In this document: positions 1 through 64,000 of the stretch, in pieces
How positions within the stretch are numbered: position 1 is the first letter of the stretch
Layout: the number at the start of each line of letters is the position of its first letter
Sequence record: LC494302.1
DNA length: 64,000 bases
Reading direction: 5' to 3' (one strand)
Translations under genes and position numbers: made by a program
Notes under the pieces: model-generated
The model's input: the letters and a program-made list of their open reading frames with translations, nothing else
What the model was told of the DNA's origin: nothing
Databases searched by the model: none

Positions 1-405
1 ACGCATACACGAAGATATCACAACACTATCAATATCATCTGCACTGACACCGAAATCAGTAAAGTTCTGTGTTATATCAACCCAAACGCCGTTAGTGTTT
101 GAAGATAGTATTGGAATAACAGTACGTCTACCAGTGTACCAAATAGTACCATCTTTCTTTATAGCAATTGTTCCTTGTACCCCACCCCAATATCGTGTAA
201 CATTTGAGTTGACAAGAGTCCATTCAGTTGAAGAGTCCAATGAACCATTACCACTTTGTCCATATGCTGAAGAACCAAACCAATATAGATTGCCATTTGT
301 GTGTAAATAAAATTTGGCATCAGCAGAACATTGTAACCTGTTTTTAGGTAGAATCAGTTCAGGTGCGATATTCCCGTACTTAACCATTCTTGCAAAAGGT
401 AACAT
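1..405 (-). CDS. RCC1/BLIP-II-like repeat protein (partial, runs off window start)
   Basis: Hand-translated from ATG 405: MLPFARMVKYGNIAPELILPKNRLQC...LYWFGSSAYGQSGNGS...; open to base 1; SD AGGAGG; same N-terminal tag as neighbours. Confidence 0.8.
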   Translation of the reverse strand, partial: MLPFARMVKYGNIAPELILPKNRLQCSADAKFYLHTNGNLYWFGSSAYGQSGNGSLDSSTEWTLVNSNVTRYWGGVQGTIAIKKDGTIWYTGRRTVIPILSSNTNGVWVDITQNFTDFGVSADDIDSVVISSCMR

Positions 406-420
406 ATTCCCTCCTTTATT

Positions 421-439
421 TGTTATACTATATTTAATA
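421..439 (-). promoter_or_regulatory. putative late promoter (TAAATA core)
   Basis: Minus strand TATTAAATATAGTATAAC; same block at 2811-2830 and 4061-4077; resembles T4 late TATAAATA. Confidence 0.5.
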
Positions 440-440
440 C

Positions 441-469
441 AAATAAGAAAGCCAGTACTCTGTACTGGC
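441..469 (-). terminator. intrinsic terminator
   Basis: Stem GCCAGTAC/GTACTGGC (451-469) then TTTCTTATTT on minus strand, after stop of 476..1585. Confidence 0.7.
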
Positions 470-475
470 ATTATG

Positions 476-1585
476 TTATTTTGGTAAATCAATTTTAGTA
501 AAGACTGCAACATCCTCGATTGCACCTGGAATGGCGTAATACGATCCAGTACTATACACATCTCCATTTTTGGTTAATATCGATGTCAAACCATCACTAA
601 AAAGAACATCCCTAATCTCACTAACTTCAACGGGTAATTGTAAATTGGTAGCACTATATATAGCACCAGTTTGAGAATTGTTTAATCCCAAACCACGGTT
701 CGCCCCAACACCCTTCTGATATGTACTAGTAATTACCATTTGTGTAGCAGTATTTAAGGCAGGTGAATTCGTCATAAACAACGGAGAACTATTAGGCAAA
801 GTACTTAAAGGAACTGCACGGAATGTAGTCGTACCTGAACTAAGAAAGTTTGGAGTTTGACCACATACGAAATATGATGTACCATTATAGTAATTTAATG
901 CATTACCACCAATGGCTGCATCGATTACACCAGAACTACGCAATCCCCAAGTGTTAATTTGTGTTTGGTTCCCCGTACCATGCTGCCCACTACTATTCCA
1001 TCCAGAACTATATAGCTTATTATCTAATGTAAGATACATACTATCATTCGCATTGGTCATTACTTTACGAACGTTCGTAGCACATTGAGTTAATGTGTAA
1101 ATTGATGATGAACCAATACCCAAAGAACCACGATATCCATTATCTCCTGCACCATAGAGTACTGAATTAGTGCTAAGTACAAATATTAAACCATTTGTAC
1201 ATACAATATTAGCAATTTCACTTACTGGTATAGCATTGGTAAACCAATTAGTTCTTTCAACTAATACAGTACTGTAAGAAGTAGTTGTAGAAGATGAGAA
1301 CCAGTACGTTTGACCTGATGTCCATATCGTATTATCATTTTTAATAATAACAAGTGTACGATCACCCACGAAAAAATTAGAAACATCTGCACTTACTAAT
1401 GTCCACGAAGACACCGTGTTGGTATTACCATTTCCAGATTCACCACCTTGATTTCTACCTATGTAATATAAATCATGTGAATCAGTCAATAAGAATTGGC
1501 CTTGGGTAGAAGCACCAACTTTAATTATTTTTTTAGGACCAGGGACAATATTTCCATACATAATCATTCTTCCAAAAGGTAACAT
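476..1585 (-). CDS. RCC1/BLIP-II-like beta-propeller protein
   Basis: Repeats such as LYYIGRNQGGESGNG, LYGAGDNGYRGSLGIG, LYSSGWNSSGQHGTG; start moved to MLPFGRM at 1585 behind AGGAGG. Confidence 0.8.
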   Translation of the reverse strand: MLPFGRMIMYGNIVPGPKKIIKVGASTQGQFLLTDSHDLYYIGRNQGGESGNGNTNTVSSWTLVSADVSNFFVGDRTLVIIKNDNTIWTSGQTYWFSSSTTTSYSTVLVERTNWFTNAIPVSEIANIVCTNGLIFVLSTNSVLYGAGDNGYRGSLGIGSSSIYTLTQCATNVRKVMTNANDSMYLTLDNKLYSSGWNSSGQHGTGNQTQINTWGLRSSGVIDAAIGGNALNYYNGTSYFVCGQTPNFLSSGTTTFRAVPLSTLPNSSPLFMTNSPALNTATQMVITSTYQKGVGANRGLGLNNSQTGAIYSATNLQLPVEVSEIRDVLFSDGLTSILTKNGDVYSTGSYYAIPGAIEDVAVFTKIDLPK

Positions 1586-1593
1586 ATTCCCTC

Positions 1594-2796
1594 CTATTGT
1601 TGCCATAACTGCGATGGCATTAATGTTAGTGTAGTAATACTATAAGTGCCATCTGGCAATCTACCACCATTTCCATTCCAGCCACCACATGCATATAATT
1701 TATAATCTTTAGTAATTATTATGGTTCTGCTCCAATCTTTAGATGCCATAAGAACATTGTCATAACCACTACTTATTGCACTAAGATTAAAAATATTCCA
1801 AGTTCTAACTAATGTATTAGTTCCATTACCTTCTTGACCATATGAGTTAGCACCACTACTTCTAACATATGGTGCGTATTGTGCCATAGGTGCACCAATT
1901 GATGCATTTCCCATATTACTTGGACAAATAAAAGTACTGTACTTACTTACATCAACCGTGACCGATGTGTTCCTAATTGGTGTTAGCTGATTTACCGATG
2001 TAGTCGTACCATTACCAGCTTGTCCAGAACTGTTAGCCCCGCTATAATATACAGACCCACCAGTAGTAAACCACCAAGTAACATCGTATGTAGTACTAAT
2101 ATGTTCTACATTACTAATCACGAATTTGTTCAAATATACAACAGAACTACCACCACATCCACTTTCACCAAAGTTATCCTTACCACAAAACCATGCATCT
2201 TTATTTGATTTGATATAGTGCGTTCCTTGTAATGAACATGCCATATGTGTAACTTCACCCATATTAGTCATAACTGTGAGTGTAGGGATGGAATTTTTAT
2301 TCCCAGAGCCACATTCACCATTAGTATTTCTTCCACACGCAATTACTCTACCATCGGTTAATAATATTCTAGTACTTTCACCTATATATACACTCTTGAT
2401 CATATTAGCCATAACACCTATTTTATTAAATGCAACAGTAACATCAGTCCATGTTGTCAAATAACCATTAACAGGTGTTGCATCTCCATAATCAGAAAAT
2501 GCACCAACCGACCCAGTGTAGTATATTTTATTATCCAAATCAATCATCAATGAACCTTGAACACCAAGCCAAAAGGCTGCACAGTTCCTTGCAAGTACTG
2601 TAAATGACGAAACTGCTGCTGAATTCCCAAGACCAAATTGATAAAAGTTATTACTACCATAACCATATAAAGTATTAGTTGGGTTATGGAGATACATACA
2701 GTTTGTATAATGTTGTTGTAAAACATCTGAGAACTCTACAGGTTCTGGACCTGGTGCAATATTTGCGTACTTAACCATTCTTCCAAAAGGTAACAT
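1594..2796 (-). CDS. RCC1/BLIP-II-like beta-propeller protein
   Basis: Repeats LYGYGSNNFYQFGLG, IACGRNTNGECGSG, YYSGANSSGQAGNG, SSGANSYGQEGNG. Confidence 0.85.
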   Translation of the reverse strand: MLPFGRMVKYANIAPGPEPVEFSDVLQQHYTNCMYLHNPTNTLYGYGSNNFYQFGLGNSAAVSSFTVLARNCAAFWLGVQGSLMIDLDNKIYYTGSVGAFSDYGDATPVNGYLTTWTDVTVAFNKIGVMANMIKSVYIGESTRILLTDGRVIACGRNTNGECGSGNKNSIPTLTVMTNMGEVTHMACSLQGTHYIKSNKDAWFCGKDNFGESGCGGSSVVYLNKFVISNVEHISTTYDVTWWFTTGGSVYYSGANSSGQAGNGTTTSVNQLTPIRNTSVTVDVSKYSTFICPSNMGNASIGAPMAQYAPYVRSSGANSYGQEGNGTNTLVRTWNIFNLSAISSGYDNVLMASKDWSRTIIITKDYKLYACGGWNGNGGRLPDGTYSITTLTLMPSQLWQQ

Positions 2797-2810
2797 ATTT
2801 CCCTCCTTTA

Positions 2811-2830
2811 TTCATTATACTATATTTAAT
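2811..2830 (-). promoter_or_regulatory. putative late promoter (TAAATA core)
   Basis: Minus strand TTAAATATAGTATAATGAA upstream of 1594..2796. Confidence 0.5.
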
Positions 2831-2832
2831 AC

Positions 2833-2863
2833 AAAAAGAAATGCCAGTATCAAGTACTGGCAT
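2833..2863 (-). terminator. intrinsic terminator
   Basis: Stem ATGCCAGTA/TACTGGCAT (2841-2863) then TTCTTTTT on minus strand. Confidence 0.7.
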
Positions 2864-2867
2864 AATA

Positions 2868-4046
2868 TTATCGGTTAAATTTAAAATCTGTTATGTGTGT
2901 CCATGTATGATTTAATGGGGTACTCATTGGTGTAAAGCCAGCAGGGTCTGACAAAGCTGTACCACGTGCGTACATAAATTGATTGCCAGTACAATCCATT
3001 ATAGCATAAGAACGTGTTGCTGTGCCACATTTGAACCCAACTGCACTACTTGGGGTCGGTAATACTTCAAATGTAGGTGCATTTGAACTACCACCCCCAT
3101 CTTTTGTTCCAGCTATGTACAGAACTCCATTAGTATCAATGATTAAGTTAGTCCAATATGCTTGTTCTCGACCAGCATAAAAATATGTTAAATCACCGGG
3201 TACAAATGGTAACGTTCCTTTATATATTGTGGTATTAACATTCACTGGTGCACCAGCTACACCCCATGAACTCATATAGTTTCTCCCACTTGCGTAGAAT
3301 GTAGTTCCTTTACCGTAAAGTATTAATGTTGCTTGACTTGTTCGCATTGCATTATATTCAAACTCAGGATCATCAGTAGCGTCCTTAAAAATCTGTGTCC
3401 ATGTTGTTATATTGCCAGTAGTTGTAACACCCATTTGATAATAATAATTATCACCAGTAGCATAGAATTCTTTAGGGCCAGTTTGTACAATTGCATTCCC
3501 ATTAGTTAACCAAAAATCTAATGTATTAGTCTTGATCTTGGTTGGTGTGTAATTCGCCACGGTATTTCCTTTTCCGAAATAACCATTAGCGTTATTTCCA
3601 TGACCCCATAAATCACCATTAGTTGTGCGTAGGAATAATGTACCAGTATTGAATCCAACTTTTTCTATAGTACTTATGTCAATACCAACAGTCGTGTACT
3701 TCGTTGTAAAATCTTGAAAAGTACTCCAATAATTAGATGAACCATTAAACATGGTTTGTCTACCAGTGTACTTCACTTTATTATCGTTAGTGATAAGTAA
3801 TGTCCCCCACACTGACGCGAACATTAACTTAACATTTTCCATAACAAAGTATGGCTTACCGTATGCTGACGCGGTAGTGTTTAAACCTAATAGTTGTCCA
3901 TCATTACTACAACCCCATACTTCGCCGTTATCCAAAAGCATCAACATAGTAGGTTTGCCGGATGATACATCCAAAAAGAAATCTTTTGGTGTTGGTACAC
4001 CAGGTACAATATTTCCGTACTTAACCATTCTTGTAAAAGGTAACAT
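2868..4046 (-). CDS. RCC1/BLIP-II-like beta-propeller protein
   Basis: Repeats VWGCSNDGQLLG, LWGHGNNANGYFGKG, FYATGDNYYYQMG; start moved to MLPFTRM at 4046. Confidence 0.8.
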   Translation of the reverse strand: MLPFTRMVKYGNIVPGVPTPKDFFLDVSSGKPTMLMLLDNGEVWGCSNDGQLLGLNTTASAYGKPYFVMENVKLMFASVWGTLLITNDNKVKYTGRQTMFNGSSNYWSTFQDFTTKYTTVGIDISTIEKVGFNTGTLFLRTTNGDLWGHGNNANGYFGKGNTVANYTPTKIKTNTLDFWLTNGNAIVQTGPKEFYATGDNYYYQMGVTTTGNITTWTQIFKDATDDPEFEYNAMRTSQATLILYGKGTTFYASGRNYMSSWGVAGAPVNVNTTIYKGTLPFVPGDLTYFYAGREQAYWTNLIIDTNGVLYIAGTKDGGGSSNAPTFEVLPTPSSAVGFKCGTATRSYAIMDCTGNQFMYARGTALSDPAGFTPMSTPLNHTWTHITDFKFNR

Positions 4047-4060
4047 AAATCCCTCCTTAT

Positions 4061-4077
4061 TCATTATATCATATTTA
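4061..4077 (-). promoter_or_regulatory. putative late promoter (TAAATA core)
   Basis: Minus strand TAAATATGATATAATGA upstream of 2868..4046. Confidence 0.45.
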
Positions 4078-4094
4078 CCCCATAAAGAAAACCC

Positions 4095-4123
4095 TTGACA
4101 TCCTTTCAGTACTGGTGTACTAT
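4095..4123 (+). promoter_or_regulatory. sigma70-type promoter for family A array
   Basis: TTGACA-N17-TACTAT, AGTACT in spacer. Confidence 0.7.
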
Positions 4124-4148
4124 AGAAGGAATATAAGGAGAACTACAC

Positions 4149-4376
4149 ATGACAAATACTCTTAAGTACTACCTCAATACTCTAAATGAACTAGAGTACG
4201 GGGAATTTCTCGCGGATAGTTCGTGGCTAATTGAGCTAAAAAATTATAATAGTCCAGGATGCACCCTTATGATGAACAATGCAATTGATACCCTCATTGT
4301 GAGTATTTTACACAGCAACATCTGCGGGGATAGCAATAAACAATTATCAAAAATCTTAGTACTGCTATCTATATGA
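4149..4376 (+). CDS. small hypothetical protein (family A, divergent)
   Basis: 75 aa; SD AAGGAG; YYLNTL...MNNAI...LVLLSI pattern. Confidence 0.7.
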   Translation: MTNTLKYYLNTLNELEYGEFLADSSWLIELKNYNSPGCTLMMNNAIDTLIVSILHSNICGDSNKQLSKILVLLSI

Positions 4377-4576
4377 ATATCGAACAGTACTACATCGATG
4401 CACTACCAACAAAAGGTCTACGTGAAAGCCTACTGCATACACAAACTAATTTCAAACACCTCAAACGTAGCCCTAAACTCCTGAACTCGTACAGGAATAA
4501 TAACATAAGAAATGCTTTACAAGGGGTAGAATGTATGCAATACTATTACATCCTTACCCTATTAATTGAGTACTAA
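4373..4576 (+). CDS. small hypothetical protein (family A)
   Basis: MNIEQYYIDALP...YYYILTLLIEY; ATGA overlap. Confidence 0.75.
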   Translation: MNIEQYYIDALPTKGLRESLLHTQTNFKHLKRSPKLLNSYRNNNIRNALQGVECMQYYYILTLLIEY

Positions 4577-4577
4577 T

Positions 4578-4787
4578 ATGAATACTGAACATAAAGAATT
4601 CTACACCAAATACCTTAGCAACGAAGAACAATTGTTTCTAAGGAGTGTATCACCTGTAAGTACCAATACTCAATTCGGTAGAGATTGCTTTAATAATTGT
4701 ATACGTAGTACTCTAGAAGCAATCGAATGCAATAACAAAAATATTATGTACTCAGGTTTAATAGGACTAATATATTTCTATGAATAA
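4578..4787 (+). CDS. small hypothetical protein (family A)
   Basis: MNTEHKEFYTKYL...FNNCIRS. Confidence 0.8.
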   Translation: MNTEHKEFYTKYLSNEEQLFLRSVSPVSTNTQFGRDCFNNCIRSTLEAIECNNKNIMYSGLIGLIYFYE

Positions 4788-4974
4788 TCATAAAGATTTC
4801 TATTGTAGTAAACTACCCAAACAAGAACAGCTATCATTCTCTTTAGCACCACCTATGAGAAAGGATAATCTGTATTATAATTACGATTTCAGGATGGTGA
4901 CACGTTATGCAATAGAACATCAGTTCCCTGAAACTAAGTACCGCTCTATCCTGAACCTCATCTTTAAGTTCTAA
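4780..4974 (+). CDS. small hypothetical protein (family A)
   Basis: MNNHKDFYCSKLP...YRSILNLIFKF. Confidence 0.8.
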   Translation: MNNHKDFYCSKLPKQEQLSFSLAPPMRKDNLYYNYDFRMVTRYAIEHQFPETKYRSILNLIFKF

Positions 4975-5026
4975 AAGGTACACCAGGGACCGAGTACTTT
5001 AATATAGTAAGGCTAATTACATTATA

Positions 5027-5212
5027 ATGAATCATATAAGCTACTACTACCAACAACTATCCGACAGAGACAAGTACAGTCACAACTCCCATGTGTGGTA
5101 CTACAAACGCGGCAGTATAAGAGACAAACAACATTACTTCTGTATTTCTATTAAAGAAGCACTGACAACTAAGTACACGTACCGAGCAGTACTTAAACTT
5201 ATTGAAATGTAA
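5027..5212 (+). CDS. small hypothetical protein (family A2)
   Basis: ...KYTYRAVLKLIEM. Confidence 0.8.
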   Translation: MNHISYYYQQLSDRDKYSHNSHVWYYKRGSIRDKQHYFCISIKEALTTKYTYRAVLKLIEM

Positions 5213-5222
5213 AGAGAATACT

Positions 5223-5405
5223 ATGAACATTGAATTGTACTTAAGTAAATTACAGCCTGGCGATAGATTCATCTACAATAAGTTCGAATTCAACTACAAG
5301 AACGGGAGCAACAAATATCGTCGAGGATACCTATATACAAGCACAAGAGATGCACAAAACGAAAAGTACACATACAGAGAAGTACTTAAACTAATCTCTA
5401 TTTGA
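5223..5405 (+). CDS. small hypothetical protein (family A2)
   Basis: MNIELYLSKL...KYTYREVLKLISI. Confidence 0.8.
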   Translation: MNIELYLSKLQPGDRFIYNKFEFNYKNGSNKYRRGYLYTSTRDAQNEKYTYREVLKLISI

Positions 5406-5413
5406 GGTAATAT

Positions 5414-5599
5414 ATGAATACATTTGAGTACTATACCAATAAACTATCTATGCCTGAAAGATCTCATCTCTATGTGTGGAGAAATGCGTATAAAAGCGGC
5501 AATAAACTTATACAAAGAAATTCCCTTACAGTGTGTACAAATTTAATTAAAGCAGAGTACCGCACATATATTGAAGTACTCAAACTGATAGCAATATAA
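5414..5599 (+). CDS. small hypothetical protein (family A2)
   Basis: MNTFEYYTNKL...YIEVLKLIAI. Confidence 0.8.
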   Translation: MNTFEYYTNKLSMPERSHLYVWRNAYKSGNKLIQRNSLTVCTNLIKAEYRTYIEVLKLIAI

Positions 5600-5607
5600 G
5601 GTACTCT

Positions 5608-5787
5608 ATGCAAGAATTCTATATCTATAACCTCCAGCACAAAGATAGATACAACTATAATAAATTCCAAAGGTACTACACAGTCGGGAACAAAAGAGAT
5701 AAAAAACGTTATCTACTCTCGTGTACAGTAGAAGCACAAAACGAAAAGTACACGTACAGAGAAGTACTTAAACTAATCTCAATCTAA
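5608..5787 (+). CDS. small hypothetical protein (family A2)
   Basis: Not in ORF track; hand-translated 59 aa MQEFYIYNL...KYTYREVLKLISI. Confidence 0.8.
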   Translation: MQEFYIYNLQHKDRYNYNKFQRYYTVGNKRDKKRYLLSCTVEAQNEKYTYREVLKLISI

Positions 5788-5794
5788 GGTAGAC

Positions 5795-5983
5795 ATGAAC
5801 ACTTTTGAGTACTACTTCAATAAACTAAACCACATAGAACAAAGTATGCACAACTCATTTATTCAGCACCATCAATCATCTGCACATGGAATTAAAAATA
5901 TATCGATTGAGATTATCACTACCCGTGTACAGTCATCTGAACGTTATATGTATATTGATGTACTGAAACTCATCTCTATGTAA
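5795..5983 (+). CDS. small hypothetical protein (family A2)
   Basis: MNTFEYYFNKL...YIDVLKLISM. Confidence 0.8.
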   Translation: MNTFEYYFNKLNHIEQSMHNSFIQHHQSSAHGIKNISIEIITTRVQSSERYMYIDVLKLISM

Positions 5984-5991
5984 GGAATAAT

Positions 5992-6171
5992 ATGCAAGAA
6001 TACTATATAGAACACATAAGCATTAAAGACCGTTTCATGTACGACACCTTCGTGAAGTACTACAACCTGGCAACTAACAGTACTAAAAATATTAATCTCA
6101 ATAGCTGCATTCATCACGCACTAACAAAAGATAATCCCTTCAGGGAAATCCTCGCACTAGCATCTGTATAA
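5992..6171 (+). CDS. small hypothetical protein (family A2)
   Basis: Hand-translated 59 aa MQEYYIEHI...FREILALASV; SD AAGGA. Confidence 0.75.
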   Translation: MQEYYIEHISIKDRFMYDTFVKYYNLATNSTKNINLNSCIHHALTKDNPFREILALASV

Positions 6172-6181
6172 AGGAAACCAA

Positions 6182-6841
6182 ATGAAACTTAATGCACACA
6201 GCAAACAATACCTTAAGCACTTTAAGTACCTCAACAGTATTCAAGCAGAATCTATTACATCTGCATATACGTATCACCCAAATGTACTAAAGAAACGAAA
6301 TAAAAAGAAAAAATCCAGAAATGTTCTCGTATCTAAGAACCTCAAATCGTACTTGAAGAAAAATAATATAGCTCTTGCTTTTATTAATATCTATAATACT
6401 GATTTAAAAGTATTGAGTACTAATACCAGCACAAAAGCACTAAAGAATGCATCTATCTATATACACATGGATAATATCCCGTGCACTATAATTCTATCTT
6501 TCGGGAATGTATACTTCTTCGGGAATTGTAATAGCACCCATGATATCAGTACTGCACAATTCCAAATCGGCGATATGTACTGCATGGGTTCAGAAAAAAT
6601 ACACGATAACATGCACTTCTTCCAAAAGCAACGTACTAACGAAACTGATACAGTACTGCAATTCCTCAAAGAATTACAAGGCAAAGAATTATCAGAAGAA
6701 GATCTATTCATGTACAGTACTGTAATCGATAATCCAGAACTCTATAAAAACGCGTACAATCTAACAAAACATGTACAGGAACTTATCAGTACTGATAAGA
6801 AATTTCATCACCTCATTACGTATATTTCAAACTATGTATAA
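6182..6841 (+). CDS. hypothetical protein with family C-like motif
   Basis: 219 aa; LSEEDLFMYSTVID near C-terminus; SD AAGGA. Confidence 0.8.
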   Translation: MKLNAHSKQYLKHFKYLNSIQAESITSAYTYHPNVLKKRNKKKKSRNVLVSKNLKSYLKKNNIALAFINIYNTDLKVLSTNTSTKALKNASIYIHMDNIPCTIILSFGNVYFFGNCNSTHDISTAQFQIGDMYCMGSEKIHDNMHFFQKQRTNETDTVLQFLKELQGKELSEEDLFMYSTVIDNPELYKNAYNLTKHVQELISTDKKFHHLITYISNYV

Positions 6842-7016
6842 AGAATACTACAAAGATAAAATCCCAATGCATCTACAACACCATATACCAAACGTTGCAT
6901 TGGGTATCAAAGATCACGCAAAGATAATGTTCCAACAATGTACTAAGTACACGCTCATATACGATGATAATCCATATATGCTGTACTACGTAGTAATGCT
7001 AACATTCAGGTACTAA
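6834..7016 (+). CDS. small hypothetical protein (family A1)
   Basis: MYKEYYKDKIP...FQQCTK...LTFRY. Confidence 0.8.
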   Translation: MYKEYYKDKIPMHLQHHIPNVALGIKDHAKIMFQQCTKYTLIYDDNPYMLYYVVMLTFRY

Positions 7017-7017
7017 T

Positions 7018-7197
7018 ATGAATACTTATAAAGAATTCTACCTCTCGTACCTTAATTCCGATATAGTAACATCCAATACATTCAGTACTAAAATTATCTA
7101 TAATGAATTAATGAAAGAATGTATTAAAGGTGCTATTAACCCTAAAGATACGTATGACTTGTACTATGCAGTACTAACCCTTGTTTTCACGAAATAA
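7018..7197 (+). CDS. small hypothetical protein (family A1)
   Basis: Hand-translated 59 aa MNTYKEFYLSYL...MKECIK...YYAVLTLVFTK. Confidence 0.8.
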   Translation: MNTYKEFYLSYLNSDIVTSNTFSTKIIYNELMKECIKGAINPKDTYDLYYAVLTLVFTK

Positions 7198-7205
7198 CAC
7201 ATAAT

Positions 7206-7397
7206 ATGAATAACCACAAAGAATACTACATAGAGAAACTCCCAATGTATCTCCAACACCTTGTACCAACAGAACCATTGGGTATAGAAAAAAACTACGA
7301 AAAAGACTACTTCATTCAGTGCACTAAATCCTCGATATATATTGAAGACTATAATCGAGTACTGTATCACATCCTTTTACTAATATATAGGTACTAA
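7206..7397 (+). CDS. small hypothetical protein (family A1)
   Basis: MNNHKEYYIEKLP...FIQCTK...LLIYRY. Confidence 0.8.
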   Translation: MNNHKEYYIEKLPMYLQHLVPTEPLGIEKNYEKDYFIQCTKSSIYIEDYNRVLYHILLLIYRY

Positions 7398-7398
7398 T

Positions 7399-7581
7399 AT
7401 GCACAAAGAATACTACACACAATTTCTCCCCAGCATTTTTGAACACTACGCCAGATACAAAGTCCCTATGGATAACGATTTGGCAGTACTGGGATTCAAT
7501 AACTGCATAGAACGAAGTATAGAAAATAGTAGTAGTTATGACCAGCTATATAACACTATCCTACTTATATTCAGGTACTAA
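7399..7581 (+). CDS. small hypothetical protein (family A1)
   Basis: MHKEYYTQFLP...FNNCIE...LLIFRY. Confidence 0.8.
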   Translation: MHKEYYTQFLPSIFEHYARYKVPMDNDLAVLGFNNCIERSIENSSSYDQLYNTILLIFRY

Positions 7582-7582
7582 C

Positions 7583-7771
7583 ATGCATAAAGAATACTAC
7601 ACAAAATATTTCCCAATGTACCTCAGAACTAATCTATTAGATAAACCTCGCGGTATCAATGCACAAAATGATAAAGTGTATTTTACTATGTGCACTAAAG
7701 CATGTATACTAGATTTTGACAGCTACCATCGAGTACTGTATCATACCCTGTACCTAGCTTTCGTATTCTAA
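7583..7771 (+). CDS. small hypothetical protein (family A1)
   Basis: MHKEYYTKYFP...FTMCTK. Confidence 0.8.
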   Translation: MHKEYYTKYFPMYLRTNLLDKPRGINAQNDKVYFTMCTKACILDFDSYHRVLYHTLYLAFVF

Positions 7772-7780
7772 GAGAACAAT

Positions 7781-7966
7781 ATGCATAAAGAATTCTACTT
7801 AAGCCATCTGGATCTAAACTCCCAAATGCTTATACCACTAATCCCAATAGATATCAAGGATAAGAAAAATACCGAACAATTCATTTACCATACACAGTGT
7901 GCGATCACCCCAAATTACATTCCATATGAATTGTACTACATTATCGCCCTAATATATAGGTACTAA
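7781..7966 (+). CDS. small hypothetical protein (family A1)
   Basis: MHKEFYLSHL...ALIYRY. Confidence 0.8.
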   Translation: MHKEFYLSHLDLNSQMLIPLIPIDIKDKKNTEQFIYHTQCAITPNYIPYELYYIIALIYRY

Positions 7967-7967
7967 T

Positions 7968-8153
7968 ATGCATAGAGAATACTACACACAATTTGTTAAA
8001 GGGAACTACAAACATGCCGTACCCAGAACCCCTTTAAATTCTCATGACCCAAGTACTATATTCTTGTTTAATGACGCAATACGTACAGTACTCAATACTA
8101 AAGATGAAGATGTGCAGTACGTATTCTTACTATTACTTATATACAGACACTAA
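7968..8153 (+). CDS. small hypothetical protein (family A1)
   Basis: MHREYYTQF...FNDAI...LLIYRH. Confidence 0.8.
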   Translation: MHREYYTQFVKGNYKHAVPRTPLNSHDPSTIFLFNDAIRTVLNTKDEDVQYVFLLLLIYRH

Positions 8154-8158
8154 CTAAT

Positions 8159-8341
8159 ATGAATAAAGAACATAAAGAATTCTATATACGAAAACTAACA
8201 TTCGTCCCCGTAAGAATATATAAAGAATGCGACCCAAGATTATACCTATGGCACTTCAATGAGTGCATAAAAGATTCTATATACCATAAGAACTATAAAG
8301 AACAATTGTGCTCAGTACTAACACTAGTACTATCATATTAA
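8159..8341 (+). CDS. small hypothetical protein (family A1)
   Basis: MNKEHKEFYIRKL...FNECIK. Confidence 0.8.
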   Translation: MNKEHKEFYIRKLTFVPVRIYKECDPRLYLWHFNECIKDSIYHKNYKEQLCSVLTLVLSY

Positions 8342-8356
8342 TTAATAGAGAATACT

Positions 8357-8548
8357 ATGTATAAAAACTTCTATATAAGTAAACTAAAAGAAAATGAACA
8401 AGTATGGATTAGATCTATAATTCCACTGGCATTTAATAGATATGCATTTAACAGATGTACCGAGATTGCTATAGACCCTTATAATATTAAAGAGAATGTA
8501 CAGTATAATCAGTACTACTATATCTTAATGCTTATATATAGAAAGTAA
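8357..8548 (+). CDS. small hypothetical protein (family A1)
   Basis: MYKNFYISKL...FNRCTE...MLIYRK. Confidence 0.8.
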   Translation: MYKNFYISKLKENEQVWIRSIIPLAFNRYAFNRCTEIAIDPYNIKENVQYNQYYYILMLIYRK

Positions 8549-8565
8549 TTAAACACATAGAGACA

Positions 8566-8650
8566 GGGGAAGCTCCTAGTGAACAACCTTTATGTACAGG
8601 CGAATTGTTAAAATTCAGCCTGGACAAATGCGATCACTAGGATTCTCCCC
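8566..8650 (+). other. long nested inverted repeat (structured RNA or DNA hairpin)
   Basis: GGGGA..TCCTAGTGA (8566-8582) pairs with TCACTAGGA..TCCCC (8634-8650); inner CAGGCGAATT/AATTCAGCCTG. Confidence 0.55.
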
Positions 8651-8947
8651 AGGCTAAACCCCGTAATCATAGGTAGTCATAAGTAATCATATATAAACAT
8701 TTATATGAGCACCGTAGAATCACAGAATGATTATATATGATTCAGTACTGATTAGTATAGACAAGAATGCTCAAGAATGCACGGGAAGGATTCAGAATGA
8801 TTCAGTACTGATATGCCACTAAGTAGGCAGAGGAAGTCTGCCGTACTTTGTAGTTTCCAAGCTCCTTTTCCATTTTGCAAATTACATCAAATGTAATCAA
8901 AAGTAATCACGCAATGATTAGTACTGAATTATTACTTTCACCTTAAT

Positions 8948-8991
8948 TTCAATTACCCCTTTACCCTTCGGGGTAAAATTCAATTACCCCT
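8948..8991. repeat. 13-bp direct repeat flanking a UUCG hairpin
   Basis: TTCAATTACCCCT at 8948-8960 and 8979-8991 around TTTACCC-TTCG-GGGTAAA (8960-8977). Confidence 0.7.
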
Positions 8992-9185
8992 TGAGGCTCC
9001 AGCAAAAAGTTGGTTAGTACTCCATCCTAAATCTGGATCGTAAAAAATTTGGAGTACCTATGAAATAAAAGTTGGATCTTCGAAAGTTGAAATTTACGTT
9101 GGGACATATAGGATTTGTGGGATATAATGAGTTTTGTAGCGATACAGATTATACGATTTCAGTACTGAATAATGAAAGAAAGCTA

Positions 9186-9213
9186 TTGACATTATGATTC
9201 AGTACTGTATAAT
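9186..9213 (+). promoter_or_regulatory. consensus sigma70 promoter with no downstream ORF
   Basis: TTGACA-N16-TATAAT, AGTACT in spacer. Confidence 0.8.
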
Positions 9214-9219
9214 GTTCTA

Positions 9220-9510
9220 CATAGGGTGATGAGTTGCTGCGAACAATTCATTTACTCTACCTCCTGTCGTGAGACAGTACAGAAAAGATAGTTCCTCCTG
9301 TGGTGGTACATCTTTTTGAACCTCATATGAAAATCGTAATAACAGTACTGATATTAACAGAATGGTGTCAGTACTGATTTTAATCTAAAGCATTATGCCA
9401 CCAGCACAAGTTGGTGGATTCCCTCTAACAGTATTCAGTACTACATGATAGTCTTCATCCTCCTAGGGTAACATAGTGAGGGCTATGATGGCAGTACTGA
9501 ATACTCCCTT
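9220..9510 (+). ncRNA. putative structured non-coding RNA
   Basis: Six consecutive hairpins (9222-9259, 9264-9277 with GUGA loop, 9283-9316, 9343-9376, 9398-9417, 9431-9504) after promoter 9186; no ORF. Confidence 0.45.
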
Positions 9511-9567
9511 TCAAAAGATAGATCTATGGTATAGTACTGACGGATTTTGGGTGTAGTTACCCTGGAT

Positions 9568-9727
9568 GGATTTTGGACGTAGATATGTCTAGCCCTCCAG
9601 AAGTCTGGAAGTAAAGATGGCTATCCATCTAGACGGCTAAACGGATAGATTTCTGGATGGCTGGATGGCTAGACGTTTGGACGGCTAAACGGCTAGATGG
9701 TTACACGTCTGGAAGTATAGACGGCTA
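9568..9727. repeat. degenerate 8-bp tandem array (GAYGGCTA-like)
   Basis: In-phase units GATGGCTA, GACGGCTA, AACGGCTA, GATGGTTA, GAAGTCTG; ~20 units. Confidence 0.7.
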
Positions 9728-9898
9728 AATCAAAATTTTATTTTGTTTTTTCCAATAGTTCCCCTACCGCGTGGGGATAGTTTCCCCGCAGTATCTGGAG
9801 TTAGATTTTTCTGAATCTGGAATCATTATCTTATAAACTGGGGGCAATGTCAACGGCCTGGACGGATATTTTTAAAAATTTTTTCAGTACTGAATTTT

Positions 9899-9945
9899 GG
9901 GCGTAACTATGCACCCGGTGGGCTTGAGTCTTTCTCGACTTGATG
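9899..9945 (-). ncRNA. putative small RNA, RCCCANNGGGTGC family
   Basis: Minus-strand TTGCTT-N16-TATAAT (9978-9951) then ...AGCCCACCGGGTGCATAGTTACGCCC; no ORF. Confidence 0.45.
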
Positions 9946-10067
9946 GAACTATTATACAGTACTGAAAAAATAAAGCAATACCCTGGAAGCAAAAAAGTTT
10001 TAATTAATTTGCTTGCTATCCTGGGCCGGACTATGGTACTATATTTCAGTACTGAGAAAGTGCGTTT

Positions 10068-10092
10068 ACCTGCTAGGGTGCGGGAGTGTATC
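10068..10092 (+). ncRNA. putative small RNA, RCCCANNGGGTGC family (variant)
   Basis: ACCTGCTAGGGTGCGGGAGTGTATC; weak promoter TTGCTT-N17-TATGGT at 10009. Confidence 0.35.
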
Positions 10093-10114
10093 CTTTTTTT
10101 ATATCTTGAATTTT

Positions 10115-10160
10115 GGGCGTAATTCCGCACCCTCTGGGGTTTCCGCTTTCTCGCGTCTAT
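10115..10160 (-). ncRNA. putative small RNA, RCCCANNGGGTGC family
   Basis: Minus-strand TTGACT-N16-TATAAT (10194-10167) then ...CCCCAGAGGGTGCGGAATTACGCCC. Confidence 0.45.
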
Positions 10161-10352
10161 GTAGTAATTATACGCTTTTTCAGGATCAAGTCAATACCTA
10201 AAAACAAAATAATTGAAAATAATTTAACGCGTTTAAACGGCCCGTAACGCCCTGGAATGATTAGAATGGTGCAAATGTATAGCTTAGGTGTATTAATGCG
10301 TTAGAATGCGTCTGAGGCCGTTTTATGGGGTGTAGTAGTGATTTGGTTGATT

Positions 10353-10439
10353 CAGTACTGAATAATAGTACTCCTATATAGAAAGATAGTTCCCCTGGAT
10401 GGTTGCAGTACTGAATAATAGTACTCCTATATAGAAAGA
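10353..10439. repeat. 34-bp direct repeat
   Basis: CAGTACTGAATAATAGTACTCCTATATAGAAAGA at 10353-10386 and 10406-10439. Confidence 0.85.
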
Positions 10440-10553
10440 AAACTATTTTAAAAGTATTTGTAGAAAGTACTTGCACCGTACTGATAAAAGCGTATAATGT
10501 TTTACATCGAGAGCGGGAACACTTCCCGCTACACATTAAGAGAGATTAAAACG

Positions 10554-10916
10554 ATGGCGACTCAAATCAATAAAATCATGCTTAACCTGGTAAACTTCCG
10601 CGATGAGATGAAAGGTCTTCCGGCTGAAACTGTAAAAATTCACATTGCAGCTTATCGGGAACTTATTGCAATGTTGCCGCTTAAGCGTGAACAATACGCC
10701 GCTACTTTGATGCTGGATTCAATGATCCATATAATGATCTCAAATGATTTAACGATGGTTTATCAGTACATGGGCGAAAATTTCGCGGTGTGTAGTAAGC
10801 CAGTACCAGGGATGGCAACAACTGAGGAATTGCACGGCTTAAACTTAAAACAAGATGCATGGGATAATATGCCTCGTTTCCTGGTATGGGCTGACAGTGG
10901 CAAAATTTACAAATAA
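10554..10916 (+). CDS. hypothetical early protein
   Basis: ATG 10554 after promoter/hairpin cassette. Confidence 0.8.
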   Translation: MATQINKIMLNLVNFRDEMKGLPAETVKIHIAAYRELIAMLPLKREQYAATLMLDSMIHIMISNDLTMVYQYMGENFAVCSKPVPGMATTEELHGLNLKQDAWDNMPRFLVWADSGKIYK

Positions 10917-11008
10917 GTTTAATAAAGTACTTGCAAACTATGTTTAATGGCGTATAATGTTTTACATCAGGTGGGGAATAGTTCCCCACTATATAAGAGG
11001 ATTAAAAA

Positions 11009-11248
11009 ATGGCTAAATCAAAAATGTTCTTAGGTCACAAAAACAAAACTCATTGGAATGTAAGCCTGTGGATTAATAACGATGAGGGATTGTATCGGTT
11101 GGCCCTGGACTTTATTGCCGCCAATACTAATCGCAATGATGCGGCCCGTCATATGATGTTATTTTTAGAACAGACTGGACAAGATAAAACACCGGACGGA
11201 TTCAAATATAGCACTACTGCGATCCGTGCGGCGATGGTTGGAATGTAA
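11009..11248 (+). CDS. hypothetical early protein (GHKNKTHWNVSLWINN family)
   Basis: SD GAGGA; paralog of 13050..13289. Confidence 0.85.
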   Translation: MAKSKMFLGHKNKTHWNVSLWINNDEGLYRLALDFIAANTNRNDAARHMMLFLEQTGQDKTPDGFKYSTTAIRAAMVGM

Positions 11249-11334
11249 TAGAATTTATTTAAAGTACTATCATTTTTTTGCGATAGTACTTTATAATAGT
11301 GTTTTATTCATACACCAACGATAAGGGCAACAGC

Positions 11335-11601
11335 ATGAATATTAAGTATTTTGCGACGCGTGAACAAGCTCGGATCGCCGCACGCCAGGACGGGGCAACG
11401 TTTAAAGATATGGGAGCGGGATCGGCAAGTGGTGAACGTTGGGCCATTGTAAAGCGTAGTACGGCCAGATCTTTACAGTACTGGTTAGCGGCCTTAAAAA
11501 GTCCCGATAGTGTATCGCGTCGAGTGGTAGAAATAAAGCTCGACCGAAAGGGCAACCGCGTGACCGTGTACCGTACTAAAAAGATTGCAGTACTTGAATA
11601 A
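11335..11601 (+). CDS. hypothetical early protein
   Basis: MNIKYFATREQAR...DRKGNRVTVY; paralog of 24367..24771. Confidence 0.8.
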   Translation: MNIKYFATREQARIAARQDGATFKDMGAGSASGERWAIVKRSTARSLQYWLAALKSPDSVSRRVVEIKLDRKGNRVTVYRTKKIAVLE

Positions 11602-11688
11602 AAAGTACTTGCAAACTATGTTTAATGGCGTATAATGTTTTACATCGAGAGCGGGAACACTTCCCGCCTATAACCTGGAGTAATAAAA

Positions 11689-11919
11689 ATGACTAATATG
11701 TATATGACTGAAGTTAAAACCGTAAAAGATACTACCACGAATAAAACTACTTACTTACAGCGGATCTGTGGTGTATGGCAACGTATCAGCAAATCAAAGT
11801 ACTTTAAATTAACATCATATGCAAATCGTTCGGATTCATTCAGTACTGAAATAAAAGGTAATAAAGTACACCAATACGGCACTTATTATTATTATAGCCT
11901 GGACGCGATTGCAGTATAA
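11689..11919 (+). CDS. hypothetical early protein
   Basis: SD GGAG; own promoter cassette. Confidence 0.8.
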   Translation: MTNMYMTEVKTVKDTTTNKTTYLQRICGVWQRISKSKYFKLTSYANRSDSFSTEIKGNKVHQYGTYYYYSLDAIAV

Positions 11920-11984
11920 GCAGTTTACAAATCTTTACAATTGCCGGTATTGACTTATTTTGTCAGTACTGGCATAATGTATTC

Positions 11985-12030
11985 ATTGGCAGATAAGCCG
12001 TAGCCCATAGGGTGCGGGAGTGTATCTATA
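11985..12030 (+). ncRNA. putative small RNA, RCCCANNGGGTGC family
   Basis: TTGACT-N17-CATAAT (11950) then GGCAGATAAGCC hairpin and GCCCATAGGGTGCGGGAGTGTATC (12003-12026). Confidence 0.5.
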
Positions 12031-12049
12031 GAAAAAGTAGTTTAGTATA

Positions 12050-12087
12050 GTTACAATTGTGCACCCGGTGGGTTAGCTGTTGTCATG
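12050..12087 (-). ncRNA. putative small RNA, RCCCANNGGGTGC family
   Basis: Minus-strand TTGACA-N17-CATAAT (12122-12094) then ACCCACCGGGTGCACAATTGTAAC. Confidence 0.5.
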
Positions 12088-12204
12088 GGGTATATTATGC
12101 CAGTACTTGATAATGCTGTCAATACTTTTTTTTTAATATTCAGTACTGAAAACTATTTTTAAAAAGTACTTGCAAACTATGTTTAAAGGCGTATAATGTT
12201 TTAC

Positions 12205-12279
12205 ATCAGGACGGGGAACGAAATAAGTAACTTCCCGTTAAGTAGCCCAGGAGTAAGGCACACGAAAAACTCCCCTGAT
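12205..12279 (+). ncRNA. putative three-way-junction RNA (TAAG-N4-ACGAAAAA loop family)
   Basis: ATCAGG/CCTGAT closing stem, ACGGG/CCCGT and GGAG/CTCC hairpins; directly after promoter 12170. Confidence 0.5.
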
Positions 12280-12347
12280 AAAATAGTTTGACAATTGTTT
12301 TTAAAAGCGTATAATACTTACATCAACTACTGAATGAGGGTTACAAA

Positions 12348-12959
12348 ATGAAAACTATCACTACTACTACTTATGTTATGGCTTTTTCTGAATTGAACGC
12401 AGAACAACAAACGTCAGCTATCGAACTGGTTCGGGAACGTGAAAAAAACTTAAACGATGATTATTTTTCTGAAAGTGAAATTGAATACTATAAAGAAACA
12501 GTACTACCGGAATATGGCATTAATGACGCTGAAATACAATTCAGTGGCTTTTGGTCCCAGGGTGACGGTGCATCAATCAGTACTGACCACGTTGACGCAG
12601 TGAAGTTTTTACGCAAGGTAAGAGCATTAACTAAGTATCGCTCAATCCGTCACTTGCTGAATGAAGATGATTTGGCGATGAGTGTAAAGCGTTCGCACTC
12701 CCACTACTCGCATGAGAATACTGTAAGCGGGTACATTGAATCGGCTTACACTGATTTAACCGCAAAACAAGAAACGTTAGTTAATGAGCTTGAGGAACTA
12801 CTCACTGAAACTATTCGTGAATTATCCCGCAAGTTGTACCGTGATTTAGAGAATGCATATGAGGATCAATTCACTACTGAAAACATTACGGCACTGATTG
12901 AGGGTAACGAATATCAATTCAATGTTATTGATGGAGTAGTAGAATCAATCGAATATTAA
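12348..12959 (+). CDS. conserved phage hypothetical protein (FSGFWSQGDGAS motif)
   Basis: 203 aa acidic; SD GAGG; motif recurs in phage proteins of unknown function. Confidence 0.85.
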   Translation: MKTITTTTYVMAFSELNAEQQTSAIELVREREKNLNDDYFSESEIEYYKETVLPEYGINDAEIQFSGFWSQGDGASISTDHVDAVKFLRKVRALTKYRSIRHLLNEDDLAMSVKRSHSHYSHENTVSGYIESAYTDLTAKQETLVNELEELLTETIRELSRKLYRDLENAYEDQFTTENITALIEGNEYQFNVIDGVVESIEY

Positions 12960-13049
12960 TTTAAAAAGTACTTGCAAACTAAGTTTAAAAGCGTATAATA
13001 CTTTATATCGAGGCGGGGAGTGGTTCCCCGCTCAAACGAGGATTTAAAA

Positions 13050-13289
13050 ATGGCTAGTACTAAAACTTACAACGGACACAAAAACAAAACTCATTGGAAT
13101 GTAAGCCTTTGGATTAATAACGGTGAGTCATTGTATCGGCTTGCTCAAAGTTGCATCGCACAAAGTAGAACTAAAGATATTGCTGCGGAATGTATGTACC
13201 GCAGATTAAAAGCCAACGGTACTACTACAACGCCGGACGGCTTTAAGTATAGCACTACTGCGATCCGTGCTGCAATGGTTGGAATGTAA
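13050..13289 (+). CDS. hypothetical early protein (GHKNKTHWNVSLWINN family)
   Basis: SD GAGGA; paralog of 11009..11248. Confidence 0.85.
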   Translation: MASTKTYNGHKNKTHWNVSLWINNGESLYRLAQSCIAQSRTKDIAAECMYRRLKANGTTTTPDGFKYSTTAIRAAMVGM

Positions 13290-13346
13290 TATTCAGTACT
13301 GAGATAATGGCGGGAACTATTACCCGCCTTTACTGAGGGTTATCTA

Positions 13347-13634
13347 ATGAGTAAAGTAATAAAGTACAATGTGTTAAGCAAATCATTGTCTATCAGTGAA
13401 TGCACCGATGGTTTTTGGATGTACGATGAAACGCGTGGCATGAATTTAGCTATGCGTGCAAAAACTGCTGAGGCGGCGTATATTCAAGCACTGGAATACT
13501 ACCAGGAACGTTTGAAGGAAGTAGAAGAAGATTATAAAAGCCTCAAAGCGAAAGTAGATCATTTCGTCGGTCAATTCGTGGAAGACAACGACGAGGACGG
13601 GCACTACTGCGACCGTTGCGGATCTTACAGTTAA
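13347..13634 (+). CDS. hypothetical protein, coiled coil with C-terminal CDRC
   Basis: SD GAGG. Confidence 0.8.
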   Translation: MSKVIKYNVLSKSLSISECTDGFWMYDETRGMNLAMRAKTAEAAYIQALEYYQERLKEVEEDYKSLKAKVDHFVGQFVEDNDEDGHYCDRCGSYS

Positions 13635-13651
13635 GTACTAAGGATTATATA

Positions 13652-13864
13652 ATGAGTGATTTAATTGAACGTATCAAAGAGCTTGAAGAAAAAGAATTGC
13701 AGTTGATCGGGTTACGGAATAAAGTATTCCATGATTTAGGTGGCTTTATTAATGCCTGGGATAGTGGCGATCCTGATGCGTTACCTGCTAACCGCCAGGC
13801 GATGATCAATGATGTGCGTGGTGTCTTTGATTATGTTTTAAAAGTACTAGACACTAAGCAATAA
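13652..13864 (+). CDS. hypothetical protein
   Basis: ATG 13652 after AAGGA. Confidence 0.75.
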   Translation: MSDLIERIKELEEKELQLIGLRNKVFHDLGGFINAWDSGDPDALPANRQAMINDVRGVFDYVLKVLDTKQ

Positions 13865-13925
13865 AGGCGTATAATACTTTATATTGGTACTGACAAACAT
13901 TATAAGCGATGCAGGAGCTTTAATC

Positions 13926-14111
13926 ATGACAACATTATCTGAGGTTATCCGCGATCAAGCTGCAAAGGCTGGAATGACTGTTATCAATGTAGGGATCAAG
14001 ATTGAGATCTCCCCTAACGAGTTGCAAGGGATTCCCGATCCTACTAGCTGGGATCGTGCTGGGCGAATGATGAGTAATGCTTCATTACTGGACGGTACAA
14101 AATTTAATTAA
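13926..14111 (+). CDS. hypothetical protein
   Basis: ATG 13926 after CAGGAG. Confidence 0.75.
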   Translation: MTTLSEVIRDQAAKAGMTVINVGIKIEISPNELQGIPDPTSWDRAGRMMSNASLLDGTKFN

Positions 14112-14196
14112 AAAGTACTTGCAATTAGTTTTCAGTACTGTATAATGGTTTACATCAAAGGGAGAAATGGTTCTCCCTGGTAATGAGGAAAATACA

Positions 14197-14418
14197 ATGG
14201 CTAATATCACTACTCTTTCCCAACTGGAAGCACTGGTTAAATCTATGCGGGAACATGCCGACAAAATCGGCGTACAAGATCCAGCCGTTTGCTTCTGCGA
14301 CGAATTGAATGATGATACACTGGTAATAGCAGAAGTCCAGGACGTTTCTAACTATTCCTCGCGTTACACTGGCGGCGTAGCAAATAAAGGTGACTTCTGT
14401 TTATACCTTACAAAATAA
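14197..14418 (+). CDS. hypothetical early protein
   Basis: ATG 14197 after GAGGA; own cassette. Confidence 0.8.
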   Translation: MANITTLSQLEALVKSMREHADKIGVQDPAVCFCDELNDDTLVIAEVQDVSNYSSRYTGGVANKGDFCLYLTK

Positions 14419-14423
14419 CAACG

Positions 14424-14453
14424 CGGGGAGATAATAACTCCCCGTTACTTTTT
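14424..14453 (+). terminator. intrinsic terminator
   Basis: CGGGGAG/CTCCCCG then TTACTTTTT. Confidence 0.6.
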
Positions 14454-14473
14454 CAGTACTGAATCATTTAATA

Positions 14474-14518
14474 GACGGATCTCGGCACCCGGTGGGTTAG
14501 TGACTGTTTCGTCTTGAT
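14474..14518 (-). ncRNA. putative small RNA, RCCCANNGGGTGC family
   Basis: Minus-strand TTGACA-N17-CATAAT (14553-14525) then ...CACTAACCCACCGGGTGCC. Confidence 0.45.
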
Positions 14519-14661
14519 GTAGTAATTATGCCAGTACTGGATGCACTTGTCAACAACTATTTTTCAAATACTTTTTATTAAAATACTTGCAATTAGTTTT
14601 TAAACGCGTATAATGTTTTGCATAGGGGGAGCGGTTCCCCTGGTAACTAAGGAATAATAAA

Positions 14662-14898
14662 ATGCTTGAACAAATCAAATCAACGTCTGCGAATGTAACG
14701 GGAACGGTTGTACACTTTACTAGTGATGAATCGCGGGGCGTTCCCTATTGTGCTGTACATGTAAACACTGATGGCAACTACTGGTTTACGGTTTACGGAT
14801 CATATTCATTTGGACGGCCAGGGCATCAAAAAATTCTGGATAAAGTACAACCAACGGGTAAAAATATCACTGCCGAAATGTTTTATAAAAAATCATAA
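14662..14898 (+). CDS. hypothetical early protein
   Basis: SD AAGGA; own cassette. Confidence 0.8.
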   Translation: MLEQIKSTSANVTGTVVHFTSDESRGVPYCAVHVNTDGNYWFTVYGSYSFGRPGHQKILDKVQPTGKNITAEMFYKKS

Positions 14899-14982
14899 AG
14901 TACTTGCAATTAGTTTTTAGTACTGTATAATATTTTACATCGCAAGGGGAAACGGTTTCCCCTGGTAACTAAGGATAATCAA

Positions 14983-15282
14983 ATGAAAATTGCAATCATC
15001 GCCCTGGCTTTATCTGTTTCCTCTTTCGCTGTTAATGCGTCGTTAGATGTAAGTAGTGAAAAATTCATTCAGTGCACTGTTGCAATGACCGATGAAAGAA
15101 CTGGCGAGATTGTATTAAAGGATTTAGAGATCCAGCCGGAAGCATTTAAAAACGGCCCGTTCCATGAAGAAGACGAAAACGGTAGCACGACAATTTATTA
15201 TGATGCCAGTTCCAAGCGTGGATCGGTCACTGTAATGGATACTGAGAAAGTAACACACACAGGCGTTATTAATTGCCGTTGA
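14983..15282 (+). CDS. putative exported protein
   Basis: Signal peptide-like MKIAIIALALSVSSFAVNA. Confidence 0.75.
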   Translation: MKIAIIALALSVSSFAVNASLDVSSEKFIQCTVAMTDERTGEIVLKDLEIQPEAFKNGPFHEEDENGSTTIYYDASSKRGSVTVMDTEKVTHTGVINCR

Positions 15283-15303
15283 TAGATACTACGGGGTAAC
15301 ATC

Positions 15304-15534
15304 ATGACTAAGCGAATTGTTTTACTTAACGAAAGCAGTACTACACAACTACTTAACGCCGTGCATTATGATATTGAAACGAGCGTTAATCTTATCAGTA
15401 CTGTAGTACTGTTGGACACTGGAAAGGTCGCCAATGATAAAGCGATTGCAGGTATATTAACGGATCTTGAGCCTGGTAGCAGTGCACCCATAACGTTAAA
15501 TGGTAAAGTGTTTAATATTTTACTCACTGATTAA
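15304..15534 (+). CDS. hypothetical protein
   Basis: ORF track; SD GGGG. Confidence 0.75.
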   Translation: MTKRIVLLNESSTTQLLNAVHYDIETSVNLISTVVLLDTGKVANDKAIAGILTDLEPGSSAPITLNGKVFNILLTD

Positions 15535-15540
15535 GTACAT

Positions 15541-15562
15541 AGCCCACCAGGTGGGCTTTTTT
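15541..15562 (+). terminator. intrinsic terminator
   Basis: AGCCCAC-CAG-GTGGGCT then T run. Confidence 0.8.
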
Positions 15563-15651
15563 GTTTTTATAGTATCGTAGTACTGAGATACTTTGAAAAT
15601 AGTTTTAAGAAAGTAGTTGACATTACCACAGAAAAGCGTAGAATGTATTAC

Positions 15652-15724
15652 ATCAAGACGGGGAGCACTAAGTAGACCGCCAGTAAGTCGAACGAAAAAC
15701 TGGACACGTCGAGAAAACTTTGAT
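15652..15724 (+). ncRNA. structured leader, TAAG-N4-ACGAAAAA loop family (third copy)
   Basis: CCAG-TAAGTCGAACGAAAAA-CTGG (15680-15703); GACG/CGTC and ATCAA/TTGAT stems. Confidence 0.45.
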
Positions 15725-15767
15725 ACACTAATAAACGTAAACTAAACTTTAATTGAGGATTTATAAA

Positions 15768-16250
15768 ATGGCTAATGTAAAATCATTCATCAAAGCACTG
15801 GTAGCAAATGAAACTAACGTCGCGGCTGAGATCCTGGCTGAACTGGATAACGATACCATGAAAGCGGTACGCAATAATTTTAACATCGCGTACAGTACTG
15901 CGAAAGAACTACAAGCAAATAAAGCGGCAGAAATTGAAGCGGCAAAGGCGGCCCGTGAAGCAGAACTACAAGCAACAATCGAAAGTATCCAGGCGGCGGT
16001 GTCTGGATTGGATCTGGAAGTGGTTGTGGAAATGGCACATAAAGCCCTGGCGGTTAAGTATGGTGAAGATAAGCCAGAATCTAAACCTAAAAAATGGATT
16101 CAAGAACGTGTTACTGTAGTACTTGATAACGGGGAAGAACATATGATTCCTGTACGCGGTAACTGCATTGCGGTAGTACTGGACGCTATCAAAGAAAGCG
16201 GTATGACTCGCGAGGAATGGATCGAAGCTCATCGCAAAGTTGAAGCATAA
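15768..16250 (+). CDS. H-NS-like protein (coiled coil plus H-NS-like C-terminal domain)
   Basis: VLDNGEEHMIPVRGNCIAVVLDAIKESGMTREEW aligns by eye with the H-NS C-terminus [35 protein letters not shown]; Ala/Glu/Lys coiled coil upstream. Confidence 0.5.
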   Translation: MANVKSFIKALVANETNVAAEILAELDNDTMKAVRNNFNIAYSTAKELQANKAAEIEAAKAAREAELQATIESIQAAVSGLDLEVVVEMAHKALAVKYGEDKPESKPKKWIQERVTVVLDNGEEHMIPVRGNCIAVVLDAIKESGMTREEWIEAHRKVEA

Positions 16251-16271
16251 CAATTAAAGTACTGAATCACT

Positions 16272-16298
16272 AGCCCACCTTAAACAGTGGGCTTTTTT
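16272..16298 (+). terminator. intrinsic terminator
   Basis: AGCCCAC/GTGGGCT then TTTTT. Confidence 0.8.
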
Positions 16299-16535
16299 GT
16301 GTCTGTAGTATTCCAGTCCACCAGCACCGCCTAGAATCGATTCTAACGCATTAAACTGATTATCTGATGCATTGCCCTAGCTGGTGGCGTGAAGGTCGTT
16401 AGAATGCGATTGAGAGCGTTTAAAGTATTTTGCAAAAAGTAATAAAAAGTACTTGCACGATTAAGAGATTAGCGTATAATGTTTTACATCGAGAGGGGGA
16501 AACGGTTCTCCTTCCAAATCAAAGGAATCAAAACA

Positions 16536-16763
16536 ATGGCTATTATCATTACTCGCGTATCTGGTACTACTGGCAACGAACAAGTAGTTGCAGTCATTAC
16601 CAACAAGGAAGGTGCGGAATTGCAAAATGCAATGAATACCTGGGCCGTTAATGAGTTCGGTCAGTGGGCAAGTGTAGCATACATTGAAACCTATCAAGTG
16701 CCGTCGATTAGTTTAACTGATTTGGGCGTTGAGCGTATCCTTTGCCTGGATGAATTAAATTAA
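16536..16763 (+). CDS. hypothetical early protein
   Basis: ATG 16536 after AAGGA. Confidence 0.8.
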   Translation: MAIIITRVSGTTGNEQVVAVITNKEGAELQNAMNTWAVNEFGQWASVAYIETYQVPSISLTDLGVERILCLDELN

Positions 16764-16848
16764 AAAAGTACTTGCAAAGTAAATCGAATAAAGTATAATA
16801 CATTACATCAAGGGGAGAAATGGTTCTCCCCACTACAAGGAAACTAAA

Positions 16849-16992
16849 ATGAAAACTTGTCAATGTGGTCAGAAATCTATTACGGGTTTAAAGCGGGGCG
16901 TTGCTCTTTGCCAGTACCATTATAATTTACAAGTATGGGGTAAAGAATGGGCCGACCAGGTGGAAGCAGCAAAGAAAGCAAAAAGTAAGTAA
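16849..16992 (+). CDS. small Cys/His (zinc-binding-like) protein
   Basis: Hand-translated 47 aa MKTCQCGQK...LCQYHY; SD AAGGA; own cassette. Confidence 0.7.
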   Translation: MKTCQCGQKSITGLKRGVALCQYHYNLQVWGKEWADQVEAAKKAKSK

Positions 16993-17073
16993 AAATATTA
17001 TCACAGTACTATTGACATAGTTTGATAGTACTGGCATAATAGATTTTATCAAGACAACTAAGAGGAAATTAAA

Positions 17074-17418
17074 ATGGCTAACATCAATACTATAGCAGCA
17101 CAAAATATCAACCTGTCTTCTGTTGAAGTTGTACACATTGCCGCCCGGCGTTGGTTCCAGGCGTCTTATGGTAATACTTATTTCTCTTTAACGGTAGATG
17201 TTGAAATCAATGGCGAATTTATTGAAGTAGTAAACGTGCCGTTCCAATATGGCTACGGGGATCATTTTGACACTGTAGCAATGGAAGAATTTAGCAAGGT
17301 TATTAATATGGAAGGTAAAGAGTTTTTACGCGGTTCTTATCTTTCCCGTTTTTGCCGTGATAATAATATCACTGTTTATAGTTCGGTAACTGATGTTAAA
17401 CGCAAAAAAGATCTTTAA
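17074..17418 (+). CDS. hypothetical early protein (GNTY...YGYG...DVKRKKD family)
   Basis: Paralog of 23957..24280; SD GAGGA. Confidence 0.85.
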   Translation: MANINTIAAQNINLSSVEVVHIAARRWFQASYGNTYFSLTVDVEINGEFIEVVNVPFQYGYGDHFDTVAMEEFSKVINMEGKEFLRGSYLSRFCRDNNITVYSSVTDVKRKKDL

Positions 17419-17498
17419 TTAGCTTTACTTTATGCAGATACTTTGATATAGTGTCTGCATAGGGGAAAGAAATTAAATTAACTTAAGAGGATAGTATA

Positions 17499-17768
17499 AT
17501 GAAAAATATCAGTACTTTAATCGATGCAGGTACACATGTTCGGCGGTCTATGGTTGCAACCAGTACTACAAAACAAGTAGCGAGCGGTTATCTTGTATTT
17601 GTGCACGATGGAAAACTCCTGGAACGTTCAATCAATTTTGATGTTAAAAACAATTGCCGTTTTATTATCTTTAAGCGTGAGCAATATAAAATTGATTTAC
17701 CAGCAAAGCCCATTAGTGGGGCGTACAACGTGCAATCAATGTTTGAACGTCAACCATACACCTATTAA
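17499..17768 (+). CDS. hypothetical protein
   Basis: SD GAGGA. Confidence 0.8.
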   Translation: MKNISTLIDAGTHVRRSMVATSTTKQVASGYLVFVHDGKLLERSINFDVKNNCRFIIFKREQYKIDLPAKPISGAYNVQSMFERQPYTY

Positions 17769-17819
17769 TCAAAACATCGTTAGCGGTCGATTCAGGCCGC
17801 TTATATTGGGGATTATACC

Positions 17820-18092
17820 ATGAACGTTAATCAAGTACTGAATGAGATCGAAAGCATCATTAAACCGATGAAGCGTACTGATGCTATGTTAACACCGGAA
17901 GAATGCCGCCTTTATGAGCGTTACAGCGTCGAACAAGTCCAGGCAATGGCTATGGCTACCCCAGCCGTTAAACCGCCTGAGAATGCGTTACAGGACGTTA
18001 CAGGGGATTATATCATCAATCCAGTACTAGGGAAGATGGCTGCAATCACCGAAGATCAACAAGACTACTTAAGCCAGTACTTAAAAGGTTAA
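17820..18092 (+). CDS. hypothetical protein
   Basis: SD GGGGA. Confidence 0.75.
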   Translation: MNVNQVLNEIESIIKPMKRTDAMLTPEECRLYERYSVEQVQAMAMATPAVKPPENALQDVTGDYIINPVLGKMAAITEDQQDYLSQYLKG

Positions 18093-18097
18093 TTAAT

Positions 18098-18307
18098 ATG
18101 CTTACTGTACAGGATAAGATCGACATCTTAAAGGTTAATATGTATGTGATTGATGCAGTACCTGGTAAAGTATTTGCATACGATGATAGTACTGTAAGCG
18201 ATTTCTACTATAGCCAGGCCGTGGGGGATCTTTCTGTACAGTCGGTTATTGAAAACGTAGTTAATGCAGCGTATGAGCATTTACTTTCAAATAGTACTTG
18301 CAATTAG
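18098..18307 (+). CDS. hypothetical protein
   Basis: SD AAGGT. Confidence 0.75.
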   Translation: MLTVQDKIDILKVNMYVIDAVPGKVFAYDDSTVSDFYYSQAVGDLSVQSVIENVVNAAYEHLLSNSTCN

Positions 18308-18376
18308 TTTTTAAACGCGTATAATGTTTTACATGAAGGGGAGAAATGATTCTCCCCACTAATTAAGGAATATGAA

Positions 18377-18523
18377 ATGAAAGCATCAAAAAAGAGTACT
18401 AACAAGAAAGCACGTTCAACCTTAGATGGGGTATTCCCTTTACGTTTCGTTGATGAAGTGGTTTCCTACCCGCCTGGCCTTACTCCTGAGATGGTAGAAA
18501 GTTTGCGTAAATCTAAAAAATAG
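18377..18523 (+). CDS. small basic hypothetical protein
   Basis: Hand-translated 48 aa MKASKKSTNKK...; own cassette. Confidence 0.65.
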   Translation: MKASKKSTNKKARSTLDGVFPLRFVDEVVSYPPGLTPEMVESLRKSKK

Positions 18524-18604
18524 TACTTGCAATTAGTTTTTAGTACTGTATAATGTTTTACATAGAGGGGGGAAATGGTTCTCCCCAATAACAGGAGAAA
18601 CAAA

Positions 18605-18757
18605 ATGAAACAATACAACGCTCGGTTTGATGTTACTATCGGCAACGGTAAAGGTCAATTCTCTTTCAGTACTCGACGCAGTTATACAGAAAACTTCCTG
18701 CGTAATTGTGCACTGACCGCCGCACAAATTAAACATTACTTTCAGGCTAAAAAATGA
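18605..18757 (+). CDS. small hypothetical protein
   Basis: ATG 18605 after AGGAG. Confidence 0.75.
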   Translation: MKQYNARFDVTIGNGKGQFSFSTRRSYTENFLRNCALTAAQIKHYFQAKK

Positions 18758-18843
18758 GATCATTAGCTTATTACAGTTCGGCCCTGGTCGGTGCATTGAT
18801 CGCGGCGTTGTTAGTAACCTATCTATTCTTTATGGTGATTTAA
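18754..18843 (+). CDS. small membrane peptide
   Basis: 29 aa MRSLAYYSSALVGALIAALLVTYLFFMVI; ATGA overlap. Confidence 0.55.
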   Translation: MRSLAYYSSALVGALIAALLVTYLFFMVI

Positions 18844-18981
18844 ATGAATCCTAACGGTATAATTTACAGTACTCCTAAAACGAAAGCAGACAAGGTAAAC
18901 GCTAAAAAAGCGAAAGTAAAGGAGTACATCAAGCAAGGCATGACGCGAAAGGCGGCGATTCTAAAAGCTAAAAATAAATGA
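18844..18981 (+). CDS. small basic protein
   Basis: 45 aa Lys-rich MNPNGII...; abuts upstream stop. Confidence 0.6.
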   Translation: MNPNGIIYSTPKTKADKVNAKKAKVKEYIKQGMTRKAAILKAKNK

Positions 18982-18984
18982 AAA

Positions 18985-19019
18985 AAGTGGTTGACTTCGG
19001 TCAGCCATTTTGCTATTAT
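18985..19019 (+). terminator. terminator-like hairpin overlapping a promoter
   Basis: AAAGTGGTTGAC-TTCG-GTCAGCCATTTT contains -35 TTGACT (18991), N17, TATTAT. Confidence 0.65.
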
Positions 19020-19025
19020 ATATTC

Positions 19026-19070
19026 ATTGAGAGATAGCTCACTAGCCCACAGGGTGCAGGAGTGTATCTA
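19026..19070 (+). ncRNA. putative small RNA, RCCCANNGGGTGC family
   Basis: GAGAGATAGCTC hairpin then GCCCACAGGGTGCAGGAGTGTATC (19045-19068). Confidence 0.5.
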
Positions 19071-19192
19071 TTGTATAATGTTTGAGTACTTAAAACTATT
19101 TTTAAAAAAGTACTTGCAAACTATCTCAATAAGCGTATAATGTTTTACATCGCAAGGGGAAACGGTTTCCCCTAGTAATAAGGAAACAAATC

Positions 19193-19534
19193 ATGACTAT
19201 CTCAATTGCTCAATCTAACTTTGAAAACGAAATCATCGCCCAGGCACTGCGTTTAAATGATGGTCGGGCCGAAATCAATTACGGTTTCAATTCAGGCGGT
19301 TGTGAAAAATATCAGTACTTTATAACTGCTGATGGCTGTGTCCTGGGCATCAATACAGTTATTGTAAACATCCAAAAAATTAATTTCAATGATCCAGACG
19401 ATAGCCAGTTTTACATCACTGGCGTAGACGTGAACTATGAGGATGACTCACTAACTGATGATCACACTGGCGAGCGGTTAGAAAGTGCATACGGTGAAGA
19501 TGATTATCAGTCCGGTCCAGAAGATTTCGAATAA
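19193..19534 (+). CDS. conserved phage hypothetical protein (DVNYED...DDHTGERLESAYGE)
   Basis: SD AAGGA; own cassette. Confidence 0.85.
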   Translation: MTISIAQSNFENEIIAQALRLNDGRAEINYGFNSGGCEKYQYFITADGCVLGINTVIVNIQKINFNDPDDSQFYITGVDVNYEDDSLTDDHTGERLESAYGEDDYQSGPEDFE

Positions 19535-19627
19535 TATAAAAAAATAGTTTGACAATAGATTATAGTACTGTATAATGTTTTACATGAAGGGGAGAATAGT
19601 TCTCCCCACTAACAGAGAGAAAACAAA

Positions 19628-19840
19628 ATGGCTAATATCCGGTCGAAATTAAAAAATGCAAAACAAGTTTTATTTTCAGATCATGAATACTTTAATAAAG
19701 ATATTACAGGAGTTACAAGTATCAAGGAAGTAAAAGAAAAAACCGGCGTTTTGTGTGATGTGCGATTAGTTGGAACATTTGGGAATAACGTGCTATATCG
19801 CTGCGGTGATTACAATTTTACACTGACTATCATTAACTAA
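19628..19840 (+). CDS. hypothetical early protein
   Basis: Own cassette. Confidence 0.8.
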   Translation: MANIRSKLKNAKQVLFSDHEYFNKDITGVTSIKEVKEKTGVLCDVRLVGTFGNNVLYRCGDYNFTLTIIN

Positions 19841-19932
19841 AAATATTATCACAGTACTATCAAAGCTATTGACAATGATTGATAGTACTGGCATAATAAC
19901 TTTTATCAACTACACTACTAAGGAATTAAAAA

Positions 19933-20112
19933 ATGGCTATCATCGCAAAAACTGAAATCGTTGGTCTGGATTCTATCATCATGACGTTTGAAGATCAAAA
20001 AGGTATGTATGTAGTTTCCTATGGTGATTATGTTCGGGAGTATGAAACGGTAGACGAAGCCTTTGAAAGTTATATTCGCCAGGTGAATAAAGCATACGAC
20101 GACTACCGCTAA
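19933..20112 (+). CDS. hypothetical early protein
   Basis: Hand-translated 59 aa MAIIAKTEIVG...; SD AAGGA. Confidence 0.75.
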   Translation: MAIIAKTEIVGLDSIIMTFEDQKGMYVVSYGDYVREYETVDEAFESYIRQVNKAYDDYR

Positions 20113-20211
20113 AATATATTACCAGTACTATTAAATCTATTGACAATGTTTGATAGTACTGTATAATAAGTTTTATAAACAGTAGTTAACTTAACCTAAG
20201 AGAGAAATAAA

Positions 20212-20355
20212 ATGATCGCACTGGATTCATTCATCGACGCAGTACTGGCAAAAACTGGCGAGGATCTGACCGCAGAACAATACGCGATGATCGAACAATG
20301 TCAACAGGACGGTAAATCGGTGAAAGATACTGTTAAGATTATCCGCAAGATGTAA
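20212..20355 (+). CDS. small hypothetical protein
   Basis: Hand-translated 47 aa MIALDSFIDAVLAK... Confidence 0.7.
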   Translation: MIALDSFIDAVLAKTGEDLTAEQYAMIEQCQQDGKSVKDTVKIIRKM

Positions 20356-20361
20356 GATTAT

Positions 20362-20389
20362 AGCCCACTGGTTAACGCTGGTGGGCTTT
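20362..20389 (+). terminator. intrinsic terminator
   Basis: AGCCCAC...GTGGGCT then TT. Confidence 0.6.
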
Positions 20390-20460
20390 AATTCATCACC
20401 CTATACAATGCCAGTACTCAACCGTTTATCTCGTTAGAATGCGTTACAGGACGTTTAACA

Positions 20461-20658
20461 ATGATTAGCATGAAATCAGTACAAAAACAAATAGAAACAT
20501 TATCAAAAATTAAACGTAAACAGTACTCCTTAGAATATACAATCAATGGTAACTATCATCTAATGAAAGAGAATAATTTTATAGTCATTGATGAATCATT
20601 GCAAATCATTAGTATAGTACTGAAAGCATTAATCAATGACAGAAAAAAATTAAAATAA
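20461..20658 (+). CDS. hypothetical protein
   Basis: ORF track; weak SD. Confidence 0.55.
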   Translation: MISMKSVQKQIETLSKIKRKQYSLEYTINGNYHLMKENNFIVIDESLQIISIVLKALINDRKKLK

Positions 20659-20697
20659 TCTATTGACAATATCATCCAGTACTGGCATAATACTTAC

Positions 20698-20744
20698 ACC
20701 AAGACGAGAACGTCACTAACCCATAGGGTGCACAAATGTAACTG
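20698..20744 (+). ncRNA. putative small RNA, RCCCANNGGGTGC family
   Basis: TTGACA-N17-CATAAT (20663) then GACGAGAACGTC hairpin and ACCCATAGGGTGCACAAATGTAAC (20719-20742). Confidence 0.5.
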
Positions 20745-20989
20745 TATAATATTGATCAAAAAATGATCTGATCAATACTTGATCAATTTGCGTAAAGTAG
20801 TATAATTCTATGCAGTTGGTTAGACGAAAGGTTATGATTAGTAGTGCAAGTGTATAAAAATTTTCATGGTGTATCGTTCCGCACATATGGGGATGAATAT
20901 GTGGTATCATGTGGATTGGAAAAAGTAAGAACAAGTAATATTATTGTCGCATTACAGTACTATAGTATTTTTATAATGAGGTTAAAATA

Positions 20990-21247
20990 ATGGCTGTAGG
21001 ATTCGCGAAAGATGGGGCCGAACAAGACGAGATTAACGCAGTGATTCAGGCTGCCGTTAACCACGCTAGAAAGCAAATTAACGCACAAATAGAATCACTG
21101 ATACATTGCCTCGACTGCGGCGATATAATCCCTGAGAAACGACGCCAGGCCGTTAAGGGATGTAAGTACTGCATAACTTGCCAGGAGGATCATGATAGTA
21201 CTTTTAAACGTCCCCCGCGTAATTGTTGGCATAGATCTATGAGATAA
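20990..21247 (+). CDS. DksA/TraR-family C4 zinc-finger protein (YbiI-like)
   Basis: CLDCGDIIPEKRRQAVKGCKYCITCQE zinc finger; N-terminus MAVGFAKDGAEQDEIN resembles YbiI-type proteins. Confidence 0.85.
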   Translation: MAVGFAKDGAEQDEINAVIQAAVNHARKQINAQIESLIHCLDCGDIIPEKRRQAVKGCKYCITCQEDHDSTFKRPPRNCWHRSMR

Positions 21248-21310
21248 AAAGTATTGACAGTACTGAAAGATAGTTTATAATATTTTATATCTTAACTGAG
21301 GATTGAAATC

Positions 21311-21667
21311 ATGGGAATACAACATATCACGCGTACTACTGACAATGGCGAGATCACTGGCTATCAAGTACAGGGCAAAGTAGCACAATTGCAGTACTGG
21401 TTTGTTAAACGTGGAATCATTGCACCGGATCTTGATTATGACCGTGTAGCGTTTATTGATTCTCTTTATGTTGATCCTGATAGTCGGGGCAATGGTGAAG
21501 GTAACGAATTAATGAATGCCTTTATTGATGCCGCCGATGATTCAGATTGTATCATCTTAGAATGCGATACGGGAGAAGATAACGCCTTTAATCTTAAAGA
21601 ATGGTACGAAGGTTTCGGATTCGAGGTATTGATAGATAGTGAATATCCTATCATGATTTTATCATAG
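21311..21667 (+). CDS. GNAT-family acetyltransferase
   Basis: IDSLYVDPDSRGNGEGNELM (acetyl-CoA motif A) and LKEWYEGFGF. Confidence 0.85.
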   Translation: MGIQHITRTTDNGEITGYQVQGKVAQLQYWFVKRGIIAPDLDYDRVAFIDSLYVDPDSRGNGEGNELMNAFIDAADDSDCIILECDTGEDNAFNLKEWYEGFGFEVLIDSEYPIMILS

Positions 21668-21739
21668 TACTTGCATTTAGTTTTCAGTACTGTTATAGTA
21701 CTTACATCAAGGGGAAACATCTTCCCCTACTAAGAGGAA

Positions 21740-21934
21740 ATGAAAATGGAAAACTTATCAAGTATTTTAGTACAAGATGATTTCGGTAATCCTGGAAGTG
21801 CTATCATTGTTCGGGGCAATAAAGCAACGTTTGTTATTGCTGGTGGACCCGTACAGCGTAGCATTAAAAATAATGCTGTTACCATTAATAATGTACGCTA
21901 TCGCTTAGATAAAGAATTAATTCATAAACTGTAA
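21740..21934 (+). CDS. hypothetical early protein
   Basis: SD GAGGA; own cassette. Confidence 0.8.
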   Translation: MKMENLSSILVQDDFGNPGSAIIVRGNKATFVIAGGPVQRSIKNNAVTINNVRYRLDKELIHKL

Positions 21935-21961
21935 TATTAATTTAATAGAGGATAACAATAA

Positions 21962-22285
21962 ATGTACATTCATACTACTATCACAAAGGAAGTCCGTTGC
22001 CAGTTCGAAAGTATTCCGGGCGTATGTTTCATCACTGGTACGTTTTCCCCTGGTGATCGTGATAATCCAGTACTGTTACAATTACGCCATCCATCATGGG
22101 ATAAAGCATTTGATCTACCGTTGAATGAATTCGCAACTACTGCTGAAAAGTACATTAAAAATATTCGCGAGAATGATCGACTATTCATTAATGCTTTTAG
22201 TGATTCCGCGTTAAGCGAGATCCACGGCGTATTGGTTGCAATCATGGAATCAATGCAGAAAACTAAATTCAAACAAGGTGAATAA
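21962..22285 (+). CDS. hypothetical protein
   Basis: SD GAGGA. Confidence 0.8.
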   Translation: MYIHTTITKEVRCQFESIPGVCFITGTFSPGDRDNPVLLQLRHPSWDKAFDLPLNEFATTAEKYIKNIRENDRLFINAFSDSALSEIHGVLVAIMESMQKTKFKQGE

Positions 22286-22368
22286 AAACTATTGACAATA
22301 GATTATAGTACTGTATAATAAGTTACATGAAGGGGAGAAATGATTCTCCCCACTGAGAGGAAAGAAAA

Positions 22369-22581
22369 ATGCAAGGTCAACTAATCGTTCGTAAATGGTC
22401 TGATACTAACGAAAAACCGTGGGATGTACAATACATCGGACCGGATGGGGTATCACGTTATCAGCCTGGCGTAACGCATAGTACTGAGCAATATGCCGCC
22501 GCTCACCGCGAACGCCTGTTAGAATCCATGAAACAGGGATTCTGTGAAAAATTCATTCAAGATCATTGGCTGAAAGATTAA
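22369..22581 (+). CDS. hypothetical early protein
   Basis: SD GAGGA; own cassette. Confidence 0.8.
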   Translation: MQGQLIVRKWSDTNEKPWDVQYIGPDGVSRYQPGVTHSTEQYAAAHRERLLESMKQGFCEKFIQDHWLKD

Positions 22582-22598
22582 TAGAAGGAGTACAGCTT

Positions 22599-22691
22599 AT
22601 GCAAATGAATCCGATGATTATTGTTTTAGCTGTACTTATGATCATTCATGCAATTGTAGAAGTATTAACGCAATCAGGAGTAATAAAATGA
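22599..22691 (+). CDS. small membrane peptide
   Basis: 30 aa MQMNPMIIVLAVLMIIHAIVEVL...; SD AAGGAG. Confidence 0.6.
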   Translation: MQMNPMIIVLAVLMIIHAIVEVLTQSGVIK

Positions 22692-22861
22692 TTCAAGTAG
22701 AATTATCAGTACTGAAAGATCTGTTTTATCGGTTAGGTACTACTGGAGAGTATCCTAAAAGTGATACCGCAAAACTTTTTGTATCACTCGATTTATGGCA
22801 ACGCGAACAATTAGTAATGTCCTGGCGTAAAGGTAAAGCAGATAGCGAGGTGAAAGCATGA
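22688..22861 (+). CDS. small hypothetical protein
   Basis: 57 aa MIQVELSVLKDLFYRL...; SD AGGAG; ATGA overlap. Confidence 0.7.
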   Translation: MIQVELSVLKDLFYRLGTTGEYPKSDTAKLFVSLDLWQREQLVMSWRKGKADSEVKA

Positions 22862-23007
22862 AAGAATTCTTATTCGAAGTAGTGTTTCAAGGTGTCGGTA
22901 GTAATCAATTGATTCGCTCAAGTGGTTACAATGTTAACCAGGCATGGAATAACATTAAACAAATGTACCCGAACGCTATCACATATCGCAACCCAAAAGA
23001 AGTTTAA
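22858..23007 (+). CDS. small hypothetical protein
   Basis: 49 aa MKEFLFEVVFQG...; SD GAGGTG. Confidence 0.7.
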   Translation: MKEFLFEVVFQGVGSNQLIRSSGYNVNQAWNNIKQMYPNAITYRNPKEV

Positions 23008-23016
23008 AAATAATTG

Positions 23017-23057
23017 AAAAAGGGATTGACTCCGGTCAGTCCCTTTGCTATTATATA
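23017..23057 (+). repeat. 41-bp terminator/promoter module (copy 1 of 3)
   Basis: AAAAAGGGATTGACTCCGGTCAGTCCCTTTGCTATTATATA identical at 23017, 26009, 28265. Confidence 0.9.
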
Positions 23058-23060
23058 CGC

Positions 23061-23100
23061 ATAGAAACAAATCAGCCCACCGGGTGCATAAATGTATCTA
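23061..23100 (+). ncRNA. putative small RNA, RCCCANNGGGTGC family
   Basis: GCCCACCGGGTGCATAAATGTATC (23075-23098) after TTGACT-N17-TATTAT. Confidence 0.5.
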
Positions 23101-23180
23101 TTGTTTGCTGGTGGCTAGTACTGAAAACTATTTTTAAAAAAGTACTTGCATTGTACTTAGAATCAAGTATAATGTTTTAC

Positions 23181-23253
23181 ATCAGGACGGGGAACGAAAC
23201 AAGTAACCCCGTTAAGTAGTCCAGGAGTAAGACATACGAAAAACTCCCCTGAT
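23181..23253 (+). ncRNA. putative three-way-junction RNA (TAAG-N4-ACGAAAAA loop family)
   Basis: Near copy of 12205-12279; ACGGGG/CCCCGT and GGAG/CTCC stems. Confidence 0.5.
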
Positions 23254-23322
23254 AAAATAGTTTGACAATAGAAAGTAAACGAGTATAATACTTACATCAA
23301 CCACTGATAAGGAAACATAAAA

Positions 23323-23598
23323 ATGCGGATTCTACTGACAGCTAACGAAATCGAACAAGTACTGACTACTAACCTGGAAGACTGGAAACGTGAAGCAGAT
23401 ATCCAGGCGGTTCAATGGTTAAATGATAAGTTAACGCCGGATGACTTAAGCAAGATTGTAGATCCTCAATTCTACGAAGATATCCACGACACCGCGTTAA
23501 GCGTCGAGGATGTACTAGATAAGCACTTTATTGATACTGATTTGCAGGTTTACGGTCGTAAAAACTTTATCACTATTCACGACATTTACAATAATTAA
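23323..23598 (+). CDS. hypothetical early protein
   Basis: SD AAGGA. Confidence 0.8.
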   Translation: MRILLTANEIEQVLTTNLEDWKREADIQAVQWLNDKLTPDDLSKIVDPQFYEDIHDTALSVEDVLDKHFIDTDLQVYGRKNFITIHDIYNN

Positions 23599-23686
23599 GT
23601 ATTGACAAAGTATCTTAGTACTGTATAATAGTTTACATCGAGTGAGGGGAAACGGTTCCCCTCCTAACAAAGAGAGAGAAATAAAA

Positions 23687-23869
23687 ATGGCTAAGTGCAC
23701 TATCTGCAAGAAAGAAATAGTATTAGTTCCAAGTGCCCGTGAACGTGCCGCTCGGTTCGGTGGCAAAGCGTCAGACTATACAAAAATGTTTACTGCCCAT
23801 ACAGCTTGCCAGGTAGCAAAACGTTCACAAGAAAGCGTAGAATTAATGCGTAAACTTTCCAAAAAATAA
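23687..23869 (+). CDS. small zinc-binding-like protein
   Basis: MAKCTICKK...HTAC; own cassette. Confidence 0.75.
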   Translation: MAKCTICKKEIVLVPSARERAARFGGKASDYTKMFTAHTACQVAKRSQESVELMRKLSKK

Positions 23870-23956
23870 GTATTGACAAAGTATCTTAGTACTGTATAAT
23901 AGTTTACATCAAGTGAGGGGAATGGTTCCCCTCCTAACTAAAAGAGAGAAATAAAA

Positions 23957-24280
23957 ATGGCTATGATCCTTGCCCAGAAAGTAGAATTGAAAATTGTAAC
24001 CTCCTTTGACATTAACGTTAATCGGTGGACTGATTCACACGGCAATACTTACCACTCTTGCTACGTGTCTGCGTTAATTGGCGACCGCTGGGAAGACCTG
24101 GGACACGAAACCTTTACATACGGTTACGGTACACAAGGCGAATACACGGGCTTGGAGATCATTAAAGAAACCGTTATAGGTTTCAACCCGAAAGAAAAAG
24201 TTATTCACCGCATCGAGGAAGAGATCAACAAAGAAATAACAGTTCGCTACCACGATGTAAAACGTAAGAAAGACATGTAA
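23957..24280 (+). CDS. hypothetical early protein (GNTY...YGYG...DVKRKKD family)
   Basis: Paralog of 17074..17418. Confidence 0.85.
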   Translation: MAMILAQKVELKIVTSFDINVNRWTDSHGNTYHSCYVSALIGDRWEDLGHETFTYGYGTQGEYTGLEIIKETVIGFNPKEKVIHRIEEEINKEITVRYHDVKRKKDM

Positions 24281-24366
24281 TAGAATCCATTTAAAGTACT
24301 ATTTGACATTGCCCAGATAGTACTTTATAATAGACTCTAACTTGTAGTACTAACTCAACTAATAGG

Positions 24367-24771
24367 ATGTATACCATGATTACTAAATTCTACGCTACCC
24401 GTGAAGCTGCCCGTATTGTTGCACGCGAGGAAGGCGAAACATTTAAAGACATGGGCAAAGATGCACCGAAAGGTCAACGCTGGGCCGTACAGTTCAAAGA
24501 GATCTCTGATATTGTGAATTCACCGGAGCCAGTACTAACAGCAGCAGAACTAAAACGAGCGGATTTACTGGCGTCAATACTTGATGCACAAGATGAGTTT
24601 ATCGCTGATTCTGATATCAAAGTACAGACAAACCACACCGCTTGGACTCACGCGGATCACCTGGCAAACCTTAAGCGTCCAAGTGAACTGATTCGCAACC
24701 AGAAAGAGATCCGACACGACCGTAAGGGTAATCGTGTAACAGTATACAGTAAACGCCGCCAGGTTATCTAA
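24367..24771 (+). CDS. hypothetical early protein
   Basis: Paralog of 11335..11601 with internal insertion. Confidence 0.8.
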   Translation: MYTMITKFYATREAARIVAREEGETFKDMGKDAPKGQRWAVQFKEISDIVNSPEPVLTAAELKRADLLASILDAQDEFIADSDIKVQTNHTAWTHADHLANLKRPSELIRNQKEIRHDRKGNRVTVYSKRRQVI

Positions 24772-24793
24772 TAACTTGCAGTACTAACAACAC

Positions 24794-24818
24794 GGCGGGA
24801 TCAGTTCCCGCCTTTTTT
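24794..24818 (+). terminator. intrinsic terminator
   Basis: GGCGGGA/TCCCGCC then TTTTTT. Confidence 0.75.
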
Positions 24819-24832
24819 ATAGGACAAACAAA

Positions 24833-25087
24833 ATGATTAAGGTTCAACTATATAAAGATAACATCTTACGGGTACACTATAAAGCACCTCAGAGAATCAT
24901 CACAAAGGCCGTACAGCTTGCAAATGAGTTTATTAATGGTAACCTATTACCTAGGAAGTTAAGCAACGGGAAACTGCGTGTAATCGACGTGGACACTAAC
25001 AACAGGATAGTAATCGAGAACACAGGAAAGATAAACCTTTATGAGCATCAACAATACAATAAGAAAATAAAACTAATATCACGTTGA
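24833..25087 (+). CDS. possible ParE/RelE-like fold protein
   Basis: KAVQL...PRKL.NGKL..IDV...RIV...LYEHQQYN pattern recalled from ParE-like domain proteins; by-eye only. Confidence 0.45.
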   Translation: MIKVQLYKDNILRVHYKAPQRIITKAVQLANEFINGNLLPRKLSNGKLRVIDVDTNNRIVIENTGKINLYEHQQYNKKIKLISR

Positions 25088-25140
25088 CAGTACTCAAATG
25101 TTTTAGTACTATATGTACATACCAACACGGGGGAAACAAA

Positions 25141-25383
25141 ATGATTACTTTAGAAAAACGTATCAAAGAAACTACATCGCTGGTGGAACTGTTAACAGTA
25201 CTCAAATGTAAAACAACACCATTCAGCACGCCGGACTTTATTAATATGGTTGATGTTAATGGTCGCTATCGTATCACGGTCGAACAAGGAGCGGCGAAAG
25301 TATTCAGTACTAAAAACACGAAGGAAGTGATCCACGCCGTTAATGTTAAAAAAGTAGTTGCCATTGATAGTAAAGTACTGTAA
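25141..25383 (+). CDS. hypothetical protein
   Basis: ATG 25141 after GGGGGA. Confidence 0.75.
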   Translation: MITLEKRIKETTSLVELLTVLKCKTTPFSTPDFINMVDVNGRYRITVEQGAAKVFSTKNTKEVIHAVNVKKVVAIDSKVL

Positions 25384-25414
25384 GATAGTTACATTAACTC
25401 AAGGAGAACATGCA

Positions 25415-25999
25415 ATGCGTAATTATACTAAATTCATCCGTACACTGTCAGAAATGGAAACCAACAAAGAGATCCTTTCAGCTTGTCGGTTAGCTGGCCT
25501 GGAGATCATCGGTGCTGGTTCTTCCCGTATAGTTTTCGCTTTAAATGATCGGTTAGTGATTAAGGTCGCGAATTGTGATGCGGGTGTAGAACAAAATGAA
25601 ACTGAATGTAAGGTATGGAATTTTTTAGACTATGACCGCCCTCAGTTGAAACAGTACTTTGCAAAGGTGCATATGCATTTATGCGATCCTGATAATATGT
25701 TTATCGTTATGGATCGGTTGAGTACTGCAAGTAAAGGCAGTGTGAAGCACGTAAACGCGTGCAATGAATTAAAGTACAATATTAAACGTAATGCAATCGA
25801 CCGCCAGCACCGCTTTGCTGATGCACTACAACACGTTGATGATACATTATCAACACTAACGATAAGAGATATCAGAAAACAGAATATCGGCCAGGATCGT
25901 AATGGACTTATTAAAGTACTTGATTACGGTTTAACCAGCAATATCTGGAATCAGTACTATAAAAAGCGTGATGTGGCAGCAAGTAAGGTAACACGATAA
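25415..25999 (+). CDS. protein kinase-like protein
   Basis: GAGSSRIVF Gly loop, VIKVA lysine, EQNETE helix-C Glu, DIRKQNIG catalytic loop, DYG; SD AAGGAG. Confidence 0.8.
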   Translation: MRNYTKFIRTLSEMETNKEILSACRLAGLEIIGAGSSRIVFALNDRLVIKVANCDAGVEQNETECKVWNFLDYDRPQLKQYFAKVHMHLCDPDNMFIVMDRLSTASKGSVKHVNACNELKYNIKRNAIDRQHRFADALQHVDDTLSTLTIRDIRKQNIGQDRNGLIKVLDYGLTSNIWNQYYKKRDVAASKVTR

Positions 26000-26008
26000 A
26001 AAAGATTA

Positions 26009-26049
26009 AAAAAGGGATTGACTCCGGTCAGTCCCTTTGCTATTATATA
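26009..26049 (+). repeat. 41-bp terminator/promoter module (copy 2)
   Basis: Identical to 23017-23057. Confidence 0.9.
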
Positions 26050-26052
26050 TCC

Positions 26053-26097
26053 ATTGAGAGATAACTCACTGACCCATAGGGTGCGGAAGTGTATCTA
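26053..26097 (+). ncRNA. putative small RNA, RCCCANNGGGTGC family
   Basis: GAGAGATAACTC hairpin then ACCCATAGGGTGCGGAAGTGTATC (26072-26095). Confidence 0.5.
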
Positions 26098-26219
26098 TTA
26101 TATAAGTATTCAGTACTGAAAACTATTTTTAAAAAAGTACTTGCATTGTACTTAGAATCAAGTATAATGTTTTATATCGAGAGGGGAAATGGTTCTCCCT
26201 GGCAATAAGGAATAAAATC

Positions 26220-26441
26220 ATGACTACAATGACTTGCATTTACGCTTCCAATCTACTGAATGATGCGGCCTTTAATGTTGATTCAGAATATCAATGTTAT
26301 CGGGATGAAAATAAAAAAGTTTTTGTAGTTGATAATAATGGTTTCCATATTGAATTACAATCCGGCTTCACTGGTGTTGATGGTAAATCAGTATGGGGCG
26401 TACAGGATGATAAAGGCACATATCATTTTAAACGTAATTAA
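26220..26441 (+). CDS. hypothetical early protein
   Basis: SD AAGGA; own cassette. Confidence 0.8.
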   Translation: MTTMTCIYASNLLNDAAFNVDSEYQCYRDENKKVFVVDNNGFHIELQSGFTGVDGKSVWGVQDDKGTYHFKRN

Positions 26442-26525
26442 GTATTGACAAAGTATACCAGTACTGTATAATAGTTTACATCAAGGGGAGAATAGTTCTC
26501 CCCGATACTAAAAGGAAACAAAATT

Positions 26526-26798
26526 ATGTCCAGCTACTCCGCTACTATGATCATTAAAGATATGAACGGTAATCCTACTTCTGCTGGTGGATCATTTGGA
26601 AACATTAATTTAGATGGTCGGTTATCCATGCAATCAGCAATCGATGCAGCGAAAGAAGTTTTTAAGAATGAATGTACTGTTAGTAAGCTGGATTATATGG
26701 GATTTGCTATCGAAAAAACTAATCGTTTTGTGGACTACAAAAAACCACTGATGATTGATACTAACCTGAAAGCAAACGAAGTGGAGTACTTATTATGA
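26526..26798 (+). CDS. hypothetical early protein
   Basis: SD AAGGA; own cassette. Confidence 0.8.
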   Translation: MSSYSATMIIKDMNGNPTSAGGSFGNINLDGRLSMQSAIDAAKEVFKNECTVSKLDYMGFAIEKTNRFVDYKKPLMIDTNLKANEVEYLL

Positions 26799-26986
26799 CA
26801 GTTGAAGAAGTTAAAAAAGTACTGGCAGTACTACGCTATCATAATCATTGTAAGGTGAAGAATGATCCTGATTATCTTGATTCATCCCTGGAAGAGGATA
26901 CACTACAAGCAATAAGCCATATGCAAACATTAGCAAAGCGTATGACCGAAAAGAATAGACCGGACTATATCGGAAATAAAATTTAA
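26795..26986 (+). CDS. hypothetical protein
   Basis: SD GGAG; ATGA overlap. Confidence 0.75.
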   Translation: MTVEEVKKVLAVLRYHNHCKVKNDPDYLDSSLEEDTLQAISHMQTLAKRMTEKNRPDYIGNKI

Positions 26987-27072
26987 AAAGTACTTGCATT
27001 GTAGTTAGATTAACGTATAATGTTTTACATAGAGCGGGGGAATAGTTCTCCCGCCAGTCCAGGAGATACACC

Positions 27073-27336
27073 ATGAACACTATCGAAATCACTATCAATG
27101 CACACGTATACGACAACGTAATCATGCAAACTACTATGACCGCTAATGATACCAGTACTTTGCGGAATACTGTTATTAGTGCCGTATGTGCCGCTATCGG
27201 TGATGTCGCCCTGGAAAATGCAGAACATATCAACAACGGTTTCACTATGTGCAAGCGTGATAACGCAAAACATATCATCGTAGAAGGTTACGGCGGTGTA
27301 GAATTTAATGTTTATATGAAAAAAGTACTTGCATAA
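27073..27336 (+). CDS. hypothetical early protein
   Basis: SD AGGAG; own cassette. Confidence 0.8.
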   Translation: MNTIEITINAHVYDNVIMQTTMTANDTSTLRNTVISAVCAAIGDVALENAEHINNGFTMCKRDNAKHIIVEGYGGVEFNVYMKKVLA

Positions 27337-27403
27337 TAACTAAAACAAAGTATAATGTTTTGCATAGGGGGAGATATCCTCCCCCACTAAAAGGAGTAAT
27401 AAA

Positions 27404-27628
27404 ATGGCTAACTTTGATGAACTGATGCGGGAAGTAGCTAACCTGGCAGAAGAGAAGAAATCATTCGATTCTATCTATAACACCGCTCATCGTGATTCAG
27501 TACTGGCATGTACTCAGGATCAAAAAGATGAACTAATCGCCACCTATCATGAAGCATGGAAGTACTACCGACAATGGGAGAAAGAAGAAAGAGAGTCTAC
27601 CATTGACGGCCTCAACAATCTAATCTAA
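27404..27628 (+). CDS. hypothetical early protein
   Basis: SD AAGGAG; own cassette. Confidence 0.8.
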   Translation: MANFDELMREVANLAEEKKSFDSIYNTAHRDSVLACTQDQKDELIATYHEAWKYYRQWEKEERESTIDGLNNLI

Positions 27629-27704
27629 AAGTTTTATTTCAGTACTATTGACATAGCTTGATAGTACTGATGTAATAACTTTACTAACTACAAGGGGAAA
27701 CATA

Positions 27705-27962
27705 ATGGAACAGTTCACACAATATCGGGTAAATCCTCAAGCTATGGCCTACGTAGAAGACCATAAAACATTACCAGTACTAACACCAATTAAAGGCCAT
27801 ATCTATCGTGCAATGTCATGGAATACCGCCCAGGATGGATATACTACCGCTGGCGTGGGTATGTATTGCGGGAATGGTGAATGGTTTGATCCAAATAATC
27901 CGGTAGCCATTGACAGTACTGAAAAAATGAAATGGGCCGACTACATCGAAGATATTTCATAA
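27705..27962 (+). CDS. hypothetical early protein
   Basis: SD AGGGG. Confidence 0.8.
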   Translation: MEQFTQYRVNPQAMAYVEDHKTLPVLTPIKGHIYRAMSWNTAQDGYTTAGVGMYCGNGEWFDPNNPVAIDSTEKMKWADYIEDIS

Positions 27963-28051
27963 AACTATTTGACAGTACTAACCAGTAATGTATAATGTTT
28001 TACATAGAGCGGGGGAATAGTTCTCCCGCCAATAGTTTGGAGTAAAACATT

Positions 28052-28252
28052 ATGTCTATCGCTATCGCCCTGGTTGAAGTACTGAAAGAAGCTAAAGCCA
28101 ACCAGATCGACGTAAAGATCCAGGAACTACAAAACGGCGTAATCGGCTGTACTTGTACCGCTGGTGGAGCGGCAGACTATCGAGAACACGAATCACTCGA
28201 ATCACTGGTTCGGTATCTTACCATGATCGTTGATGATTGGAGAATCATCTAA
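28052..28252 (+). CDS. hypothetical early protein
   Basis: SD GGAG; own cassette. Confidence 0.8.
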   Translation: MSIAIALVEVLKEAKANQIDVKIQELQNGVIGCTCTAGGAADYREHESLESLVRYLTMIVDDWRII

Positions 28253-28264
28253 CAAAAAAGAATA

Positions 28265-28305
28265 AAAAAGGGATTGACTCCGGTCAGTCCCTTTGCTATT
28301 ATATA
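28265..28305 (+). repeat. 41-bp terminator/promoter module (copy 3)
   Basis: Identical to 23017-23057. Confidence 0.9.
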
Positions 28306-28308
28306 CGC

Positions 28309-28348
28309 ATAGACAAAAACTAGCCCACAGGGTGCATAGGTGTATCTA
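28309..28348 (+). ncRNA. putative small RNA, RCCCANNGGGTGC family
   Basis: GCCCACAGGGTGCATAGGTGTATC (28323-28346). Confidence 0.5.
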
Positions 28349-28496
28349 AAATATATGGTTAATAACGGTGAGTAACTATCTGCTGGTGGAGTGAAAACTA
28401 TTAATAAAAAAGTATTGACAAAGTATATCAGTACTGCGATAATGTATCTCGTAGGGCGGCAATGGTGCGACGGCCCACAAAGTTAGGAGATTCAAA

Positions 28497-28829
28497 ATGA
28501 GTACTTCAATCGCTATCGTTAAAGCTTTCATCCGTACCAATGTTTCATCTGTATTCATCGACGGTATGGATCGGGAAGTAGAATACTCAATCATTATCGC
28601 ACAGACTGCAAACGGTGCTCGGTATATCCTCAATGATAGTGAAGCAAATCACTACTACTTCACTAAAGCTACTGGCTTTAAACGCATCGATGCCGATGTA
28701 GTATACGCTAAGATGAATAAGCTGGTAGACAAGATTAACGCTAAAGGCACTATTGATTTACAGTACTGGACCGAAACCGATCCAGAATATGGATCTCACC
28801 GCTACCTGAATCCAGGTATTAAAATGTAA
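28497..28829 (+). CDS. hypothetical early protein
   Basis: SD AGGAG. Confidence 0.8.
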   Translation: MSTSIAIVKAFIRTNVSSVFIDGMDREVEYSIIIAQTANGARYILNDSEANHYYFTKATGFKRIDADVVYAKMNKLVDKINAKGTIDLQYWTETDPEYGSHRYLNPGIKM

Positions 28830-28918
28830 AAAGTACTTGCATAGTACTTAGATTCATGTATAATGTTTTACATAGAGAGGGGGAAATGGTTCTCCCTCCT
28901 AAATTAAGGAGTTTTATC

Positions 28919-29320
28919 ATGACCTTCTCAATCACTTCCTTCGCTGACGTTTTAGTACTGGCTCGGACTTTTGGTAAAGATGCACTGGAGTACGCTGTAA
29001 GTAATGGCACTATCCAACCGGAACAGTGCCGCATCATTGGAAACTGCAAACGTTGGGCGGTATCCAATACTATTGCACTGGAAAACTTCCACGATGGCAA
29101 CAATGAATATTCTGTTGATGTAGTATTCGAAGCCGTTGATCTCGGCGGTATCTATAATACTAACCTGAATGATGTGCGTATCGTTCGCACGGGGTTCGGT
29201 GCTTATGATGTATCTATCCGTGAAGCTATGAACACCGGATACATTAGCAAGGACTTACTTGCTCACATCATGCAGCTGTGTACGGAACGTAACGAAGCAC
29301 GTACTATCTTAGGGCTGTAA
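28919..29320 (+). CDS. hypothetical early protein
   Basis: ATG 28919 after AAGGAG; own cassette. Confidence 0.8.
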   Translation: MTFSITSFADVLVLARTFGKDALEYAVSNGTIQPEQCRIIGNCKRWAVSNTIALENFHDGNNEYSVDVVFEAVDLGGIYNTNLNDVRIVRTGFGAYDVSIREAMNTGYISKDLLAHIMQLCTERNEARTILGL

Positions 29321-29344
29321 GCAATACACATCACCAAACATCAT

Positions 29345-29364
29345 AGGCCGCTCTCTAGCGGCCT
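29345..29364. terminator. GC-rich hairpin, possible terminator
   Basis: AGGCCGCT/AGCGGCCT; short T tail only. Confidence 0.45.
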
Positions 29365-29388
29365 TAACTATATCAGGAGTACATACAC

Positions 29389-29598
29389 ATGATCTATACA
29401 GTATACAGCGTCCTAGGCACTATTGCAGGCGTACATGATAACGTCGATAGTGCTATGCGTACAGTACTGCAACAGGTTCCACTAAAGCCTAAGACCATTA
29501 AGCAGATGACAGCACGACTAACCAGGGCGACCGATGGCGTGGAAGTATGGCAGGACTACGGGGATACACAGATAATCGTTAGCGTAACGAAGGATTAA
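29389..29598 (+). CDS. hypothetical protein
   Basis: SD AGGAG. Confidence 0.75.
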   Translation: MIYTVYSVLGTIAGVHDNVDSAMRTVLQQVPLKPKTIKQMTARLTRATDGVEVWQDYGDTQIIVSVTKD

Positions 29599-29626
29599 TG
29601 CGTAAAGGGATCTAGTACTGATTCAG

Positions 29627-29706
29627 AAAAAAGTCAAGGCGTTTTTAAAATTATGCGTTAAAAAAATGCATAGGTAATCCCTTGACTTTTTTGAAATAAA
29701 AGGGAT
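29627..29706. repeat. inverted repeats at boundary of early island
   Basis: AAAAAAGTCAAGG (29627-29639)/CCTTGACTTTTTT (29680-29692); AATCCCTT/AAGGGATT (29676-29706). Confidence 0.7.
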
Positions 29707-29847
29707 TGGACTATGGCAAAATGCGTAGGGGGCTAAAGGGCGGGTAACCTTAGCGACTTCGATAAAGGGGTATTACGAATAAAATGTTATTGATTTTTTA
29801 TACGAATCGTATATTATAGGATTGATATTATTTTTAATGGAGTCCCT

Positions 29848-30045
29848 ATGCGTATTTTAACTAAAGAACAGCACCACGAAAGACTTATCAATAACATGGC
29901 TATGATAATGTATAAGTCCCATGACCGTGGTATTGCCTATAAGCGTGAATTAATTATGGCACTATTCATTGGAACTAACTTTCAGGAAAGGTATGTCAAC
30001 GATTGGATTTGGTATTTAATTGAAGATATAACGAGTAAACTATGA
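29848..30045 (+). CDS. family B small protein
   Basis: IGTNFQE motif; SD GGAG. Confidence 0.85.
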   Translation: MRILTKEQHHERLINNMAMIMYKSHDRGIAYKRELIMALFIGTNFQERYVNDWIWYLIEDITSKL

Positions 30046-30242
30046 AAATGCGTATTTTAAATAAAGAAGAATATCAATCACTGTTACGTAAAAACTTCAC
30101 AAAGATTTATAATACAGACACACACGTAGAACGAATGGAGTTATACCTTTTGATTACTTTGGGAACTAACTATCAGGAAAGATGGGTGATTCAATATATG
30201 GATACATTGAAAAATAAAATATTGTCCACGAGGAAACAATGA
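30042..30242 (+). CDS. family B small protein
   Basis: LGTNYQE. Confidence 0.85.
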   Translation: MKMRILNKEEYQSLLRKNFTKIYNTDTHVERMELYLLITLGTNYQERWVIQYMDTLKNKILSTRKQ

Positions 30243-30448
30243 AAACTATAACACGAACCCAATCATACGGTCTTATCTTGAAATACATGGACTTAATGGT
30301 GGATATCAGCAAAGACCTTCCTAAAACTGAAATTGAAGTTGCAAGAGCAGAGATCCGCATGTTGGCTGTACTGAACACAAACCATCAGGAAGATTATGTT
30401 GAAGAATGGATTCGATTTTTAATTCAAGATATAAAGAGTAAATTATGA
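30239..30448 (+). CDS. family B small protein
   Basis: LNTNHQE. Confidence 0.85.
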   Translation: MKTITRTQSYGLILKYMDLMVDISKDLPKTEIEVARAEIRMLAVLNTNHQEDYVEEWIRFLIQDIKSKL

Positions 30449-30657
30449 TTTTTTTAACACCAGAAGAATATAAGAAACGTTTCAATTCCGCACAGGGTGA
30501 AATCTTACTTATATACCTTTCAAATGCAGACCTTAACTTATCAAGGGTATTAGAAAAAGATTTACTTATGGGTGCATTCCTTGATACAGACTTTCAGGTG
30601 TATTATGTAGGGGAATACTTAATTGCACTCCAGAATTACATTAAGAGTAAACTATGA
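30445..30657 (+). CDS. family B small protein
   Basis: LDTDFQV. Confidence 0.85.
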   Translation: MIFLTPEEYKKRFNSAQGEILLIYLSNADLNLSRVLEKDLLMGAFLDTDFQVYYVGEYLIALQNYIKSKL

Positions 30658-30866
30658 ATAGCATTAACTCAAATCTATATACCGAACGCGTCGCGGCCAG
30701 ACAACTTGAAATTCTCATAGTATATGAAGAGACTGATGATTTAAACTTAGCATTAGTATTGGAAAATGATATACTATTGGGTGCATTCCTCGGCACAGAC
30801 TATCAGGAGCACTTCTTGAATGAGTATATAATTGCACTCCAGAAATACATTAAGAGCAAACTATGA
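30654..30866 (+). CDS. family B small protein
   Basis: LGTDYQE; close duplicate of previous gene. Confidence 0.85.
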   Translation: MNSINSNLYTERVAARQLEILIVYEETDDLNLALVLENDILLGAFLGTDYQEHFLNEYIIALQKYIKSKL

Positions 30867-31081
30867 AACATTTAAGTAATTACGAGAAGAATAAAATTAT
30901 CGTTGCTGCAATAAACAAATATTTTACACTTCCTCACACAGAAGGTTTATGTGTAAGGGAACACAGGATAAACACCACCGATATACGCATGATGGCTGTA
31001 CTGGGGACGAACTTTCAGGAAGAGTATGTTGTTGCACACATAGTTGCCCTCACTGATCTAATAAGGGACAAATGTAAATGA
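30863..31081 (+). CDS. family B small protein
   Basis: LGTNFQE. Confidence 0.85.
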   Translation: MKHLSNYEKNKIIVAAINKYFTLPHTEGLCVREHRINTTDIRMMAVLGTNFQEEYVVAHIVALTDLIRDKCK

Positions 31082-31335
31082 AACACTTAACTGATGATGA
31101 ATTTGAAACTATAATTCGTAAACTAACCCCCATCACAAGGATAGTCTACGGTGACCCCAGCCTTACATGGAACCAAATGCGAGCTAAAGTTAATGAGCTA
31201 TGGTTGCTGTACTTTATGGGGACTCAATATCAAGATAAGTTTTGCACAGAATATATCGAACAATTAACGAATGTTATACAGGATAAACTAGATGATTATT
31301 TGCTCACAAAACATGAAGACTTTATCAGGAGTTGA
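31078..31335 (+). CDS. family B small protein
   Basis: MGTQYQD. Confidence 0.85.
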   Translation: MKHLTDDEFETIIRKLTPITRIVYGDPSLTWNQMRAKVNELWLLYFMGTQYQDKFCTEYIEQLTNVIQDKLDDYLLTKHEDFIRS

Positions 31336-31564
31336 GTATCAAACTGCCCTATTCTCTTTAATCCATGCCCTTAGAAAAAACAATGCCTTATATGGTGCAC
31401 CTGAAGTGGATGTTATCAACGGTGAACTTTATCTTATGAAATTCATTGGAACAAACTATCAAGATCTGTTCATTCAACGATACTTATCAGCATTAAGAAA
31501 CCAAATCCAATATAAAACCATCAAGGCCAAAAAAGAATGGAATAAACAATGCGACACAGACTAA
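31313..31564 (+). CDS. family B small protein
   Basis: IGTNYQD; start MKTLS at 31313. Confidence 0.8.
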   Translation: MKTLSGVEYQTALFSLIHALRKNNALYGAPEVDVINGELYLMKFIGTNYQDLFIQRYLSALRNQIQYKTIKAKKEWNKQCDTD

Positions 31565-31797
31565 ATCACAAAATGTATTGTAAACTATTGCAGACATTGG
31601 CACAGAAACACTATGACACGGTATCTGGAATATTACCCTATGATATCATGCGTTTACTTCACTGTGAGGCCGAGATGCTTGTACTGATGACAGGCACTGA
31701 TAAAAACGCAATTGCCAAATCAATAGATATGTTCATCGAAGCACACTGCCAACACATGAGAACCGAAATCTGGAGGAAAGAGAATGATAATCCTTAA
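31549..31797 (+). CDS. family B small protein (divergent)
   Basis: EAEMLVLMTGTDKNA. Confidence 0.75.
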   Translation: MRHRLNHKMYCKLLQTLAQKHYDTVSGILPYDIMRLLHCEAEMLVLMTGTDKNAIAKSIDMFIEAHCQHMRTEIWRKENDNP

Positions 31798-31999
31798 TGA
31801 GTATCAGTATCATTGGAGGTTACAAACTATCAAATCAAAAGTGTATAGTATTGTGTTAAACAAATCTATTGCACAAGAGGACAAATGTGTTATAATAGCT
31901 GAAATGAAGTTGGGTGTATTCGTAGGGACAAACTATCAAAACATCTACACTGACGTATTGTTAAGTGCCTTACGTAACAAGGTGGTATCCAAAATATGA
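31784..31999 (+). CDS. family B small protein
   Basis: VGTNYQN. Confidence 0.85.
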   Translation: MIILNEYQYHWRLQTIKSKVYSIVLNKSIAQEDKCVIIAEMKLGVFVGTNYQNIYTDVLLSALRNKVVSKI

Positions 32000-32214
32000 G
32001 AAATTTACAAGGCTTTGAATACATCAGACTCCTGAAAACATGTGGAAGCAGAAGGAGAATGATATCAAGCGATAAGAGCATCCAAGCTAACCTTAAGCAC
32101 GCACTAGTAACTGAACTCTATGTAGGTGCACTCTTAGGCACAAACTATCAACAAATGTATGTAGATCTATGGATTGACGCTCTACAGAAAGAGGTTAAAA
32201 GTAAATGCAAATGA
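31996..32214 (+). CDS. family B small protein
   Basis: LGTNYQQ. Confidence 0.85.
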   Translation: MRNLQGFEYIRLLKTCGSRRRMISSDKSIQANLKHALVTELYVGALLGTNYQQMYVDLWIDALQKEVKSKCK

Positions 32215-32423
32215 TTAATTTAAGTAAAGACGAATTTTATGTTATACTGGCGAAAACTTATCCAGCACGTAAGGCCGTTTATGATAGTCACATTATTGAA
32301 CCCTCAAAGAAGTTGATTTTAGTAAATGAGATAAAGATGCTTTCAGTCTTAGGAACAAACTATCAAGAGAATGCTGTACTGATGTTAATTGATGCCCTCC
32401 AGAGAGAGGTTAAACGTAAATGA
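32205..32423 (+). CDS. family B small protein
   Basis: LGTNYQE. Confidence 0.85.
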   Translation: MQMINLSKDEFYVILAKTYPARKAVYDSHIIEPSKKLILVNEIKMLSVLGTNYQENAVLMLIDALQREVKRK

Positions 32424-32650
32424 AAATGATTAATTTAACTTACCATGAATATCAAAAACGTTTAAATGCATCCAGAGATATAAGGATTCAAATATTCAAT
32501 AACAAAAAATTGAAACCTGATACCAGAAGAATCAAAATCATAGAAGCCGTGTTGTGTAACTTCCTAGGGACTAACTATCAGGAAGGTAAGGTAGAAAACT
32601 ATCTTATAGAACTCATGAATAGTATTGAAAATAAATGTAAGGGTAATTAA
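32420..32650 (+). CDS. family B small protein
   Basis: LGTNYQE. Confidence 0.85.
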   Translation: MKMINLTYHEYQKRLNASRDIRIQIFNNKKLKPDTRRIKIIEAVLCNFLGTNYQEGKVENYLIELMNSIENKCKGN

Positions 32651-32651
32651 C

Positions 32652-32891
32652 ATGAAAATGATTAAATTATCTCAAGCAAAATATAAAGAACGCCTGGTAA
32701 AAATTGCACCTGGACTTAATGAAATCCATCACGGAGAAGTCATTAAACACGGAAATAAGATGATTATGAAACTTGAGTTAAAGGTGGGTGCATTCATAGG
32801 AACAAACTATCAGGAGTATTATGTAGATGAATACATAATCGCACTTAAGAGATACATTGGAAGAAAACTATATCTACAAACTAAAGAATAG
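32652..32891 (+). CDS. family B small protein
   Basis: IGTNYQE; ATG 32652. Confidence 0.85.
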   Translation: MKMIKLSQAKYKERLVKIAPGLNEIHHGEVIKHGNKMIMKLELKVGAFIGTNYQEYYVDEYIIALKRYIGRKLYLQTKE

Positions 32892-32920
32892 TATTGAAAA
32901 TAAATGTAAGGGTAATTAAC

Positions 32921-33184
32921 ATGCAAATGATCAATTTAAGTAAAGATGAATATACCGAGCGTATGACAAAAATTACGCACAAACGTAATACAATCTATCA
33001 CAACCCAGAAATTCAACACAGTAAGAAAATGATTATGATGCGTGAGTTAAAGATGGGTGTATTCTTAGGAACAAACTATCAAGATACAGAAGTAAATCGC
33101 TTAATCGCGGAGTTACTACTGGAAATCAGAGGTAAGCTGTACTTTCATCAAATGACCCAACCACTGAGGTGTACTGATCGATGA
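32921..33184 (+). CDS. family B small protein
   Basis: LGTNYQD; ATG 32921. Confidence 0.85.
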   Translation: MQMINLSKDEYTERMTKITHKRNTIYHNPEIQHSKKMIMMRELKMGVFLGTNYQDTEVNRLIAELLLEIRGKLYFHQMTQPLRCTDR

Positions 33185-33432
33185 ATGCGATGAATATTGT
33201 GAATAACATCAGATTAGCAGAAAGATTTGATAGAATTGGGGAAGCACTGAGAAGATACGATAAAGAATATGGTCATTTGAGCTTTTCTATAGAAAAGAGA
33301 TATGAACTTGAAGCAGAGTTTAAAATGCAGAGTCTCTTAGGCACACAGTATCAAAACCAATATATTCAAACTTGGATTGATTGTTTAATCCAGACAATTT
33401 ACGTAAGAAACATTAAATGCAAAATGAAATGA
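33181..33432 (+). CDS. family B small protein
   Basis: LGTQYQN. Confidence 0.85.
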   Translation: MNAMNIVNNIRLAERFDRIGEALRRYDKEYGHLSFSIEKRYELEAEFKMQSLLGTQYQNQYIQTWIDCLIQTIYVRNIKCKMK

Positions 33433-33671
33433 TATACTTAACACATGATGAGTTAACAGAAAGACTAGATAAATCCAAAAGACTTACAAATAAACTTCCT
33501 CACAACACAAATCAAACCCCAGCAGAAAGGAGTGCAGAAGTTTTATTCCAAAGATTACCATACCTTCTTGGAACTGATAGGCAAGAGTATCACATTGAAC
33601 GTATAATTAAATATCTCAAAATTACTATTAAGGAAAAAGTAAATGCAAATGAAATACTTAACAGACGATGA
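33429..33671 (+). CDS. family B small protein
   Basis: LGTDRQE. Confidence 0.85.
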   Translation: MIYLTHDELTERLDKSKRLTNKLPHNTNQTPAERSAEVLFQRLPYLLGTDRQEYHIERIIKYLKITIKEKVNANEILNRR

Positions 33672-33894
33672 GTTAAAAGAACGACTAATTAAATCCAGAA
33701 AACTTACAAATCAACTTCCAAACGACACAAACAAGTCACATGCCGAAAGGAGTGCAGAAGTTTTATACATTCAACTCATGTACTTTCTTGGCACTGACAG
33801 ACAAGAGTATTACATTGAAAGTATGCTTCGATATCTTAAATTCTCTATAAAGGAAAAGATACATGCTCAAGAATTTAAAAATCCTAACAGTTAA
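33643..33894 (+). CDS. family B small protein
   Basis: LGTDRQE; close duplicate of previous gene. Confidence 0.85.
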   Translation: MQMKYLTDDELKERLIKSRKLTNQLPNDTNKSHAERSAEVLYIQLMYFLGTDRQEYYIESMLRYLKFSIKEKIHAQEFKNPNS

Positions 33895-34105
33895 TGAATA
33901 TCATACGATTGTAATGAAAACTAATAGTGCAATTTCTAAAAAATCAAACCCCAAGTACATACTGGAACACACATTTGAAGAACGTCAATTAGCTTTAGTT
34001 GAAGCAAAACTTCTTGCACTCCTAGGGACTAACTATCAAGAAGAATACATCAGAAAACTAATATACCTTTTAACTAAACATATAAGAAAAAGAAAAAATG
34101 CATGA
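33863..34105 (+). CDS. family B small protein
   Basis: LGTNYQE. Confidence 0.85.
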   Translation: MLKNLKILTVNEYHTIVMKTNSAISKKSNPKYILEHTFEERQLALVEAKLLALLGTNYQEEYIRKLIYLLTKHIRKRKNA

Positions 34106-34332
34106 AACACTTGACAGATGATGAACATGGGCTTATAGTAATGGATGTAATCAACATCGAATACAAAAAGTTGATACGCTACCGTTGTTATGAAGATAAG
34201 CAACTCGTTCTAGCAGAACAGAAGTTGTTTCGACTCTTAAACACAAACTTCCAAGCACAATACGAAGAATCGTATATGTACCTTTTGGCGAGGAAAGCAA
34301 AAAGAGATTATGAAAATTTTAAGCAAAGGTGA
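34102..34332 (+). CDS. family B small protein
   Basis: LNTNFQA. Confidence 0.85.
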   Translation: MKHLTDDEHGLIVMDVINIEYKKLIRYRCYEDKQLVLAEQKLFRLLNTNFQAQYEESYMYLLARKAKRDYENFKQR

Positions 34333-34525
34333 TTCAGTAATATTACTTATAGAGAGTTCAAGTAAATTCTTAAACATAACACTGTCTGATATAGATGAAG
34401 ATGACAAAGAAGTACTGAGAGCAGATTTAAGAGTACTGTTACATATCGGAACAAACCTACAAGAAGAATATGTAGAATGCTACATCAATGAACTTAAAGA
34501 ATCAGTACTGAGAAAATGCAAATGA
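34310..34525 (+). CDS. family B small protein
   Basis: IGTNLQE. Confidence 0.85.
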   Translation: MKILSKGDSVILLIESSSKFLNITLSDIDEDDKEVLRADLRVLLHIGTNLQEEYVECYINELKESVLRKCK

Positions 34526-34743
34526 AAATCATTACCGATGCAGAATACCTAACAATCATAAATGGACTGTTTTTGAAGCTCTTCGTCATTAACACATCAG
34601 ATATACCAGATATGGATAAAATTATTAAGAGAAATGAAGTCTATGTTCTAGCTACCCTTGGAACGAACTATCAAGAACACGACATTAAAGATTATATTAA
34701 TACACTTAAACGAGCGATTGAACTAAAATGCCAAAACCACTAG
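34516..34743 (+). CDS. family B small protein
   Basis: LGTNYQE. Confidence 0.85.
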   Translation: MQMKIITDAEYLTIINGLFLKLFVINTSDIPDMDKIIKRNEVYVLATLGTNYQEHDIKDYINTLKRAIELKCQNH

Positions 34744-34943
34744 GAACAGCAGAATACATTGAACTAATGGCATTACACTTCTCATCCTTTCAGAAACTTA
34801 GGCGAGAATCAAAGAATGATTTAGAATATACCATCAGAGGTTCCGATTTAAGAATGCTTCTCACCCTAGACACAGATTCCCAAGAGCGATTTGTCAATGA
34901 GCATATTAGAGCACTTTTAATGGAAATTCAAAGTAAACTATGA
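34728..34943 (+). CDS. family B small protein
   Basis: LDTDSQE. Confidence 0.85.
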   Translation: MPKPLGTAEYIELMALHFSSFQKLRRESKNDLEYTIRGSDLRMLLTLDTDSQERFVNEHIRALLMEIQSKL

Positions 34944-35155
34944 AGATAATATCAAACCAAGAGTACTTGGCACTATTCAGGAAGAATAATCACAAATATA
35001 TGGCACTTGATTCAAGAACTGATATAAGTGAACTTGAAAAAAATCTTTTGCGTTCAGAGATGATAGTACTGACACTCTTAGGAACACAGCATCAAGAGAG
35101 AACTGTTAATTCACACATAGGTATTCTTATACAGATTGTACTGGAAAAGATATGA
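34940..35155 (+). CDS. family B small protein
   Basis: LGTQHQE. Confidence 0.85.
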   Translation: MKIISNQEYLALFRKNNHKYMALDSRTDISELEKNLLRSEMIVLTLLGTQHQERTVNSHIGILIQIVLEKI

Positions 35156-35373
35156 GAATCATAACACAACAAGATATTCTTAAGTTCACAAGGGTTCATG
35201 CATCTGAATTTGATGCTATATTATCAAAAAGTTACAACAACCCTTATACAGAAGATGTACATTACAGTGAATTATGGATGTATATACTTTTAGGTACAAA
35301 TAAACAAGAGCAAGCAGTACAGAAGTATTTGACAGCTTTACGTGATGCTACTGCTAATGGAGTATGTGTTTAA
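35152..35373 (+). CDS. family B small protein
   Basis: LGTNKQE. Confidence 0.85.
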   Translation: MRIITQQDILKFTRVHASEFDAILSKSYNNPYTEDVHYSELWMYILLGTNKQEQAVQKYLTALRDATANGVCV

Positions 35374-35374
35374 T

Positions 35375-35617
35375 ATGAAAGTACTGACAGAACTAGAAAT
35401 GTATCATAGATTTAATAAGTACTATCATTTACTTAAGCCTATACAGAGGATTAAATGTCCATTTGAAGAGAAACAGGTTTTAATCTATGAGCACAAGTTC
35501 TTTGTATCATTAGGTACAGATCAACAAGAGTACTATTTGACGTTGTACTTGATTACATTAATAGATTTAATTCACTATAAAACAAAACAAGCTAATAAAG
35601 AGAAATATGAAAACTAA
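35375..35617 (+). CDS. family B small protein
   Basis: LGTDQQE; ATG 35375. Confidence 0.85.
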   Translation: MKVLTELEMYHRFNKYYHLLKPIQRIKCPFEEKQVLIYEHKFFVSLGTDQQEYYLTLYLITLIDLIHYKTKQANKEKYEN

Positions 35618-35951
35618 TATACAACTCAAGGTATATAAATCATTTGAACATACATATATCAAAAGTAGTCTATGTAGAGATGTAATGGATTACAAGGGTA
35701 AGCCATTCACAATTACCTATGATTCTTATGTTAGTGATTTATATATATCATTTGTTAATTACGAAAATAAAATATACAAGCACGTTGATATTAAAGATTT
35801 AAGTACTTTATCTGAAGAGGAATACTTTCAGGAATCATTAGTATGGGATTTAGAGTTTCCTATGCCATTAGTACATAAGATGATAGTACTAATGAAAGAA
35901 TCTAAACAGGAGCCTAATGGTGATTATGAAGAACACACAGTTGAGTATTAA
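35607..35951 (+). CDS. family C protein (short type)
   Basis: LSTLSEEEYFQESLVWD. Confidence 0.85.
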   Translation: MKTNIQLKVYKSFEHTYIKSSLCRDVMDYKGKPFTITYDSYVSDLYISFVNYENKIYKHVDIKDLSTLSEEEYFQESLVWDLEFPMPLVHKMIVLMKESKQEPNGDYEEHTVEY

Positions 35952-36321
35952 AAGTACTGATAATATTAAGAGTTATACAAGCTCAAGTACTGTGACAATC
36001 GAAGTGAATTCTCTTAATGCTGGTAATACAGTAGATAAGTTCTTTATTGCTCAAGGGTACAGGAAAGATATTCATCAATATTGTTCAGTATATGGGGAGT
36101 ACAATAGTACTGAAGATATAATTTATTGGTCAACACATCAAGATTATCTAACTAAAATTGGCGTTCCAGATGTTAGTACTTTATCTGAAGAAGAATACTT
36201 TCAGTACAGCTTAGTACATGATTTACATATACCTTTAGGGTTAATCAAGGGTATGCAGGAAGAGGTTCATAAGCTTAAATCCATGAGTAAAGGTACTTTC
36301 ATTAGAACAGTGCAATACTAG
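35917..36321 (+). CDS. family C protein (short type)
   Basis: VSTLSEEEYFQYSLVHD. Confidence 0.85.
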   Translation: MVIMKNTQLSIKSTDNIKSYTSSSTVTIEVNSLNAGNTVDKFFIAQGYRKDIHQYCSVYGEYNSTEDIIYWSTHQDYLTKIGVPDVSTLSEEEYFQYSLVHDLHIPLGLIKGMQEEVHKLKSMSKGTFIRTVQY

Positions 36322-36322
36322 C

Positions 36323-36351
36323 TTGACAGTACTTTTCTTTAGTGCTATAGT
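36323..36351 (+). promoter_or_regulatory. sigma70-type promoter
   Basis: TTGACA-N17-TATAGT. Confidence 0.7.
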
Positions 36352-36380
36352 ACCTGTACGTTAATCATAGGGTAGAAATT

Positions 36381-36626
36381 ATGTTAAATTTTTTAAATTT
36401 TCTTATCGTCTTGTGTATTGTTCTTGGGATTGCACCATTTGTATTGTATTTCATGGATTCAGATGAAATGCAGAAGATGAATTGCACAAGGACAGGACAG
36501 AGTAGAGTAGAGACGATTCTTATGCCTGTTACGGTTATTGTTAACAACATGCCCATTACGAACATGGTCCCTACCCTAACGACAACGTACCAGTACTCTT
36601 GTACAGACGGAGAGAGGTGGAGATGA
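36381..36626 (+). CDS. small membrane-anchored protein
   Basis: N-terminal hydrophobic helix; CTRTG...YQYSC. Confidence 0.8.
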   Translation: MLNFLNFLIVLCIVLGIAPFVLYFMDSDEMQKMNCTRTGQSRVETILMPVTVIVNNMPITNMVPTLTTTYQYSCTDGERWR

Positions 36627-36943
36627 AATTTAATATAGCAAAAACATCGAGTATATGTATTTTTGGTTATGCAGAAGAGTTAGGTGATATTGACATTCTT
36701 TTGTACAAAAAGGATGGTGTTATGCATTTCAAGTACCAGGATGAAGAGGCAGACAATTATCTTTTACCTAATTTAGTACAAATGCAGGAAGAGGAATTAT
36801 TCCAGTACAGCTTAATATACGACATTGTTATTTGCACGATGCCAGTACTAATTAGTATTCAAAAAGTGATGCTCGATATGTATGATAAGCTAATACAAGG
36901 TACATCAGGGAGAATCATTGAAATCGATATACAAGACAATTAA
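36623..36943 (+). CDS. family C protein (short type)
   Basis: EEELFQYSLIYD; SD GAGGTG. Confidence 0.85.
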   Translation: MKFNIAKTSSICIFGYAEELGDIDILLYKKDGVMHFKYQDEEADNYLLPNLVQMQEEELFQYSLIYDIVICTMPVLISIQKVMLDMYDKLIQGTSGRIIEIDIQDN

Positions 36944-37136
36944 TCAAGAATGGAAGACCCAAAAGTACAGGGAATTCAACAGGAATTTTACAAAAGATGC
37001 ATTGAATTTAAAAACAACAGAGTTTGATATGTTTATTTTTCTTGGAACACGTTCACAAGAACAATTTGTTCATTATTATATAAATTCGTTGCGAACGGAG
37101 ATAGTATGCAAAACACAGGGTATTATAAAAAGGTAA
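36918..37136 (+). CDS. family B small protein (dispersed copy)
   Basis: LGTRSQE; TTG start. Confidence 0.7.
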   Translation: MKSIYKTINQEWKTQKYREFNRNFTKDALNLKTTEFDMFIFLGTRSQEQFVHYYINSLRTEIVCKTQGIIKR

Positions 37137-37372
37137 ACCAATATTTGTACGCTACAAAGTACAGGGATTTTTGTTTAAAGGGTGGTGATGAAGATTTTTC
37201 TTTGCGATTATCAGAATTTAATCTGTTATTTTATCTTGGTACAAAAGAACAAGAAGAAATGGCACAGAAATTTATCAAGCACCTTTTACAAAAAATTAAT
37301 ATGCAAATTTTGATGCTTAAGTTACAGAATGAGATAAATGAATATGAATCCAGAAATAGTTCAGGATCTTAA
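37106..37372 (+). CDS. family B small protein (dispersed copy)
   Basis: LGTKEQE; SD GGAG. Confidence 0.8.
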   Translation: MQNTGYYKKVNQYLYATKYRDFCLKGGDEDFSLRLSEFNLLFYLGTKEQEEMAQKFIKHLLQKINMQILMLKLQNEINEYESRNSSGS

Positions 37373-37730
37373 AAAAGTAATATTTCTTTTGAATACCAGA
37401 AGTGAATTGTATACAGAGTTAAAAGAGATTAATGCATTTTATCAGAATTTTGTAATCCAAGAGATCAGTGATTTAATTACAGATGCATTATTTGAATTCT
37501 CGGAGAAATACAAAGGTTCAGAGTTCAGTGTTAAGAATGTTATTCGTCCAAGTGCAAGGAAAATTATATTATCACATTTTACATTTGACAATAAAGATTT
37601 ATTCAGTCATAATCCAAGTACAGCTTTATATTTTATTCCTGATTCAGACAAAAATCATCCTATTCATTACGGATGGATTTTGTCATATATAGTACAAGGA
37701 AAGGAGTATCCTATTAAATGGAAAGATTAG
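37338..37730 (+). CDS. hypothetical protein
   Basis: ORF track 130 aa. Confidence 0.8.
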   Translation: MNMNPEIVQDLKKVIFLLNTRSELYTELKEINAFYQNFVIQEISDLITDALFEFSEKYKGSEFSVKNVIRPSARKIILSHFTFDNKDLFSHNPSTALYFIPDSDKNHPIHYGWILSYIVQGKEYPIKWKD

Positions 37731-37879
37731 GGCGATTAGATTATTACACAATTAATACAAATTATTTGTTGCGTAATATAAAATCCGATTACAAAATATG
37801 GATAAAGAACAGAGATAGCATGTGTTATGAATTTTATTTAGATTATGCTATCAAACGATTTTTAAGAGAAGAACATTAA
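37718..37879 (+). CDS. small hypothetical protein
   Basis: Hand-translated 53 aa MERLGRLDYY...; SD AAGGAG. Confidence 0.65.
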   Translation: MERLGRLDYYTINTNYLLRNIKSDYKIWIKNRDSMCYEFYLDYAIKRFLREEH

Positions 37880-38082
37880 TGCAAAAGATTAATACGATAA
37901 CATTAAATGCATTACAGGATTCATTATTAGATAGTATTAAGATGTATTACAATATACATTTGAAGGGTGGTATTGATAATTACGATTATTATTTGAGTTT
38001 AATTACATTTGAGCACCTTTCAGTACAGGACAGGATTTTACATCCTACAAATCCTAGGTATCCATCGATAGGTAAATTATGA
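37879..38082 (+). CDS. small hypothetical protein
   Basis: TAATG overlap. Confidence 0.7.
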   Translation: MQKINTITLNALQDSLLDSIKMYYNIHLKGGIDNYDYYLSLITFEHLSVQDRILHPTNPRYPSIGKL

Positions 38083-38627
38083 ATGAGATAAAGTTATTAG
38101 CACACAAGATAAGTACAATAATGCTTATCCTCAATAACAACCATCCTATATCGCATATAGATGGAATCCTGAGTCAGAGGACAGGTGGTAGTTTATATTT
38201 GTCCATAAACGCGGATATCGCAAGGAAATACATTGATATTGATGTTGAAATCGAATATGATACAACGGGGATTGTTGATGTAGGTGCATTAATCAGTTCA
38301 AATCCAGTATCAGCATCCCCATTGACCAAAGATGTTAGTACAGGATTCGAAGGATATTTGTGGTACAATACCAATGATGATTATTTTATATATCAGCATT
38401 CCAATACAAATTATGATGAAGACAAATTTCAGTTCATAGACCCTTATGATGAAGCTGAAGTATTTCAAAAATCATTAATCACAAAACCGCATGAGATGAT
38501 GTATCTAATGTTATTCAGTACAATGCATTTGAATCCATTAATTAAAGGTTTAAAATTTTATATTCAATTAAATTTAGTCCATGTAGTTTATGATTTATTA
38601 ATGCAAGGATATAGTTATGAAGTATAA
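38079..38627 (+). CDS. family C protein
   Basis: DEAEVFQKSLIT. Confidence 0.85.
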   Translation: MNEIKLLAHKISTIMLILNNNHPISHIDGILSQRTGGSLYLSINADIARKYIDIDVEIEYDTTGIVDVGALISSNPVSASPLTKDVSTGFEGYLWYNTNDDYFIYQHSNTNYDEDKFQFIDPYDEAEVFQKSLITKPHEMMYLMLFSTMHLNPLIKGLKFYIQLNLVHVVYDLLMQGYSYEV

Positions 38628-38928
38628 AATGATGTATACCCCAGATATGATTTATGTTGAATTAGAAGATGATGACGATGGGTGGAATTTGATTTATTCA
38701 AGAAGTTCAGGTTGGTACATGGCACATTTAAATGATTCGATAGTTACAGATTATTTTGTAGATTTCAATACATTATCCGATGAAGAATTGTTCCAACAGC
38801 AATTAGTGATTGACACGGGTGGTTATGATGTCTTATTATTAAAAAAGATACAGAAAGCTGTTATTGATTTTAAGCCCATGATATGGCAAAGGAAATATTA
38901 TGACCTCGAAGTACCATACCAGCAATGA
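38617..38928 (+). CDS. family C protein (short type)
   Basis: LSDEELFQQQLVID. Confidence 0.85.
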   Translation: MKYKMMYTPDMIYVELEDDDDGWNLIYSRSSGWYMAHLNDSIVTDYFVDFNTLSDEELFQQQLVIDTGGYDVLLLKKIQKAVIDFKPMIWQRKYYDLEVPYQQ

Positions 38929-39466
38929 AATTCAGTACACCTACGCTAATGCAATCCTTATGGGACAAAAGTTAGCTTGTATTGTTGCAGCCTTATATAA
39001 TGCCCAGAAATATCACAAGCGTCATTTCCACAAATGTATTGGTATTATTCCATCGAAGTACAATACATATATTGCGTGCACGAGTCATTTTGATAAACGA
39101 TTCAATACACCAGATATACCAAATGCCCGTAGTGTTATTGGTCTTTTGGATTTCGCACCTGGTGCTGTTATTGGAAAGAATGATTTAGAGTACGCATGGT
39201 ATAATAAAAATGCCCCGTTAGTAATGGTAACATATGATAAAGAAACGAACAACGCAATAGAGTACAATACATATAAATCAGAGGAAGAATTTTTTCAAGG
39301 TTCAATGCTTGTACCAGTGCGTTTGTTATTTTATAATGTCATAATGAGTACAGTACACAATAGTCCATTACACAAGAATCACAAAATTAATTTCAATTTT
39401 TGTGCTTATGCGATTGATGGTGTGTATGAGTGTTTAATGGAGGTATTGAGTTATGAAGCTGAATAA
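38900..39466 (+). CDS. family C protein
   Basis: SEEEFFQGSMLV. Confidence 0.85.
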   Translation: MTSKYHTSNEIQYTYANAILMGQKLACIVAALYNAQKYHKRHFHKCIGIIPSKYNTYIACTSHFDKRFNTPDIPNARSVIGLLDFAPGAVIGKNDLEYAWYNKNAPLVMVTYDKETNNAIEYNTYKSEEEFFQGSMLVPVRLLFYNVIMSTVHNSPLHKNHKINFNFCAYAIDGVYECLMEVLSYEAE

Positions 39467-39794
39467 TACATTTGATATTAATAAGTTAAGAGAATGGTTT
39501 TATAGTATTGAAATTGAAGCCATCCCGTATCATAGATATGAACAATATAATTTAACCAGTATTGATATCAGTGAGTTGTACGCGTATTATCAAAGTGCAT
39601 TAGAGATGCATAAGTTATTTTTGAGTACAGATTTTGTTCTAAATTACAATTTTGAGGAATTTAAAAATTATAATTTAGTACAGAAATATGTAGTAGCAAA
39701 GTACATGTACCTTCAAGGAATTACAAGTATAGTGGAATTCAATACAGTCCTTGCTTTAGTTGAGGTAATTTTATGCAGTACATGTATGATTTAG
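39453..39794 (+). CDS. hypothetical protein
   Basis: SD GAGGT. Confidence 0.8.
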   Translation: MKLNNTFDINKLREWFYSIEIEAIPYHRYEQYNLTSIDISELYAYYQSALEMHKLFLSTDFVLNYNFEEFKNYNLVQKYVVAKYMYLQGITSIVEFNTVLALVEVILCSTCMI

Positions 39795-40279
39795 AGTTCA
39801 GCTTAGATGCTGCATTTAAATATGTTCACAAGATAGAAACAATATACAGTACATTATGTGCAATAAAATCAGTAACAGAAGAGCTTGATGTTGGTGAAAA
39901 ATATCAGGTATGGAATAATACATTTTTAAATAAAGAACGTTGCTCTACGGGGTTTAATATTTTAACATTTAATCCCAGCAATTGTTACCCAGAGAAGCAT
40001 GAACGTTATCCGAATGACGACATGTGGTTTGAGTACAAAGAAGATTGTGATATGTCGTTCATTGAAGTTCCTGATGATTTTAATGCACAAGATTTAACAG
40101 ACGAGTGGTGGTTCCAGCAGAATTTAGTCCACGATGATATTGATTTATTTTTTTATGTAGTATTTAAAATGCTTTATCACAACAATATAGTACAAGATAG
40201 TGTATTTTTTTCATGTCTATATATTGATGATTTGTACAATGAAATTCAAATCAACATGCCCAGAACGCCTGTATCGTAA
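39773..40279 (+). CDS. family C protein
   Basis: TDEWWFQQNLVHD. Confidence 0.85.
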   Translation: MQYMYDLEFSLDAAFKYVHKIETIYSTLCAIKSVTEELDVGEKYQVWNNTFLNKERCSTGFNILTFNPSNCYPEKHERYPNDDMWFEYKEDCDMSFIEVPDDFNAQDLTDEWWFQQNLVHDDIDLFFYVVFKMLYHNNIVQDSVFFSCLYIDDLYNEIQINMPRTPVS

Positions 40280-40294
40280 GATATGGGCTTTTTT
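40267..40294 (+). terminator. intrinsic terminator
   Basis: GCCTGTATC-GTAA-GATATGGGC then TTTTTT. Confidence 0.7.
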
Positions 40295-40304
40295 CGTTTT
40301 GGTA

Positions 40305-40333
40305 TTGACATAGAAGACCAAAGCTGTTATCAT
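40305..40333 (+). promoter_or_regulatory. sigma70-type promoter
   Basis: TTGACA-N17-TATCAT. Confidence 0.7.
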
Positions 40334-40361
40334 GTGTATTCATTTTAAAGGAGAATATATA

Positions 40362-40874
40362 GTGAGTTTCATAATCCCAAGTACATACGAAGATGCATCA
40401 AGTGCAGTTCATAAGATTCATTATATTTTTAATTTAATTATTAGATCTGCAAAAATTAAAATGTATGCACCTCTTGTGACAAATAATCGAAATGAAGAAA
40501 TTTTTATTAGCACAGACAAAATTATTTTTCCATATTTCAATGAAGATAGATTGTGGTTCATACATTTAGCTGCATTACAAAAATATAAGATGTCAATTCG
40601 TAATAATTTGGTTATACCGTTATATCATCCCGATATTGGAGAGGATGAGTATTTTCAGTACAGCACAGTACACCGCCATGAAGATATCTTTGCTGCTATG
40701 CTTATTGCTAAATTGAACACCGTTGATTTGGAGCAGTACAAATACAATAATAAATCATGTAAGATCATAATCCCTGCATTCATAGCTCTTTATGATTATG
40801 TGGTGCATAACAAAAAAGATGATACATATGCTTTCAATGAAGAGTATTTGGATTTTTTTAAGGATAACATATGA
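40362..40874 (+). CDS. family C protein
   Basis: GEDEYFQYSTVH; GTG start after AAGGAG. Confidence 0.8.
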   Translation: MSFIIPSTYEDASSAVHKIHYIFNLIIRSAKIKMYAPLVTNNRNEEIFISTDKIIFPYFNEDRLWFIHLAALQKYKMSIRNNLVIPLYHPDIGEDEYFQYSTVHRHEDIFAAMLIAKLNTVDLEQYKYNNKSCKIIIPAFIALYDYVVHNKKDDTYAFNEEYLDFFKDNI

Positions 40875-41410
40875 GCAGTACAACAGTATCAAAAGTACAG
40901 AAAGCAATGTCATTCAATGAAATTGGTACATTTAAAGATAAGATCATTGATTGCCTTGAATACATGATTTGTAGTAATATCGAAAGTATCGAGATATTTA
41001 ACAAGACAAATCGCTCTTACCATATGATGTACATTGCAAACAATAATGGTATCATTCCATTTATTTCGGATAGTACAATATGGTACGCATGTGATACGAA
41101 AAAAACCACAATAGGTTTACATTTATTTGAGACACATTATGATCTAATTATTCCTGAGCATTGTATGCAAGAAGAAGAATATTTTCAAATGCAATGTATA
41201 CATTCACCATTAGTGTTGTTTAGTTTATATATTATACCTTATATCACCAAATGTGTTCATGAGAATAAAGCTCCGTGGAATCATGAATTTGTATCGTTGA
41301 AGTTATTGTATAATGTATTAGTAGAATATTATGATTACAGGCACAATGGTACAATCAGTGATGTATGGGATTTTGAATCGCTAAGGGTGAAAACATACAC
41401 AGGTGAATGA
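40871..41410 (+). CDS. family C protein
   Basis: QEEEYFQMQCIH. Confidence 0.85.
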   Translation: MSSTTVSKVQKAMSFNEIGTFKDKIIDCLEYMICSNIESIEIFNKTNRSYHMMYIANNNGIIPFISDSTIWYACDTKKTTIGLHLFETHYDLIIPEHCMQEEEYFQMQCIHSPLVLFSLYIIPYITKCVHENKAPWNHEFVSLKLLYNVLVEYYDYRHNGTISDVWDFESLRVKTYTGE

Positions 41411-42026
41411 TATGACCAGAATTAAAATGTATGATTTGATGCAGTACAGTAAAATTGCCATTCCAGTGCTTAATAAAGTGCTGGATGCATTCATTGCCAA
41501 ATACCCTGAGAATTCAGTGTTATGTATTCCATTTAGTGTTCCAGATAAAGATGATATATTCCAAGTGAATGTCAGTACACGTGGTATTACATTACAGCAG
41601 AAATACATGGATACGGAATATTATGGAATAAAGTTGGATTCAGTACAGGGTTCAAAATCAGCCTATGATTTTTTTGTTCCTAATAATATAGAGTCATGGG
41701 AAACAAACATTTCAAAGAAAGATGAAAATGATGTTCCTATTAGTGGTGTGTTCAACAATAAAGTTTTTTATTATTACGAAACCGACAAATTCCCTGAAGA
41801 GTTATATTACAATTCAGAAATGAATGAAGATGTAGATGCATTCATGTTTCAATTATCTTTAGTACATGATATCATTGATGTTAAAGAGTTAAGAGCAGAA
41901 ATCAATTTAGCTAAAGAGTTATCGGACATGCTGCCACCGTTTAGTATGCTTTTTTGTGAAGGTGGTTATTTTTCAAAAGAAGTGTTTGAACATTTCGTAG
42001 ATGTTGTAAAAGGGTTGGATATATAG
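41403..42026 (+). CDS. family C protein
   Basis: DAFMFQLSLVHD. Confidence 0.85.
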   Translation: MNDMTRIKMYDLMQYSKIAIPVLNKVLDAFIAKYPENSVLCIPFSVPDKDDIFQVNVSTRGITLQQKYMDTEYYGIKLDSVQGSKSAYDFFVPNNIESWETNISKKDENDVPISGVFNNKVFYYYETDKFPEELYYNSEMNEDVDAFMFQLSLVHDIIDVKELRAEINLAKELSDMLPPFSMLFCEGGYFSKEVFEHFVDVVKGLDI

Positions 42027-42027
42027 T

Positions 42028-42222
42028 ATGCTTACAGTTGATGTTAAACAAAAATACCGTAAGTTTGATTGGTTCACCGACAGTTTCCAGCTTGAATTAT
42101 TACATTTGAATATCTGTGAAACATTATGTGCAGAAACACAAGATGAATTTGATGATAGAGTGATGAACATAGTAATGCTTTCTTGCTTTAAACATTTTGG
42201 TTATTTTTTCGGACAGAATTGA
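42028..42222 (+). CDS. small hypothetical protein
   Basis: ORF track. Confidence 0.7.
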   Translation: MLTVDVKQKYRKFDWFTDSFQLELLHLNICETLCAETQDEFDDRVMNIVMLSCFKHFGYFFGQN

Positions 42223-42230
42223 GGTAAAAA

Positions 42231-42749
42231 ATGCATCAACACAAGCATCATTCATATGATTTTGCAATTAACATTATGAAGTTCATTCGAGCGTTGGAGG
42301 ATGGGAAGCTTAGTCATAAGTACAGAAAAGAGGGTAACAATTGGTTCAGAAATGATGATGATGAGTTCAGAAGTCATAAGATTGTTTACAGCAATAATTA
42401 CAGTGCCAATTACCTACAAGATGTAGTGATGTGTTTTGAATACGTGTTGCAGTTCAGGGGTTCAATCCAGGATGAGTTGATGGAGCACATGTACATCAGA
42501 TACCTTCCAATGCTCAAAGATGAAAATGTATTATTAAATTCAATATACCAACGAGTTCGTGAAATTGAGTGCAGGGATATATTAGATACAGAAGAATCGT
42601 ATTTCCAGCAATCCCTGATTTATGCACCTGATTTATTACAGGTACATAATTTGTTTAATACATTACGTCAAAACATCAGTACAGACATATTTTTGTCATT
42701 ATCGGATTATGATACATTTGTCAAAGATTTAGAGGAAATAGGTTTATGA
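42231..42749 (+). CDS. family C protein
   Basis: TEESYFQQSLIY. Confidence 0.85.
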   Translation: MHQHKHHSYDFAINIMKFIRALEDGKLSHKYRKEGNNWFRNDDDEFRSHKIVYSNNYSANYLQDVVMCFEYVLQFRGSIQDELMEHMYIRYLPMLKDENVLLNSIYQRVREIECRDILDTEESYFQQSLIYAPDLLQVHNLFNTLRQNISTDIFLSLSDYDTFVKDLEEIGL

Positions 42750-43090
42750 GTATATTTTCGGTTTATATAGTAAACGTCAGTAAAGATGGTAGTTTAATTG
42801 AATTTGATGTAGTTGATAACAATGATAATTCATATGGTATTAAGGTACAGGACAATGATGTACAGTTCAGTACAAGGACAAATTTTGAGAATCCAGTCCA
42901 AGTTCCGAATTTCATAGAAGATGAAGCTGCACGATTCCAATACGAAACGGCATATGACAATGTACATATGCATATTATTATGCAAACGAGTTTAGTTCAA
43001 TTAGTTCCTTTGTTCAGACAAAATATATATGTACATGAAGTGTCGATTAATGGCATTCAAAGTTCCGTTTTGTTCGGTACAAATATGTAA
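42746..43090 (+). CDS. family C protein (short type)
   Basis: DEAARFQYETAYD. Confidence 0.8.
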   Translation: MSIFSVYIVNVSKDGSLIEFDVVDNNDNSYGIKVQDNDVQFSTRTNFENPVQVPNFIEDEAARFQYETAYDNVHMHIIMQTSLVQLVPLFRQNIYVHEVSINGIQSSVLFGTNM

Positions 43091-43100
43091 GGAAAGTACA

Positions 43101-43652
43101 ATGAGTTCAATGAGTTTATTAGATACATTAGAAAAAGACAGAAGTGCAATTAAGCGTTTAAAAGAGCAAGTACAAAAGATTGTATACAACGTTGATAAGT
43201 TTGAAGTCCCAGGAAGATTTGGTGATATTTCCCATACGGAGATCAAATCCCTTAAGTCAGATTTGTTGATTAAAAATAAAAATGGGTTGATTTTAGTTTT
43301 GAGTTCAGATATGATGGGGGCAACACATAGTTATAATGCAGTATCGGTGCGTTCAGAGTGTGAAGGTATATATCTATCACAGGGTTTCAATAGCGAGACA
43401 CAGGTTTGTTTTTGTGATGCAGTACATGACCCTATGAAGTTCACGAGAAGTGAAGCCCAAGCGTTATTAGAGCTATCAGACGAGAGTTTGTTTCAGTACA
43501 GTACAATGTATGACAATGATAAGCTTCGTTGTATGTACGCTGTAAAGCATTATACACATGAGTTCTCTGGATTTGCATACCTTTTAGTTAGAACCAATAC
43601 CAGATATATTGATATGTTAGAAGATTACATCGATAAAGTTGTTAATGTATGA
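43101..43652 (+). CDS. family C protein
   Basis: SDESLFQYSTMYD; ATG 43101 after AAGGA. Confidence 0.85.
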   Translation: MSSMSLLDTLEKDRSAIKRLKEQVQKIVYNVDKFEVPGRFGDISHTEIKSLKSDLLIKNKNGLILVLSSDMMGATHSYNAVSVRSECEGIYLSQGFNSETQVCFCDAVHDPMKFTRSEAQALLELSDESLFQYSTMYDNDKLRCMYAVKHYTHEFSGFAYLLVRTNTRYIDMLEDYIDKVVNV

Positions 43653-43674
43653 TGTATGATTATGTGATGGGATA

Positions 43675-43842
43675 ATGCTGATGAAAGAGTTATTTGAAGA
43701 TCAGTTCAATGCATATGTGGATAATATTCTTTATTCCAGTCGTGCCAGTCAACGAGGAAATCGTGCTTACAACATAGATTACCTATTAACGGTGCTGAGT
43801 TCACAGTACACCTACGCTGTACAGAGGACATATTATGAATAA
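43675..43842 (+). CDS. small hypothetical protein
   Basis: Hand-translated 55 aa MLMKELFEDQF... Confidence 0.6.
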   Translation: MLMKELFEDQFNAYVDNILYSSRASQRGNRAYNIDYLLTVLSSQYTYAVQRTYYE

Positions 43843-44038
43843 TTTTAGAGATGTTGCTAAGGAGAAGTTCAAGTGCAGTTTAGATTACGGTTTAAATGAT
43901 TTTCTTACATGCACAATGTACAGGAATGATGATTATGAGCAATCCGTAATTTCGTTGCACAGATATTTCGAAATAATTTACGCAAGATATCTTAGAAGGT
44001 TAGATGGGATAGGGGATTGGAATTATGATTACGTTTGA
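43835..44038 (+). CDS. small hypothetical protein
   Basis: SD GAGGA. Confidence 0.75.
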   Translation: MNNFRDVAKEKFKCSLDYGLNDFLTCTMYRNDDYEQSVISLHRYFEIIYARYLRRLDGIGDWNYDYV

Positions 44039-44234
44039 AGAGCCGGAAGTGTTAAGTTCGCATAGTATTAAGGGTTTTGAATACATGATGGATTTGATTT
44101 TGAAGGATACATATTTGGTTCAGAGTGTAGATAATACGGTACACCGAGTATTGAATTTATACGAGATGACGAGTCGAAGGCTTTGTGCTATGAAAAGGAT
44201 TGAAGAAATCAAGCTTTCTAGGCTGAATAAATAG
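44025..44234 (+). CDS. small hypothetical protein
   Basis: ORF track; overlaps previous stop. Confidence 0.7.
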   Translation: MITFEEPEVLSSHSIKGFEYMMDLILKDTYLVQSVDNTVHRVLNLYEMTSRRLCAMKRIEEIKLSRLNK

Positions 44235-44433
44235 AGACGTTTCATTTTTACAGGCCGCTGGGGGGGGTCAAAAAAATTTCCGCTGAAAAACATGCTAAGG
44301 TATATGTTTAATATAAAGTTTTATATTGTGTTTTTCAGAGTACAGTTCATGTTTCCTGAAACAAAAAATACCCCGCCCCCGCAACGTGCTCCTTATATTG
44401 GAGTTTACCTTATTAATTATAGTAGAGATTAAG

Positions 44434-44811
44434 ATGGAAATAAAATATAATGAATTTTGTGCAAGGACATGGATGTACACTGGTGAGTTAGTTACGCACT
44501 CTAACTTATACAAGGGTGATTTAAACTACGCTAGGGACAAGATTTTAAAGTACTGGAATGCTGACTTTTATTTGATGGATTTTAGTACTGGGTTTCATGG
44601 GATATCTATCGAGATGCCGGACTATACAGTACTTGATGATGCTGCACTGTTCCAGGAGGCATTAGTATTTGATAAGAAGTACATCTGTACATTAGAAGAG
44701 ATGATTGAATTACAGCGTAGAATTAAATGTATTCACAGGGAATGTATAGATATCTGGTGCAGTACTGGTGAGGCCGATTTCTGGAAATTTTTTAATCTAG
44801 GAGAAGAGTGA
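44434..44811 (+). CDS. family C protein (short type)
   Basis: DYTVLDDAALFQEALVFD; ATG 44434. Confidence 0.85.
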   Translation: MEIKYNEFCARTWMYTGELVTHSNLYKGDLNYARDKILKYWNADFYLMDFSTGFHGISIEMPDYTVLDDAALFQEALVFDKKYICTLEEMIELQRRIKCIHRECIDIWCSTGEADFWKFFNLGEE

Positions 44812-45167
44812 TGGAATTTGATTTTTTAATATCAGTACATACTTTCAAGCACAGTTATCAGTACTTTTGTAATTTAAACAAAGGTGATTTAATGCACAGT
44901 GCGAATGAGTATATTCATTACACTCAGGGTAAATTTACATTCATTGATTACAGTTCATTACAGTATCCACACCAAGATATGCCGGACTATACATTAATGG
45001 ATACCGCAGAACTATTCCAAGAATCATTAGTATTTGATAAGAAGTACTTGTGTACATTTGAAGAAGTTATTGCAATACAAAATGAAATGAAAGAGTATGC
45101 TGCTTTGCATAAACCCAATTCAAGTATTAATCAAGAATACAAATTCAATTTAGGAATTCAAGAATGA
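44808..45167 (+). CDS. family C protein (short type)
   Basis: DYTLMDTAELFQESLVFD. Confidence 0.85.
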   Translation: MMEFDFLISVHTFKHSYQYFCNLNKGDLMHSANEYIHYTQGKFTFIDYSSLQYPHQDMPDYTLMDTAELFQESLVFDKKYLCTFEEVIAIQNEMKEYAALHKPNSSINQEYKFNLGIQE

Positions 45168-45523
45168 CATATGATTATTCTATGTACTATTATAAGTTAC
45201 CTAAAGGATGGGACTTGTGCTGTAATCTTATTAAGGGCGACTCGGAACATGAGTTGAGTTTATATATGCATTACAAAGATTCTTGTTTTAAATTTATTCA
45301 TGTATCACATGACGACTATGACTATGAATCTGAGAGTCTTATAGATTATACAGTACTGGACGATGGCGAACTATTTCAGGCTGCATTAGTGTTTGATAAG
45401 AATAAGTACTCCTGTACATTTGAAGAAATGGTTTCTTTGCAAAATGAAATGAAGAGATTTGAAAAAGAAAACGTATTTAATCCATCCCCATCAAGAACGA
45501 ATAATTATTATTTCAATATATGA
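45164..45523 (+). CDS. family C protein (short type)
   Basis: DYTVLDDGELFQAALVFD. Confidence 0.85.
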   Translation: MTYDYSMYYYKLPKGWDLCCNLIKGDSEHELSLYMHYKDSCFKFIHVSHDDYDYESESLIDYTVLDDGELFQAALVFDKNKYSCTFEEMVSLQNEMKRFEKENVFNPSPSRTNNYYFNI

Positions 45524-45532
45524 GATTATAAA

Positions 45533-46024
45533 ATGACATTACAGAGTTCATTGGAAAAAGCAAAGAAGATTCATGAGTACATGAATATGGCAAAAGAAGG
45601 TTCAGTTTACGGTGTTTTCAAAGACACAAGTACTCAATATTATGTACCGGATAACCTCCTTTATAATGACTGCTCAGATACAGAAACGTGCGTACTGGAT
45701 ACAGAAACGTGTGTACTGGATACCGACCCTAATGATTATGAATGCTACATTAATATGCATAATGAGTACATGGTCTATATTAATGATACAGATACCATCA
45801 ACAGTACTGACAGCGATTCCAATGACATTATAATTCCGAGTGAAGTACTGGAAGGTCCGTGGGATAGTGAAGAGTATTACTTCCAACAAAGTACTGTATA
45901 TGATAATGAAGTACTTGATGTTATTATAATTATGTGGTACTTTAAAAGTATTGGTTCTGGGAACTTCTATTTCGATTACAAATACGTAAAGAAAACTGTA
46001 GATAACGGTATTAACAGGGGTTGA
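45533..46024 (+). CDS. family C protein (SLQSAL subfamily)
   Basis: GPWDSEEYYFQQSTVYD. Confidence 0.85.
   Translation: MTLQSSLEKAKKIHEYMNMAKEGSVYGVFKDTSTQYYVPDNLLYNDCSDTETCVLDTETCVLDTDPNDYECYINMHNEYMVYINDTDTINSTDSDSNDIIIPSEVLEGPWDSEEYYFQQSTVYDNEVLDVIIIMWYFKSIGSGNFYFDYKYVKKTVDNGINRG
45677..45723 (+). repeat. 21-bp in-frame tandem duplication
   Basis: GATACAGAAACGTG(C/T)GTACTG x2, encodes DTETCVL twice. Confidence 0.9.
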
Positions 46025-46025
46025 A

Positions 46026-46496
46026 ATGAGTTTAGAAAGAGCATTAGAGATTGCGAAGTTAATTGATTTATGCAGCAAAGAAATTGTAGCAAATTGTCTT
46101 AATGGATATCTATTCAAGGAAGGTAAATCTTATTGTCGAATGAGATACGATGACAGTAGTGAGTACATTCACATGTATGAAGAAAACTTAGATTCTTCTG
46201 AAACAACACTCAATGGGTGTGATGTTAATTTGGAAGATAATTACATGTACTTCTGTCGTGATGCTGATATTTTAATACAAGATTCTGACATTATATCTGG
46301 TGCAGCAGAGAAACATCTTCCGTATTCAGTACTGGATAATGACTGGGGAAGTGAAGAGTTCTACTTCCAGCAGAATACTATCTACGAGGAATATGTGCTT
46401 GACAAGCTTGTCATTCTGTGGTACTTTAATAATACCGATTGTCCTAGCTTCTATCTGGACTTGGATCTACTACGAGTTATTAAAGAGGATATATGA
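46026..46496 (+). CDS. family C protein (SLQSAL subfamily)
   Basis: DWGSEEFYFQQNTIYE. Confidence 0.85.
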   Translation: MSLERALEIAKLIDLCSKEIVANCLNGYLFKEGKSYCRMRYDDSSEYIHMYEENLDSSETTLNGCDVNLEDNYMYFCRDADILIQDSDIISGAAEKHLPYSVLDNDWGSEEFYFQQNTIYEEYVLDKLVILWYFNNTDCPSFYLDLDLLRVIKEDI

Positions 46497-46936
46497 GTTT
46501 AGCAAGTGCACTTAAACTGGCACACAAAATACATCACTTCCACGATAACATAAAAAGTGGTTTCTATGGTGATAAAGTAAGTGCATTTGGTAATGAGTAT
46601 TATCTATCAGGTATAAAGACATACTCTGATGATATTTTACTTATGGGCCATGATAAAGACAATACTATACAGTACTCTTCATGTAGTCAATATACTAGTT
46701 TTTTTGTATATATTCCAGGTACTAAGATTACGTTTGACACATCAAATACACCTGTTGACTTCGGGGTACTTGATGGCCCGTGGGGTACTGAAGAGTATTA
46801 CTTCCAACAGAGTCTTATTTTTAACCAAGAAATGCTTGATTCCTTGGTTGTTTTGTGGTACTTTAAGGAATTGAAGTTTGAACCATTTTTTCTTGACTGG
46901 GGAGCATGTGAATATTTAAGTACAGGGGATTTGTAA
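46493..46936 (+). CDS. family C protein (SLQSAL subfamily)
   Basis: GPWGTEEYYFQQSLIFN. Confidence 0.85.
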   Translation: MSLASALKLAHKIHHFHDNIKSGFYGDKVSAFGNEYYLSGIKTYSDDILLMGHDKDNTIQYSSCSQYTSFFVYIPGTKITFDTSNTPVDFGVLDGPWGTEEYYFQQSLIFNQEMLDSLVVLWYFKELKFEPFFLDWGACEYLSTGDL

Positions 46937-47427
46937 TGTCGTTACAAAGTGCATTGAAAGAAGCAAAGAAGATTCATGAGTACATGATTATGGTACAGGA
47001 AGGTTCAGTACCTGGGGTGTATAAAACATCTGATACTGAATTTTTTGTAAAAGACCGTGACGATTATGACGAGTCCGAGATATGTGCAGAAACATTAGTA
47101 CTGCACACTGATACTGGTGACAGTGATAACTGTGAATATCATATGTACAATCAGTACATTAGTTATTGCCGTAATGAAGATATTACCATCTACAACACAG
47201 ATAGTGATGCTGATGACACTATCATTCCTTATTCAGTACTGGAAGGACCGTGGGATAGTGAAGAATATTACTTCCAGAATAGTACGTTGTACAATGAAGA
47301 AGAACTGGATGTTATTGTGATTATGTGGTACTTTAAAAGTATTGGTTCTGATAGTTTCTATTTCGATTATGAATACGTAGAGAATACTGTAGGGGAAGAT
47401 AATGTCATTACAAAGTGCACTGGATAA
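46936..47427 (+). CDS. family C protein (SLQSAL subfamily)
   Basis: GPWDSEEYYFQNSTLYN. Confidence 0.85.
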   Translation: MSLQSALKEAKKIHEYMIMVQEGSVPGVYKTSDTEFFVKDRDDYDESEICAETLVLHTDTGDSDNCEYHMYNQYISYCRNEDITIYNTDSDADDTIIPYSVLEGPWDSEEYYFQNSTLYNEEELDVIVIMWYFKSIGSDSFYFDYEYVENTVGEDNVITKCTG

Positions 47428-47845
47428 AGCAAAAGAACTACAGGTATATATTGAAGATATCAAGGCTGGGAAGTTCGAAGAAGTATACAAAGCCGAGAAT
47501 GGTAACTACTACAAGGATAGTGATTTTACCACAACTACAGTTATTCTTGGGCTGAATTCCAAAAGTCCCGCAGATTTTTCACAATACAATCCAGATGCAG
47601 AATTTATCAGTTATGCTTATGGTGGTGAAATCCGTTTTTATAATCGCAGCAGACCTTTAAAATTGAACTTTGAAGTACTGAAAGGTCCGTGGGATAGTGA
47701 AGAGTATTACTTTCAGAATAGTACTTTGTATGATGATGAAGTACTAGATACTTTAGTTATTATGTGGTACTTTAAAAGTATTGATAGTACAAGATTTTAT
47801 TTGGATTATGAATATGTACGTGAAGCATATAAGGGCAAACGATGA
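47402..47845 (+). CDS. family C protein (SLQSAL subfamily)
   Basis: GPWDSEEYYFQNSTLYD. Confidence 0.85.
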   Translation: MSLQSALDKAKELQVYIEDIKAGKFEEVYKAENGNYYKDSDFTTTTVILGLNSKSPADFSQYNPDAEFISYAYGGEIRFYNRSRPLKLNFEVLKGPWDSEEYYFQNSTLYDDEVLDTLVIMWYFKSIDSTRFYLDYEYVREAYKGKR

Positions 47846-48156
47846 AATTCTTATACAGTATTCAGTACATTCCTGGTACAATTAGTTTAATGTATTTCTT
47901 CGATCATGATAATTTCCAGCACCTTGCCGTTAGAAGATGTAATGAATCTTTAATGATTGAATATCTTCACGATTGTGATTATATTCCTGACTTCCTTGAA
48001 TGTGATTACAGAGATGATCATGAAACATTTCTTTTTCAGGAATCACTTGTATGGGATAAGAGAATTAATTTTTATGCTTTACTTGAGATACAAAAACAAG
48101 TGAAGTACTACTGGGATTACTTAATTACCCAAGAATATATAGAGATTGAAATATAA
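47842..48156 (+). CDS. family C protein (short type)
   Basis: HETFLFQESLVWD. Confidence 0.85.
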   Translation: MKFLYSIQYIPGTISLMYFFDHDNFQHLAVRRCNESLMIEYLHDCDYIPDFLECDYRDDHETFLFQESLVWDKRINFYALLEIQKQVKYYWDYLITQEYIEIEI

Positions 48157-48629
48157 TGTACGAAAGTGATCTTAAGCACGCTGAGGAATTAGTTAATATA
48201 GTAAAGTTCTTTCAAAATAATGTAAAGTACTTAGACGACAAAGGGGCATATATTAGTACTATAAGTGTTGGTACAGATATTCTAGGATTAGGTAATGAAT
48301 ATAAGTACGAGTCCCATGATTATGATTTGGAATTCAAGTACTTCGAATGGAATCCTGGAACTTTCTATTCAATCGATGAAAGTGGGAAATATTTTGAATT
48401 CACCGAAGAAGACGTACTATTCTTAAATTCAGAAGATGCTTACTTCCAGTACAGTACTATATACCCAAATAGTGCATTAAGAGCTTTAGTAGTTTTTAAT
48501 GCATTTCTGAAAGAGAACTTTAATAATTCTATATTCATTGATTTAAATTATGTATATGAACTAAATCAGGTGATATATATGGAGTCCAGAAAAAATGAGT
48601 TACGAAAGTGCAATCAAGAAAGCAAATGA
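48156..48629 (+). CDS. family C protein
   Basis: SEDAYFQYSTIYP. Confidence 0.85.
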   Translation: MYESDLKHAEELVNIVKFFQNNVKYLDDKGAYISTISVGTDILGLGNEYKYESHDYDLEFKYFEWNPGTFYSIDESGKYFEFTEEDVLFLNSEDAYFQYSTIYPNSALRALVVFNAFLKENFNNSIFIDLNYVYELNQVIYMESRKNELRKCNQESK

Positions 48630-49041
48630 TATTCTAAAAGTTGTTAAGTTCTTCAAAGAAAATCCTGAATACGTAGATGATGAACGAAGAGAAGTTTCTA
48701 ATGGCACGAAGATTACAATTGATTCTTTATTTGACACTAGCAACAACAACTGTAGTACTATTGAATTAGCATACGATTATATTTCATTGAACAGAAAATA
48801 TGATGAAGTTACGATAGAGCGTCATGAGAATGAAGAATCTTTTAAAATTTCTGATATTTTATCTCTGAGTACAGAAGAAGGGTACTTCCAGGGAAGTACT
48901 GTTTATAATGAAGGAACACTAGACAATCTATGTACATTTAGTGTACTATATCAGAAGTCAGTACTGGATATATTTTATCTAGACACTGAAAAACTTGATA
49001 GGTTAGTTGATTTCGTTACTATAGAAGAGGCATCCGTTTGA
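48595..49041 (+). CDS. family C protein
   Basis: TEEGYFQGSTVYN. Confidence 0.85.
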   Translation: MSYESAIKKANDILKVVKFFKENPEYVDDERREVSNGTKITIDSLFDTSNNNCSTIELAYDYISLNRKYDEVTIERHENEESFKISDILSLSTEEGYFQGSTVYNEGTLDNLCTFSVLYQKSVLDIFYLDTEKLDRLVDFVTIEEASV

Positions 49042-49574
49042 GAAAAATTAACATTAATGATTATGATGCATTACAAGATTTATCAAAAAAGATTCGCACT
49101 ATCGTACCAGTACTGAAGAAATGCAGTACTGGATTAATCGATCCTAGTACTGTTGTTAATGAGAAGTACAATTTTCATTATGTATTACAGGGTACTGGGG
49201 CATTCCAGAAGTGTGAGGTGCGTGAGAAACACGTAATTGATACATCATTGTTTTCTATTGGTGCACCTATGTCGAATAATACTATTTTCCTGGATGACGC
49301 AGGAAATATTCAACAATTAACATTTAAGAAAAGGAAAAAGAACAATAACATTGGTGTGTACGCGATGAAGTGGGGTCAACCTGATTTGAAGCGTGAAATT
49401 CACATCCCTAAGTACAATTACAATTCATTTGAAGAACAGTGCTTTCAACTATCGTGTACTGACCCTGACTATGCTATCATTCAGTTCTATATGGAATTGC
49501 AGATAGCATTTAACAGTAATTTGTATATTAACTTATTGGCGATTAACATTGATGAAGTATTCAAAAACATTTAA
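49038..49574 (+). CDS. family C protein
   Basis: FEEQCFQLSCTD; TTG start after GAGG. Confidence 0.8.
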   Translation: MRKININDYDALQDLSKKIRTIVPVLKKCSTGLIDPSTVVNEKYNFHYVLQGTGAFQKCEVREKHVIDTSLFSIGAPMSNNTIFLDDAGNIQQLTFKKRKKNNNIGVYAMKWGQPDLKREIHIPKYNYNSFEEQCFQLSCTDPDYAIIQFYMELQIAFNSNLYINLLAINIDEVFKNI

Positions 49575-49770
49575 TCGAATTGAATACATGAGAACTGTGA
49601 GTGCAGTGTGGGACATATGGTTCACTACTAAACCAAAAATGGATTACCATGACTTTAAGCTCTTGTTCTTCGTTGGCTCTAACAAACAGGATGTTGCAAT
49701 GAAGGGTTATATTCAGCACTTACAGGAACTAATCCAGAAGAGAATATATGAAAATAATAGACCAAAATGA
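49549..49770 (+). CDS. family B small protein (dispersed copy)
   Basis: VGSNKQD...YIQHLQELI. Confidence 0.75.
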   Translation: MMKYSKTFNRIEYMRTVSAVWDIWFTTKPKMDYHDFKLLFFVGSNKQDVAMKGYIQHLQELIQKRIYENNRPK

Positions 49771-49939
49771 CATTGCTAAACTATTCAATATATATTCTAC
49801 TAGAATGATGCAAACAGACTCATATAGTACTGAATTCAAAGAGTTGAAAGTACTGATGTACTTAGGAACCCAATACCAAGAACAAGTTATTTTAGAATAT
49901 ATTAATTCGTTGAAGAAGGATATCCGTTATGTACGATGA
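49748..49939 (+). CDS. family B small protein (dispersed copy)
   Basis: LGTQYQE. Confidence 0.8.
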   Translation: MKIIDQNDIAKLFNIYSTRMMQTDSYSTEFKELKVLMYLGTQYQEQVILEYINSLKKDIRYVR

Positions 49940-50489
49940 TTTAGATCTTGCGTTTGAACGTATGGTAATTTTAATGCAATGCAATGAAATGCATGAAACA
50001 ATCCGTCGCACCAAAGGGATTGAATATACAAGTAAACTATTCTCATACGAAAGTCGTCGAGGGATGGATCATTTTTACTGCACTGATTGTTCAAAGTTTT
50101 CAGTACTGAAATATTATCATCCTACTGTTTCCAATAATAGTTTAATATCCACATATGACGGTGATCTGTTTAGTGTAATGTATGACACATTACATCCATC
50201 AATTTCAATCTATAAAGATTGCGATAGTAGTTTATCGTATATAATTGAAGATTACTTATCTCCTAATACTGAAGAGAATATTTTTCAGAACAGTGTGTTG
50301 CATGATGAATTAAGTATAAAATGCATCTATATGTTCAATAAGTTAAAAGAGTACGCCGATAATAATTACTTCATTGATGATTTAGCGGTATTGTCTGTTT
50401 CCGTTTTTAATACAAATGATATTGATATGAAATACTATAATGAGATTTGTAAAGTACATAATATGTATAAGGAACTATTATGCCAATAA
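49929..50489 (+). CDS. family C protein
   Basis: TEENIFQNSVLHD. Confidence 0.85.
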   Translation: MYDDLDLAFERMVILMQCNEMHETIRRTKGIEYTSKLFSYESRRGMDHFYCTDCSKFSVLKYYHPTVSNNSLISTYDGDLFSVMYDTLHPSISIYKDCDSSLSYIIEDYLSPNTEENIFQNSVLHDELSIKCIYMFNKLKEYADNNYFIDDLAVLSVSVFNTNDIDMKYYNEICKVHNMYKELLCQ

Positions 50490-51082
50490 ATGCAAATAAA
50501 TGTTGTAGTGCAGATGTGCATTTGTTTTTTAAGAAATTAGTAAATGATATTATCTATATGCAAGAAATCATTTATCACAAAAGAATGGACTTAGAAAAAG
50601 CATTAGTTCAGTTCTCTTTTATGCTGGATGGGATTATTACTCTAGATGGTGATGGATTGCGTATAGCATTTGACGGTAATTCAAATAGGGTTTTCTATTG
50701 GATGAATAATAAATTATGTTCCTCAATTTGCCGCACTTTTTATAACCCTATTTCGGACTTATATCAATTGGTGTATTCTAAAGGTGCAGTAGAAGCATCA
50801 TATGGTGATAGTTATGCCCTAGGAAAGAGTATTCCATATATGCAATCATTTGATATTGAATTAGTCAGTACTGATGAAGATGCAATGTTCACAAATGATT
50901 TAACGATGGAACGTGAATCTGCAATGAGATATATTACAAATTCTATGCATACATTCTTTCAACGAGTAGAATTTGATAATGTATATATAGCAAATGTAAA
51001 TATTTTTACTGACCTGTGTCAGTACTTGAGAAGTGTTTGTGATTTTGATGAAAGCTATTGTAAGCTTTATACTGAGGTATAA
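50480..51082 (+). CDS. family C-like protein (degenerate motif)
   Basis: DEDAMFTNDLTME. Confidence 0.8.
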   Translation: MPINANKCCSADVHLFFKKLVNDIIYMQEIIYHKRMDLEKALVQFSFMLDGIITLDGDGLRIAFDGNSNRVFYWMNNKLCSSICRTFYNPISDLYQLVYSKGAVEASYGDSYALGKSIPYMQSFDIELVSTDEDAMFTNDLTMERESAMRYITNSMHTFFQRVEFDNVYIANVNIFTDLCQYLRSVCDFDESYCKLYTEV

Positions 51083-51087
51083 AACAA

Positions 51088-51450
51088 ATGAACACATTAA
51101 GTATTACATACTATACAACTAAAAAATTAGTTACTTGTTTAATATCATTGAAGACAAACCATGATGATATGTTTGATATGGCTGCATATGAATTAGAATT
51201 ATCAGAAGATGGCTTCAAGAGCTATGAAGTATATAGCTATGTTCGTGAAGATGTAATTGACACTACACTAATGCAAGAGGATGAGTTATTCCAAGAAAGT
51301 TTAGTATGGGATAATAAGTACGATTGTAACTTTGATTTCTTATGTTTAATCCAGAAAGAAATGAAAAGAATCTTTGATAATTATCCAGTGAAGAGATTGA
51401 GTACTGGACCGGAGCAGTACAGGAGAATTTTATTCCGTTATGAAGACTGA
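51088..51450 (+). CDS. family C protein (short type)
   Basis: QEDELFQESLVWD. Confidence 0.85.
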   Translation: MNTLSITYYTTKKLVTCLISLKTNHDDMFDMAAYELELSEDGFKSYEVYSYVREDVIDTTLMQEDELFQESLVWDNKYDCNFDFLCLIQKEMKRIFDNYPVKRLSTGPEQYRRILFRYED

Positions 51451-51775
51451 ATTAGTGAAAGTAATGTACGCTACTCATATTAAACTACTACTTGTGAAAT
51501 TTGATTATAATAAAAAACATAATGATTTCTATACTTTAATTCGTGATGAAAATACATTCTCCTTGCGATGCAACAATATACCGTTGAAGATAAATGATTT
51601 TACTTCACTTGACGAGGGTGAATTATTTCAAGAATCATTAGTTTTTAATAGTAATATAAAAATTGATATAGAAGTTATTAAAAAATACCAGATTTTATTG
51701 AACAAAATTATGAATTGTTATCCATGTGAAATAGGTGGTCATATGCAGTTCAAATCAAAAATGTATGAATTATGA
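51440..51775 (+). CDS. family C protein (short type)
   Basis: DEGELFQESLVFN. Confidence 0.85.
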   Translation: MKTELVKVMYATHIKLLLVKFDYNKKHNDFYTLIRDENTFSLRCNNIPLKINDFTSLDEGELFQESLVFNSNIKIDIEVIKKYQILLNKIMNCYPCEIGGHMQFKSKMYEL

Positions 51776-52319
51776 GGTTTATATGTTAGATGAAAAAATG
51801 AACAATGGAACACAATATAATCATCTTAAGTTAGATACATTCGAATCAGCTATCAGTACTGCACAAGATATAATTGATATTATCAAGTTCATTAAAGAAA
51901 ATAAGTTCAAATGTTTGAAAATACTAAATCGTTCAATGTACCGTGATAACAATATTCATGTATCAGTACGTAGACCGAAAGATAAAGAAAGTGGGAGAGA
52001 TTTCTATAACAACAGTGAGCAGTTCGAATGTGAATATGATCCAGAATTCAGAGGCGGTTTCATGTGTTACAGTATAAAGGATACCTCACACATTGAGATA
52101 CGTTCATCGAAAGGTGGCATACGTACATTAGAGTTCATTGATATAGTTTTAAATCAGGAATACTACTTTCAACTATCATTATTGTTTCCTGCATACGATT
52201 TAGGAGTTCTATTCATGTATAAGTACTTTTATGAGCACTGGAATGAAGACTTCTATCTGGACTTAGAAGATTACCAATTAGTTTGGAAAGAAATGGTAGA
52301 ACTTCGCAATCCCTCTTGA
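51765..52319 (+). CDS. family C protein
   Basis: NQEYYFQLSLLFP; start uncertain (51765 or 51783). Confidence 0.8.
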   Translation: MNYEVYMLDEKMNNGTQYNHLKLDTFESAISTAQDIIDIIKFIKENKFKCLKILNRSMYRDNNIHVSVRRPKDKESGRDFYNNSEQFECEYDPEFRGGFMCYSIKDTSHIEIRSSKGGIRTLEFIDIVLNQEYYFQLSLLFPAYDLGVLFMYKYFYEHWNEDFYLDLEDYQLVWKEMVELRNPS

Positions 52320-52345
52320 CACCCACCGATTCTTTGTGATATAAT
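52316..52345 (+). promoter_or_regulatory. sigma70-type promoter
   Basis: TTGACA-N18-TATAAT with extended TG. Confidence 0.7.
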
Positions 52346-52378
52346 CCCTTTATATTAATTGTAAAGGGTTATAACACA

Positions 52379-52855
52379 ATGTCCAAAGACCTATCATTTA
52401 GCAATGCACAAAAAATAGCAAAAGACATTATCAGGGTTTATAAATTCCTTGCGAATGTTACTGAAGATTTTTCCGTGGGGGAACATAAAGTTATTAAACG
52501 AAATGGATACCTTTCATTTATGGATGGGTTACTCTATAGTTCAGATGAATCAACTTGTAGCATTAGAGTACTTGATGAAGTACCAAGTGGTGATTTTATT
52601 TCATACCATTTTCCAAGTTCAGATAATTTCAAATACTACAATCATCTTCTTATAAATGAAGCATTTAATACGATTGTAATTAACACTGAAGAAGAGTTCT
52701 TCCAGTACAGTACTGTGTATCCAGAGAGGATTGTTTTCAGTTCAGTGATTTTAACAGCCCTTAAAAATGAACTAAATTCCGATAGTGATCATTTCTACTT
52801 GGACCTGAACAATGTCGATTGTATTATTGAGTACCTGGAGAAAAATGGTTTATGA
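52379..52855 (+). CDS. family C protein
   Basis: TEEEFFQYSTVYP. Confidence 0.85.
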   Translation: MSKDLSFSNAQKIAKDIIRVYKFLANVTEDFSVGEHKVIKRNGYLSFMDGLLYSSDESTCSIRVLDEVPSGDFISYHFPSSDNFKYYNHLLINEAFNTIVINTEEEFFQYSTVYPERIVFSSVILTALKNELNSDSDHFYLDLNNVDCIIEYLEKNGL

Positions 52856-53337
52856 TTACTACAGAATATGATTACTATGGTGTTTTAGAATTTACAGAAA
52901 ATATCTATCGCATTGCAAAGGAGTTCAGAAGTCCTAAGCCTTTTGGTGGAATGCCTTTTGGTGGTATGTTTCAATACGATGAGTTCAGTTCATCTAAAGG
53001 AAGACTAGCATTTACTAATGGTAGAGGTAATCAAATCTACGCGGAGTACTTTGATGATAATGACTTTCATTACAAAGCCGAATACATTTCATATTGCCCT
53101 GGGTCTGATTTGAAGATTAATATTGATACATTTAGAGAAGCAGTATTTGTTCCGTATAATGATTTAGTCTTCATGTCAGAGGAAATGTACTTTCAGGGTT
53201 CTTGTATTCATGATGTAAAAGTACTTAATGCTATGTTATTTTATGGTGCACTACTTAATCATTACAAATACAATCAACGATTCTTTTTAGATTTAGCAGT
53301 CTACTATAAATGCGTGGATTATTTGAATGCAAAATAA
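52852..53337 (+). CDS. family C protein
   Basis: SEEMYFQGSCIHD. Confidence 0.85.
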   Translation: MITTEYDYYGVLEFTENIYRIAKEFRSPKPFGGMPFGGMFQYDEFSSSKGRLAFTNGRGNQIYAEYFDDNDFHYKAEYISYCPGSDLKINIDTFREAVFVPYNDLVFMSEEMYFQGSCIHDVKVLNAMLFYGALLNHYKYNQRFFLDLAVYYKCVDYLNAK

Positions 53338-53689
53338 GAAAACAATTCAGTACATGACGGATGGCAATGAATGCTTTGCTTCAAGATATGAATTCAACAA
53401 GAACCATTTCGTAACCTATATCCCTGAATATAATCAGTTTTATCTACAGATTTACCAAAATGATTCATATATGAATGAGATATATTCTGAAATAAAAATC
53501 CCGGATTATAGTACTTTATCAGAAGAGGAATTGTTTCAGCAGAGCACTATCAGTACTGAAGATGTGTATGAAATAATGGAATACCAGAAGGTACTTAAAT
53601 ATTTCCATGAAGTTCAGGATATACAAATGGATAGTGTTAAAGCGTGGAATTATAACACATACGAGGTAAATTATGTTCGAAATGATTAA
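53327..53689 (+). CDS. family C protein (short type)
   Basis: DYSTLSEEELFQQSTIS. Confidence 0.85.
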   Translation: MQNKKTIQYMTDGNECFASRYEFNKNHFVTYIPEYNQFYLQIYQNDSYMNEIYSEIKIPDYSTLSEEELFQQSTISTEDVYEIMEYQKVLKYFHEVQDIQMDSVKAWNYNTYEVNYVRND

Positions 53690-54086
53690 AATTATGCAAC
53701 GATGTATTGTAGACCAACACGGGATATATGGATATCGTTTAAGTGCTCCTATTGACAAAAATAAAACAACCTATGTAAGCTATAATGCTGTACAAGGATT
53801 TGATATATTCATTGATGCCAACAATAAAATCAAACAAGCTAAGGATGTGTCTATAATGACCCCTGATGAGTTATTTCAGTACAGCTTAGTCTTTCCTACA
53901 TGTATCGATTTACAACGTCTAGGAGCGATACAGAAGGTTTTACGCGAACATAAAGTACAACCCAATAAAGTCACACACATTCCAGAAACAATCTTCAAAA
54001 CCATAGAAGTAGAAACTCCTGATTATATGTTAAGTGATGATGAGTACTACGAGAAACACTTCCCTGGTAAAGTTTGGAGAGACTAA
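53673..54086 (+). CDS. family C protein (short type)
   Basis: TPDELFQYSLVFP. Confidence 0.85.
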   Translation: MFEMIKIMQRCIVDQHGIYGYRLSAPIDKNKTTYVSYNAVQGFDIFIDANNKIKQAKDVSIMTPDELFQYSLVFPTCIDLQRLGAIQKVLREHKVQPNKVTHIPETIFKTIEVETPDYMLSDDEYYEKHFPGKVWRD

Positions 54087-54568
54087 TGAACCGAAAGTAC
54101 AGAGAAACTATGAAGTTCGCTAAGGAGTGTTTAGAGACATTTGATTTCATTTTCGATAACAAAGACTCACTGGGTCATCACTTCGTAATTACAAAGAAAG
54201 AAGATAAGAGATACAAGTGTGAAAGATTAGGATACAGTATTGAGTTCTCCTTAATGATTGATGGAATGATAAACTCCTTATATGAATGTGGTAAGACTGA
54301 TTACCTTTCATTTAGATCATGGAGTGAAGGTATCATGTTCTTGAGAACAAATGGAGTTTTATATCCGTTTCTTGATGATTTATCAGAAGAAAGTTACTTT
54401 CAAAATAGTTTAATTTACACAGAAAAAGAACTCAAGATGCTATTCATTATGTCGTACTTTAAAAAGTACTGCAATTTTAAATCATTATCTTTTGAGATCT
54501 CTGCAATGAAAGTATTCATTAAAAATGTAAAAGAATTAAAGAGGATTTACGATGTACATAGAAAATGA
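54086..54568 (+). CDS. family C protein
   Basis: SEESYFQNSLIYT; ATG 54086 after GGAG. Confidence 0.85.
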   Translation: MNRKYRETMKFAKECLETFDFIFDNKDSLGHHFVITKKEDKRYKCERLGYSIEFSLMIDGMINSLYECGKTDYLSFRSWSEGIMFLRTNGVLYPFLDDLSEESYFQNSLIYTEKELKMLFIMSYFKKYCNFKSLSFEISAMKVFIKNVKELKRIYDVHRK

Positions 54569-55094
54569 TAATGTAAAATGCATTGCCGACATTTGTATAA
54601 AATTAATGAAAATTTTCATTAACCCAAAATACAAGACTCGTTCTTTACGTCATAATATTGATGAGCATTGTACCATTAATATACTAGGTAGTATTCTTGA
54701 TGTAAAATATGATGGTAAAATGTTATTCGGTATAAGAGAAGAGAAGATAGATGATGCATTCTTTTCTTCTAAAGATAAATTTGAACCTTCTGATTATAAA
54801 GTGATTATTCGTGATGATAGCATCTATATTAGTAGTGATTATTCAAATTACTTCGATAAAATATACACTGAAAACGTTGACTACCATTATGAAATGATTG
54901 ATTTACCAGTAACAGACATTGATATGGAGAGAATCAAATTTTCATTATCAGATAATGAGTACTTAGGTATACAAACATATTATTCACTACAAGGAAAGAT
55001 TCCACCTGCTATGTATATAAGGATTGAGATTGGTAATGTATTCAATGATAAGGTTATATCAATTGCTGATAAAATATTGAGGGTTGAATTATGA
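54552..55094 (+). CDS. family C-like protein (degenerate motif)
   Basis: DMERIKFSLSD at the equivalent position. Confidence 0.8.
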   Translation: MYIENDNVKCIADICIKLMKIFINPKYKTRSLRHNIDEHCTINILGSILDVKYDGKMLFGIREEKIDDAFFSSKDKFEPSDYKVIIRDDSIYISSDYSNYFDKIYTENVDYHYEMIDLPVTDIDMERIKFSLSDNEYLGIQTYYSLQGKIPPAMYIRIEIGNVFNDKVISIADKILRVEL

Positions 55095-55654
55095 ATATCA
55101 ATGATTACCAATTTCATAGGCTTGAATTTCGTCATTGTGTTGCATTTGCAAAAACATTGATGTGCATCATTGACACTCTTTCATCCAAACAATTTCGTAA
55201 GGATAATGATTTATTTCTGAAAAAAGGTCGTGTAACATCATCCGATATCAGTGTTGAACTATTTGTTGATATCAGTGTTGATACCGGAGACAGTACAAGG
55301 GTTGGTTGTATAGGTCATATTGGTACACATTGCTTCACATGGAATCCAAATACAAGTCAAGTACGAATTGATTATAGAAATTCACGTTGGGTTGATCTTA
55401 GTACTGAATCCGATTTAGAATCAGCTATGTTCCAGCTAAGTTTAATTCACAATCCTAATGAACTTCTTTACATTATTACTTTCAGTTATCTGTTACAAAA
55501 CTACGATAATCCATCAGGGTTTTTCATAGAATCGGATATAGAAGAAATTATGGAAGAGTTTCCTAGTTTAAAGGATATTCTGGTAGAAAAAGATTTCTAT
55601 GAAGACTTCAGAGATTTATACGACATGCACTTGGAGTTATTTAAGAATGGATAA
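55091..55654 (+). CDS. family C protein
   Basis: LESAMFQLSLIHN. Confidence 0.85.
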   Translation: MNINDYQFHRLEFRHCVAFAKTLMCIIDTLSSKQFRKDNDLFLKKGRVTSSDISVELFVDISVDTGDSTRVGCIGHIGTHCFTWNPNTSQVRIDYRNSRWVDLSTESDLESAMFQLSLIHNPNELLYIITFSYLLQNYDNPSGFFIESDIEEIMEEFPSLKDILVEKDFYEDFRDLYDMHLELFKNG

Positions 55655-56165
55655 AGATGATATTCTAATTAGACTAATTAAGAGTTTAATAAAGTTCTCA
55701 AATAATGATGTCGATACATACAAAGTAGGGGATATTGAATTCAAATCATTTGGTATGTACGGTGAGGACAAAACATATTATGCGTCAATGAAATTTCAAG
55801 ATTTTCACGAGATGTTAATATCGTTATCATATGAAGATGTTGATCCAAGATGGAGTTCCAGTATTTCACTATCGAGAATGGTAATTCGTAGTAAGCATCG
55901 TTACATTTCGTCAAAGAATACTCCTAACTTGATTAATATTGTGTTGAATGAAAATACCAATCCTATATCTAAACTTGATATCGTACCGTTAACCGATGAA
56001 GTACTTTTTCAATTGAGTACCATTTGTGATGAAGATGTGATATCATGTATGAAAATTTATGAGACGGTTGGGAGTGATATTCACATGAACTATTACCTAA
56101 CGATAGATGGAACATACCTCAGAGATGAAGCTCTAGCGTACATTGACAGTGTTTTACCAAAATAA
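55647..56165 (+). CDS. family C protein
   Basis: TDEVLFQLSTICD; ATG 55647 after GGAG. Confidence 0.85.
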   Translation: MDKDDILIRLIKSLIKFSNNDVDTYKVGDIEFKSFGMYGEDKTYYASMKFQDFHEMLISLSYEDVDPRWSSSISLSRMVIRSKHRYISSKNTPNLINIVLNENTNPISKLDIVPLTDEVLFQLSTICDEDVISCMKIYETVGSDIHMNYYLTIDGTYLRDEALAYIDSVLPK

Positions 56166-56185
56166 AGACCCTTATGGGTCTTTTT
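56164..56185 (+). terminator. intrinsic terminator
   Basis: AAAGACCC-TTAT-GGGTCTTTTT. Confidence 0.8.
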
Positions 56186-56196
56186 GTGTTTATGTC

Positions 56197-56225
56197 TTTA
56201 CAGTAGCATTCAGATGTGTTATAAT
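56197..56225 (+). promoter_or_regulatory. sigma70-type promoter
   Basis: TTTACA-N17-TATAAT. Confidence 0.7.
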
Positions 56226-56252
56226 CACTTTTAATAGAGGATAGGAGAAGAT

Positions 56253-56819
56253 ATGAGTACTGAATTAATTAAAGAAGTTACCTTACTTCTGAAGCATTGT
56301 TTTAAGTTCATTCCTGATACTGGTTCACGCCAGTACATTAAAGTTAATGAGAAATATAACATCAATATCCTTGTATCTGAAACTGCGAGCAGTTATGCTA
56401 ACATTGAGTTGGATTCTGAAGAAAAATATACAGTATTACAAATCATAGCAGATGTACAACGTAAACAAGATTACCGTTCTTCATTTTACAACGATTATCT
56501 GTGTGTTTGCTCAAACTTCAGTGAGAATAAAATTGTGTATAAGAATTTATACACACATGAAGTGATTGATACATATAATTATAAAATTTCATCTGATGAA
56601 TACAATGTGCTAATGTTCAACGCAAACCTTTTGTATGATGCCAGTACTGTACGCTGTTTAGAGTTAGCATATAAAATTCCAAAGATCATGGAAAGAAAAG
56701 ATTTGATTCACTTTAAAACTATTTTAAAATACAGTACAAAAGAATTAGAGGATTTAGTACAGGCTCTTAAGAATTTCATTAATGAACATGTACCTGTTAA
56801 ATTCGAGGATGCACAATGA
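56253..56819 (+). CDS. family C-like protein (degenerate motif)
   Basis: YNVLMFNANLLYD; SD AGGAG. Confidence 0.85.
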   Translation: MSTELIKEVTLLLKHCFKFIPDTGSRQYIKVNEKYNINILVSETASSYANIELDSEEKYTVLQIIADVQRKQDYRSSFYNDYLCVCSNFSENKIVYKNLYTHEVIDTYNYKISSDEYNVLMFNANLLYDASTVRCLELAYKIPKIMERKDLIHFKTILKYSTKELEDLVQALKNFINEHVPVKFEDAQ

Positions 56820-57400
56820 ACCATATCAGAACTAAAATTTTGAGACTCATGCATGACATTGCAGAACTTTCAGAGATTCATGACATTACAGAAATTGTTG
56901 AATTTGATGATTATCGACTGAAAATTGAAAACAAATCCAAACATCGTTTTGGATCAGTTCAGTTGGATGTATATAAAACTTATGAATTTTCTAAAAAAAT
57001 TAAAAGTTCATGGGATACGATTACTATGTACATTCGCACATCCAGAAATCGTGAACGTATTGGTTCTATTTCTTCTAATATGGTATTTGCGAATGCATTA
57101 CATGAAAAAATGAATAAAATTGTAGAATCTGATTTCAGTGAAGATGATGGTTTTATTGGGTTGGATGTTCCACCAGAATTAGACCAAAGTGAAGATATTC
57201 GAGATGCATTCATTTTCCAGAAATCATTGTTGGACAATTACAAAGAATTCGAGTACTTAATGCTTTGTTACGATACTGCAAAAGTTCTTGATTGTGGTGA
57301 ACTAGTTATGTACAATGATTTTATCAATTACAAGACTGATGTTCTGAATACACTACTTCAAAATATAGAATCGGTTAAGGAAAAATATGAACGCTTATAG
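56816..57400 (+). CDS. family C protein
   Basis: RDAFIFQKSLLD. Confidence 0.85.
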   Translation: MNHIRTKILRLMHDIAELSEIHDITEIVEFDDYRLKIENKSKHRFGSVQLDVYKTYEFSKKIKSSWDTITMYIRTSRNRERIGSISSNMVFANALHEKMNKIVESDFSEDDGFIGLDVPPELDQSEDIRDAFIFQKSLLDNYKEFEYLMLCYDTAKVLDCGELVMYNDFINYKTDVLNTLLQNIESVKEKYERL

Positions 57401-57965
57401 TTATATGACAGAACGCCATCAGTTATTATATGATATCAGTACAAAAATGTTATCAATTGTTAGTAGTGCAAAAGAAATTGAAAAACAATACCTCATCCGT
57501 GATGTAGCAATTTCATCTAAATGTTGGTCCAATGAATATTACGATCACGGTATTCTTACTATTTCTGGGGCTAGAAATATTTGTATTGTAAAAAATAAAA
57601 ATAAAAGTAATGAAGAGTGTGAGATTATAACCGATATACAAATTAAGGATGATGGAAGTTTTTCACACCACCCATTCCATATTAGTACTATTGGTGTTTT
57701 ATATAATATTAAAGTACTATTCGGTGATGAAGAGTATGTGTTAAAATCTATCAATCCAGAATCAAGTACAGTTGAAGAAGAACTGTTCCAGATGAGCACT
57801 GTTATACCTGAAGAGGTTCTTAGTACTGTTATTTTTTGTAGTTTAATTTATCATGAATACAAAAAGTACCAGTTCGATTTCCACATGTTAGGAACATACA
57901 TCTTCAATAATTTGAATGTAGATCGTTTAACAGCATTAAATGCAGCAATGGATAAGGTGCTATAA
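57387..57965 (+). CDS. family C protein
   Basis: VEEELFQMSTVIP. Confidence 0.85.
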   Translation: MNAYSYMTERHQLLYDISTKMLSIVSSAKEIEKQYLIRDVAISSKCWSNEYYDHGILTISGARNICIVKNKNKSNEECEIITDIQIKDDGSFSHHPFHISTIGVLYNIKVLFGDEEYVLKSINPESSTVEEELFQMSTVIPEEVLSTVIFCSLIYHEYKKYQFDFHMLGTYIFNNLNVDRLTALNAAMDKVL

Positions 57966-58393
57966 TGACAAGAGATGATTGTTTGTACATATGGGATATA
58001 ATTGAAACTACACTTTCAAATCCAGAAAATTATAAAACAAAAAAAAGACAACGACACAAAATATGGATAGATTTGTTCGTTGAGGGCATACACGCAGTGA
58101 CTATTTGGGATTCACCGAGGGCATCATCATCTACTCTGTTGGACAATGAATGCATTGATTGCATTAATTCCACTTTTCATCTCTACGGTACTACAATTTT
58201 TGGTACATTTCTGGATATTGAAAGTAAAGATGATATTGATTCACTTGCGTTACAATACCAAGTACTATATAATACTAAATTAATTTACGATTTAGTACTA
58301 GCTTCTTATGTGTATAAATTAATGATGAAATATAATCATATTTCTGTTTCAGTTTATACTAAGGATATTCTTTCATTAAGAGACAAAACATGA
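57965..58393 (+). CDS. family C-like protein (degenerate motif)
   Basis: IDSLALQYQVLYN. Confidence 0.8.
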   Translation: MTRDDCLYIWDIIETTLSNPENYKTKKRQRHKIWIDLFVEGIHAVTIWDSPRASSSTLLDNECIDCINSTFHLYGTTIFGTFLDIESKDDIDSLALQYQVLYNTKLIYDLVLASYVYKLMMKYNHISVSVYTKDILSLRDKT

Positions 58394-58899
58394 GTTTATT
58401 AAATGCACGCGAATTGGTTGAGATGTATGAGATTTTGTCTTCATATAAAAATTCTCCAAAAGATGTAATTCTAAACAAAAAGTTCCATGTCAGTGTTGAA
58501 CATATAACAAATATAGATATGATTTCTTTGGTGGAAAGTAATAAGTCAGGTCTGGAGCGTGATATCATGCGTTTGATTTATATTCCTAAACCATCATATA
58601 CTAATGATAGTACTATTAGCAATGAGACATTCATGTATAGTCCTGGTACGGATTCTACTATAGTATCGCTGTCCAATAAATCAATGGATACTTTCCAATT
58701 CATCTATACCAGTACTGATAACATTGAAGAAATTGAATTTCAAAACAATACATTAAGTCCATGTAGTAGTGTTATAACCTTTATGTCATATCTATGGTCA
58801 ACTAAAACAAGTGCTGTTGTATATAGTTCAAATTATACACAAGATAGTATTGTTGAATCATATAAAGTTCTAAAGGAATACTATGAAAATAACAAATGA
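58390..58899 (+). CDS. family C protein
   Basis: IEEIEFQNNTLS. Confidence 0.8.
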   Translation: MSLLNARELVEMYEILSSYKNSPKDVILNKKFHVSVEHITNIDMISLVESNKSGLERDIMRLIYIPKPSYTNDSTISNETFMYSPGTDSTIVSLSNKSMDTFQFIYTSTDNIEEIEFQNNTLSPCSSVITFMSYLWSTKTSAVVYSSNYTQDSIVESYKVLKEYYENNK

Positions 58900-59464
58900 T
58901 TTTATTAAAAGTGTAGTACACCCTATGCTTAGTATTATGAAAAAAATACAGAATCTACCGGAAGATAACGATTACAAGTTTAATCGTTTTGATTCAGATG
59001 TGTTTTGTATTGAAATTGAAATTAATAACAATCGTAATTTACATTTAAAATTCAAAGAATCTTCGAGTCCGTACTACAACTTTGATATGAATTTTAAAAT
59101 AGATACTGACATTGAAGAAAACGTAATATCAAATCATACTAGCAAAAATGGTTTTATGCATAGAACTACTATGTACAATAATAAAAATAGTATTATATCT
59201 AAATGGAATCAACAATTCACTAAAATTTGTGAAATTGAATATAATGATTTTGGTAAAGAACATTACTTTCAGTTAAGTACAATTCATGAACTTCCACCAT
59301 ATGATTATGTTAAAACATGGTTTGATATTCATAATATAATTGATGATGCAATCAAACTTCCATTTGGTGTGTCAATATCATATACTGCTCCTAAAACATT
59401 TGTTTTTACTGAAGATATGATTATGAAAAAGATATGGGCAATCATCCCACTTATGATGGATTAA
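58883..59464 (+). CDS. family C protein
   Basis: GKEHYFQLSTIHE. Confidence 0.85.
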   Translation: MKITNDFIKSVVHPMLSIMKKIQNLPEDNDYKFNRFDSDVFCIEIEINNNRNLHLKFKESSSPYYNFDMNFKIDTDIEENVISNHTSKNGFMHRTTMYNNKNSIISKWNQQFTKICEIEYNDFGKEHYFQLSTIHELPPYDYVKTWFDIHNIIDDAIKLPFGVSISYTAPKTFVFTEDMIMKKIWAIIPLMMD

Positions 59465-59470
59465 ATTTGT

Positions 59471-59507
59471 ACCAGGGGTTGACTCTGGTTTTTTTGTATG
59501 ATACATT
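59471..59507 (+). terminator. terminator overlapping a possible promoter
   Basis: ACCAGGG-GTTGA-CTCTGGT then T run; contains TTGACT-N17-TACATT. Confidence 0.6.
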
Positions 59508-59525
59508 GTTCTCAAGGAGAATTTT

Positions 59526-60077
59526 ATGAACTACAATCATGATCTTTTTACATTATGTGCATCCAAATGTGTTGAAGGATGGGCAGATAAAATCAATATC
59601 ATAATTCATCGATATCTCGTCTTTAGTTCCCGTGCACGAAGTGAGGGGGCTATGGATTTCAAATATACACTATCTATTGATGGTGTAACTATCCATGCAG
59701 ACGAAGAACGTCTGAACATTAATTTGTATGATTCCTGTGTATTTGCTATTCACCAAAAGATGGGGAAAGGATGGGGTTGTAATAACATTAACTCCAAAGC
59801 TATCTTTTGGGTTGGTCACCATCAGACAGTACTTGATCCTTCAATCAAATCTAATCTTTTATCCGATAATATGGTTTATGATTTATTGTACTCCGAAGAA
59901 CAACATTTTCAGTTAAGTACATTGCATGTTCTGGCACAGTACGAGGATTGTTACAAAACATTAGAACTATGCCATTCCCTTGAACTTAAAGATAAATTAA
60001 TACAAGTTTACCCTTCATTCTTTCATGAAGAAGTCCAAAGTACACTAGATCATATTTTATATGGATACGATAAATGA
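59526..60077 (+). CDS. family C protein
   Basis: SEEQHFQLSTLHV; SD AAGGAG. Confidence 0.85.
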   Translation: MNYNHDLFTLCASKCVEGWADKINIIIHRYLVFSSRARSEGAMDFKYTLSIDGVTIHADEERLNINLYDSCVFAIHQKMGKGWGCNNINSKAIFWVGHHQTVLDPSIKSNLLSDNMVYDLLYSEEQHFQLSTLHVLAQYEDCYKTLELCHSLELKDKLIQVYPSFFHEEVQSTLDHILYGYDK

Positions 60078-60676
60078 GAAAAAGTTATCAAGAAGCTATT
60101 GACTTAATTCGTGAAGTTATCAAGGTGGCTCCTGCTGCTATTGAGTTCAAGAAGTCCATATACAAGAAGTATGGGTCAATGTCGAGTATGTGCTTTCAAA
60201 AGAAACGTAGAGCATTCACTACCCAGTACTGGAATGATTCTATCATCCTGAGCAATGAGACTCAGCGTATTTTAACACTAGAATCTGAACCTAATGAGTA
60301 CGGGGAAGGAAACATTTGTGTACCTGATTATGATGAAATTAACTTCAACTGCGGTGATTTTGAAACAACATTATTACTTCATGAGGGTTATCCAGAAGGT
60401 GATGTATTAGCTGAATACAATCCAAAAACTAAAATTCTCAAAAGAGGAATTCAGTTCACTATTAATAACAAAGATGATGTTGAAGCAGCACTGATGCAAC
60501 TGAGTACAAGTGAACCTATCACTATTAGTGTAGAAGAGTTATGGGGAATTATTTCAGTACTCAATGAGTGCTATAAAGTAAAATCATTGCGTAATCACAC
60601 CCTTATATTGCATACTAATATGGCAAATATAAAATGTAAGCACATTCAAGAAATGGTGGTTCCAGATGGACTTTAA
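60074..60676 (+). CDS. family C protein
   Basis: VEAALMQLSTSE. Confidence 0.8.
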   Translation: MRKSYQEAIDLIREVIKVAPAAIEFKKSIYKKYGSMSSMCFQKKRRAFTTQYWNDSIILSNETQRILTLESEPNEYGEGNICVPDYDEINFNCGDFETTLLLHEGYPEGDVLAEYNPKTKILKRGIQFTINNKDDVEAALMQLSTSEPITISVEELWGIISVLNECYKVKSLRNHTLILHTNMANIKCKHIQEMVVPDGL

Positions 60677-61250
60677 AGAAATTGAAAGTAAATTAAAGTA
60701 CTTCAAAGATATCAAACTTCTTTGGGAAAAGTATAAAATTGATTACAATTTCAGTGATGATGAGACAATAAAATACATTGAGATTAATATCAAAATCAAG
60801 TTCAAGAATAATAATTATGGTGAAGTAAGCTTAAATCATGCTGGTATATCACTCAAGGACTATGATGGTTCAACACTCGCATATTTCGACTTCACACCAG
60901 AACCAGGTGAAACACTACTTAGTGAGATAAATTCCTATGACATGGAAGTGTTCGGCGGGAATCCGTTACTGTTCCGACTTTCTGAAGAGTGGAGTGAAGA
61001 ATACTACACTTACAAAGATGGTGTAGTACTTGACATTCATGGAGAAGTTGTGAATGACTTGGAAGAACGTTTGTTCCAAGAATTGTGTGTTTCAAATACT
61101 TCATATGCATACAATCATATCCTTGACATGTTTGATTTATATAGTAAAATAGATGCTGAAATGAATGCACATGGTATTCATTACCTTACAATTAACGACT
61201 ATGCTCAACTCGAAACCGCTGTGAAAGCATTGACTAAAGTACTGAAATAG
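60666..61250 (+). CDS. family C protein
   Basis: LEERLFQELCVS. Confidence 0.8.
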   Translation: MDFKEIESKLKYFKDIKLLWEKYKIDYNFSDDETIKYIEINIKIKFKNNNYGEVSLNHAGISLKDYDGSTLAYFDFTPEPGETLLSEINSYDMEVFGGNPLLFRLSEEWSEEYYTYKDGVVLDIHGEVVNDLEERLFQELCVSNTSYAYNHILDMFDLYSKIDAEMNAHGIHYLTINDYAQLETAVKALTKVLK

Positions 61251-61259
61251 GAATGAAAT

Positions 61260-61673
61260 ATGAAACTGTATCATGCGAGTACTGTAAAAATTGATAACTT
61301 TTATATCCCGTATGGTGGCCTTCATATGGGAGGTAAACACAGTGCTTTAGAAGCTGCCTTACGCAAGCTGAGAAGCCCACTAAACGTTGTTGACGCATGT
61401 ACAGTATACTTGCATACCTTAGAAGTTGATGTTGATAACGTGCTTCTGTGTGAAGATTTAGGCAGTGATGATGAGTGGCGTTCACTTATTGAGAATTGCA
61501 CGGCTCAAGGTTATGATGCTGTTCAGTACAAAAATGATTACGAGCCAGACAATGTTCCTAGCTTTATGATTTGGGATACATCTAAAATTCGTATTATTGA
61601 AGTTGATGCGATGCATATGGATGAAGCTGAAATGATCATCGAAGATTTCCTTGATGAATATGAAGGTGTATAA
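61260..61673 (+). CDS. ADP-ribosyltransferase-like fold protein
   Basis: KLYHAS...GLHMG...SALEAA...GYDAVQYKNDYE...SFMIWDTSKI; layout of small phage/polyvalent ART-like domains (by eye). Confidence 0.55.
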   Translation: MKLYHASTVKIDNFYIPYGGLHMGGKHSALEAALRKLRSPLNVVDACTVYLHTLEVDVDNVLLCEDLGSDDEWRSLIENCTAQGYDAVQYKNDYEPDNVPSFMIWDTSKIRIIEVDAMHMDEAEMIIEDFLDEYEGV

Positions 61674-62191
61674 TGATTGAACCTATGACAGTACTAGCAC
61701 GTACTAAATTATTATTGAAGATTGCTGAAATATTCACTGTTCTTATGTACAATAATCAAGACATAACTGACTTAGGTATTAAGCAACCGTGGCAAATTAC
61801 AAAGTTCACGGCGTTCCACCGATTGTCATATAATGGTGAAACTGTTCTTGATTTTAATCCAAAAGCCACGTTCGTGAATTACGCTGCATTATATGGATGT
61901 AATGGTGGATTAACAAATGACTTCACTGAAATAAAAGTACAATCAGAATCATTAGAATTTAATGACTTAATATATCCAGAATTTAAGTTAACAGAAGAAA
62001 CACTATTTCAGTACTCACTAATTATAAAAGATGTATATGATCTTGAGTACTACAAAGAGTTAGTAGATATTTTTAAGAATACTCGACTTTCAAAAGATAT
62101 TGTGATATTCTGGTATGTTGAGTATGTTACAGAGGAATTGCTAGAAGAATTTCTTCTAAATATGACAGCTATAAAGGAGAAGTTATGTTAG
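61673..62191 (+). CDS. family C protein
   Basis: TEETLFQYSLII. Confidence 0.85.
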   Translation: MIEPMTVLARTKLLLKIAEIFTVLMYNNQDITDLGIKQPWQITKFTAFHRLSYNGETVLDFNPKATFVNYAALYGCNGGLTNDFTEIKVQSESLEFNDLIYPEFKLTEETLFQYSLIIKDVYDLEYYKELVDIFKNTRLSKDIVIFWYVEYVTEELLEEFLLNMTAIKEKLC

Positions 62192-62658
62192 ATATTTTAG
62201 GAAACATCGACACTGCAAATTATTTTATTCAAGATGCATTGTTTAATACAGTACAACAAGGTTTAGAAGTTCACCACAATGTTTATCAGGGTGATGGATA
62301 TTTTGTTGATATTATCGAGACACGTAAAAATACATTTAATGTTAACATTACGACGCTTGGAAGACAGAACATTGCACGAATTTTAGTAAGTAAAGATGAA
62401 ATAGTACTGAGATACAGTGCTAAGTTTATGTTGACTTATAAGAAAAAAACTGATATGTTCAGTACTAATTTATTTGATGAGCCATTTGACCTTGAAGATA
62501 TTGAAGCTACTTTCTTTACTCAAAGTACTATGGTAAAATACACTGATGTTCAATTTTCTGCTGATGTAATGTCAGAAACATTACAAATGATCAAGGTATT
62601 ATTTTATGCATTTGAGCAATTTAGAGAAGAAAGAAACAAGGTTAACAACCACAGATGA
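62185..62658 (+). CDS. family C protein
   Basis: IEATFFTQSTMV. Confidence 0.8.
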   Translation: MLDILGNIDTANYFIQDALFNTVQQGLEVHHNVYQGDGYFVDIIETRKNTFNVNITTLGRQNIARILVSKDEIVLRYSAKFMLTYKKKTDMFSTNLFDEPFDLEDIEATFFTQSTMVKYTDVQFSADVMSETLQMIKVLFYAFEQFREERNKVNNHR

Positions 62659-63019
62659 ACTAATAGAGGCGATCACTAAGGAGTCAAAATACCATAAAGG
62701 GATTCGTCTATACTTTATAGATACTGGTTCGATGGAAGGTACATACATTTATGGTTCACAATCGTTGTCTTATGATGCAATGCCAAATAAACATGTTAAA
62801 ATCTTTTTAGGTTCAAGTAATAAAACTTTCTTGACAATTAATGATAAAAACGTTATTATGAATTCGTTGGGTCATGATAAGGTGGAAATTGATCTAAACA
62901 CGCTGGAGGATATTGATTTTTTTCAATACGAGTGTTTAGGTGTTGACTTACATGGCATTAGTAGCGATATGATAAAATCATTAATCAAATATTTCGAAGG
63001 TGTTCATAAATGTATCTAA
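62606..63019 (+). CDS. family C protein (start uncertain)
   Basis: LEDIDFFQYECL. Confidence 0.75.
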   Translation: MHLSNLEKKETRLTTTDELIEAITKESKYHKGIRLYFIDTGSMEGTYIYGSQSLSYDAMPNKHVKIFLGSSNKTFLTINDKNVIMNSLGHDKVEIDLNTLEDIDFFQYECLGVDLHGISSDMIKSLIKYFEGVHKCI

Positions 63020-63507
63020 CTAAATCAATGAAAAATTCATTTGATAAAATTAAGAGTTGTCTTGATGGAGAAAATATTACAAGTGTTACACAAACTGCTG
63101 ACCAAATTCAAAGCAGTTCAAGTGATTGCACTGTTATTTTTGGTTTACATAGTCTGCGTTTATCAATAGTAAATAATATTGACAACACTGCTATTGTAAT
63201 CACACCATGCAATATTCAAAATGAGAATGGTGTATATCTTCATCACATGGGAACAGTATTTCACATTTTCAATTCAAACGAAAACATTGTTAAGGAATAC
63301 AATACTCTTAATATTGATTCAGGTGAATTATTTCAAATGAGTACTTTGTACTCATGTAATTTTACAGATACTTCATGTATTTTGCCATTTTTCTTGGAAA
63401 TTATTAAGAAAATGGAAAATTTAAAACGTGAATACAATAAAGAAATGGTTCCTGAAGCTATATTAAATATTACTAATGCTATAGAGAAGTATAATGCAGT
63501 GACTTAA
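63010..63507 (+). CDS. family C protein
   Basis: DSGELFQMSTLYS. Confidence 0.85.
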   Translation: MYLTKSMKNSFDKIKSCLDGENITSVTQTADQIQSSSSDCTVIFGLHSLRLSIVNNIDNTAIVITPCNIQNENGVYLHHMGTVFHIFNSNENIVKEYNTLNIDSGELFQMSTLYSCNFTDTSCILPFFLEIIKKMENLKREYNKEMVPEAILNITNAIEKYNAVT

Positions 63508-63549
63508 TAAAAACGCACATGGAGTGCATTAGAAGATCAAGGATAGATC

Positions 63550-64000
63550 ATGGAGATTAAAACTGTTGAAAATGGGAAAATTGATGACATTTTAGAGTTG
63601 GACGCATTCAAAGTTCATGATATAATGTTTAATGTGAAGGACATTATTCAATGTCTATTTTTGTGTAGCAAGACAATGCATGATTTTTTTCACAACCCAA
63701 ATACTAACGTTTTTATACTAACAATCAGTACTGAAAACTCGTTTATCATGGGTATGCCTATGAGTACAAATGAACAATATATTGATTGTGTTATTCGTAA
63801 TAACGATAGTATTACGCCACAATCTGAAGTACGTAAAAAGAAAAACACCTACACAATCAAAGATGATAAAATTATGATGTGCTGTAGTAAAGGGTTTATA
63901 TTAGATAATTTTATCGTAAAAGACAGTTATCACGACTTTAAAGTATCTGAAAATCAATCCAATGTAGTTCTTTATGCGAGTGACATAGAAAGTCTAACAG
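63550..64000 (+). CDS. hypothetical protein (partial, runs off window end)
   Basis: Hand-translated MEIKTVENGKIDDILELD...; no stop before 64000; SD AAGGA. Confidence 0.75.
   Translation, partial: MEIKTVENGKIDDILELDAFKVHDIMFNVKDIIQCLFLCSKTMHDFFHNPNTNVFILTISTENSFIMGMPMSTNEQYIDCVIRNNDSITPQSEVRKKKNTYTIKDDKIMMCCSKGFILDNFIVKDSYHDFKVSENQSNVVLYASDIESLT

What the first reader, a model, noticed from the sequence alone, without database searches (positions are those of the whole stretch)
29848..35617. Tandem array of 26 small paralogs with an LGTNYQE motif (family B)
Seen: 26 consecutive ~65-90 aa ORFs, mostly coupled by ATGA or short overlaps. The pattern is M(K/R)x(L/I)(T/S)xxEY...E(L/M)xxxxx(L/I)GT(N/D/Q)(Y/F)Q(E/D)xx(V/I)xx(Y/W)IxxLxxxIxxK, with a variable N-terminal helix. 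Four more copies are dispersed (36918, 37106, 49549, 49748). Recent duplicate pairs: 30445/30654 and 33429/33643. Inference: a gene accordion of small helical proteins with a fixed motif and variable surface, plausibly a set of anti-defence or host-protein binders, or hetero-oligomerising subunits expressed stoichiometrically via translational coupling.
Basis: partly seen in the sequence, partly recalled or inferred. Interest (0 to 1): 0.7.

Follow-up and report, generated by a model that had tools for sequence, protein, structure and literature searches.

The report
Jumbo-phage array of small helical paralogs
A giant E. coli phage (SP27, genus Asteriusvirus) carries one tightly packed operon of 26 old, diverged copies of a tiny three-helix protein just inside its long terminal repeat. 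This looks like a standing panel of small binding proteins used during infection, but its function has not been tested.

Summary
Window 29848-35617 holds 26 consecutive + strand genes of one family, and four more copies lie at 36918, 37106, 49549 and 49748. A family profile separates these 30 ORFs (E 1e-17 to 1e-25) from all other ORFs (E >= 0.75).

The window is Escherichia phage SP27. The array starts 98 bp inside the inner edge of the ~20.9-kb direct terminal repeat (DTR). It has its own conserved sigma-70-like promoter and overlapping, coupled genes.

AlphaFold models two members with pLDDT 96-97 as three-helix bundles. The N-terminal strand is clasped to the near-invariant G-T-x-x-Q turn. 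Conservation follows one face of each helix.

The family matches no Pfam, NCBIfam, PADLOC or PDB entry. It matches only PHROG 4148, which has no known function. It occurs only in Asteriusvirus-like phages, plus a few dispersed copies in RaK2.

Copy number is 20-29 in 15 relatives. The paralogs are old: the closest pair is 61% identical with dS 0.62. Each is kept as an ortholog under purifying selection (dN/dS about 0.33). It is therefore a stable multigene family evolving by gain, loss and cassette exchange, not a gene accordion.

Most likely role (inferred): non-virion, pre-late host-takeover or counter-defence binders.

The parts
8822..29750 (+). Context: inferred copy of the ~20.9-kb direct terminal repeat (DTR). 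It is collapsed to one copy in the circularised SP27 record.
   Evidence: Base 1 of fEgEco12, whose termini were confirmed by restriction digests (PMC13070987), aligns to window 8822 at 96% identity. Its last base aligns to window 29750. The vB_Ec-M-J record annotates a DTR at 1..21525, and its array starts at 21624.
29622..29695 (+). Terminator-like stem-loop followed by a U run, at the end of the DTR gene block
   Evidence: RNA fold MFE -23.6 kcal/mol, z -4.95, 0 of 200 shuffles as good.
29790..29817 (+). Sigma-70-like promoter of the array operon, in the 98-bp unique spacer
   Evidence: TTGATT-16-TATTAT, 9 of 12. The spacer has 91% mean column identity in 9 phages, and 7 of the 9 have TTGACT as the -35 hexamer. 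A GGAG Shine-Dalgarno site precedes the first ATG.
29848..35617 (+). Tandem array of 26 family members, one translationally coupled operon
   Evidence: No intergenic gap above 35 nt. Shine-Dalgarno duplex energy is -4.3 kcal/mol at the starts and -1.9 at random positions.
29848..30045 (+). member 1 (65 aa)
   Evidence: profile E 6.6e-20; AlphaFold pLDDT 97.3
30042..30242 (+). member 2 (66 aa; profile-guided start 30048)
   Evidence: E 3.5e-20
30239..30448 (+). member 3 (69 aa)
   Evidence: E 2e-22
30445..30657 (+). member 4 (70 aa)
   Evidence: E 3.6e-21
30654..30866 (+). member 5 (70 aa)
   Evidence: E 9.1e-20
30863..31081 (+). member 6 (72 aa)
   Evidence: E 7.8e-24
31078..31335 (+). member 7 (85 aa)
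   Evidence: E 8.5e-26
31292..31564 (+). member 8 (90 aa; profile-guided start 31313)
   Evidence: E 1.7e-20
31549..31797 (+). member 9 (82 aa). It is atypical: it has an insertion after the G-T turn and N in place of Q.
   Evidence: E 1.6e-18; alignment
31784..31999 (+). member 10 (71 aa)
   Evidence: E 2.8e-23
31996..32214 (+). member 11 (72 aa)
   Evidence: E 5.2e-25
32205..32423 (+). member 12 (72 aa; profile-guided start 32211)
   Evidence: E 3.8e-23
32420..32650 (+). member 13 (76 aa; profile-guided start 32426)
   Evidence: E 5.4e-25
32625..32891 (+). member 14 (longest ORF 88 aa from TTG; the record starts it at 32652; profile-guided start 32658)
   Evidence: E 2e-25; 100% identical in 18 phage records; AlphaFold pLDDT 95.9
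32894..33184 (+). member 15 (longest ORF 96 aa from TTG; the record starts it at 32921; profile-guided start 32927)
   Evidence: E 3.8e-25
33181..33432 (+). member 16 (83 aa; profile-guided start 33190)
   Evidence: E 3.4e-18
33417..33671 (+). member 17 (84 aa; profile-guided start 33429)
   Evidence: E 1.8e-22
33643..33894 (+). member 18 (83 aa; profile-guided start 33649)
   Evidence: E 2.2e-23
33863..34105 (+). member 19 (80 aa)
   Evidence: E 3.6e-21
34102..34332 (+). member 20 (76 aa)
   Evidence: E 1.3e-18
34310..34525 (+). member 21 (71 aa)
   Evidence: E 3.2e-21
34516..34743 (+). member 22 (75 aa; profile-guided start 34522)
   Evidence: E 2.7e-24
34728..34943 (+). member 23 (71 aa)
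   Evidence: E 6e-20
34940..35155 (+). member 24 (71 aa)
   Evidence: E 1.8e-21
35152..35373 (+). member 25 (73 aa)
   Evidence: E 3.7e-21
35342..35617 (+). member 26 (longest ORF 91 aa from GTG; profile-guided start 35375)
   Evidence: E 1.7e-22
36918..37136 (+). dispersed member (72 aa)
   Evidence: E 5.1e-10 with a profile built from the 26 array members only
37106..37372 (+). dispersed member (88 aa)
   Evidence: E 3.3e-5 with the 26-only profile
49549..49770 (+). dispersed member (73 aa)
   Evidence: E 2.4e-5 with the 26-only profile
49748..49939 (+). dispersed member (63 aa)
   Evidence: E 3e-11 with the 26-only profile

Best explanation
SHOWN. This is a lineage-specific multigene family of Asteriusvirus jumbo phages.
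- In SP27 it has 26 tandem and 4 dispersed genes for soluble proteins of about 65-85 aa.
- Each protein is predicted with high confidence to be a three-helix bundle. The N-terminal strand is clasped to the helix-2/helix-3 turn, which carries the near-invariant G-T-x-x-Q.
- One face of each helix is conserved (the core). The other faces, the helix-1/helix-2 loop and the net charge differ from paralog to paralog.
- The 26 tandem genes form one operon. It begins 98 bp inside the unique DNA next to the left terminal repeat, behind a terminator-like hairpin and a conserved sigma-70-like promoter. Translation is coupled by ATGA or short overlaps, so all members are made together.
- The paralogs are old and positionally conserved across the genus. 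Each is under moderate purifying selection. Single slots are lost, gained or swapped for deeply diverged alleles between close relatives.

INFERRED.
- Host RNA polymerase transcribes the operon before the late phase.
- The products stay in the infected cell.
- They act as a standing panel of non-enzymatic binding modules. Each uses its own surface to bind, and so block or redirect, a different host protein or defence component. This would be host takeover or counter-defence.
- The G-T-x-x-Q pole mainly serves folding.
For: Anatomy.

Position:
- The DTR edge is at window 29750 and the first gene starts at 29848 (PMC13070987).
- The DTR upstream holds 23 near-consensus sigma-70 promoters. All are on the + strand, and none lies outside the DTR (94 promoter-like sites against 66.8 +/- 8 expected).
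- The DTR also carries genes typical of takeover regions: a DksA/TraR zinc finger, a GNAT acetyltransferase, a ParE-like domain and a weak kinase match.
- The hairpin at 29622-29695 has z -4.95.
- The array's own promoter region is 91% conserved in 9 phages.

Fold:
- pLDDT 97.3 with pTM 0.79, and pLDDT 95.9 with pTM 0.82. Both models have the same topology.
- Column entropy peaks at 95-105 degrees along all three helices.
- pI ranges from 4.4 to 9.9. No member is strongly hydrophobic (GRAVY at most 0.17).

The genes are real and functional:
- Ortholog dN/dS is 0.30-0.42 against 14 phages. The per-group median is 0.33 and no group exceeds 1.
- This is faster than the DTR neighbours (0.13-0.20) and similar to the accessory families downstream (0.32-0.45).

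Members are individually dispensable or exchangeable:
- 20-29 copies per array in 15 phages.
- 22 ortholog groups occur in at least 11 of 15 phages, and 29 are singletons.
- Slot alleles are 42-64% identical, next to neighbouring genes whose orthologs stay within one group (>=75% identity).

Not structural: none of gp467c-gp489c is among the 62 virion proteins of phAPEC6 (PMC7247149).

No enzyme or housekeeping match was found.
Against: - No expression, interaction or phenotype data exist for any member, so timing and targets are inferred from position alone.
- The array lacks the strong promoter class of the DTR. It may therefore be delayed-early or middle rather than immediate-early.
- Which genome end enters the cell first is unknown for this genus.
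- Most paralogs are stably conserved with no gene-wide positive selection. That is less than expected for a front-line arms-race locus and fits a conserved internal role equally well.
- Small proteins are easily missed by virion mass spectrometry.
- The near-invariance of T and Q (97% and 99%) is stronger than simple helix capping needs, so the pole could be a shared functional site.
Confidence: 0.45

Rival explanations
1. The paralogs are subunits of one hetero-oligomeric, non-virion assembly such as a lattice, filament or scaffold. Translational coupling would supply them in fixed proportions, and conserved gene order would reflect assembly order.
For: - Tight coupling and co-expression.
- Conserved order and long-lived orthologs under purifying selection.
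- A shared conserved pole that could be a common contact.
Against: - Copy number varies from 20 to 29, and single members are absent or replaced by alleles only 42-64% identical in close relatives.
- pI ranges from 4.4 to 9.9.
- The monomer models are compact and confident on their own.
- Four copies are dispersed in other operons.
Confidence: 0.15
2. The proteins bind nucleic acid or RNA polymerase and act as a family of small transcription or replication regulators. The helix-2/turn/helix-3 unit would act like a helix-turn-helix, and each paralog would recognise its own site.
For: - The fold is a three-helix bundle with a conserved G at the turn.
- More than half of the members are basic.
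- There is a published precedent: about 35 copies of a zinc ribbon in Bacillus phage G, proposed to be specific transcription factors or DNA-binding proteins (PMC7824862).
Against: - No helix-turn-helix family appears in Pfam or NCBIfam.
- Foldseek finds no significant match to any DNA-binding fold (best E 3.4 and 1.8).
- Helix 3 has 19-25 residues, and its conserved face follows the core periodicity rather than a recognition face.
- Ten of 30 members have pI of 6.1 or lower.
Confidence: 0.1
3. The locus is an active gene accordion, with recent tandem amplification and collapse under current selection, as in poxvirus K3L.
For: Copy number differs between isolates. The period is regular at about 210-270 bp, and a conserved motif-coding stretch could support unequal crossing-over.
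Against: - The closest paralogs are 51-61% identical with dS 0.62-1.02.
- DNA repeats are at most 80% identical.
- Orthologs are far closer to each other than paralogs are, and they keep their positions.
Confidence: 0.03
4. The ORFs are functionless duplicates or annotation noise in AT-rich DNA.
For: No function or homolog is known. The ORFs are very short.
Against: - All 26 are intact and match the profile over its full length.
- dN/dS is about 0.33.
- Shine-Dalgarno sites are present.
- The models are very confident.
- The reading frames are kept in 15 phages and in metagenomic relatives.
Confidence: 0.02

Closest known systems
PHROG 4148 (with PHROG 28039), phage protein families of unknown function
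   Same: 29 of 30 members match PHROG 4148 (best E 9.3e-27). 13 also match PHROG 28039. The RaK2 relative and the 269-aa UB protein match PHROG 4148 as well.
   Different: The catalogue entry carries no function, structure or description of the array, its position or its evolution.
Lineage-specific expansion of a small zinc ribbon (~35 copies) in Bacillus phage G (Iyer et al. 2021, PMC7824862)
   Same: A jumbo phage with tens of paralogs of one very small protein whose function is unknown and only guessed.
   Different: The fold is different: there is no zinc ligand pattern (0-3 Cys per member). The host and phage group differ. Here the copies are tandem, coupled, and placed next to the terminal repeat.
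Host-takeover gene blocks in or beside long terminal repeats (SPO1 gp37-60 module, T5 pre-early genes). This comparison rests on my own knowledge, not on a tool result.
   Same: Many small genes at a repeat-bearing genome end, all in one orientation, served by host-type promoters. The products are non-structural.
   Different: Those blocks consist of unrelated genes, not one paralog family. Here the strong promoters lie in the repeat itself, while the array sits just outside it with a weaker promoter. Early timing is not shown here.
Terminal multigene families of large eukaryotic DNA viruses (poxvirus Bcl-2-like family, ASFV MGF360/505). Own knowledge, conceptual analogy only.
   Same: Old, highly diverged paralogs with one small helical fold, clustered near a genome end. 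Members vary between strains. In those viruses each member binds a different host factor.
   Different: There is no sequence or fold relationship. The host is bacterial. No target is known here.
Poxvirus K3L-type gene accordion (own knowledge)
   Same: Tandem copies whose number varies between genomes.
   Different: Accordion copies are near-identical and recent. These are 28% identical at the median and predate the genus.
Polyimmunity loci of polymorphic toxin systems (Zhang et al. 2012, PMC3482391). The paper surfaced but was not read; the comparison rests on my own knowledge.
   Same: Tandem arrays of small, diverse, non-enzymatic proteins, each thought to neutralise a different effector.
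   Different: No member matches a Pfam family, which would include any immunity family held there. The locus is in a virulent phage. No toxin partner lies next to it.

Membership tests
PHROG 4148 | Significant match to the family profile over most of its length | tested here: met
   29 of 30 members match at E <= 0.01 (best 9.3e-27). Member 1 covers profile positions 1-71 of 74.
Gene accordion (recent tandem amplification) | Near-identical copies; synonymous divergence close to zero | tested here: not met
   The closest pairs are 61%, 52% and 51% identical in amino acids, with dS 0.62, 0.88 and 1.02. DNA repeats are at most 80% identical.
Gene accordion (recent tandem amplification) | Copy number differs between closely related genomes | tested here: met
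   20-29 copies per array in 15 phages. The differences arise by loss, gain or replacement of diverged single cassettes.
Helix-turn-helix DNA-binding proteins | Match to an HTH sequence family or fold | tested here: not met
   No HTH family in Pfam or NCBIfam. Foldseek against the PDB gives best E 3.4 and 1.8, with no significant DNA-binding match.
Known anti-phage defence proteins (PADLOC) | Match to a defence-system model | tested here: not met
   Only scattered single-member matches at E >= 0.0015.
Known anti-defence proteins (e.g. Ocr, ArdA, anti-CRISPRs, Tad/Gad families) | Sequence or fold relationship to a solved member | tested here: not met
   Profile searches of the PDB give E >= 0.56. 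Foldseek finds nothing significant in the PDB, and in BFVD only Asteriusvirus paralogs. No dedicated anti-defence library was available.
Known anti-defence proteins | Inhibits a defence system | not testable with these tools
   No functional data are available.
Early / host-takeover gene block | Lies at the genome end served by host-type promoters, with small non-structural products | tested here: met
   It is the first operon after the DTR. The sigma-70-like promoter is conserved. None of the products is in the phAPEC6 virion proteome.
Early / host-takeover gene block | Transcribed early in infection | not testable with these tools
   No transcriptome of an Asteriusvirus was found.
Virion structural proteins | Detected in purified particles | tested here: not met
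   Table 1 of PMC7247149 lists 62 virion proteins. None is gp467c-gp489c, the phAPEC6 array. Caveat: small proteins are hard to detect.

The most novel reading that the evidence does not exclude
The family may be a library of adaptors. The near-invariant pole is formed by the N-terminal strand with its conserved hydrophobic residue, T/S, E and Y, together with the G-T-x-x-Q turn. It would dock every member onto one common hub, such as a host protease, chaperone or polymerase, or a phage machine. The paralog-specific helix faces and loop would each recruit a different client. One operon would thus retarget a single host machine to about 26 different substrates. This would be a bacterial-virus counterpart of the F-box/ankyrin or BTB adaptor families of large eukaryotic viruses.
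Probability: 0.12. Interest if true: 0.85.

Novelty: new member of a known kind. Interest (0 to 1): 0.5.

Why it matters
About 80% of jumbo-phage genes have no assigned function (83% in phAPEC6, PMC7247149), and this locus alone accounts for some 30 of them in every Asteriusvirus genome. The analysis shows one ancient, conserved, co-expressed family with a confidently predicted mini-fold and diversified surfaces, located at the boundary of the terminal repeat. That turns 26 'hypothetical proteins' into a single tractable question. It also gives a natural series of more than 69 sequence-diverse variants of one 70-residue scaffold. If the members prove to bind different host or defence proteins, the array would be among the largest single-family effector panels known in a phage. 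It would parallel the terminal multigene families of poxviruses and ASFV. It also corrects the accordion reading: variation here comes from old cassettes being lost, gained and exchanged, not from recent amplification.

Tried and rejected
- Pfam, NCBIfam and PADLOC scans of all 30 members gave only scattered chance-level hits.
- Profile searches of PDB sequences with 30-member and 73-member alignments gave nothing below E 0.56.
- Foldseek with two models against the PDB gave best E 3.4 (the Sbi-IV three-helix bundle) and 1.8. These are generic helical overlaps and were rejected as homology. Against BFVD, only Asteriusvirus paralogs matched.
- Profile-profile comparison with two neighbouring paralog families (the 35607-type family and the 5027-type family) showed no relationship, with probability 0.1-0.2%.
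- The 269-aa protein of phage UB, which starts with a family domain, was followed up as a possible functional fusion. Its C-terminal 200 residues have no Pfam, PHROG or PDB match and no homolog among 5.8 billion proteins. This was a dead end.
- Rfam found no RNA family anywhere in the window. There are no tRNAs.
Neither was pursued.
- One dN/dS script timed out and was rewritten.
- Literature searches found no paper that describes this array.
- Dimer or multimer prediction and mapping of conservation onto coordinates could not be done.
- Per-column residue shares were printed, but no majority sequence was written out.

Full report
**Identity of the window.** Region 29848-35617 is 100% identical to Escherichia phage SP27 (LC494302.1, 347 kb, genus Asteriusvirus), record positions 153848-159617. 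It matches 35 other jumbo phages of Escherichia and Salmonella at 83-96% identity with variable coverage. In SP27 and its relatives every gene under the match is annotated 'hypothetical protein'.

**Check of the observation.**
- Twenty-six consecutive + strand ORFs of 65-96 aa fill 29848-35617.
- A profile of the 30 proposed members, searched against all six-frame ORFs of the 64-kb window, returns exactly those 30 (E 1.7e-17 to 8.5e-26). Nothing else scores better than E 0.75.
- A profile made from the 26 array genes alone finds the four dispersed copies at E 5e-10, 3e-5, 2e-5 and 3e-11.
- Median pairwise identity is 28%.
Among the 30 members, G is present in 26, T in 29, Q in 29 and a later L in 29. 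Across 69 ortholog groups from 15 phages the shares are 93%, 97%, 99% and 90%.
- Twelve of 25 junctions are ATGA overlaps. With profile-guided start codons no gap exceeds 35 nt. Shine-Dalgarno pairing upstream of the starts averages -4.3 kcal/mol, against -1.9 at random positions in the array.
- The minus-strand ORFs in the region are short, overlap the family genes and match nothing. There is no Rfam family or tRNA in the window.

**Where the array sits.**
- fEgEco12 has a 20,993-bp direct terminal repeat (DTR) confirmed by restriction digests (PMC13070987). Its first base aligns to window 8822 and its last base to window 29750.
- The vB_Ec-M-J record annotates its DTR as 1..21525, and its array starts at 21624.
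- SP27's window therefore contains one collapsed DTR copy (8822-29750). The array's first ATG lies 98 bp inside the unique DNA.
- The DTR is unusual in its own right. It has 23 near-consensus sigma-70 promoters, TTG(A/C)(C/A)A-N16/17-TATAAT. All are on the + strand between 9186 and 27969, and none occurs anywhere else in the 64 kb. The tool's scan finds 94 promoter-like sites against 66.8 +/- 8.0 expected.
- The DTR also encodes a DksA/TraR zinc finger, a GNAT acetyltransferase, a ParE-like domain and a weak kinase match.
- The DTR gene block ends in a stable hairpin followed by a U run (29622-29695; -23.6 kcal/mol, z -4.95).
- The 98-bp unique spacer carries a sigma-70-like promoter, 9 of 12 in SP27. 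The -35 hexamer is TTGACT in 7 of 9 phages, and the spacer is 91% conserved.
- The array region shows no promoter enrichment (44 sites against 45.7 expected).
- The next uncovered gap is at 36322-36380 and holds another promoter-like site.
- I infer one ~6.5-kb operon, 29848-36321, read by host polymerase. It lacks the strong DTR promoter class, so immediate-early timing is not assured.

**The protein.**
- AlphaFold2 on member 1 (65 aa, 30-sequence alignment) gives pLDDT 97.3 and pTM 0.79. Helices span 6-27, 29-39 and 46-64, and a beta bridge joins residue 2 to residue 43, the T of the G-T turn.
- Member 14 (79 aa, 73-sequence alignment) gives pLDDT 95.9 and pTM 0.82 with the same topology.
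- From the models and the column statistics I infer the following. G is the C-cap of helix 2. T pairs with the N-terminal strand. The N/D/Q and E/D positions form the cap of helix 3. The conserved N-terminal segment and the turn therefore make up one pole of the bundle.
- Column entropy has alpha-helical periodicity in all three helices (peaks at 95-105 degrees; 5.8-fold over the mean in helix 3). One face is conserved and the others vary.
- Positions that vary between paralogs also vary within ortholog groups (Spearman 0.62).
- pI ranges from 4.4 to 9.9, and no member is strongly hydrophobic (GRAVY at most 0.17).

**No known relatives.**
- Pfam, NCBIfam and PADLOC give only chance-level scatter.
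- PDB profile searches give E >= 0.56.
- Foldseek against the PDB gives best E 3.4 and 1.8. Against BFVD it finds only Asteriusvirus paralogs.
- The family is catalogued as PHROG 4148, with PHROG 28039, of unknown function.

**Distribution.**
- A profile search of 1.84 billion representative proteins finds only 101 clusters (33 at E <= 1e-10). All are 52-121 aa except one of 269 aa.
- Of the 101, 42 are at least 50% identical to the arrays fetched here.
- The other 59 come from the divergent phage JNE01, from metagenomic contigs and, weakly, from RaK2/K64-1-type Klebsiella phages.
- tblastn finds the family in 36 of 50,697 phage records, all from Escherichia or Salmonella.
- RaK2 has four dispersed weak copies and no array.
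- A 169-kb metagenomic relative has 29 tandem and 3 dispersed copies. A more distant 101-kb contig has 12 tandem and 5 dispersed copies.
- The domain therefore predates the genus, and the large array is a lineage-specific expansion.

**Evolution.**
- Arrays were delimited by the same flanking genes in 15 phages. Copy numbers are: SP27 26, fEgEco12 28, UB 27, WPEC3 29, vB_Ec-M-J 26, phAPEC6 28, Turkey3 28, Sharanji 29, PBECO4 29, 121Q 23, Salmonella phage SD-15 27, BF17 28, ph0011 27, A4 20. JNE01 has 20, but its downstream flank was not found, so that total includes a few dispersed copies.
- The unverified CMSTMSU record gives 32 hits, of which 18 are partial. I read this as sequence errors and excluded it.
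- Gene order is collinear. Differences are single cassettes that are present or absent, plus slots occupied by deeply diverged alleles. For example, slot 1 alleles are 55% identical with dS 0.79, and slot 16 alleles are 42% identical. The neighbouring genes (groups 2 and 3) are much less diverged, with mean dN 0.05-0.06 and dS 0.08-0.09.
- Of 69 ortholog groups, 22 occur in at least 11 of 15 phages and 29 are singletons, mostly from JNE01 and A4.
- Ortholog dN/dS is 0.30-0.42 against 14 phages. The per-group median is 0.33, the maximum 0.92, and none exceeds 1.
- Small DTR genes just upstream give 0.13-0.20. Paralog families downstream give 0.32-0.45.
- The closest paralog pairs within SP27 have dS 0.62-1.02. 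The best DNA repeat is 80% identical over 132 nt.
- The array is old and maintained. It is not a recent amplification.

**Interpretation.**
- Shown: a co-transcribed, translationally coupled set of 26 diverged three-helix mini-proteins at the DTR boundary. Each is conserved, each has its own surface, and single members are expendable or exchangeable.
- Also shown: the phAPEC6 orthologs are absent from the 62-protein virion proteome.
- Inferred: the products are made before the late phase and work in the cell as a panel of binding modules against different host or defence proteins.
- A fixed hetero-oligomer fits the coupling and the conserved order, but not the slot losses and replacements or the dispersed copies.
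- A DNA-binding family is not supported by any sequence or fold match.
- The near-invariance of T and Q leaves room for a shared docking site, which is the adaptor reading.
- No paper in the library describes the array. The nearest published parallel is the ~35-copy zinc-ribbon expansion of phage G (PMC7824862).
- The parallels to the SPO1 and T5 terminal takeover genes, and to the poxvirus and ASFV terminal multigene families, rest on my own knowledge.

**Verdict.** This is a new, undescribed member of a known kind, namely the lineage-specific multigene families of large DNA viruses. Interest is moderate because function remains open.

Noticed in passing
window 9186-27969 (within the inferred DTR 8822-29750): There are 23 near-consensus sigma-70 promoters, TTG(A/C)(C/A)A-N16/17-TATAAT. 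All are on the + strand, roughly one per small gene, and share an extended consensus (an A-rich upstream stretch and a conserved leader running to a GGGGAG-type ribosome site). None occurs elsewhere in the 64 kb or on the - strand.
   Followed up: partly
window 8822 and 29750: The physical genome ends of the relative fEgEco12 map to these two positions. The SP27 record is therefore a circularised assembly with the ~20.9-kb terminal repeat collapsed to one copy. Window 8549-9830 has no ORF of 60 aa or more on either strand and contains the left end.
   Followed up: yes
window 20990-21247, 21311-21667, 24833-25087, 25358-25999: Several DTR genes have recognisable domains: a DksA/TraR C4 zinc finger (E 1.6e-10), a GNAT acetyltransferase (E 4e-9), a ParE-like toxin domain (E 6e-11), and a weak protein-kinase match below Pfam's cut-off that two relatives annotate as a kinase.
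   Followed up: partly
window 23019-23046, 26011-26038, 28267-28294 (variant at 18984-19011): An identical 28-nt perfect hairpin is repeated three times in the DTR. Each copy overlaps a TTGACT-17-TATTAT promoter-like site with a TG extension. It could be an operator or a terminator-promoter unit.
   Followed up: no
window 35607-36943, 44326-45523, 51088-51775, 53327-53689: A second paralog family of 8-9 members (111-161 aa) has an invariant F-Q in a conserved acidic motif and matches PHROG 13866, of unknown function. It is unrelated to the array family by profile comparison.
   Followed up: partly
window 45533-47845, 52852-53337, 54074-54568; also 48156-49041 and 52379-52855: There are further paralog families of 147-164 aa (7 members) and 148-158 aa (3 members). 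The ~28 kb downstream of the array is largely built from multigene families arranged in 3-8-kb operons. The few gaps (36322, 40280, 44235, 52320, 56166, 59465) carry promoter-like or terminator-like sites.
   Followed up: no
window 5027-6171 and 6771-7966: Two more tandem families of ~60-80-aa ORFs (6 and 4 members) lie just before the left edge of the DTR copy. In the linear genome that places them at the far end of the unique region. They are unrelated to the array family.
   Followed up: partly
window 476-4064, - strand: Three tandem paralogs of 376-400 aa are the only long minus-strand genes in the window. GC skew changes sign near 8000.
   Followed up: no
L014 7549-7914 (BF17), L010 5980-6345 (PBECO4), L017 5979-6797 (A4): Some relatives carry an extra ORF (121 aa in BF17 and PBECO4, 272 aa in A4) inserted between the last DTR gene and the first array gene. 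The junction is therefore a site of insertion.
   Followed up: no
L004 11368-12177 (phage UB; protein P0086): A 269-aa protein, also seen on 13 contigs, begins with a family domain (residues 10-63) and continues into about 200 residues with no detectable relative anywhere.
   Followed up: yes
L013 (CMSTMSU, UNVERIFIED record), L004 (UB), L010 (PBECO4): In CMSTMSU, 18 of 32 family hits are partial, and the gene calls are sparse and short. In UB and PBECO4 many intact family ORFs are simply not annotated. I attribute the first to record quality and the second to annotation, not to biology.
   Followed up: partly
window 32652-32888 (member 14): This member is 100% identical at the protein level in 18 phage records. 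In most of the others the best match is only a 35-71% identical paralog (two records have 96-99% orthologs). This is a sharp presence/absence pattern for a single cassette.
   Followed up: partly

Follow-up and report, generated by a model that had tools for sequence, protein, structure and literature searches.

Locus, motif and members

The DNA analysed (hereafter, the window) comprises bases 124001–188000 of Escherichia phage SP27 (Asteriusvirus; record LC494302.1, 64,000 nt). The 28 kb between positions 35607 and 63507 of the window form an array in which about 49 diverged paralogous genes for one family of small acidic proteins stand in tandem, and this single family takes up 8% of the SP27 genome. 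The open reading frames (ORFs) in this interval all lie on the plus strand and are closely packed, with frequent start/stop overlaps of 4 bases and a few unrelated small ORFs interspersed among the members. All 65 coding sequences annotated here in the SP27 record are labelled hypothetical. Two local clusters of recent duplicates are seen, at 44326–45523 and 45533–47845.

The family is marked by a short motif. In its strict form, F-Q-x-S-[LT]-[VILM], the motif occurs in 31 of the 66 plus-strand ORFs (50 aa or longer) within the array, in none of the 105 ORFs in the remainder of the 64-kb window and in none from the minus strand (three frames). When these proteins were shuffled 1000 times, it arose 0.05 times on average and never more than 2 times. 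A less strict form with a preceding acidic residue was found in 37 of 66 array ORFs versus 0 of 105 elsewhere. Single-linkage BLAST joined 26 array ORFs, an iterated hidden Markov model (HMM) matched 37 at E<1e-3, and a profile widened with 145 database representatives matched 40, which are taken as firm members. Another nine ORFs have a degenerate version of the motif in the corresponding position and give the top sub-threshold profile matches. An earlier, sequence-only reading of this DNA had proposed a motif family of 51 ORFs ending at 63507; the family is real, with about 49 members by the present count (40 profile-supported and 9 probable), and the next seven genes have no profile match, in agreement with the end point proposed.

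The members are listed below, with E-values from the iterated HMM (HMM) or the widened profile (wide). Each ORF is taken from the earliest start codon that follows a stop; in the SP27 record, several of the genes start 24–147 bases later.

35607–63507 (+) whole array, 40 profile-supported and 9 probable members; ORF layout, profile searches, motif counts
35607–35951 (+) member, short form, 114 aa; HMM 5e-16
35917–36321 (+) member, 134 aa; HMM 1.4e-18
36599–36943 (+) member, short form, 114 aa, record start 36623; HMM 3.2e-13
38079–38627 (+) member, 182 aa; HMM 3.9e-24
38617–38928 (+) member, short form, 103 aa; HMM 3.2e-11
38900–39466 (+) member, 188 aa; HMM 3.2e-23
39773–40279 (+) member, 168 aa; HMM 6.1e-25
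40332–40874 (+) member, 180 aa; HMM 1.2e-13
40871–41410 (+) member, 179 aa; HMM 6.9e-20
41403–42026 (+) probable member, 207 aa, with motif, sub-threshold; wide 0.0037, hhalign 52% on motif columns
42231–42749 (+) member, 172 aa; HMM 1.3e-19
42746–43090 (+) member, 114 aa; wide 1.8e-4
43029–43652 (+) member, 207 aa, record start 43101; HMM 5.6e-21
44326–44811 (+) member, 161 aa as first-start ORF, record start 44473; HMM 7.7e-18
44808–45167 (+) member, short form, 119 aa; HMM 8.4e-17
45164–45523 (+) member, short form, 119 aa; HMM 5.6e-15
45533–46024 (+) member, 163 aa; HMM 1.7e-32
46026–46496 (+) member, 156 aa; HMM 3e-25
46493–46936 (+) member, 147 aa; HMM 3e-29
46936–47427 (+) member, 163 aa, modelled long form; HMM 8.6e-34, AF2 pLDDT 89.8
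47402–47845 (+) member, 147 aa; HMM 2.1e-31
47842–48156 (+) member, short form, 104 aa; HMM 4.4e-13
48156–48629 (+) member, 157 aa; HMM 8.1e-26
48595–49041 (+) member, 148 aa; HMM 5.9e-26
49038–49574 (+) member, 178 aa; wide 2.3e-5, end to end
49929–50489 (+) member, 186 aa; HMM 3.5e-21
50480–51082 (+) possible member, 200 aa; very degenerate motif at equivalent place
51088–51450 (+) member, 120 aa, modelled short form; HMM 6.2e-15, AF2 pLDDT 78.9
51440–51775 (+) member, short form, 111 aa; HMM 1.7e-15
51735–52319 (+) member, 194 aa, record start 51783; HMM 1.5e-25
52379–52855 (+) member, 158 aa; HMM 6e-26
52852–53337 (+) member, 161 aa; HMM 6.6e-26
53327–53689 (+) member, short form, 120 aa; HMM 6.3e-18
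53673–54086 (+) member, 137 aa; HMM 4.1e-18
54074–54568 (+) member, 164 aa; HMM 4.7e-20
55091–55654 (+) member, 187 aa; HMM 1e-25
55599–56165 (+) member, 188 aa, record start 55647; HMM 2e-19
56253–56819 (+) possible member, 188 aa, degenerate motif; wide 0.014
56816–57400 (+) probable member, 194 aa; motif present
57387–57965 (+) member, 192 aa; HMM 4e-19
57965–58393 (+) probable member, 142 aa, degenerate motif; E 0.02
58390–58899 (+) probable member, 169 aa, degenerate motif; wide 0.0035
58883–59464 (+) member, 193 aa; HMM 1.7e-16
59526–60077 (+) member, 183 aa; wide 5.6e-5
60666–61250 (+) probable member, 194 aa, degenerate motif; hhalign on motif columns
61673–62191 (+) member, 172 aa; HMM 8.1e-14
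62185–62658 (+) possible member, 157 aa; degenerate motif at equivalent place
62606–63019 (+) probable member, 137 aa, degenerate motif; wide 0.012
63010–63507 (+) last member, 165 aa; HMM 2.7e-13

The modelled domain and the motif within it

AlphaFold2 (AF2) models were calculated for one long and one short member, with an alignment of paralogues only as input. The long form (product of 46936–47427) is modelled as one compact alpha/beta domain with pLDDT 89.8 and pTM 0.84, and the short form (product of 51088–51450; pLDDT 78.9, pTM 0.73) has the same order of core elements. HMM matches span nearly the whole length of the array members, and hydrophobic positions recur at helix or strand periodicity from residues 3 to 151 in 240 aligned sequences. 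The modelling thus shows one compact alpha/beta domain predicted to be common to all members. This is at odds with the unrelated central modules envisaged in the sequence-only reading, given the end-to-end profile matches, the core columns along the whole length and the single confident AF2 domain; the alternative which that reading itself had named, that the motif is the buried core of a single fold, holds in the part concerning a single end-to-end fold.

The modelled domain runs from an antiparallel sheet through a short, capped motif helix and a long amphipathic helix to a final strand, and the long forms are elaborated with an extra N-terminal and an extra C-terminal helix. Three features described earlier from the letters, namely a helix following the motif, an N-terminal helix in long members and an FYLD-like strand, are all present in the AF2 model and the column statistics. 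Members differ in length within the sheet portion, on the N-terminal side of the motif. The motif Phe is located in the C-terminal half, as had been noted, at 0.50–0.75 of protein length, and is 40–74 residues from the C-terminus versus 62–154 from the N-terminus.

In the numbering of the 46936–47427 product, and over the 240 aligned sequences, the motif starts with T/S at 108 (65%), E at 109 (81%) and E at 110 (75%), continues with a hydrophobic residue at 112 (91%), F at 113 (100%) and Q at 114 (100%), and ends with S at 116 (88%), L/T at 117 (93%) and a hydrophobic residue at 118 (98%). The motif helix begins exactly at residue 109 in the long-form model. The motif would first of all be a structural keystone of the fold: the short helix, N-capped and dipole-stabilised, would point the invariant Phe, together with the hydrophobic residues beside it, into the core, with the Gln, Ser and Glu side chains placed in a polar network. 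It may additionally serve as a shared contact site, and the invariant Gln and near-invariant Ser and Glu-Glu amid freely varying hydrophobic core columns may reflect more than folding.

Relatives, operons and timing

Searches of Pfam, NCBIfam, PADLOC and the PDB returned no match to the family by sequence or fold, which bears out the earlier statement that no described family could be recognised. The named relatives are all from RaK2-like jumbo phages, and the range of the family is so far confined to such phages of enterobacteria. It is maintained across several genera, with a copy number of 40–43 versus 20 or more depending on genus. One-to-one orthologues were found for 39 of 40 members in phAPEC6 and 38 of 40 in fEgEco12, with overall dN/dS of 0.29 and 0.26, respectively, 0.13–0.18 around the motif, and no region above 0.35. 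Intact one-to-one orthologues persist across species at dS up to 2.7. These sequence comparisons show each paralogue to be kept as a one-to-one orthologue under purifying selection. The description of the proteins as hypervariable is therefore apt between paralogues, for which mean column identity is 13%, but not between orthologues, and the rapid diversification proposed with it is contradicted between phages.

Intergenic gaps in the array are 86–100% conserved in relatives. Six gaps exceed 50 bases; four of these contain a sigma70-type promoter match of at least 11/12, and three contain terminator hairpins. The elements, all in gaps conserved in relatives, are as follows.

36323–36351 (+) sigma70-type promoter, 11/12, TG; 59-base gap
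40267–40333 (+) terminator-like hairpin with T-run, then sigma70-type promoter, 11/12, TG; 52-base gap
52316–52345 (+) sigma70-type promoter, 12/12, TG; 59-base gap
56164–56225 (+) terminator-like hairpin, then sigma70-type promoter, 11/12, TG; 87-base gap
59471–59489 (+) terminator-like hairpin with T-run; 61-base gap

The total of promoter-like matches in the region is not above that of shuffles, and only the best matches fall in gaps. The predicted promoters and terminators in the gaps show the array to be split into about seven putative operons. The array is positioned just inside the long direct terminal repeat: in fEgEco12 and fENko-Kae01, for which the ends are determined, the arrays begin directly after repeats of 21 kb and 19.7 kb. 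Host RNA polymerase would transcribe the array early in infection, and the proteins are probably made at that stage, the promoters and the position being the two grounds for this timing. The products are shown by their composition to be mostly acidic and predicted soluble (median pI 4.75, median net charge -9, a hydrophobic 19-residue window in only 2 of 50 array proteins); as a pointer to function, the acidity is a weak hint. They are missing from purified phage particles by virion proteomics in relatives (see below), and even in a crude fENko-Kae01 sample just 1 of about 27 array genes was represented.

Possible functions and known parallels

As each copy is individually conserved, each would appear to have its own job. 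The likeliest is binding inside the cell early in infection: each copy would use the variable side of its sheet against a different host or defence component, either neutralising or redirecting it. A role in host takeover or anti-defence is plausible from the sequence data, and an early host-directed role fits the terminal-repeat position, the sigma70-type promoters and the acidity and predicted solubility of the products. As a whole, the explanation as an array of one-fold paralogues, encoding early-made binding proteins with the motif as keystone, is about as probable as its being wrong.

The sequence-only reading had favoured adaptors, in which an exposed motif helix docks on one hub shared by all members, of host or phage origin (a protease or some other machine, for instance), and the variable remainder brings different targets. 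The conservation of Gln (100%), Ser (88%) and the two Glu (81% and 75%) in 240 sequences otherwise about 13–17% identical speaks for this, as does a ClpP-like protease encoded downstream of the array in relatives; by helical-wheel reasoning, the second Glu and the Gln would lie one turn apart on the same helix side, beside variable solvent-facing positions. However, the motif is neither a tail nor a linker but lies in the most confident part of the domain (block pLDDT 97–98), four of its columns are of the hydrophobic core type, and a T/S-E-E start is a widespread way of stabilising helices, so that adaptors are an unlikely, if conceivable, explanation. Mutual assembly, with the conserved C-terminal module as subunit interface of a mixed intracellular structure, would account for the constant distance of that module from the C-terminus (40–74 residues) and for many copies being co-transcribed and translationally coupled; it is made quite improbable by the detection of just 1 of about 27 members in the crude >300 kDa retentate of a fENko-Kae01 lysate and by a copy number that varies by genus. 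Alternatively, the Glu-Glu, Gln and Ser could bind a small molecule or a metal, which would make the family members sponges or weak enzymes. These are the only strongly conserved polar residues and cluster within eight positions, yet the invariant residues are Phe and Gln only, with none typical of catalysis, no enzyme or ligand-binding family or fold is matched, and about 49 diverged copies fit poorly with one ligand; this reading is very doubtful.

As a general idea, capsid filling has been put forward to explain how jumbo phage genomes grow, and the array might be tandem duplicates kept to fill a large capsid without individual functions. The two clusters of recent duplicates are in keeping with this, and Hua et al. 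2017 took a tandem array in 121Q as genome expansion by duplication (PMC5646251). This explanation is disfavoured as highly improbable, since nearly every copy is under purifying selection with intact orthologues at dS up to 2.7, and the family is maintained across genera. Packaging into the head and ejection, with the motif as packaging or processing signal, could draw on the inner body seen in 121Q and phAPEC6 heads, but is largely refuted: none of gp404c–gp466c is among the 62 proteins of the phAPEC6 virion proteome, the proteins of the RaK2 virion map to two different gene clusters, and the models place the motif inside a folded helix rather than at a terminus or in a flexible stretch. The same proteomics contradict the shared virion-loading signal suggested earlier, an unlikely role for the motif.

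Parallels to the array are found in the T5 pre-early genes, the SPO1 host-takeover module and the Kayvirus terminal-repeat genes, which are early host-takeover blocks of large virulent phages by or within terminal repeats. Like the array, they lie at the end of a genome beside a long direct repeat, have host-type promoters and code for numerous small non-virion proteins of unknown function. Those blocks consist mostly of unrelated genes, whereas the SP27 array is a single family of about 49 members and its early timing is inferred. Large eukaryotic DNA viruses carry terminal multigene families with a documented role in host range or immune evasion; these likewise are tandem diverged paralogues near the ends, with copies kept and numbers varying by lineage, but have no sequence or fold relation to the array. 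SUKH (Smi1-Knr4) immunity proteins, of about 150 aa, are also small alpha/beta proteins encoded as tandem diverged paralogues, in poly-immunity loci, and act by binding; membership in this family is rejected on present evidence, with no Pfam match and no solved structure matching either model.

In Bacillus phage G, zinc-ribbon genes have undergone a lineage-specific expansion to about 35 (Iyer et al. 2021, PMC7824862), again one small domain greatly expanded in a jumbo phage, but of a different fold and in another group of phages; the SP27 family is not described in that review. The literature on the array is a single sentence (Hua et al. 2017, mBio, PMC5646251), concerning 121Q, an Asteriusvirus closely related to SP27 (orthologues 93% identical). 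Its tandem-duplication reading is the same as ours, and it gives no coordinates, motif, fold, selection analysis or function. The sentence may concern a neighbouring array or both: at 29848–35617 of the window lies a family of 65–96 aa proteins, whose copies are more alike than the members described here.

Membership of the family and searches for relatives

The window sequence is identical to bases 124001-188000 of Escherichia phage SP27 (LC494302.1), a jumbo myovirus with a genome of 347 kb, assigned to species PBECO4 of the genus Asteriusvirus. The array and the two members used for structure prediction are as follows.

35607-63507, plus strand: tandem array of small-protein paralogues sharing the motif E-E-x-F-Q-x-S-[LT]-[VIL] (hereafter, the family)
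46936-47427, plus strand: member of 163 amino acids (hereafter, the long form)
51088-51450, plus strand: member of 120 amino acids (hereafter, the short form)

ORFs of the array lie on the plus strand only and are tightly packed, with many 4-base overlaps of start and stop codons and only six gaps of more than 50 bases. All 65 CDS annotated in this region of the SP27 record are hypothetical proteins. The strict motif was found in 31 of the 66 plus-strand ORFs of the array and in 0 of the 105 plus-strand ORFs in the rest of the window; it was absent from minus-strand frames, and shuffled array proteins contained it at a mean of 0.05. The motif phenylalanine is placed at a fractional length of 0.50-0.75; 40-74 residues separate it from the C-terminus and 62-154 from the N-terminus (ORF starts are approximate), so that the variation in size resides on the N-terminal side of the motif. 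The enrichment of the motif and its placement in the C-terminal half, both proposed in a sequence-only reading of the window, are thus borne out.

BLAST linkage joined 26 ORFs, an iterated HMM recovered 37, and the profile widened with 145 database representatives (described below) identified 40 window members. Nine additional ORFs carry a degenerate motif at the equivalent relative position, and eight of these are among the twelve best sub-threshold matches of the widened profile, all twelve of which lie inside the array. Profile-profile comparison of unassigned ORFs, with query profiles of one or two homologues each, matched the motif columns alone; the nine, assigned from the degenerate motif only, are therefore graded as probable members. 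The family would then total about 49 in the window, in agreement with the 51 motif-bearing ORFs counted in the sequence-only reading. Genes 3' of position 63507 gave no match to the family profile. Two 282-amino acid proteins beyond the window (L008:28688-29536 and L008:30712-31560, corresponding to SP27 188187-189035 and 190211-191059) contain an F-Q-containing stretch and do not match the family profile.

Searches of Pfam, NCBIfam and PADLOC, made with ten proteins and then with all 37 HMM members, returned single weak matches only, and no family was matched by more than one member. The members are scattered over many PHROGs (including 9317, 12674, 13866, 15629, 19795, 22855 and 30243), all of them function-unknown, and none matched a PHROG with an assigned function. 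Sequence-profile searches of the PDB gave no match (best E values 0.95 and 2.7), nor did Foldseek searches of the PDB with the predicted structures (long form, best E value 3.5; short form, best E value 0.38; TM <0.35 with both). The family thus belongs to no described protein family, as the earlier reading had suspected, and no description of it was found in the literature. Against predicted viral structures, the significant and near-significant Foldseek rows comprise uncharacterised proteins only, from phages 121Q, RaK2, GAP32, Serratia phage BF, Yersinia phage fHe-Yen9-03 and SP27 itself. In the PDB search, proteasome subunits and MHC-like platforms appeared as weak rows (TM 0.2-0.33) without evidential value, and the SUKH / Smi1-Knr4 immunity proteins, considered as possible relatives, are absent from the Pfam and PDB Foldseek matches.

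Predicted fold and the residues of the motif

The HMM matches span roughly the first to the last residue in most members. In an alignment of 240 sequences, comprising the window members, members of three other loci and database representatives, hydrophobic positions with helix or strand periodicity cover residues 3-151 of the long form. AlphaFold2, supplied with an alignment of 37 window paralogues only, predicted the long form as a confident single domain (pLDDT 89.8, pTM 0.84), in which a helix (3-21) is followed by seven strands within residues 28-97, two short helices (99-103 and 109-115) and a C-terminal part composed of a helix (121-135), a strand (141-144) and a further helix (145-152). 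The short form (pLDDT 78.9, pTM 0.73) was modelled with five strands, a motif helix (64-73), a helix (82-97) and a final strand (111-118). Both models were built on approximately 40 diverged sequences each. Their comparison gives a common core of sheet, motif helix, long helix and final strand, and in the models the terminal helices and additional sheet are extras of the long forms.

The N-terminal helix, amphipathic helix and FYLD-like strand picked out in the sequence-only reading are each a real element of the predicted fold. Its picture of a shared peg on unrelated hypervariable proteins is contradicted by the full-length HMM matches, the core periodicity over residues 3-151 and the confident single-domain models, and is replaced by that of one old, stable domain family.

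Conservation of motif positions in the 240-sequence alignment (46936-47427 product numbering)
Position 108: T or S, 65%
Position 109: E, 81%
Position 110: E, 75%
Position 112: hydrophobic, 91%
Position 113: F, 100%
Position 114: Q, 100%
Position 116: S, 88%
Position 117: L or T, 93%
Position 118: hydrophobic, 98%

The short motif helix begins at residue 109 in the long-form model. A hydroxyl residue followed by acidic residues at the start of a helix is a standard capping and dipole arrangement, and four of the motif positions are of core type; much of the motif is therefore accounted for by structure. The invariant glutamine, Glu 110 (one turn off, on the same side) and Ser 116 (beyond the glutamine) may be joined in a polar network inside the protein or may form a small patch on its surface. 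The outline of the motif resembles the sites of Gln-specific viral cysteine proteases, and we know of no protease of that kind in these phages; the phage records examined annotate, as proteases, a prohead protease and a ClpP-like subunit. Such a cleavage site is unlikely, since the motif lies inside a confidently folded helix in both models.

Divergence, selection and distribution

Divergence between the paralogues is high (mean column identity 13%). Recent-looking duplications are limited to two local groups (44326-45523 and 45533-47845, 33-57% identity), and for the remaining members the best paralogue and the best match in another genus have similar scores. Reciprocal best matches were obtained for 39 of 40 members in phAPEC6, of the same species as SP27 (median identity 96.8%), and for 38 of 40 in fEgEco12 (84%), with orthologue dN/dS of 0.29 and 0.26, respectively. 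Pooled by region, dN/dS amounts to 0.31-0.35 on the N-terminal side of the motif, 0.13-0.18 around the motif and 0.25-0.29 on the C-terminal side; positive selection is thus rejected, since no region has a pooled value above 0.35. Two short genes have dN/dS near 1, calculated from very few substitutions. The description of the proteins as hypervariable therefore holds between paralogues but not between orthologues. For neighbouring orthologue pairs of SP27 (35607-63507) and fEgEco12 (27270-56262), dS ranges from 0.01 to 2.7, so that the array is a patchwork in which some alleles are close relatives and others distant ones. This spread points to the exchange of diverged alleles rather than to hypermutation.

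A profile search of 1.84 billion representatives returned 145 proteins at E<0.001, and a loose form of the motif is present in 138 of these. When 20 clusters of the representatives were looked up, 11 had a named member, always a 'hypothetical protein', originating from Asteriusvirus, from an E. coli assembly with a contig of approximately 350 kb, or from Klebsiella phages RaK2, K64-1 and KP13-7. The same layout is seen in two metagenomic contigs, one carrying at least 21 members and the other at least 14. The same profile counts 40 copies in SP27, 42 in phAPEC6, 43 in fEgEco12 and at least 20 in Klebsiella phage fENko-Kae01; other genera were sampled through the database representatives, the two metagenomic contigs and the fENko-Kae01 record. 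Within the phAPEC6 array, a 125-amino acid ORF (gp447c, L004:21809-22186) is annotated as 'amidohydrolase 3' and is apparently too short for that enzyme. Orthologues of the array genes are present in 121Q, for which a tandem array was reported with no coordinates given (Hua et al. 2017), and approximately 10% of RaK2 proteins are paralogues according to the RaK2 paper. Motif, fold, selection and setting are described in neither of these two publications.

Genome position, transcription signals and possible role

The genome ends of fEgEco12 were determined by experiment and carry a direct terminal repeat of 20,993 bp. The counterpart of window positions 10000-20000 falls within this repeat (1-20993), an array of ORFs of 65-96 amino acids starts at 21091, and the family follows at 27270-56262. 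In fENko-Kae01 (repeat of 19,736 bp) the family begins 24 bases past the repeat. From the positions in these two phages, the family lies at a genome end beside the terminal repeat, as host-takeover blocks do. In its database record, SP27 is given as a circular genome with no repeat.

Sigma70-type promoter matches (11 or 12 of the 12 positions, each with a TG-extended -10) are found in four of the six larger array gaps, and a hairpin with T-run in three gaps. Ten such plus-strand promoter matches occur in approximately 36 kb, and therefore approximately 0.1 would be expected in the 409 gap bases. At the syntenic positions of phAPEC6 and fEgEco12, the gap sequences are 86-100% conserved. These phages have a sigma factor of their own but no RNA polymerase. 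We infer from these sequence signals that the array would be transcribed as about seven operons by the host enzyme early in infection.

The members are mostly acidic (median pI 4.75 and median net charge -9, versus pI 7.8 for the other window ORFs), and a hydrophobic 19-residue window is found in only 2 of 50, one of them an over-long ORF call. A DNA-mimic role of the Ocr, ArdA or Arn type, which combines strong negative charge arranged like that of DNA with known folds, may be considered for the acidic members; several members of the family are neutral or basic, and neither the long- nor the short-form model had a Foldseek fold match to solved DNA-mimic structures.

There is roughly an even chance, in our estimation, that the array encodes a set of binding proteins on one scaffold, cytoplasmic and made early, in which each copy would be retained to act on a target of its own in the host or its defences, with the motif as the keystone of the fold. 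Of this reading, the family, its fold, its position, the selection on it and its absence from virions are shown by the data, and the timing, the binding and the diversity of targets are inferred. Such an array, beside the terminal repeat and with putative early timing, could be likened to the early host-takeover blocks of T5, SPO1 and Kayvirus, and also to the terminal multigene families of large eukaryotic DNA viruses. The adaptor model of the sequence-only reading, in which the motif docks all paralogues on a common hub, is rather unlikely. F-box and BC-box adaptors join a short helical box, which binds a defined hub subunit, to a separate target-binding domain; the family motif sits inside a single predicted domain, and no member has a Pfam match to F-box or SOCS-box. 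Somewhat more doubtful still is a composite picture in which approximately 50 early binders, of a fold so far absent from solved structures, would present an exposed Glu/Gln/Ser helix to one hub, their variable sheets each capturing a host or defence protein, as a phage counterpart of the eukaryotic-virus multigene families.

Co-assembly of the paralogues with each other is improbable, and use of the motif as a ligand site, for which the invariant glutamine and its neighbours might be considered, is more so. That the array is filler DNA seems very improbable. Approximately 8% of the 347-kb genome is devoted to this one family, and nearly every copy is intact under purifying selection in several phage genera. 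To our knowledge, large single-family expansions are rare in phages. Least probable of all is that the members are packaged proteins. The phAPEC6 array corresponds to gp404c-gp466c, and no product of these genes is among the 62 proteins of the phAPEC6 virion proteome; virion proteins of RaK2 map to two clusters other than the array. One of approximately 27 array genes was detected in a crude fENko-Kae01 preparation, in which complexes >300 kDa are retained. On these published proteomics data, a shared signal for loading or packaging into the virion is likewise rejected. If the members are early host-directed binders, the array would represent a ready-made natural library of approximately 50 proteins, all on one small scaffold, that inhibit or modulate E. 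coli proteins or defence systems. With the picture corrected to one stable family, the questions become whether the motif is buried, when the genes are expressed and what each copy targets.

Further elements of the window are listed below.

1-4046, minus strand: four RCC1-like 'DNA condensation' genes
4566-8548 and 5027-6171: two small paralogue families of 9 and 6 ORFs, approximately 60-80 amino acids
10000-29600: small, mostly monocistronic genes with individual spacers, counterpart of the 21-kb terminal repeat of fEgEco12
28830-28902: sigma70-type promoter, 5' leader hairpin and ribosome-binding site
29848-35617, 36918-37136, 37106-37372 and 49748-49939: second tandem family, directly upstream of the array, 28 ORFs of 65-96 amino acids
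45677-45723: 21-base repeat, 2.2 copies, inside the member 45533-46024

Proteins annotated as 'DNA condensation' are virion components in phAPEC6. Searches of the window for tRNA and Rfam families gave no matches, and DNA-level tandem repeats are seen only in the small-ORF array at 29848-35617, plus two short intragenic ones; RNA genes and DNA repeats are thus rejected as the source of the motif pattern. The repeat at 45677-45723 adds a repeated peptide to the variable sheet part of its protein. The second tandem family is basic (median pI 8.7), belongs to the function-unknown phrog_4148 and includes recent DNA-level duplications at 32593-33081 and 33422-33857. The 28830-28902 element is 85-89% conserved at the DNA level in phages of other genera, namely Salmonella phages Munch and 7t3 and Klebsiella phage fENko-Kae01, and in two metagenomic contigs. 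Alignment breaks down in the DNA on either side of the element, and the fENko-Kae01 copy lies just inside the end of the repeat.
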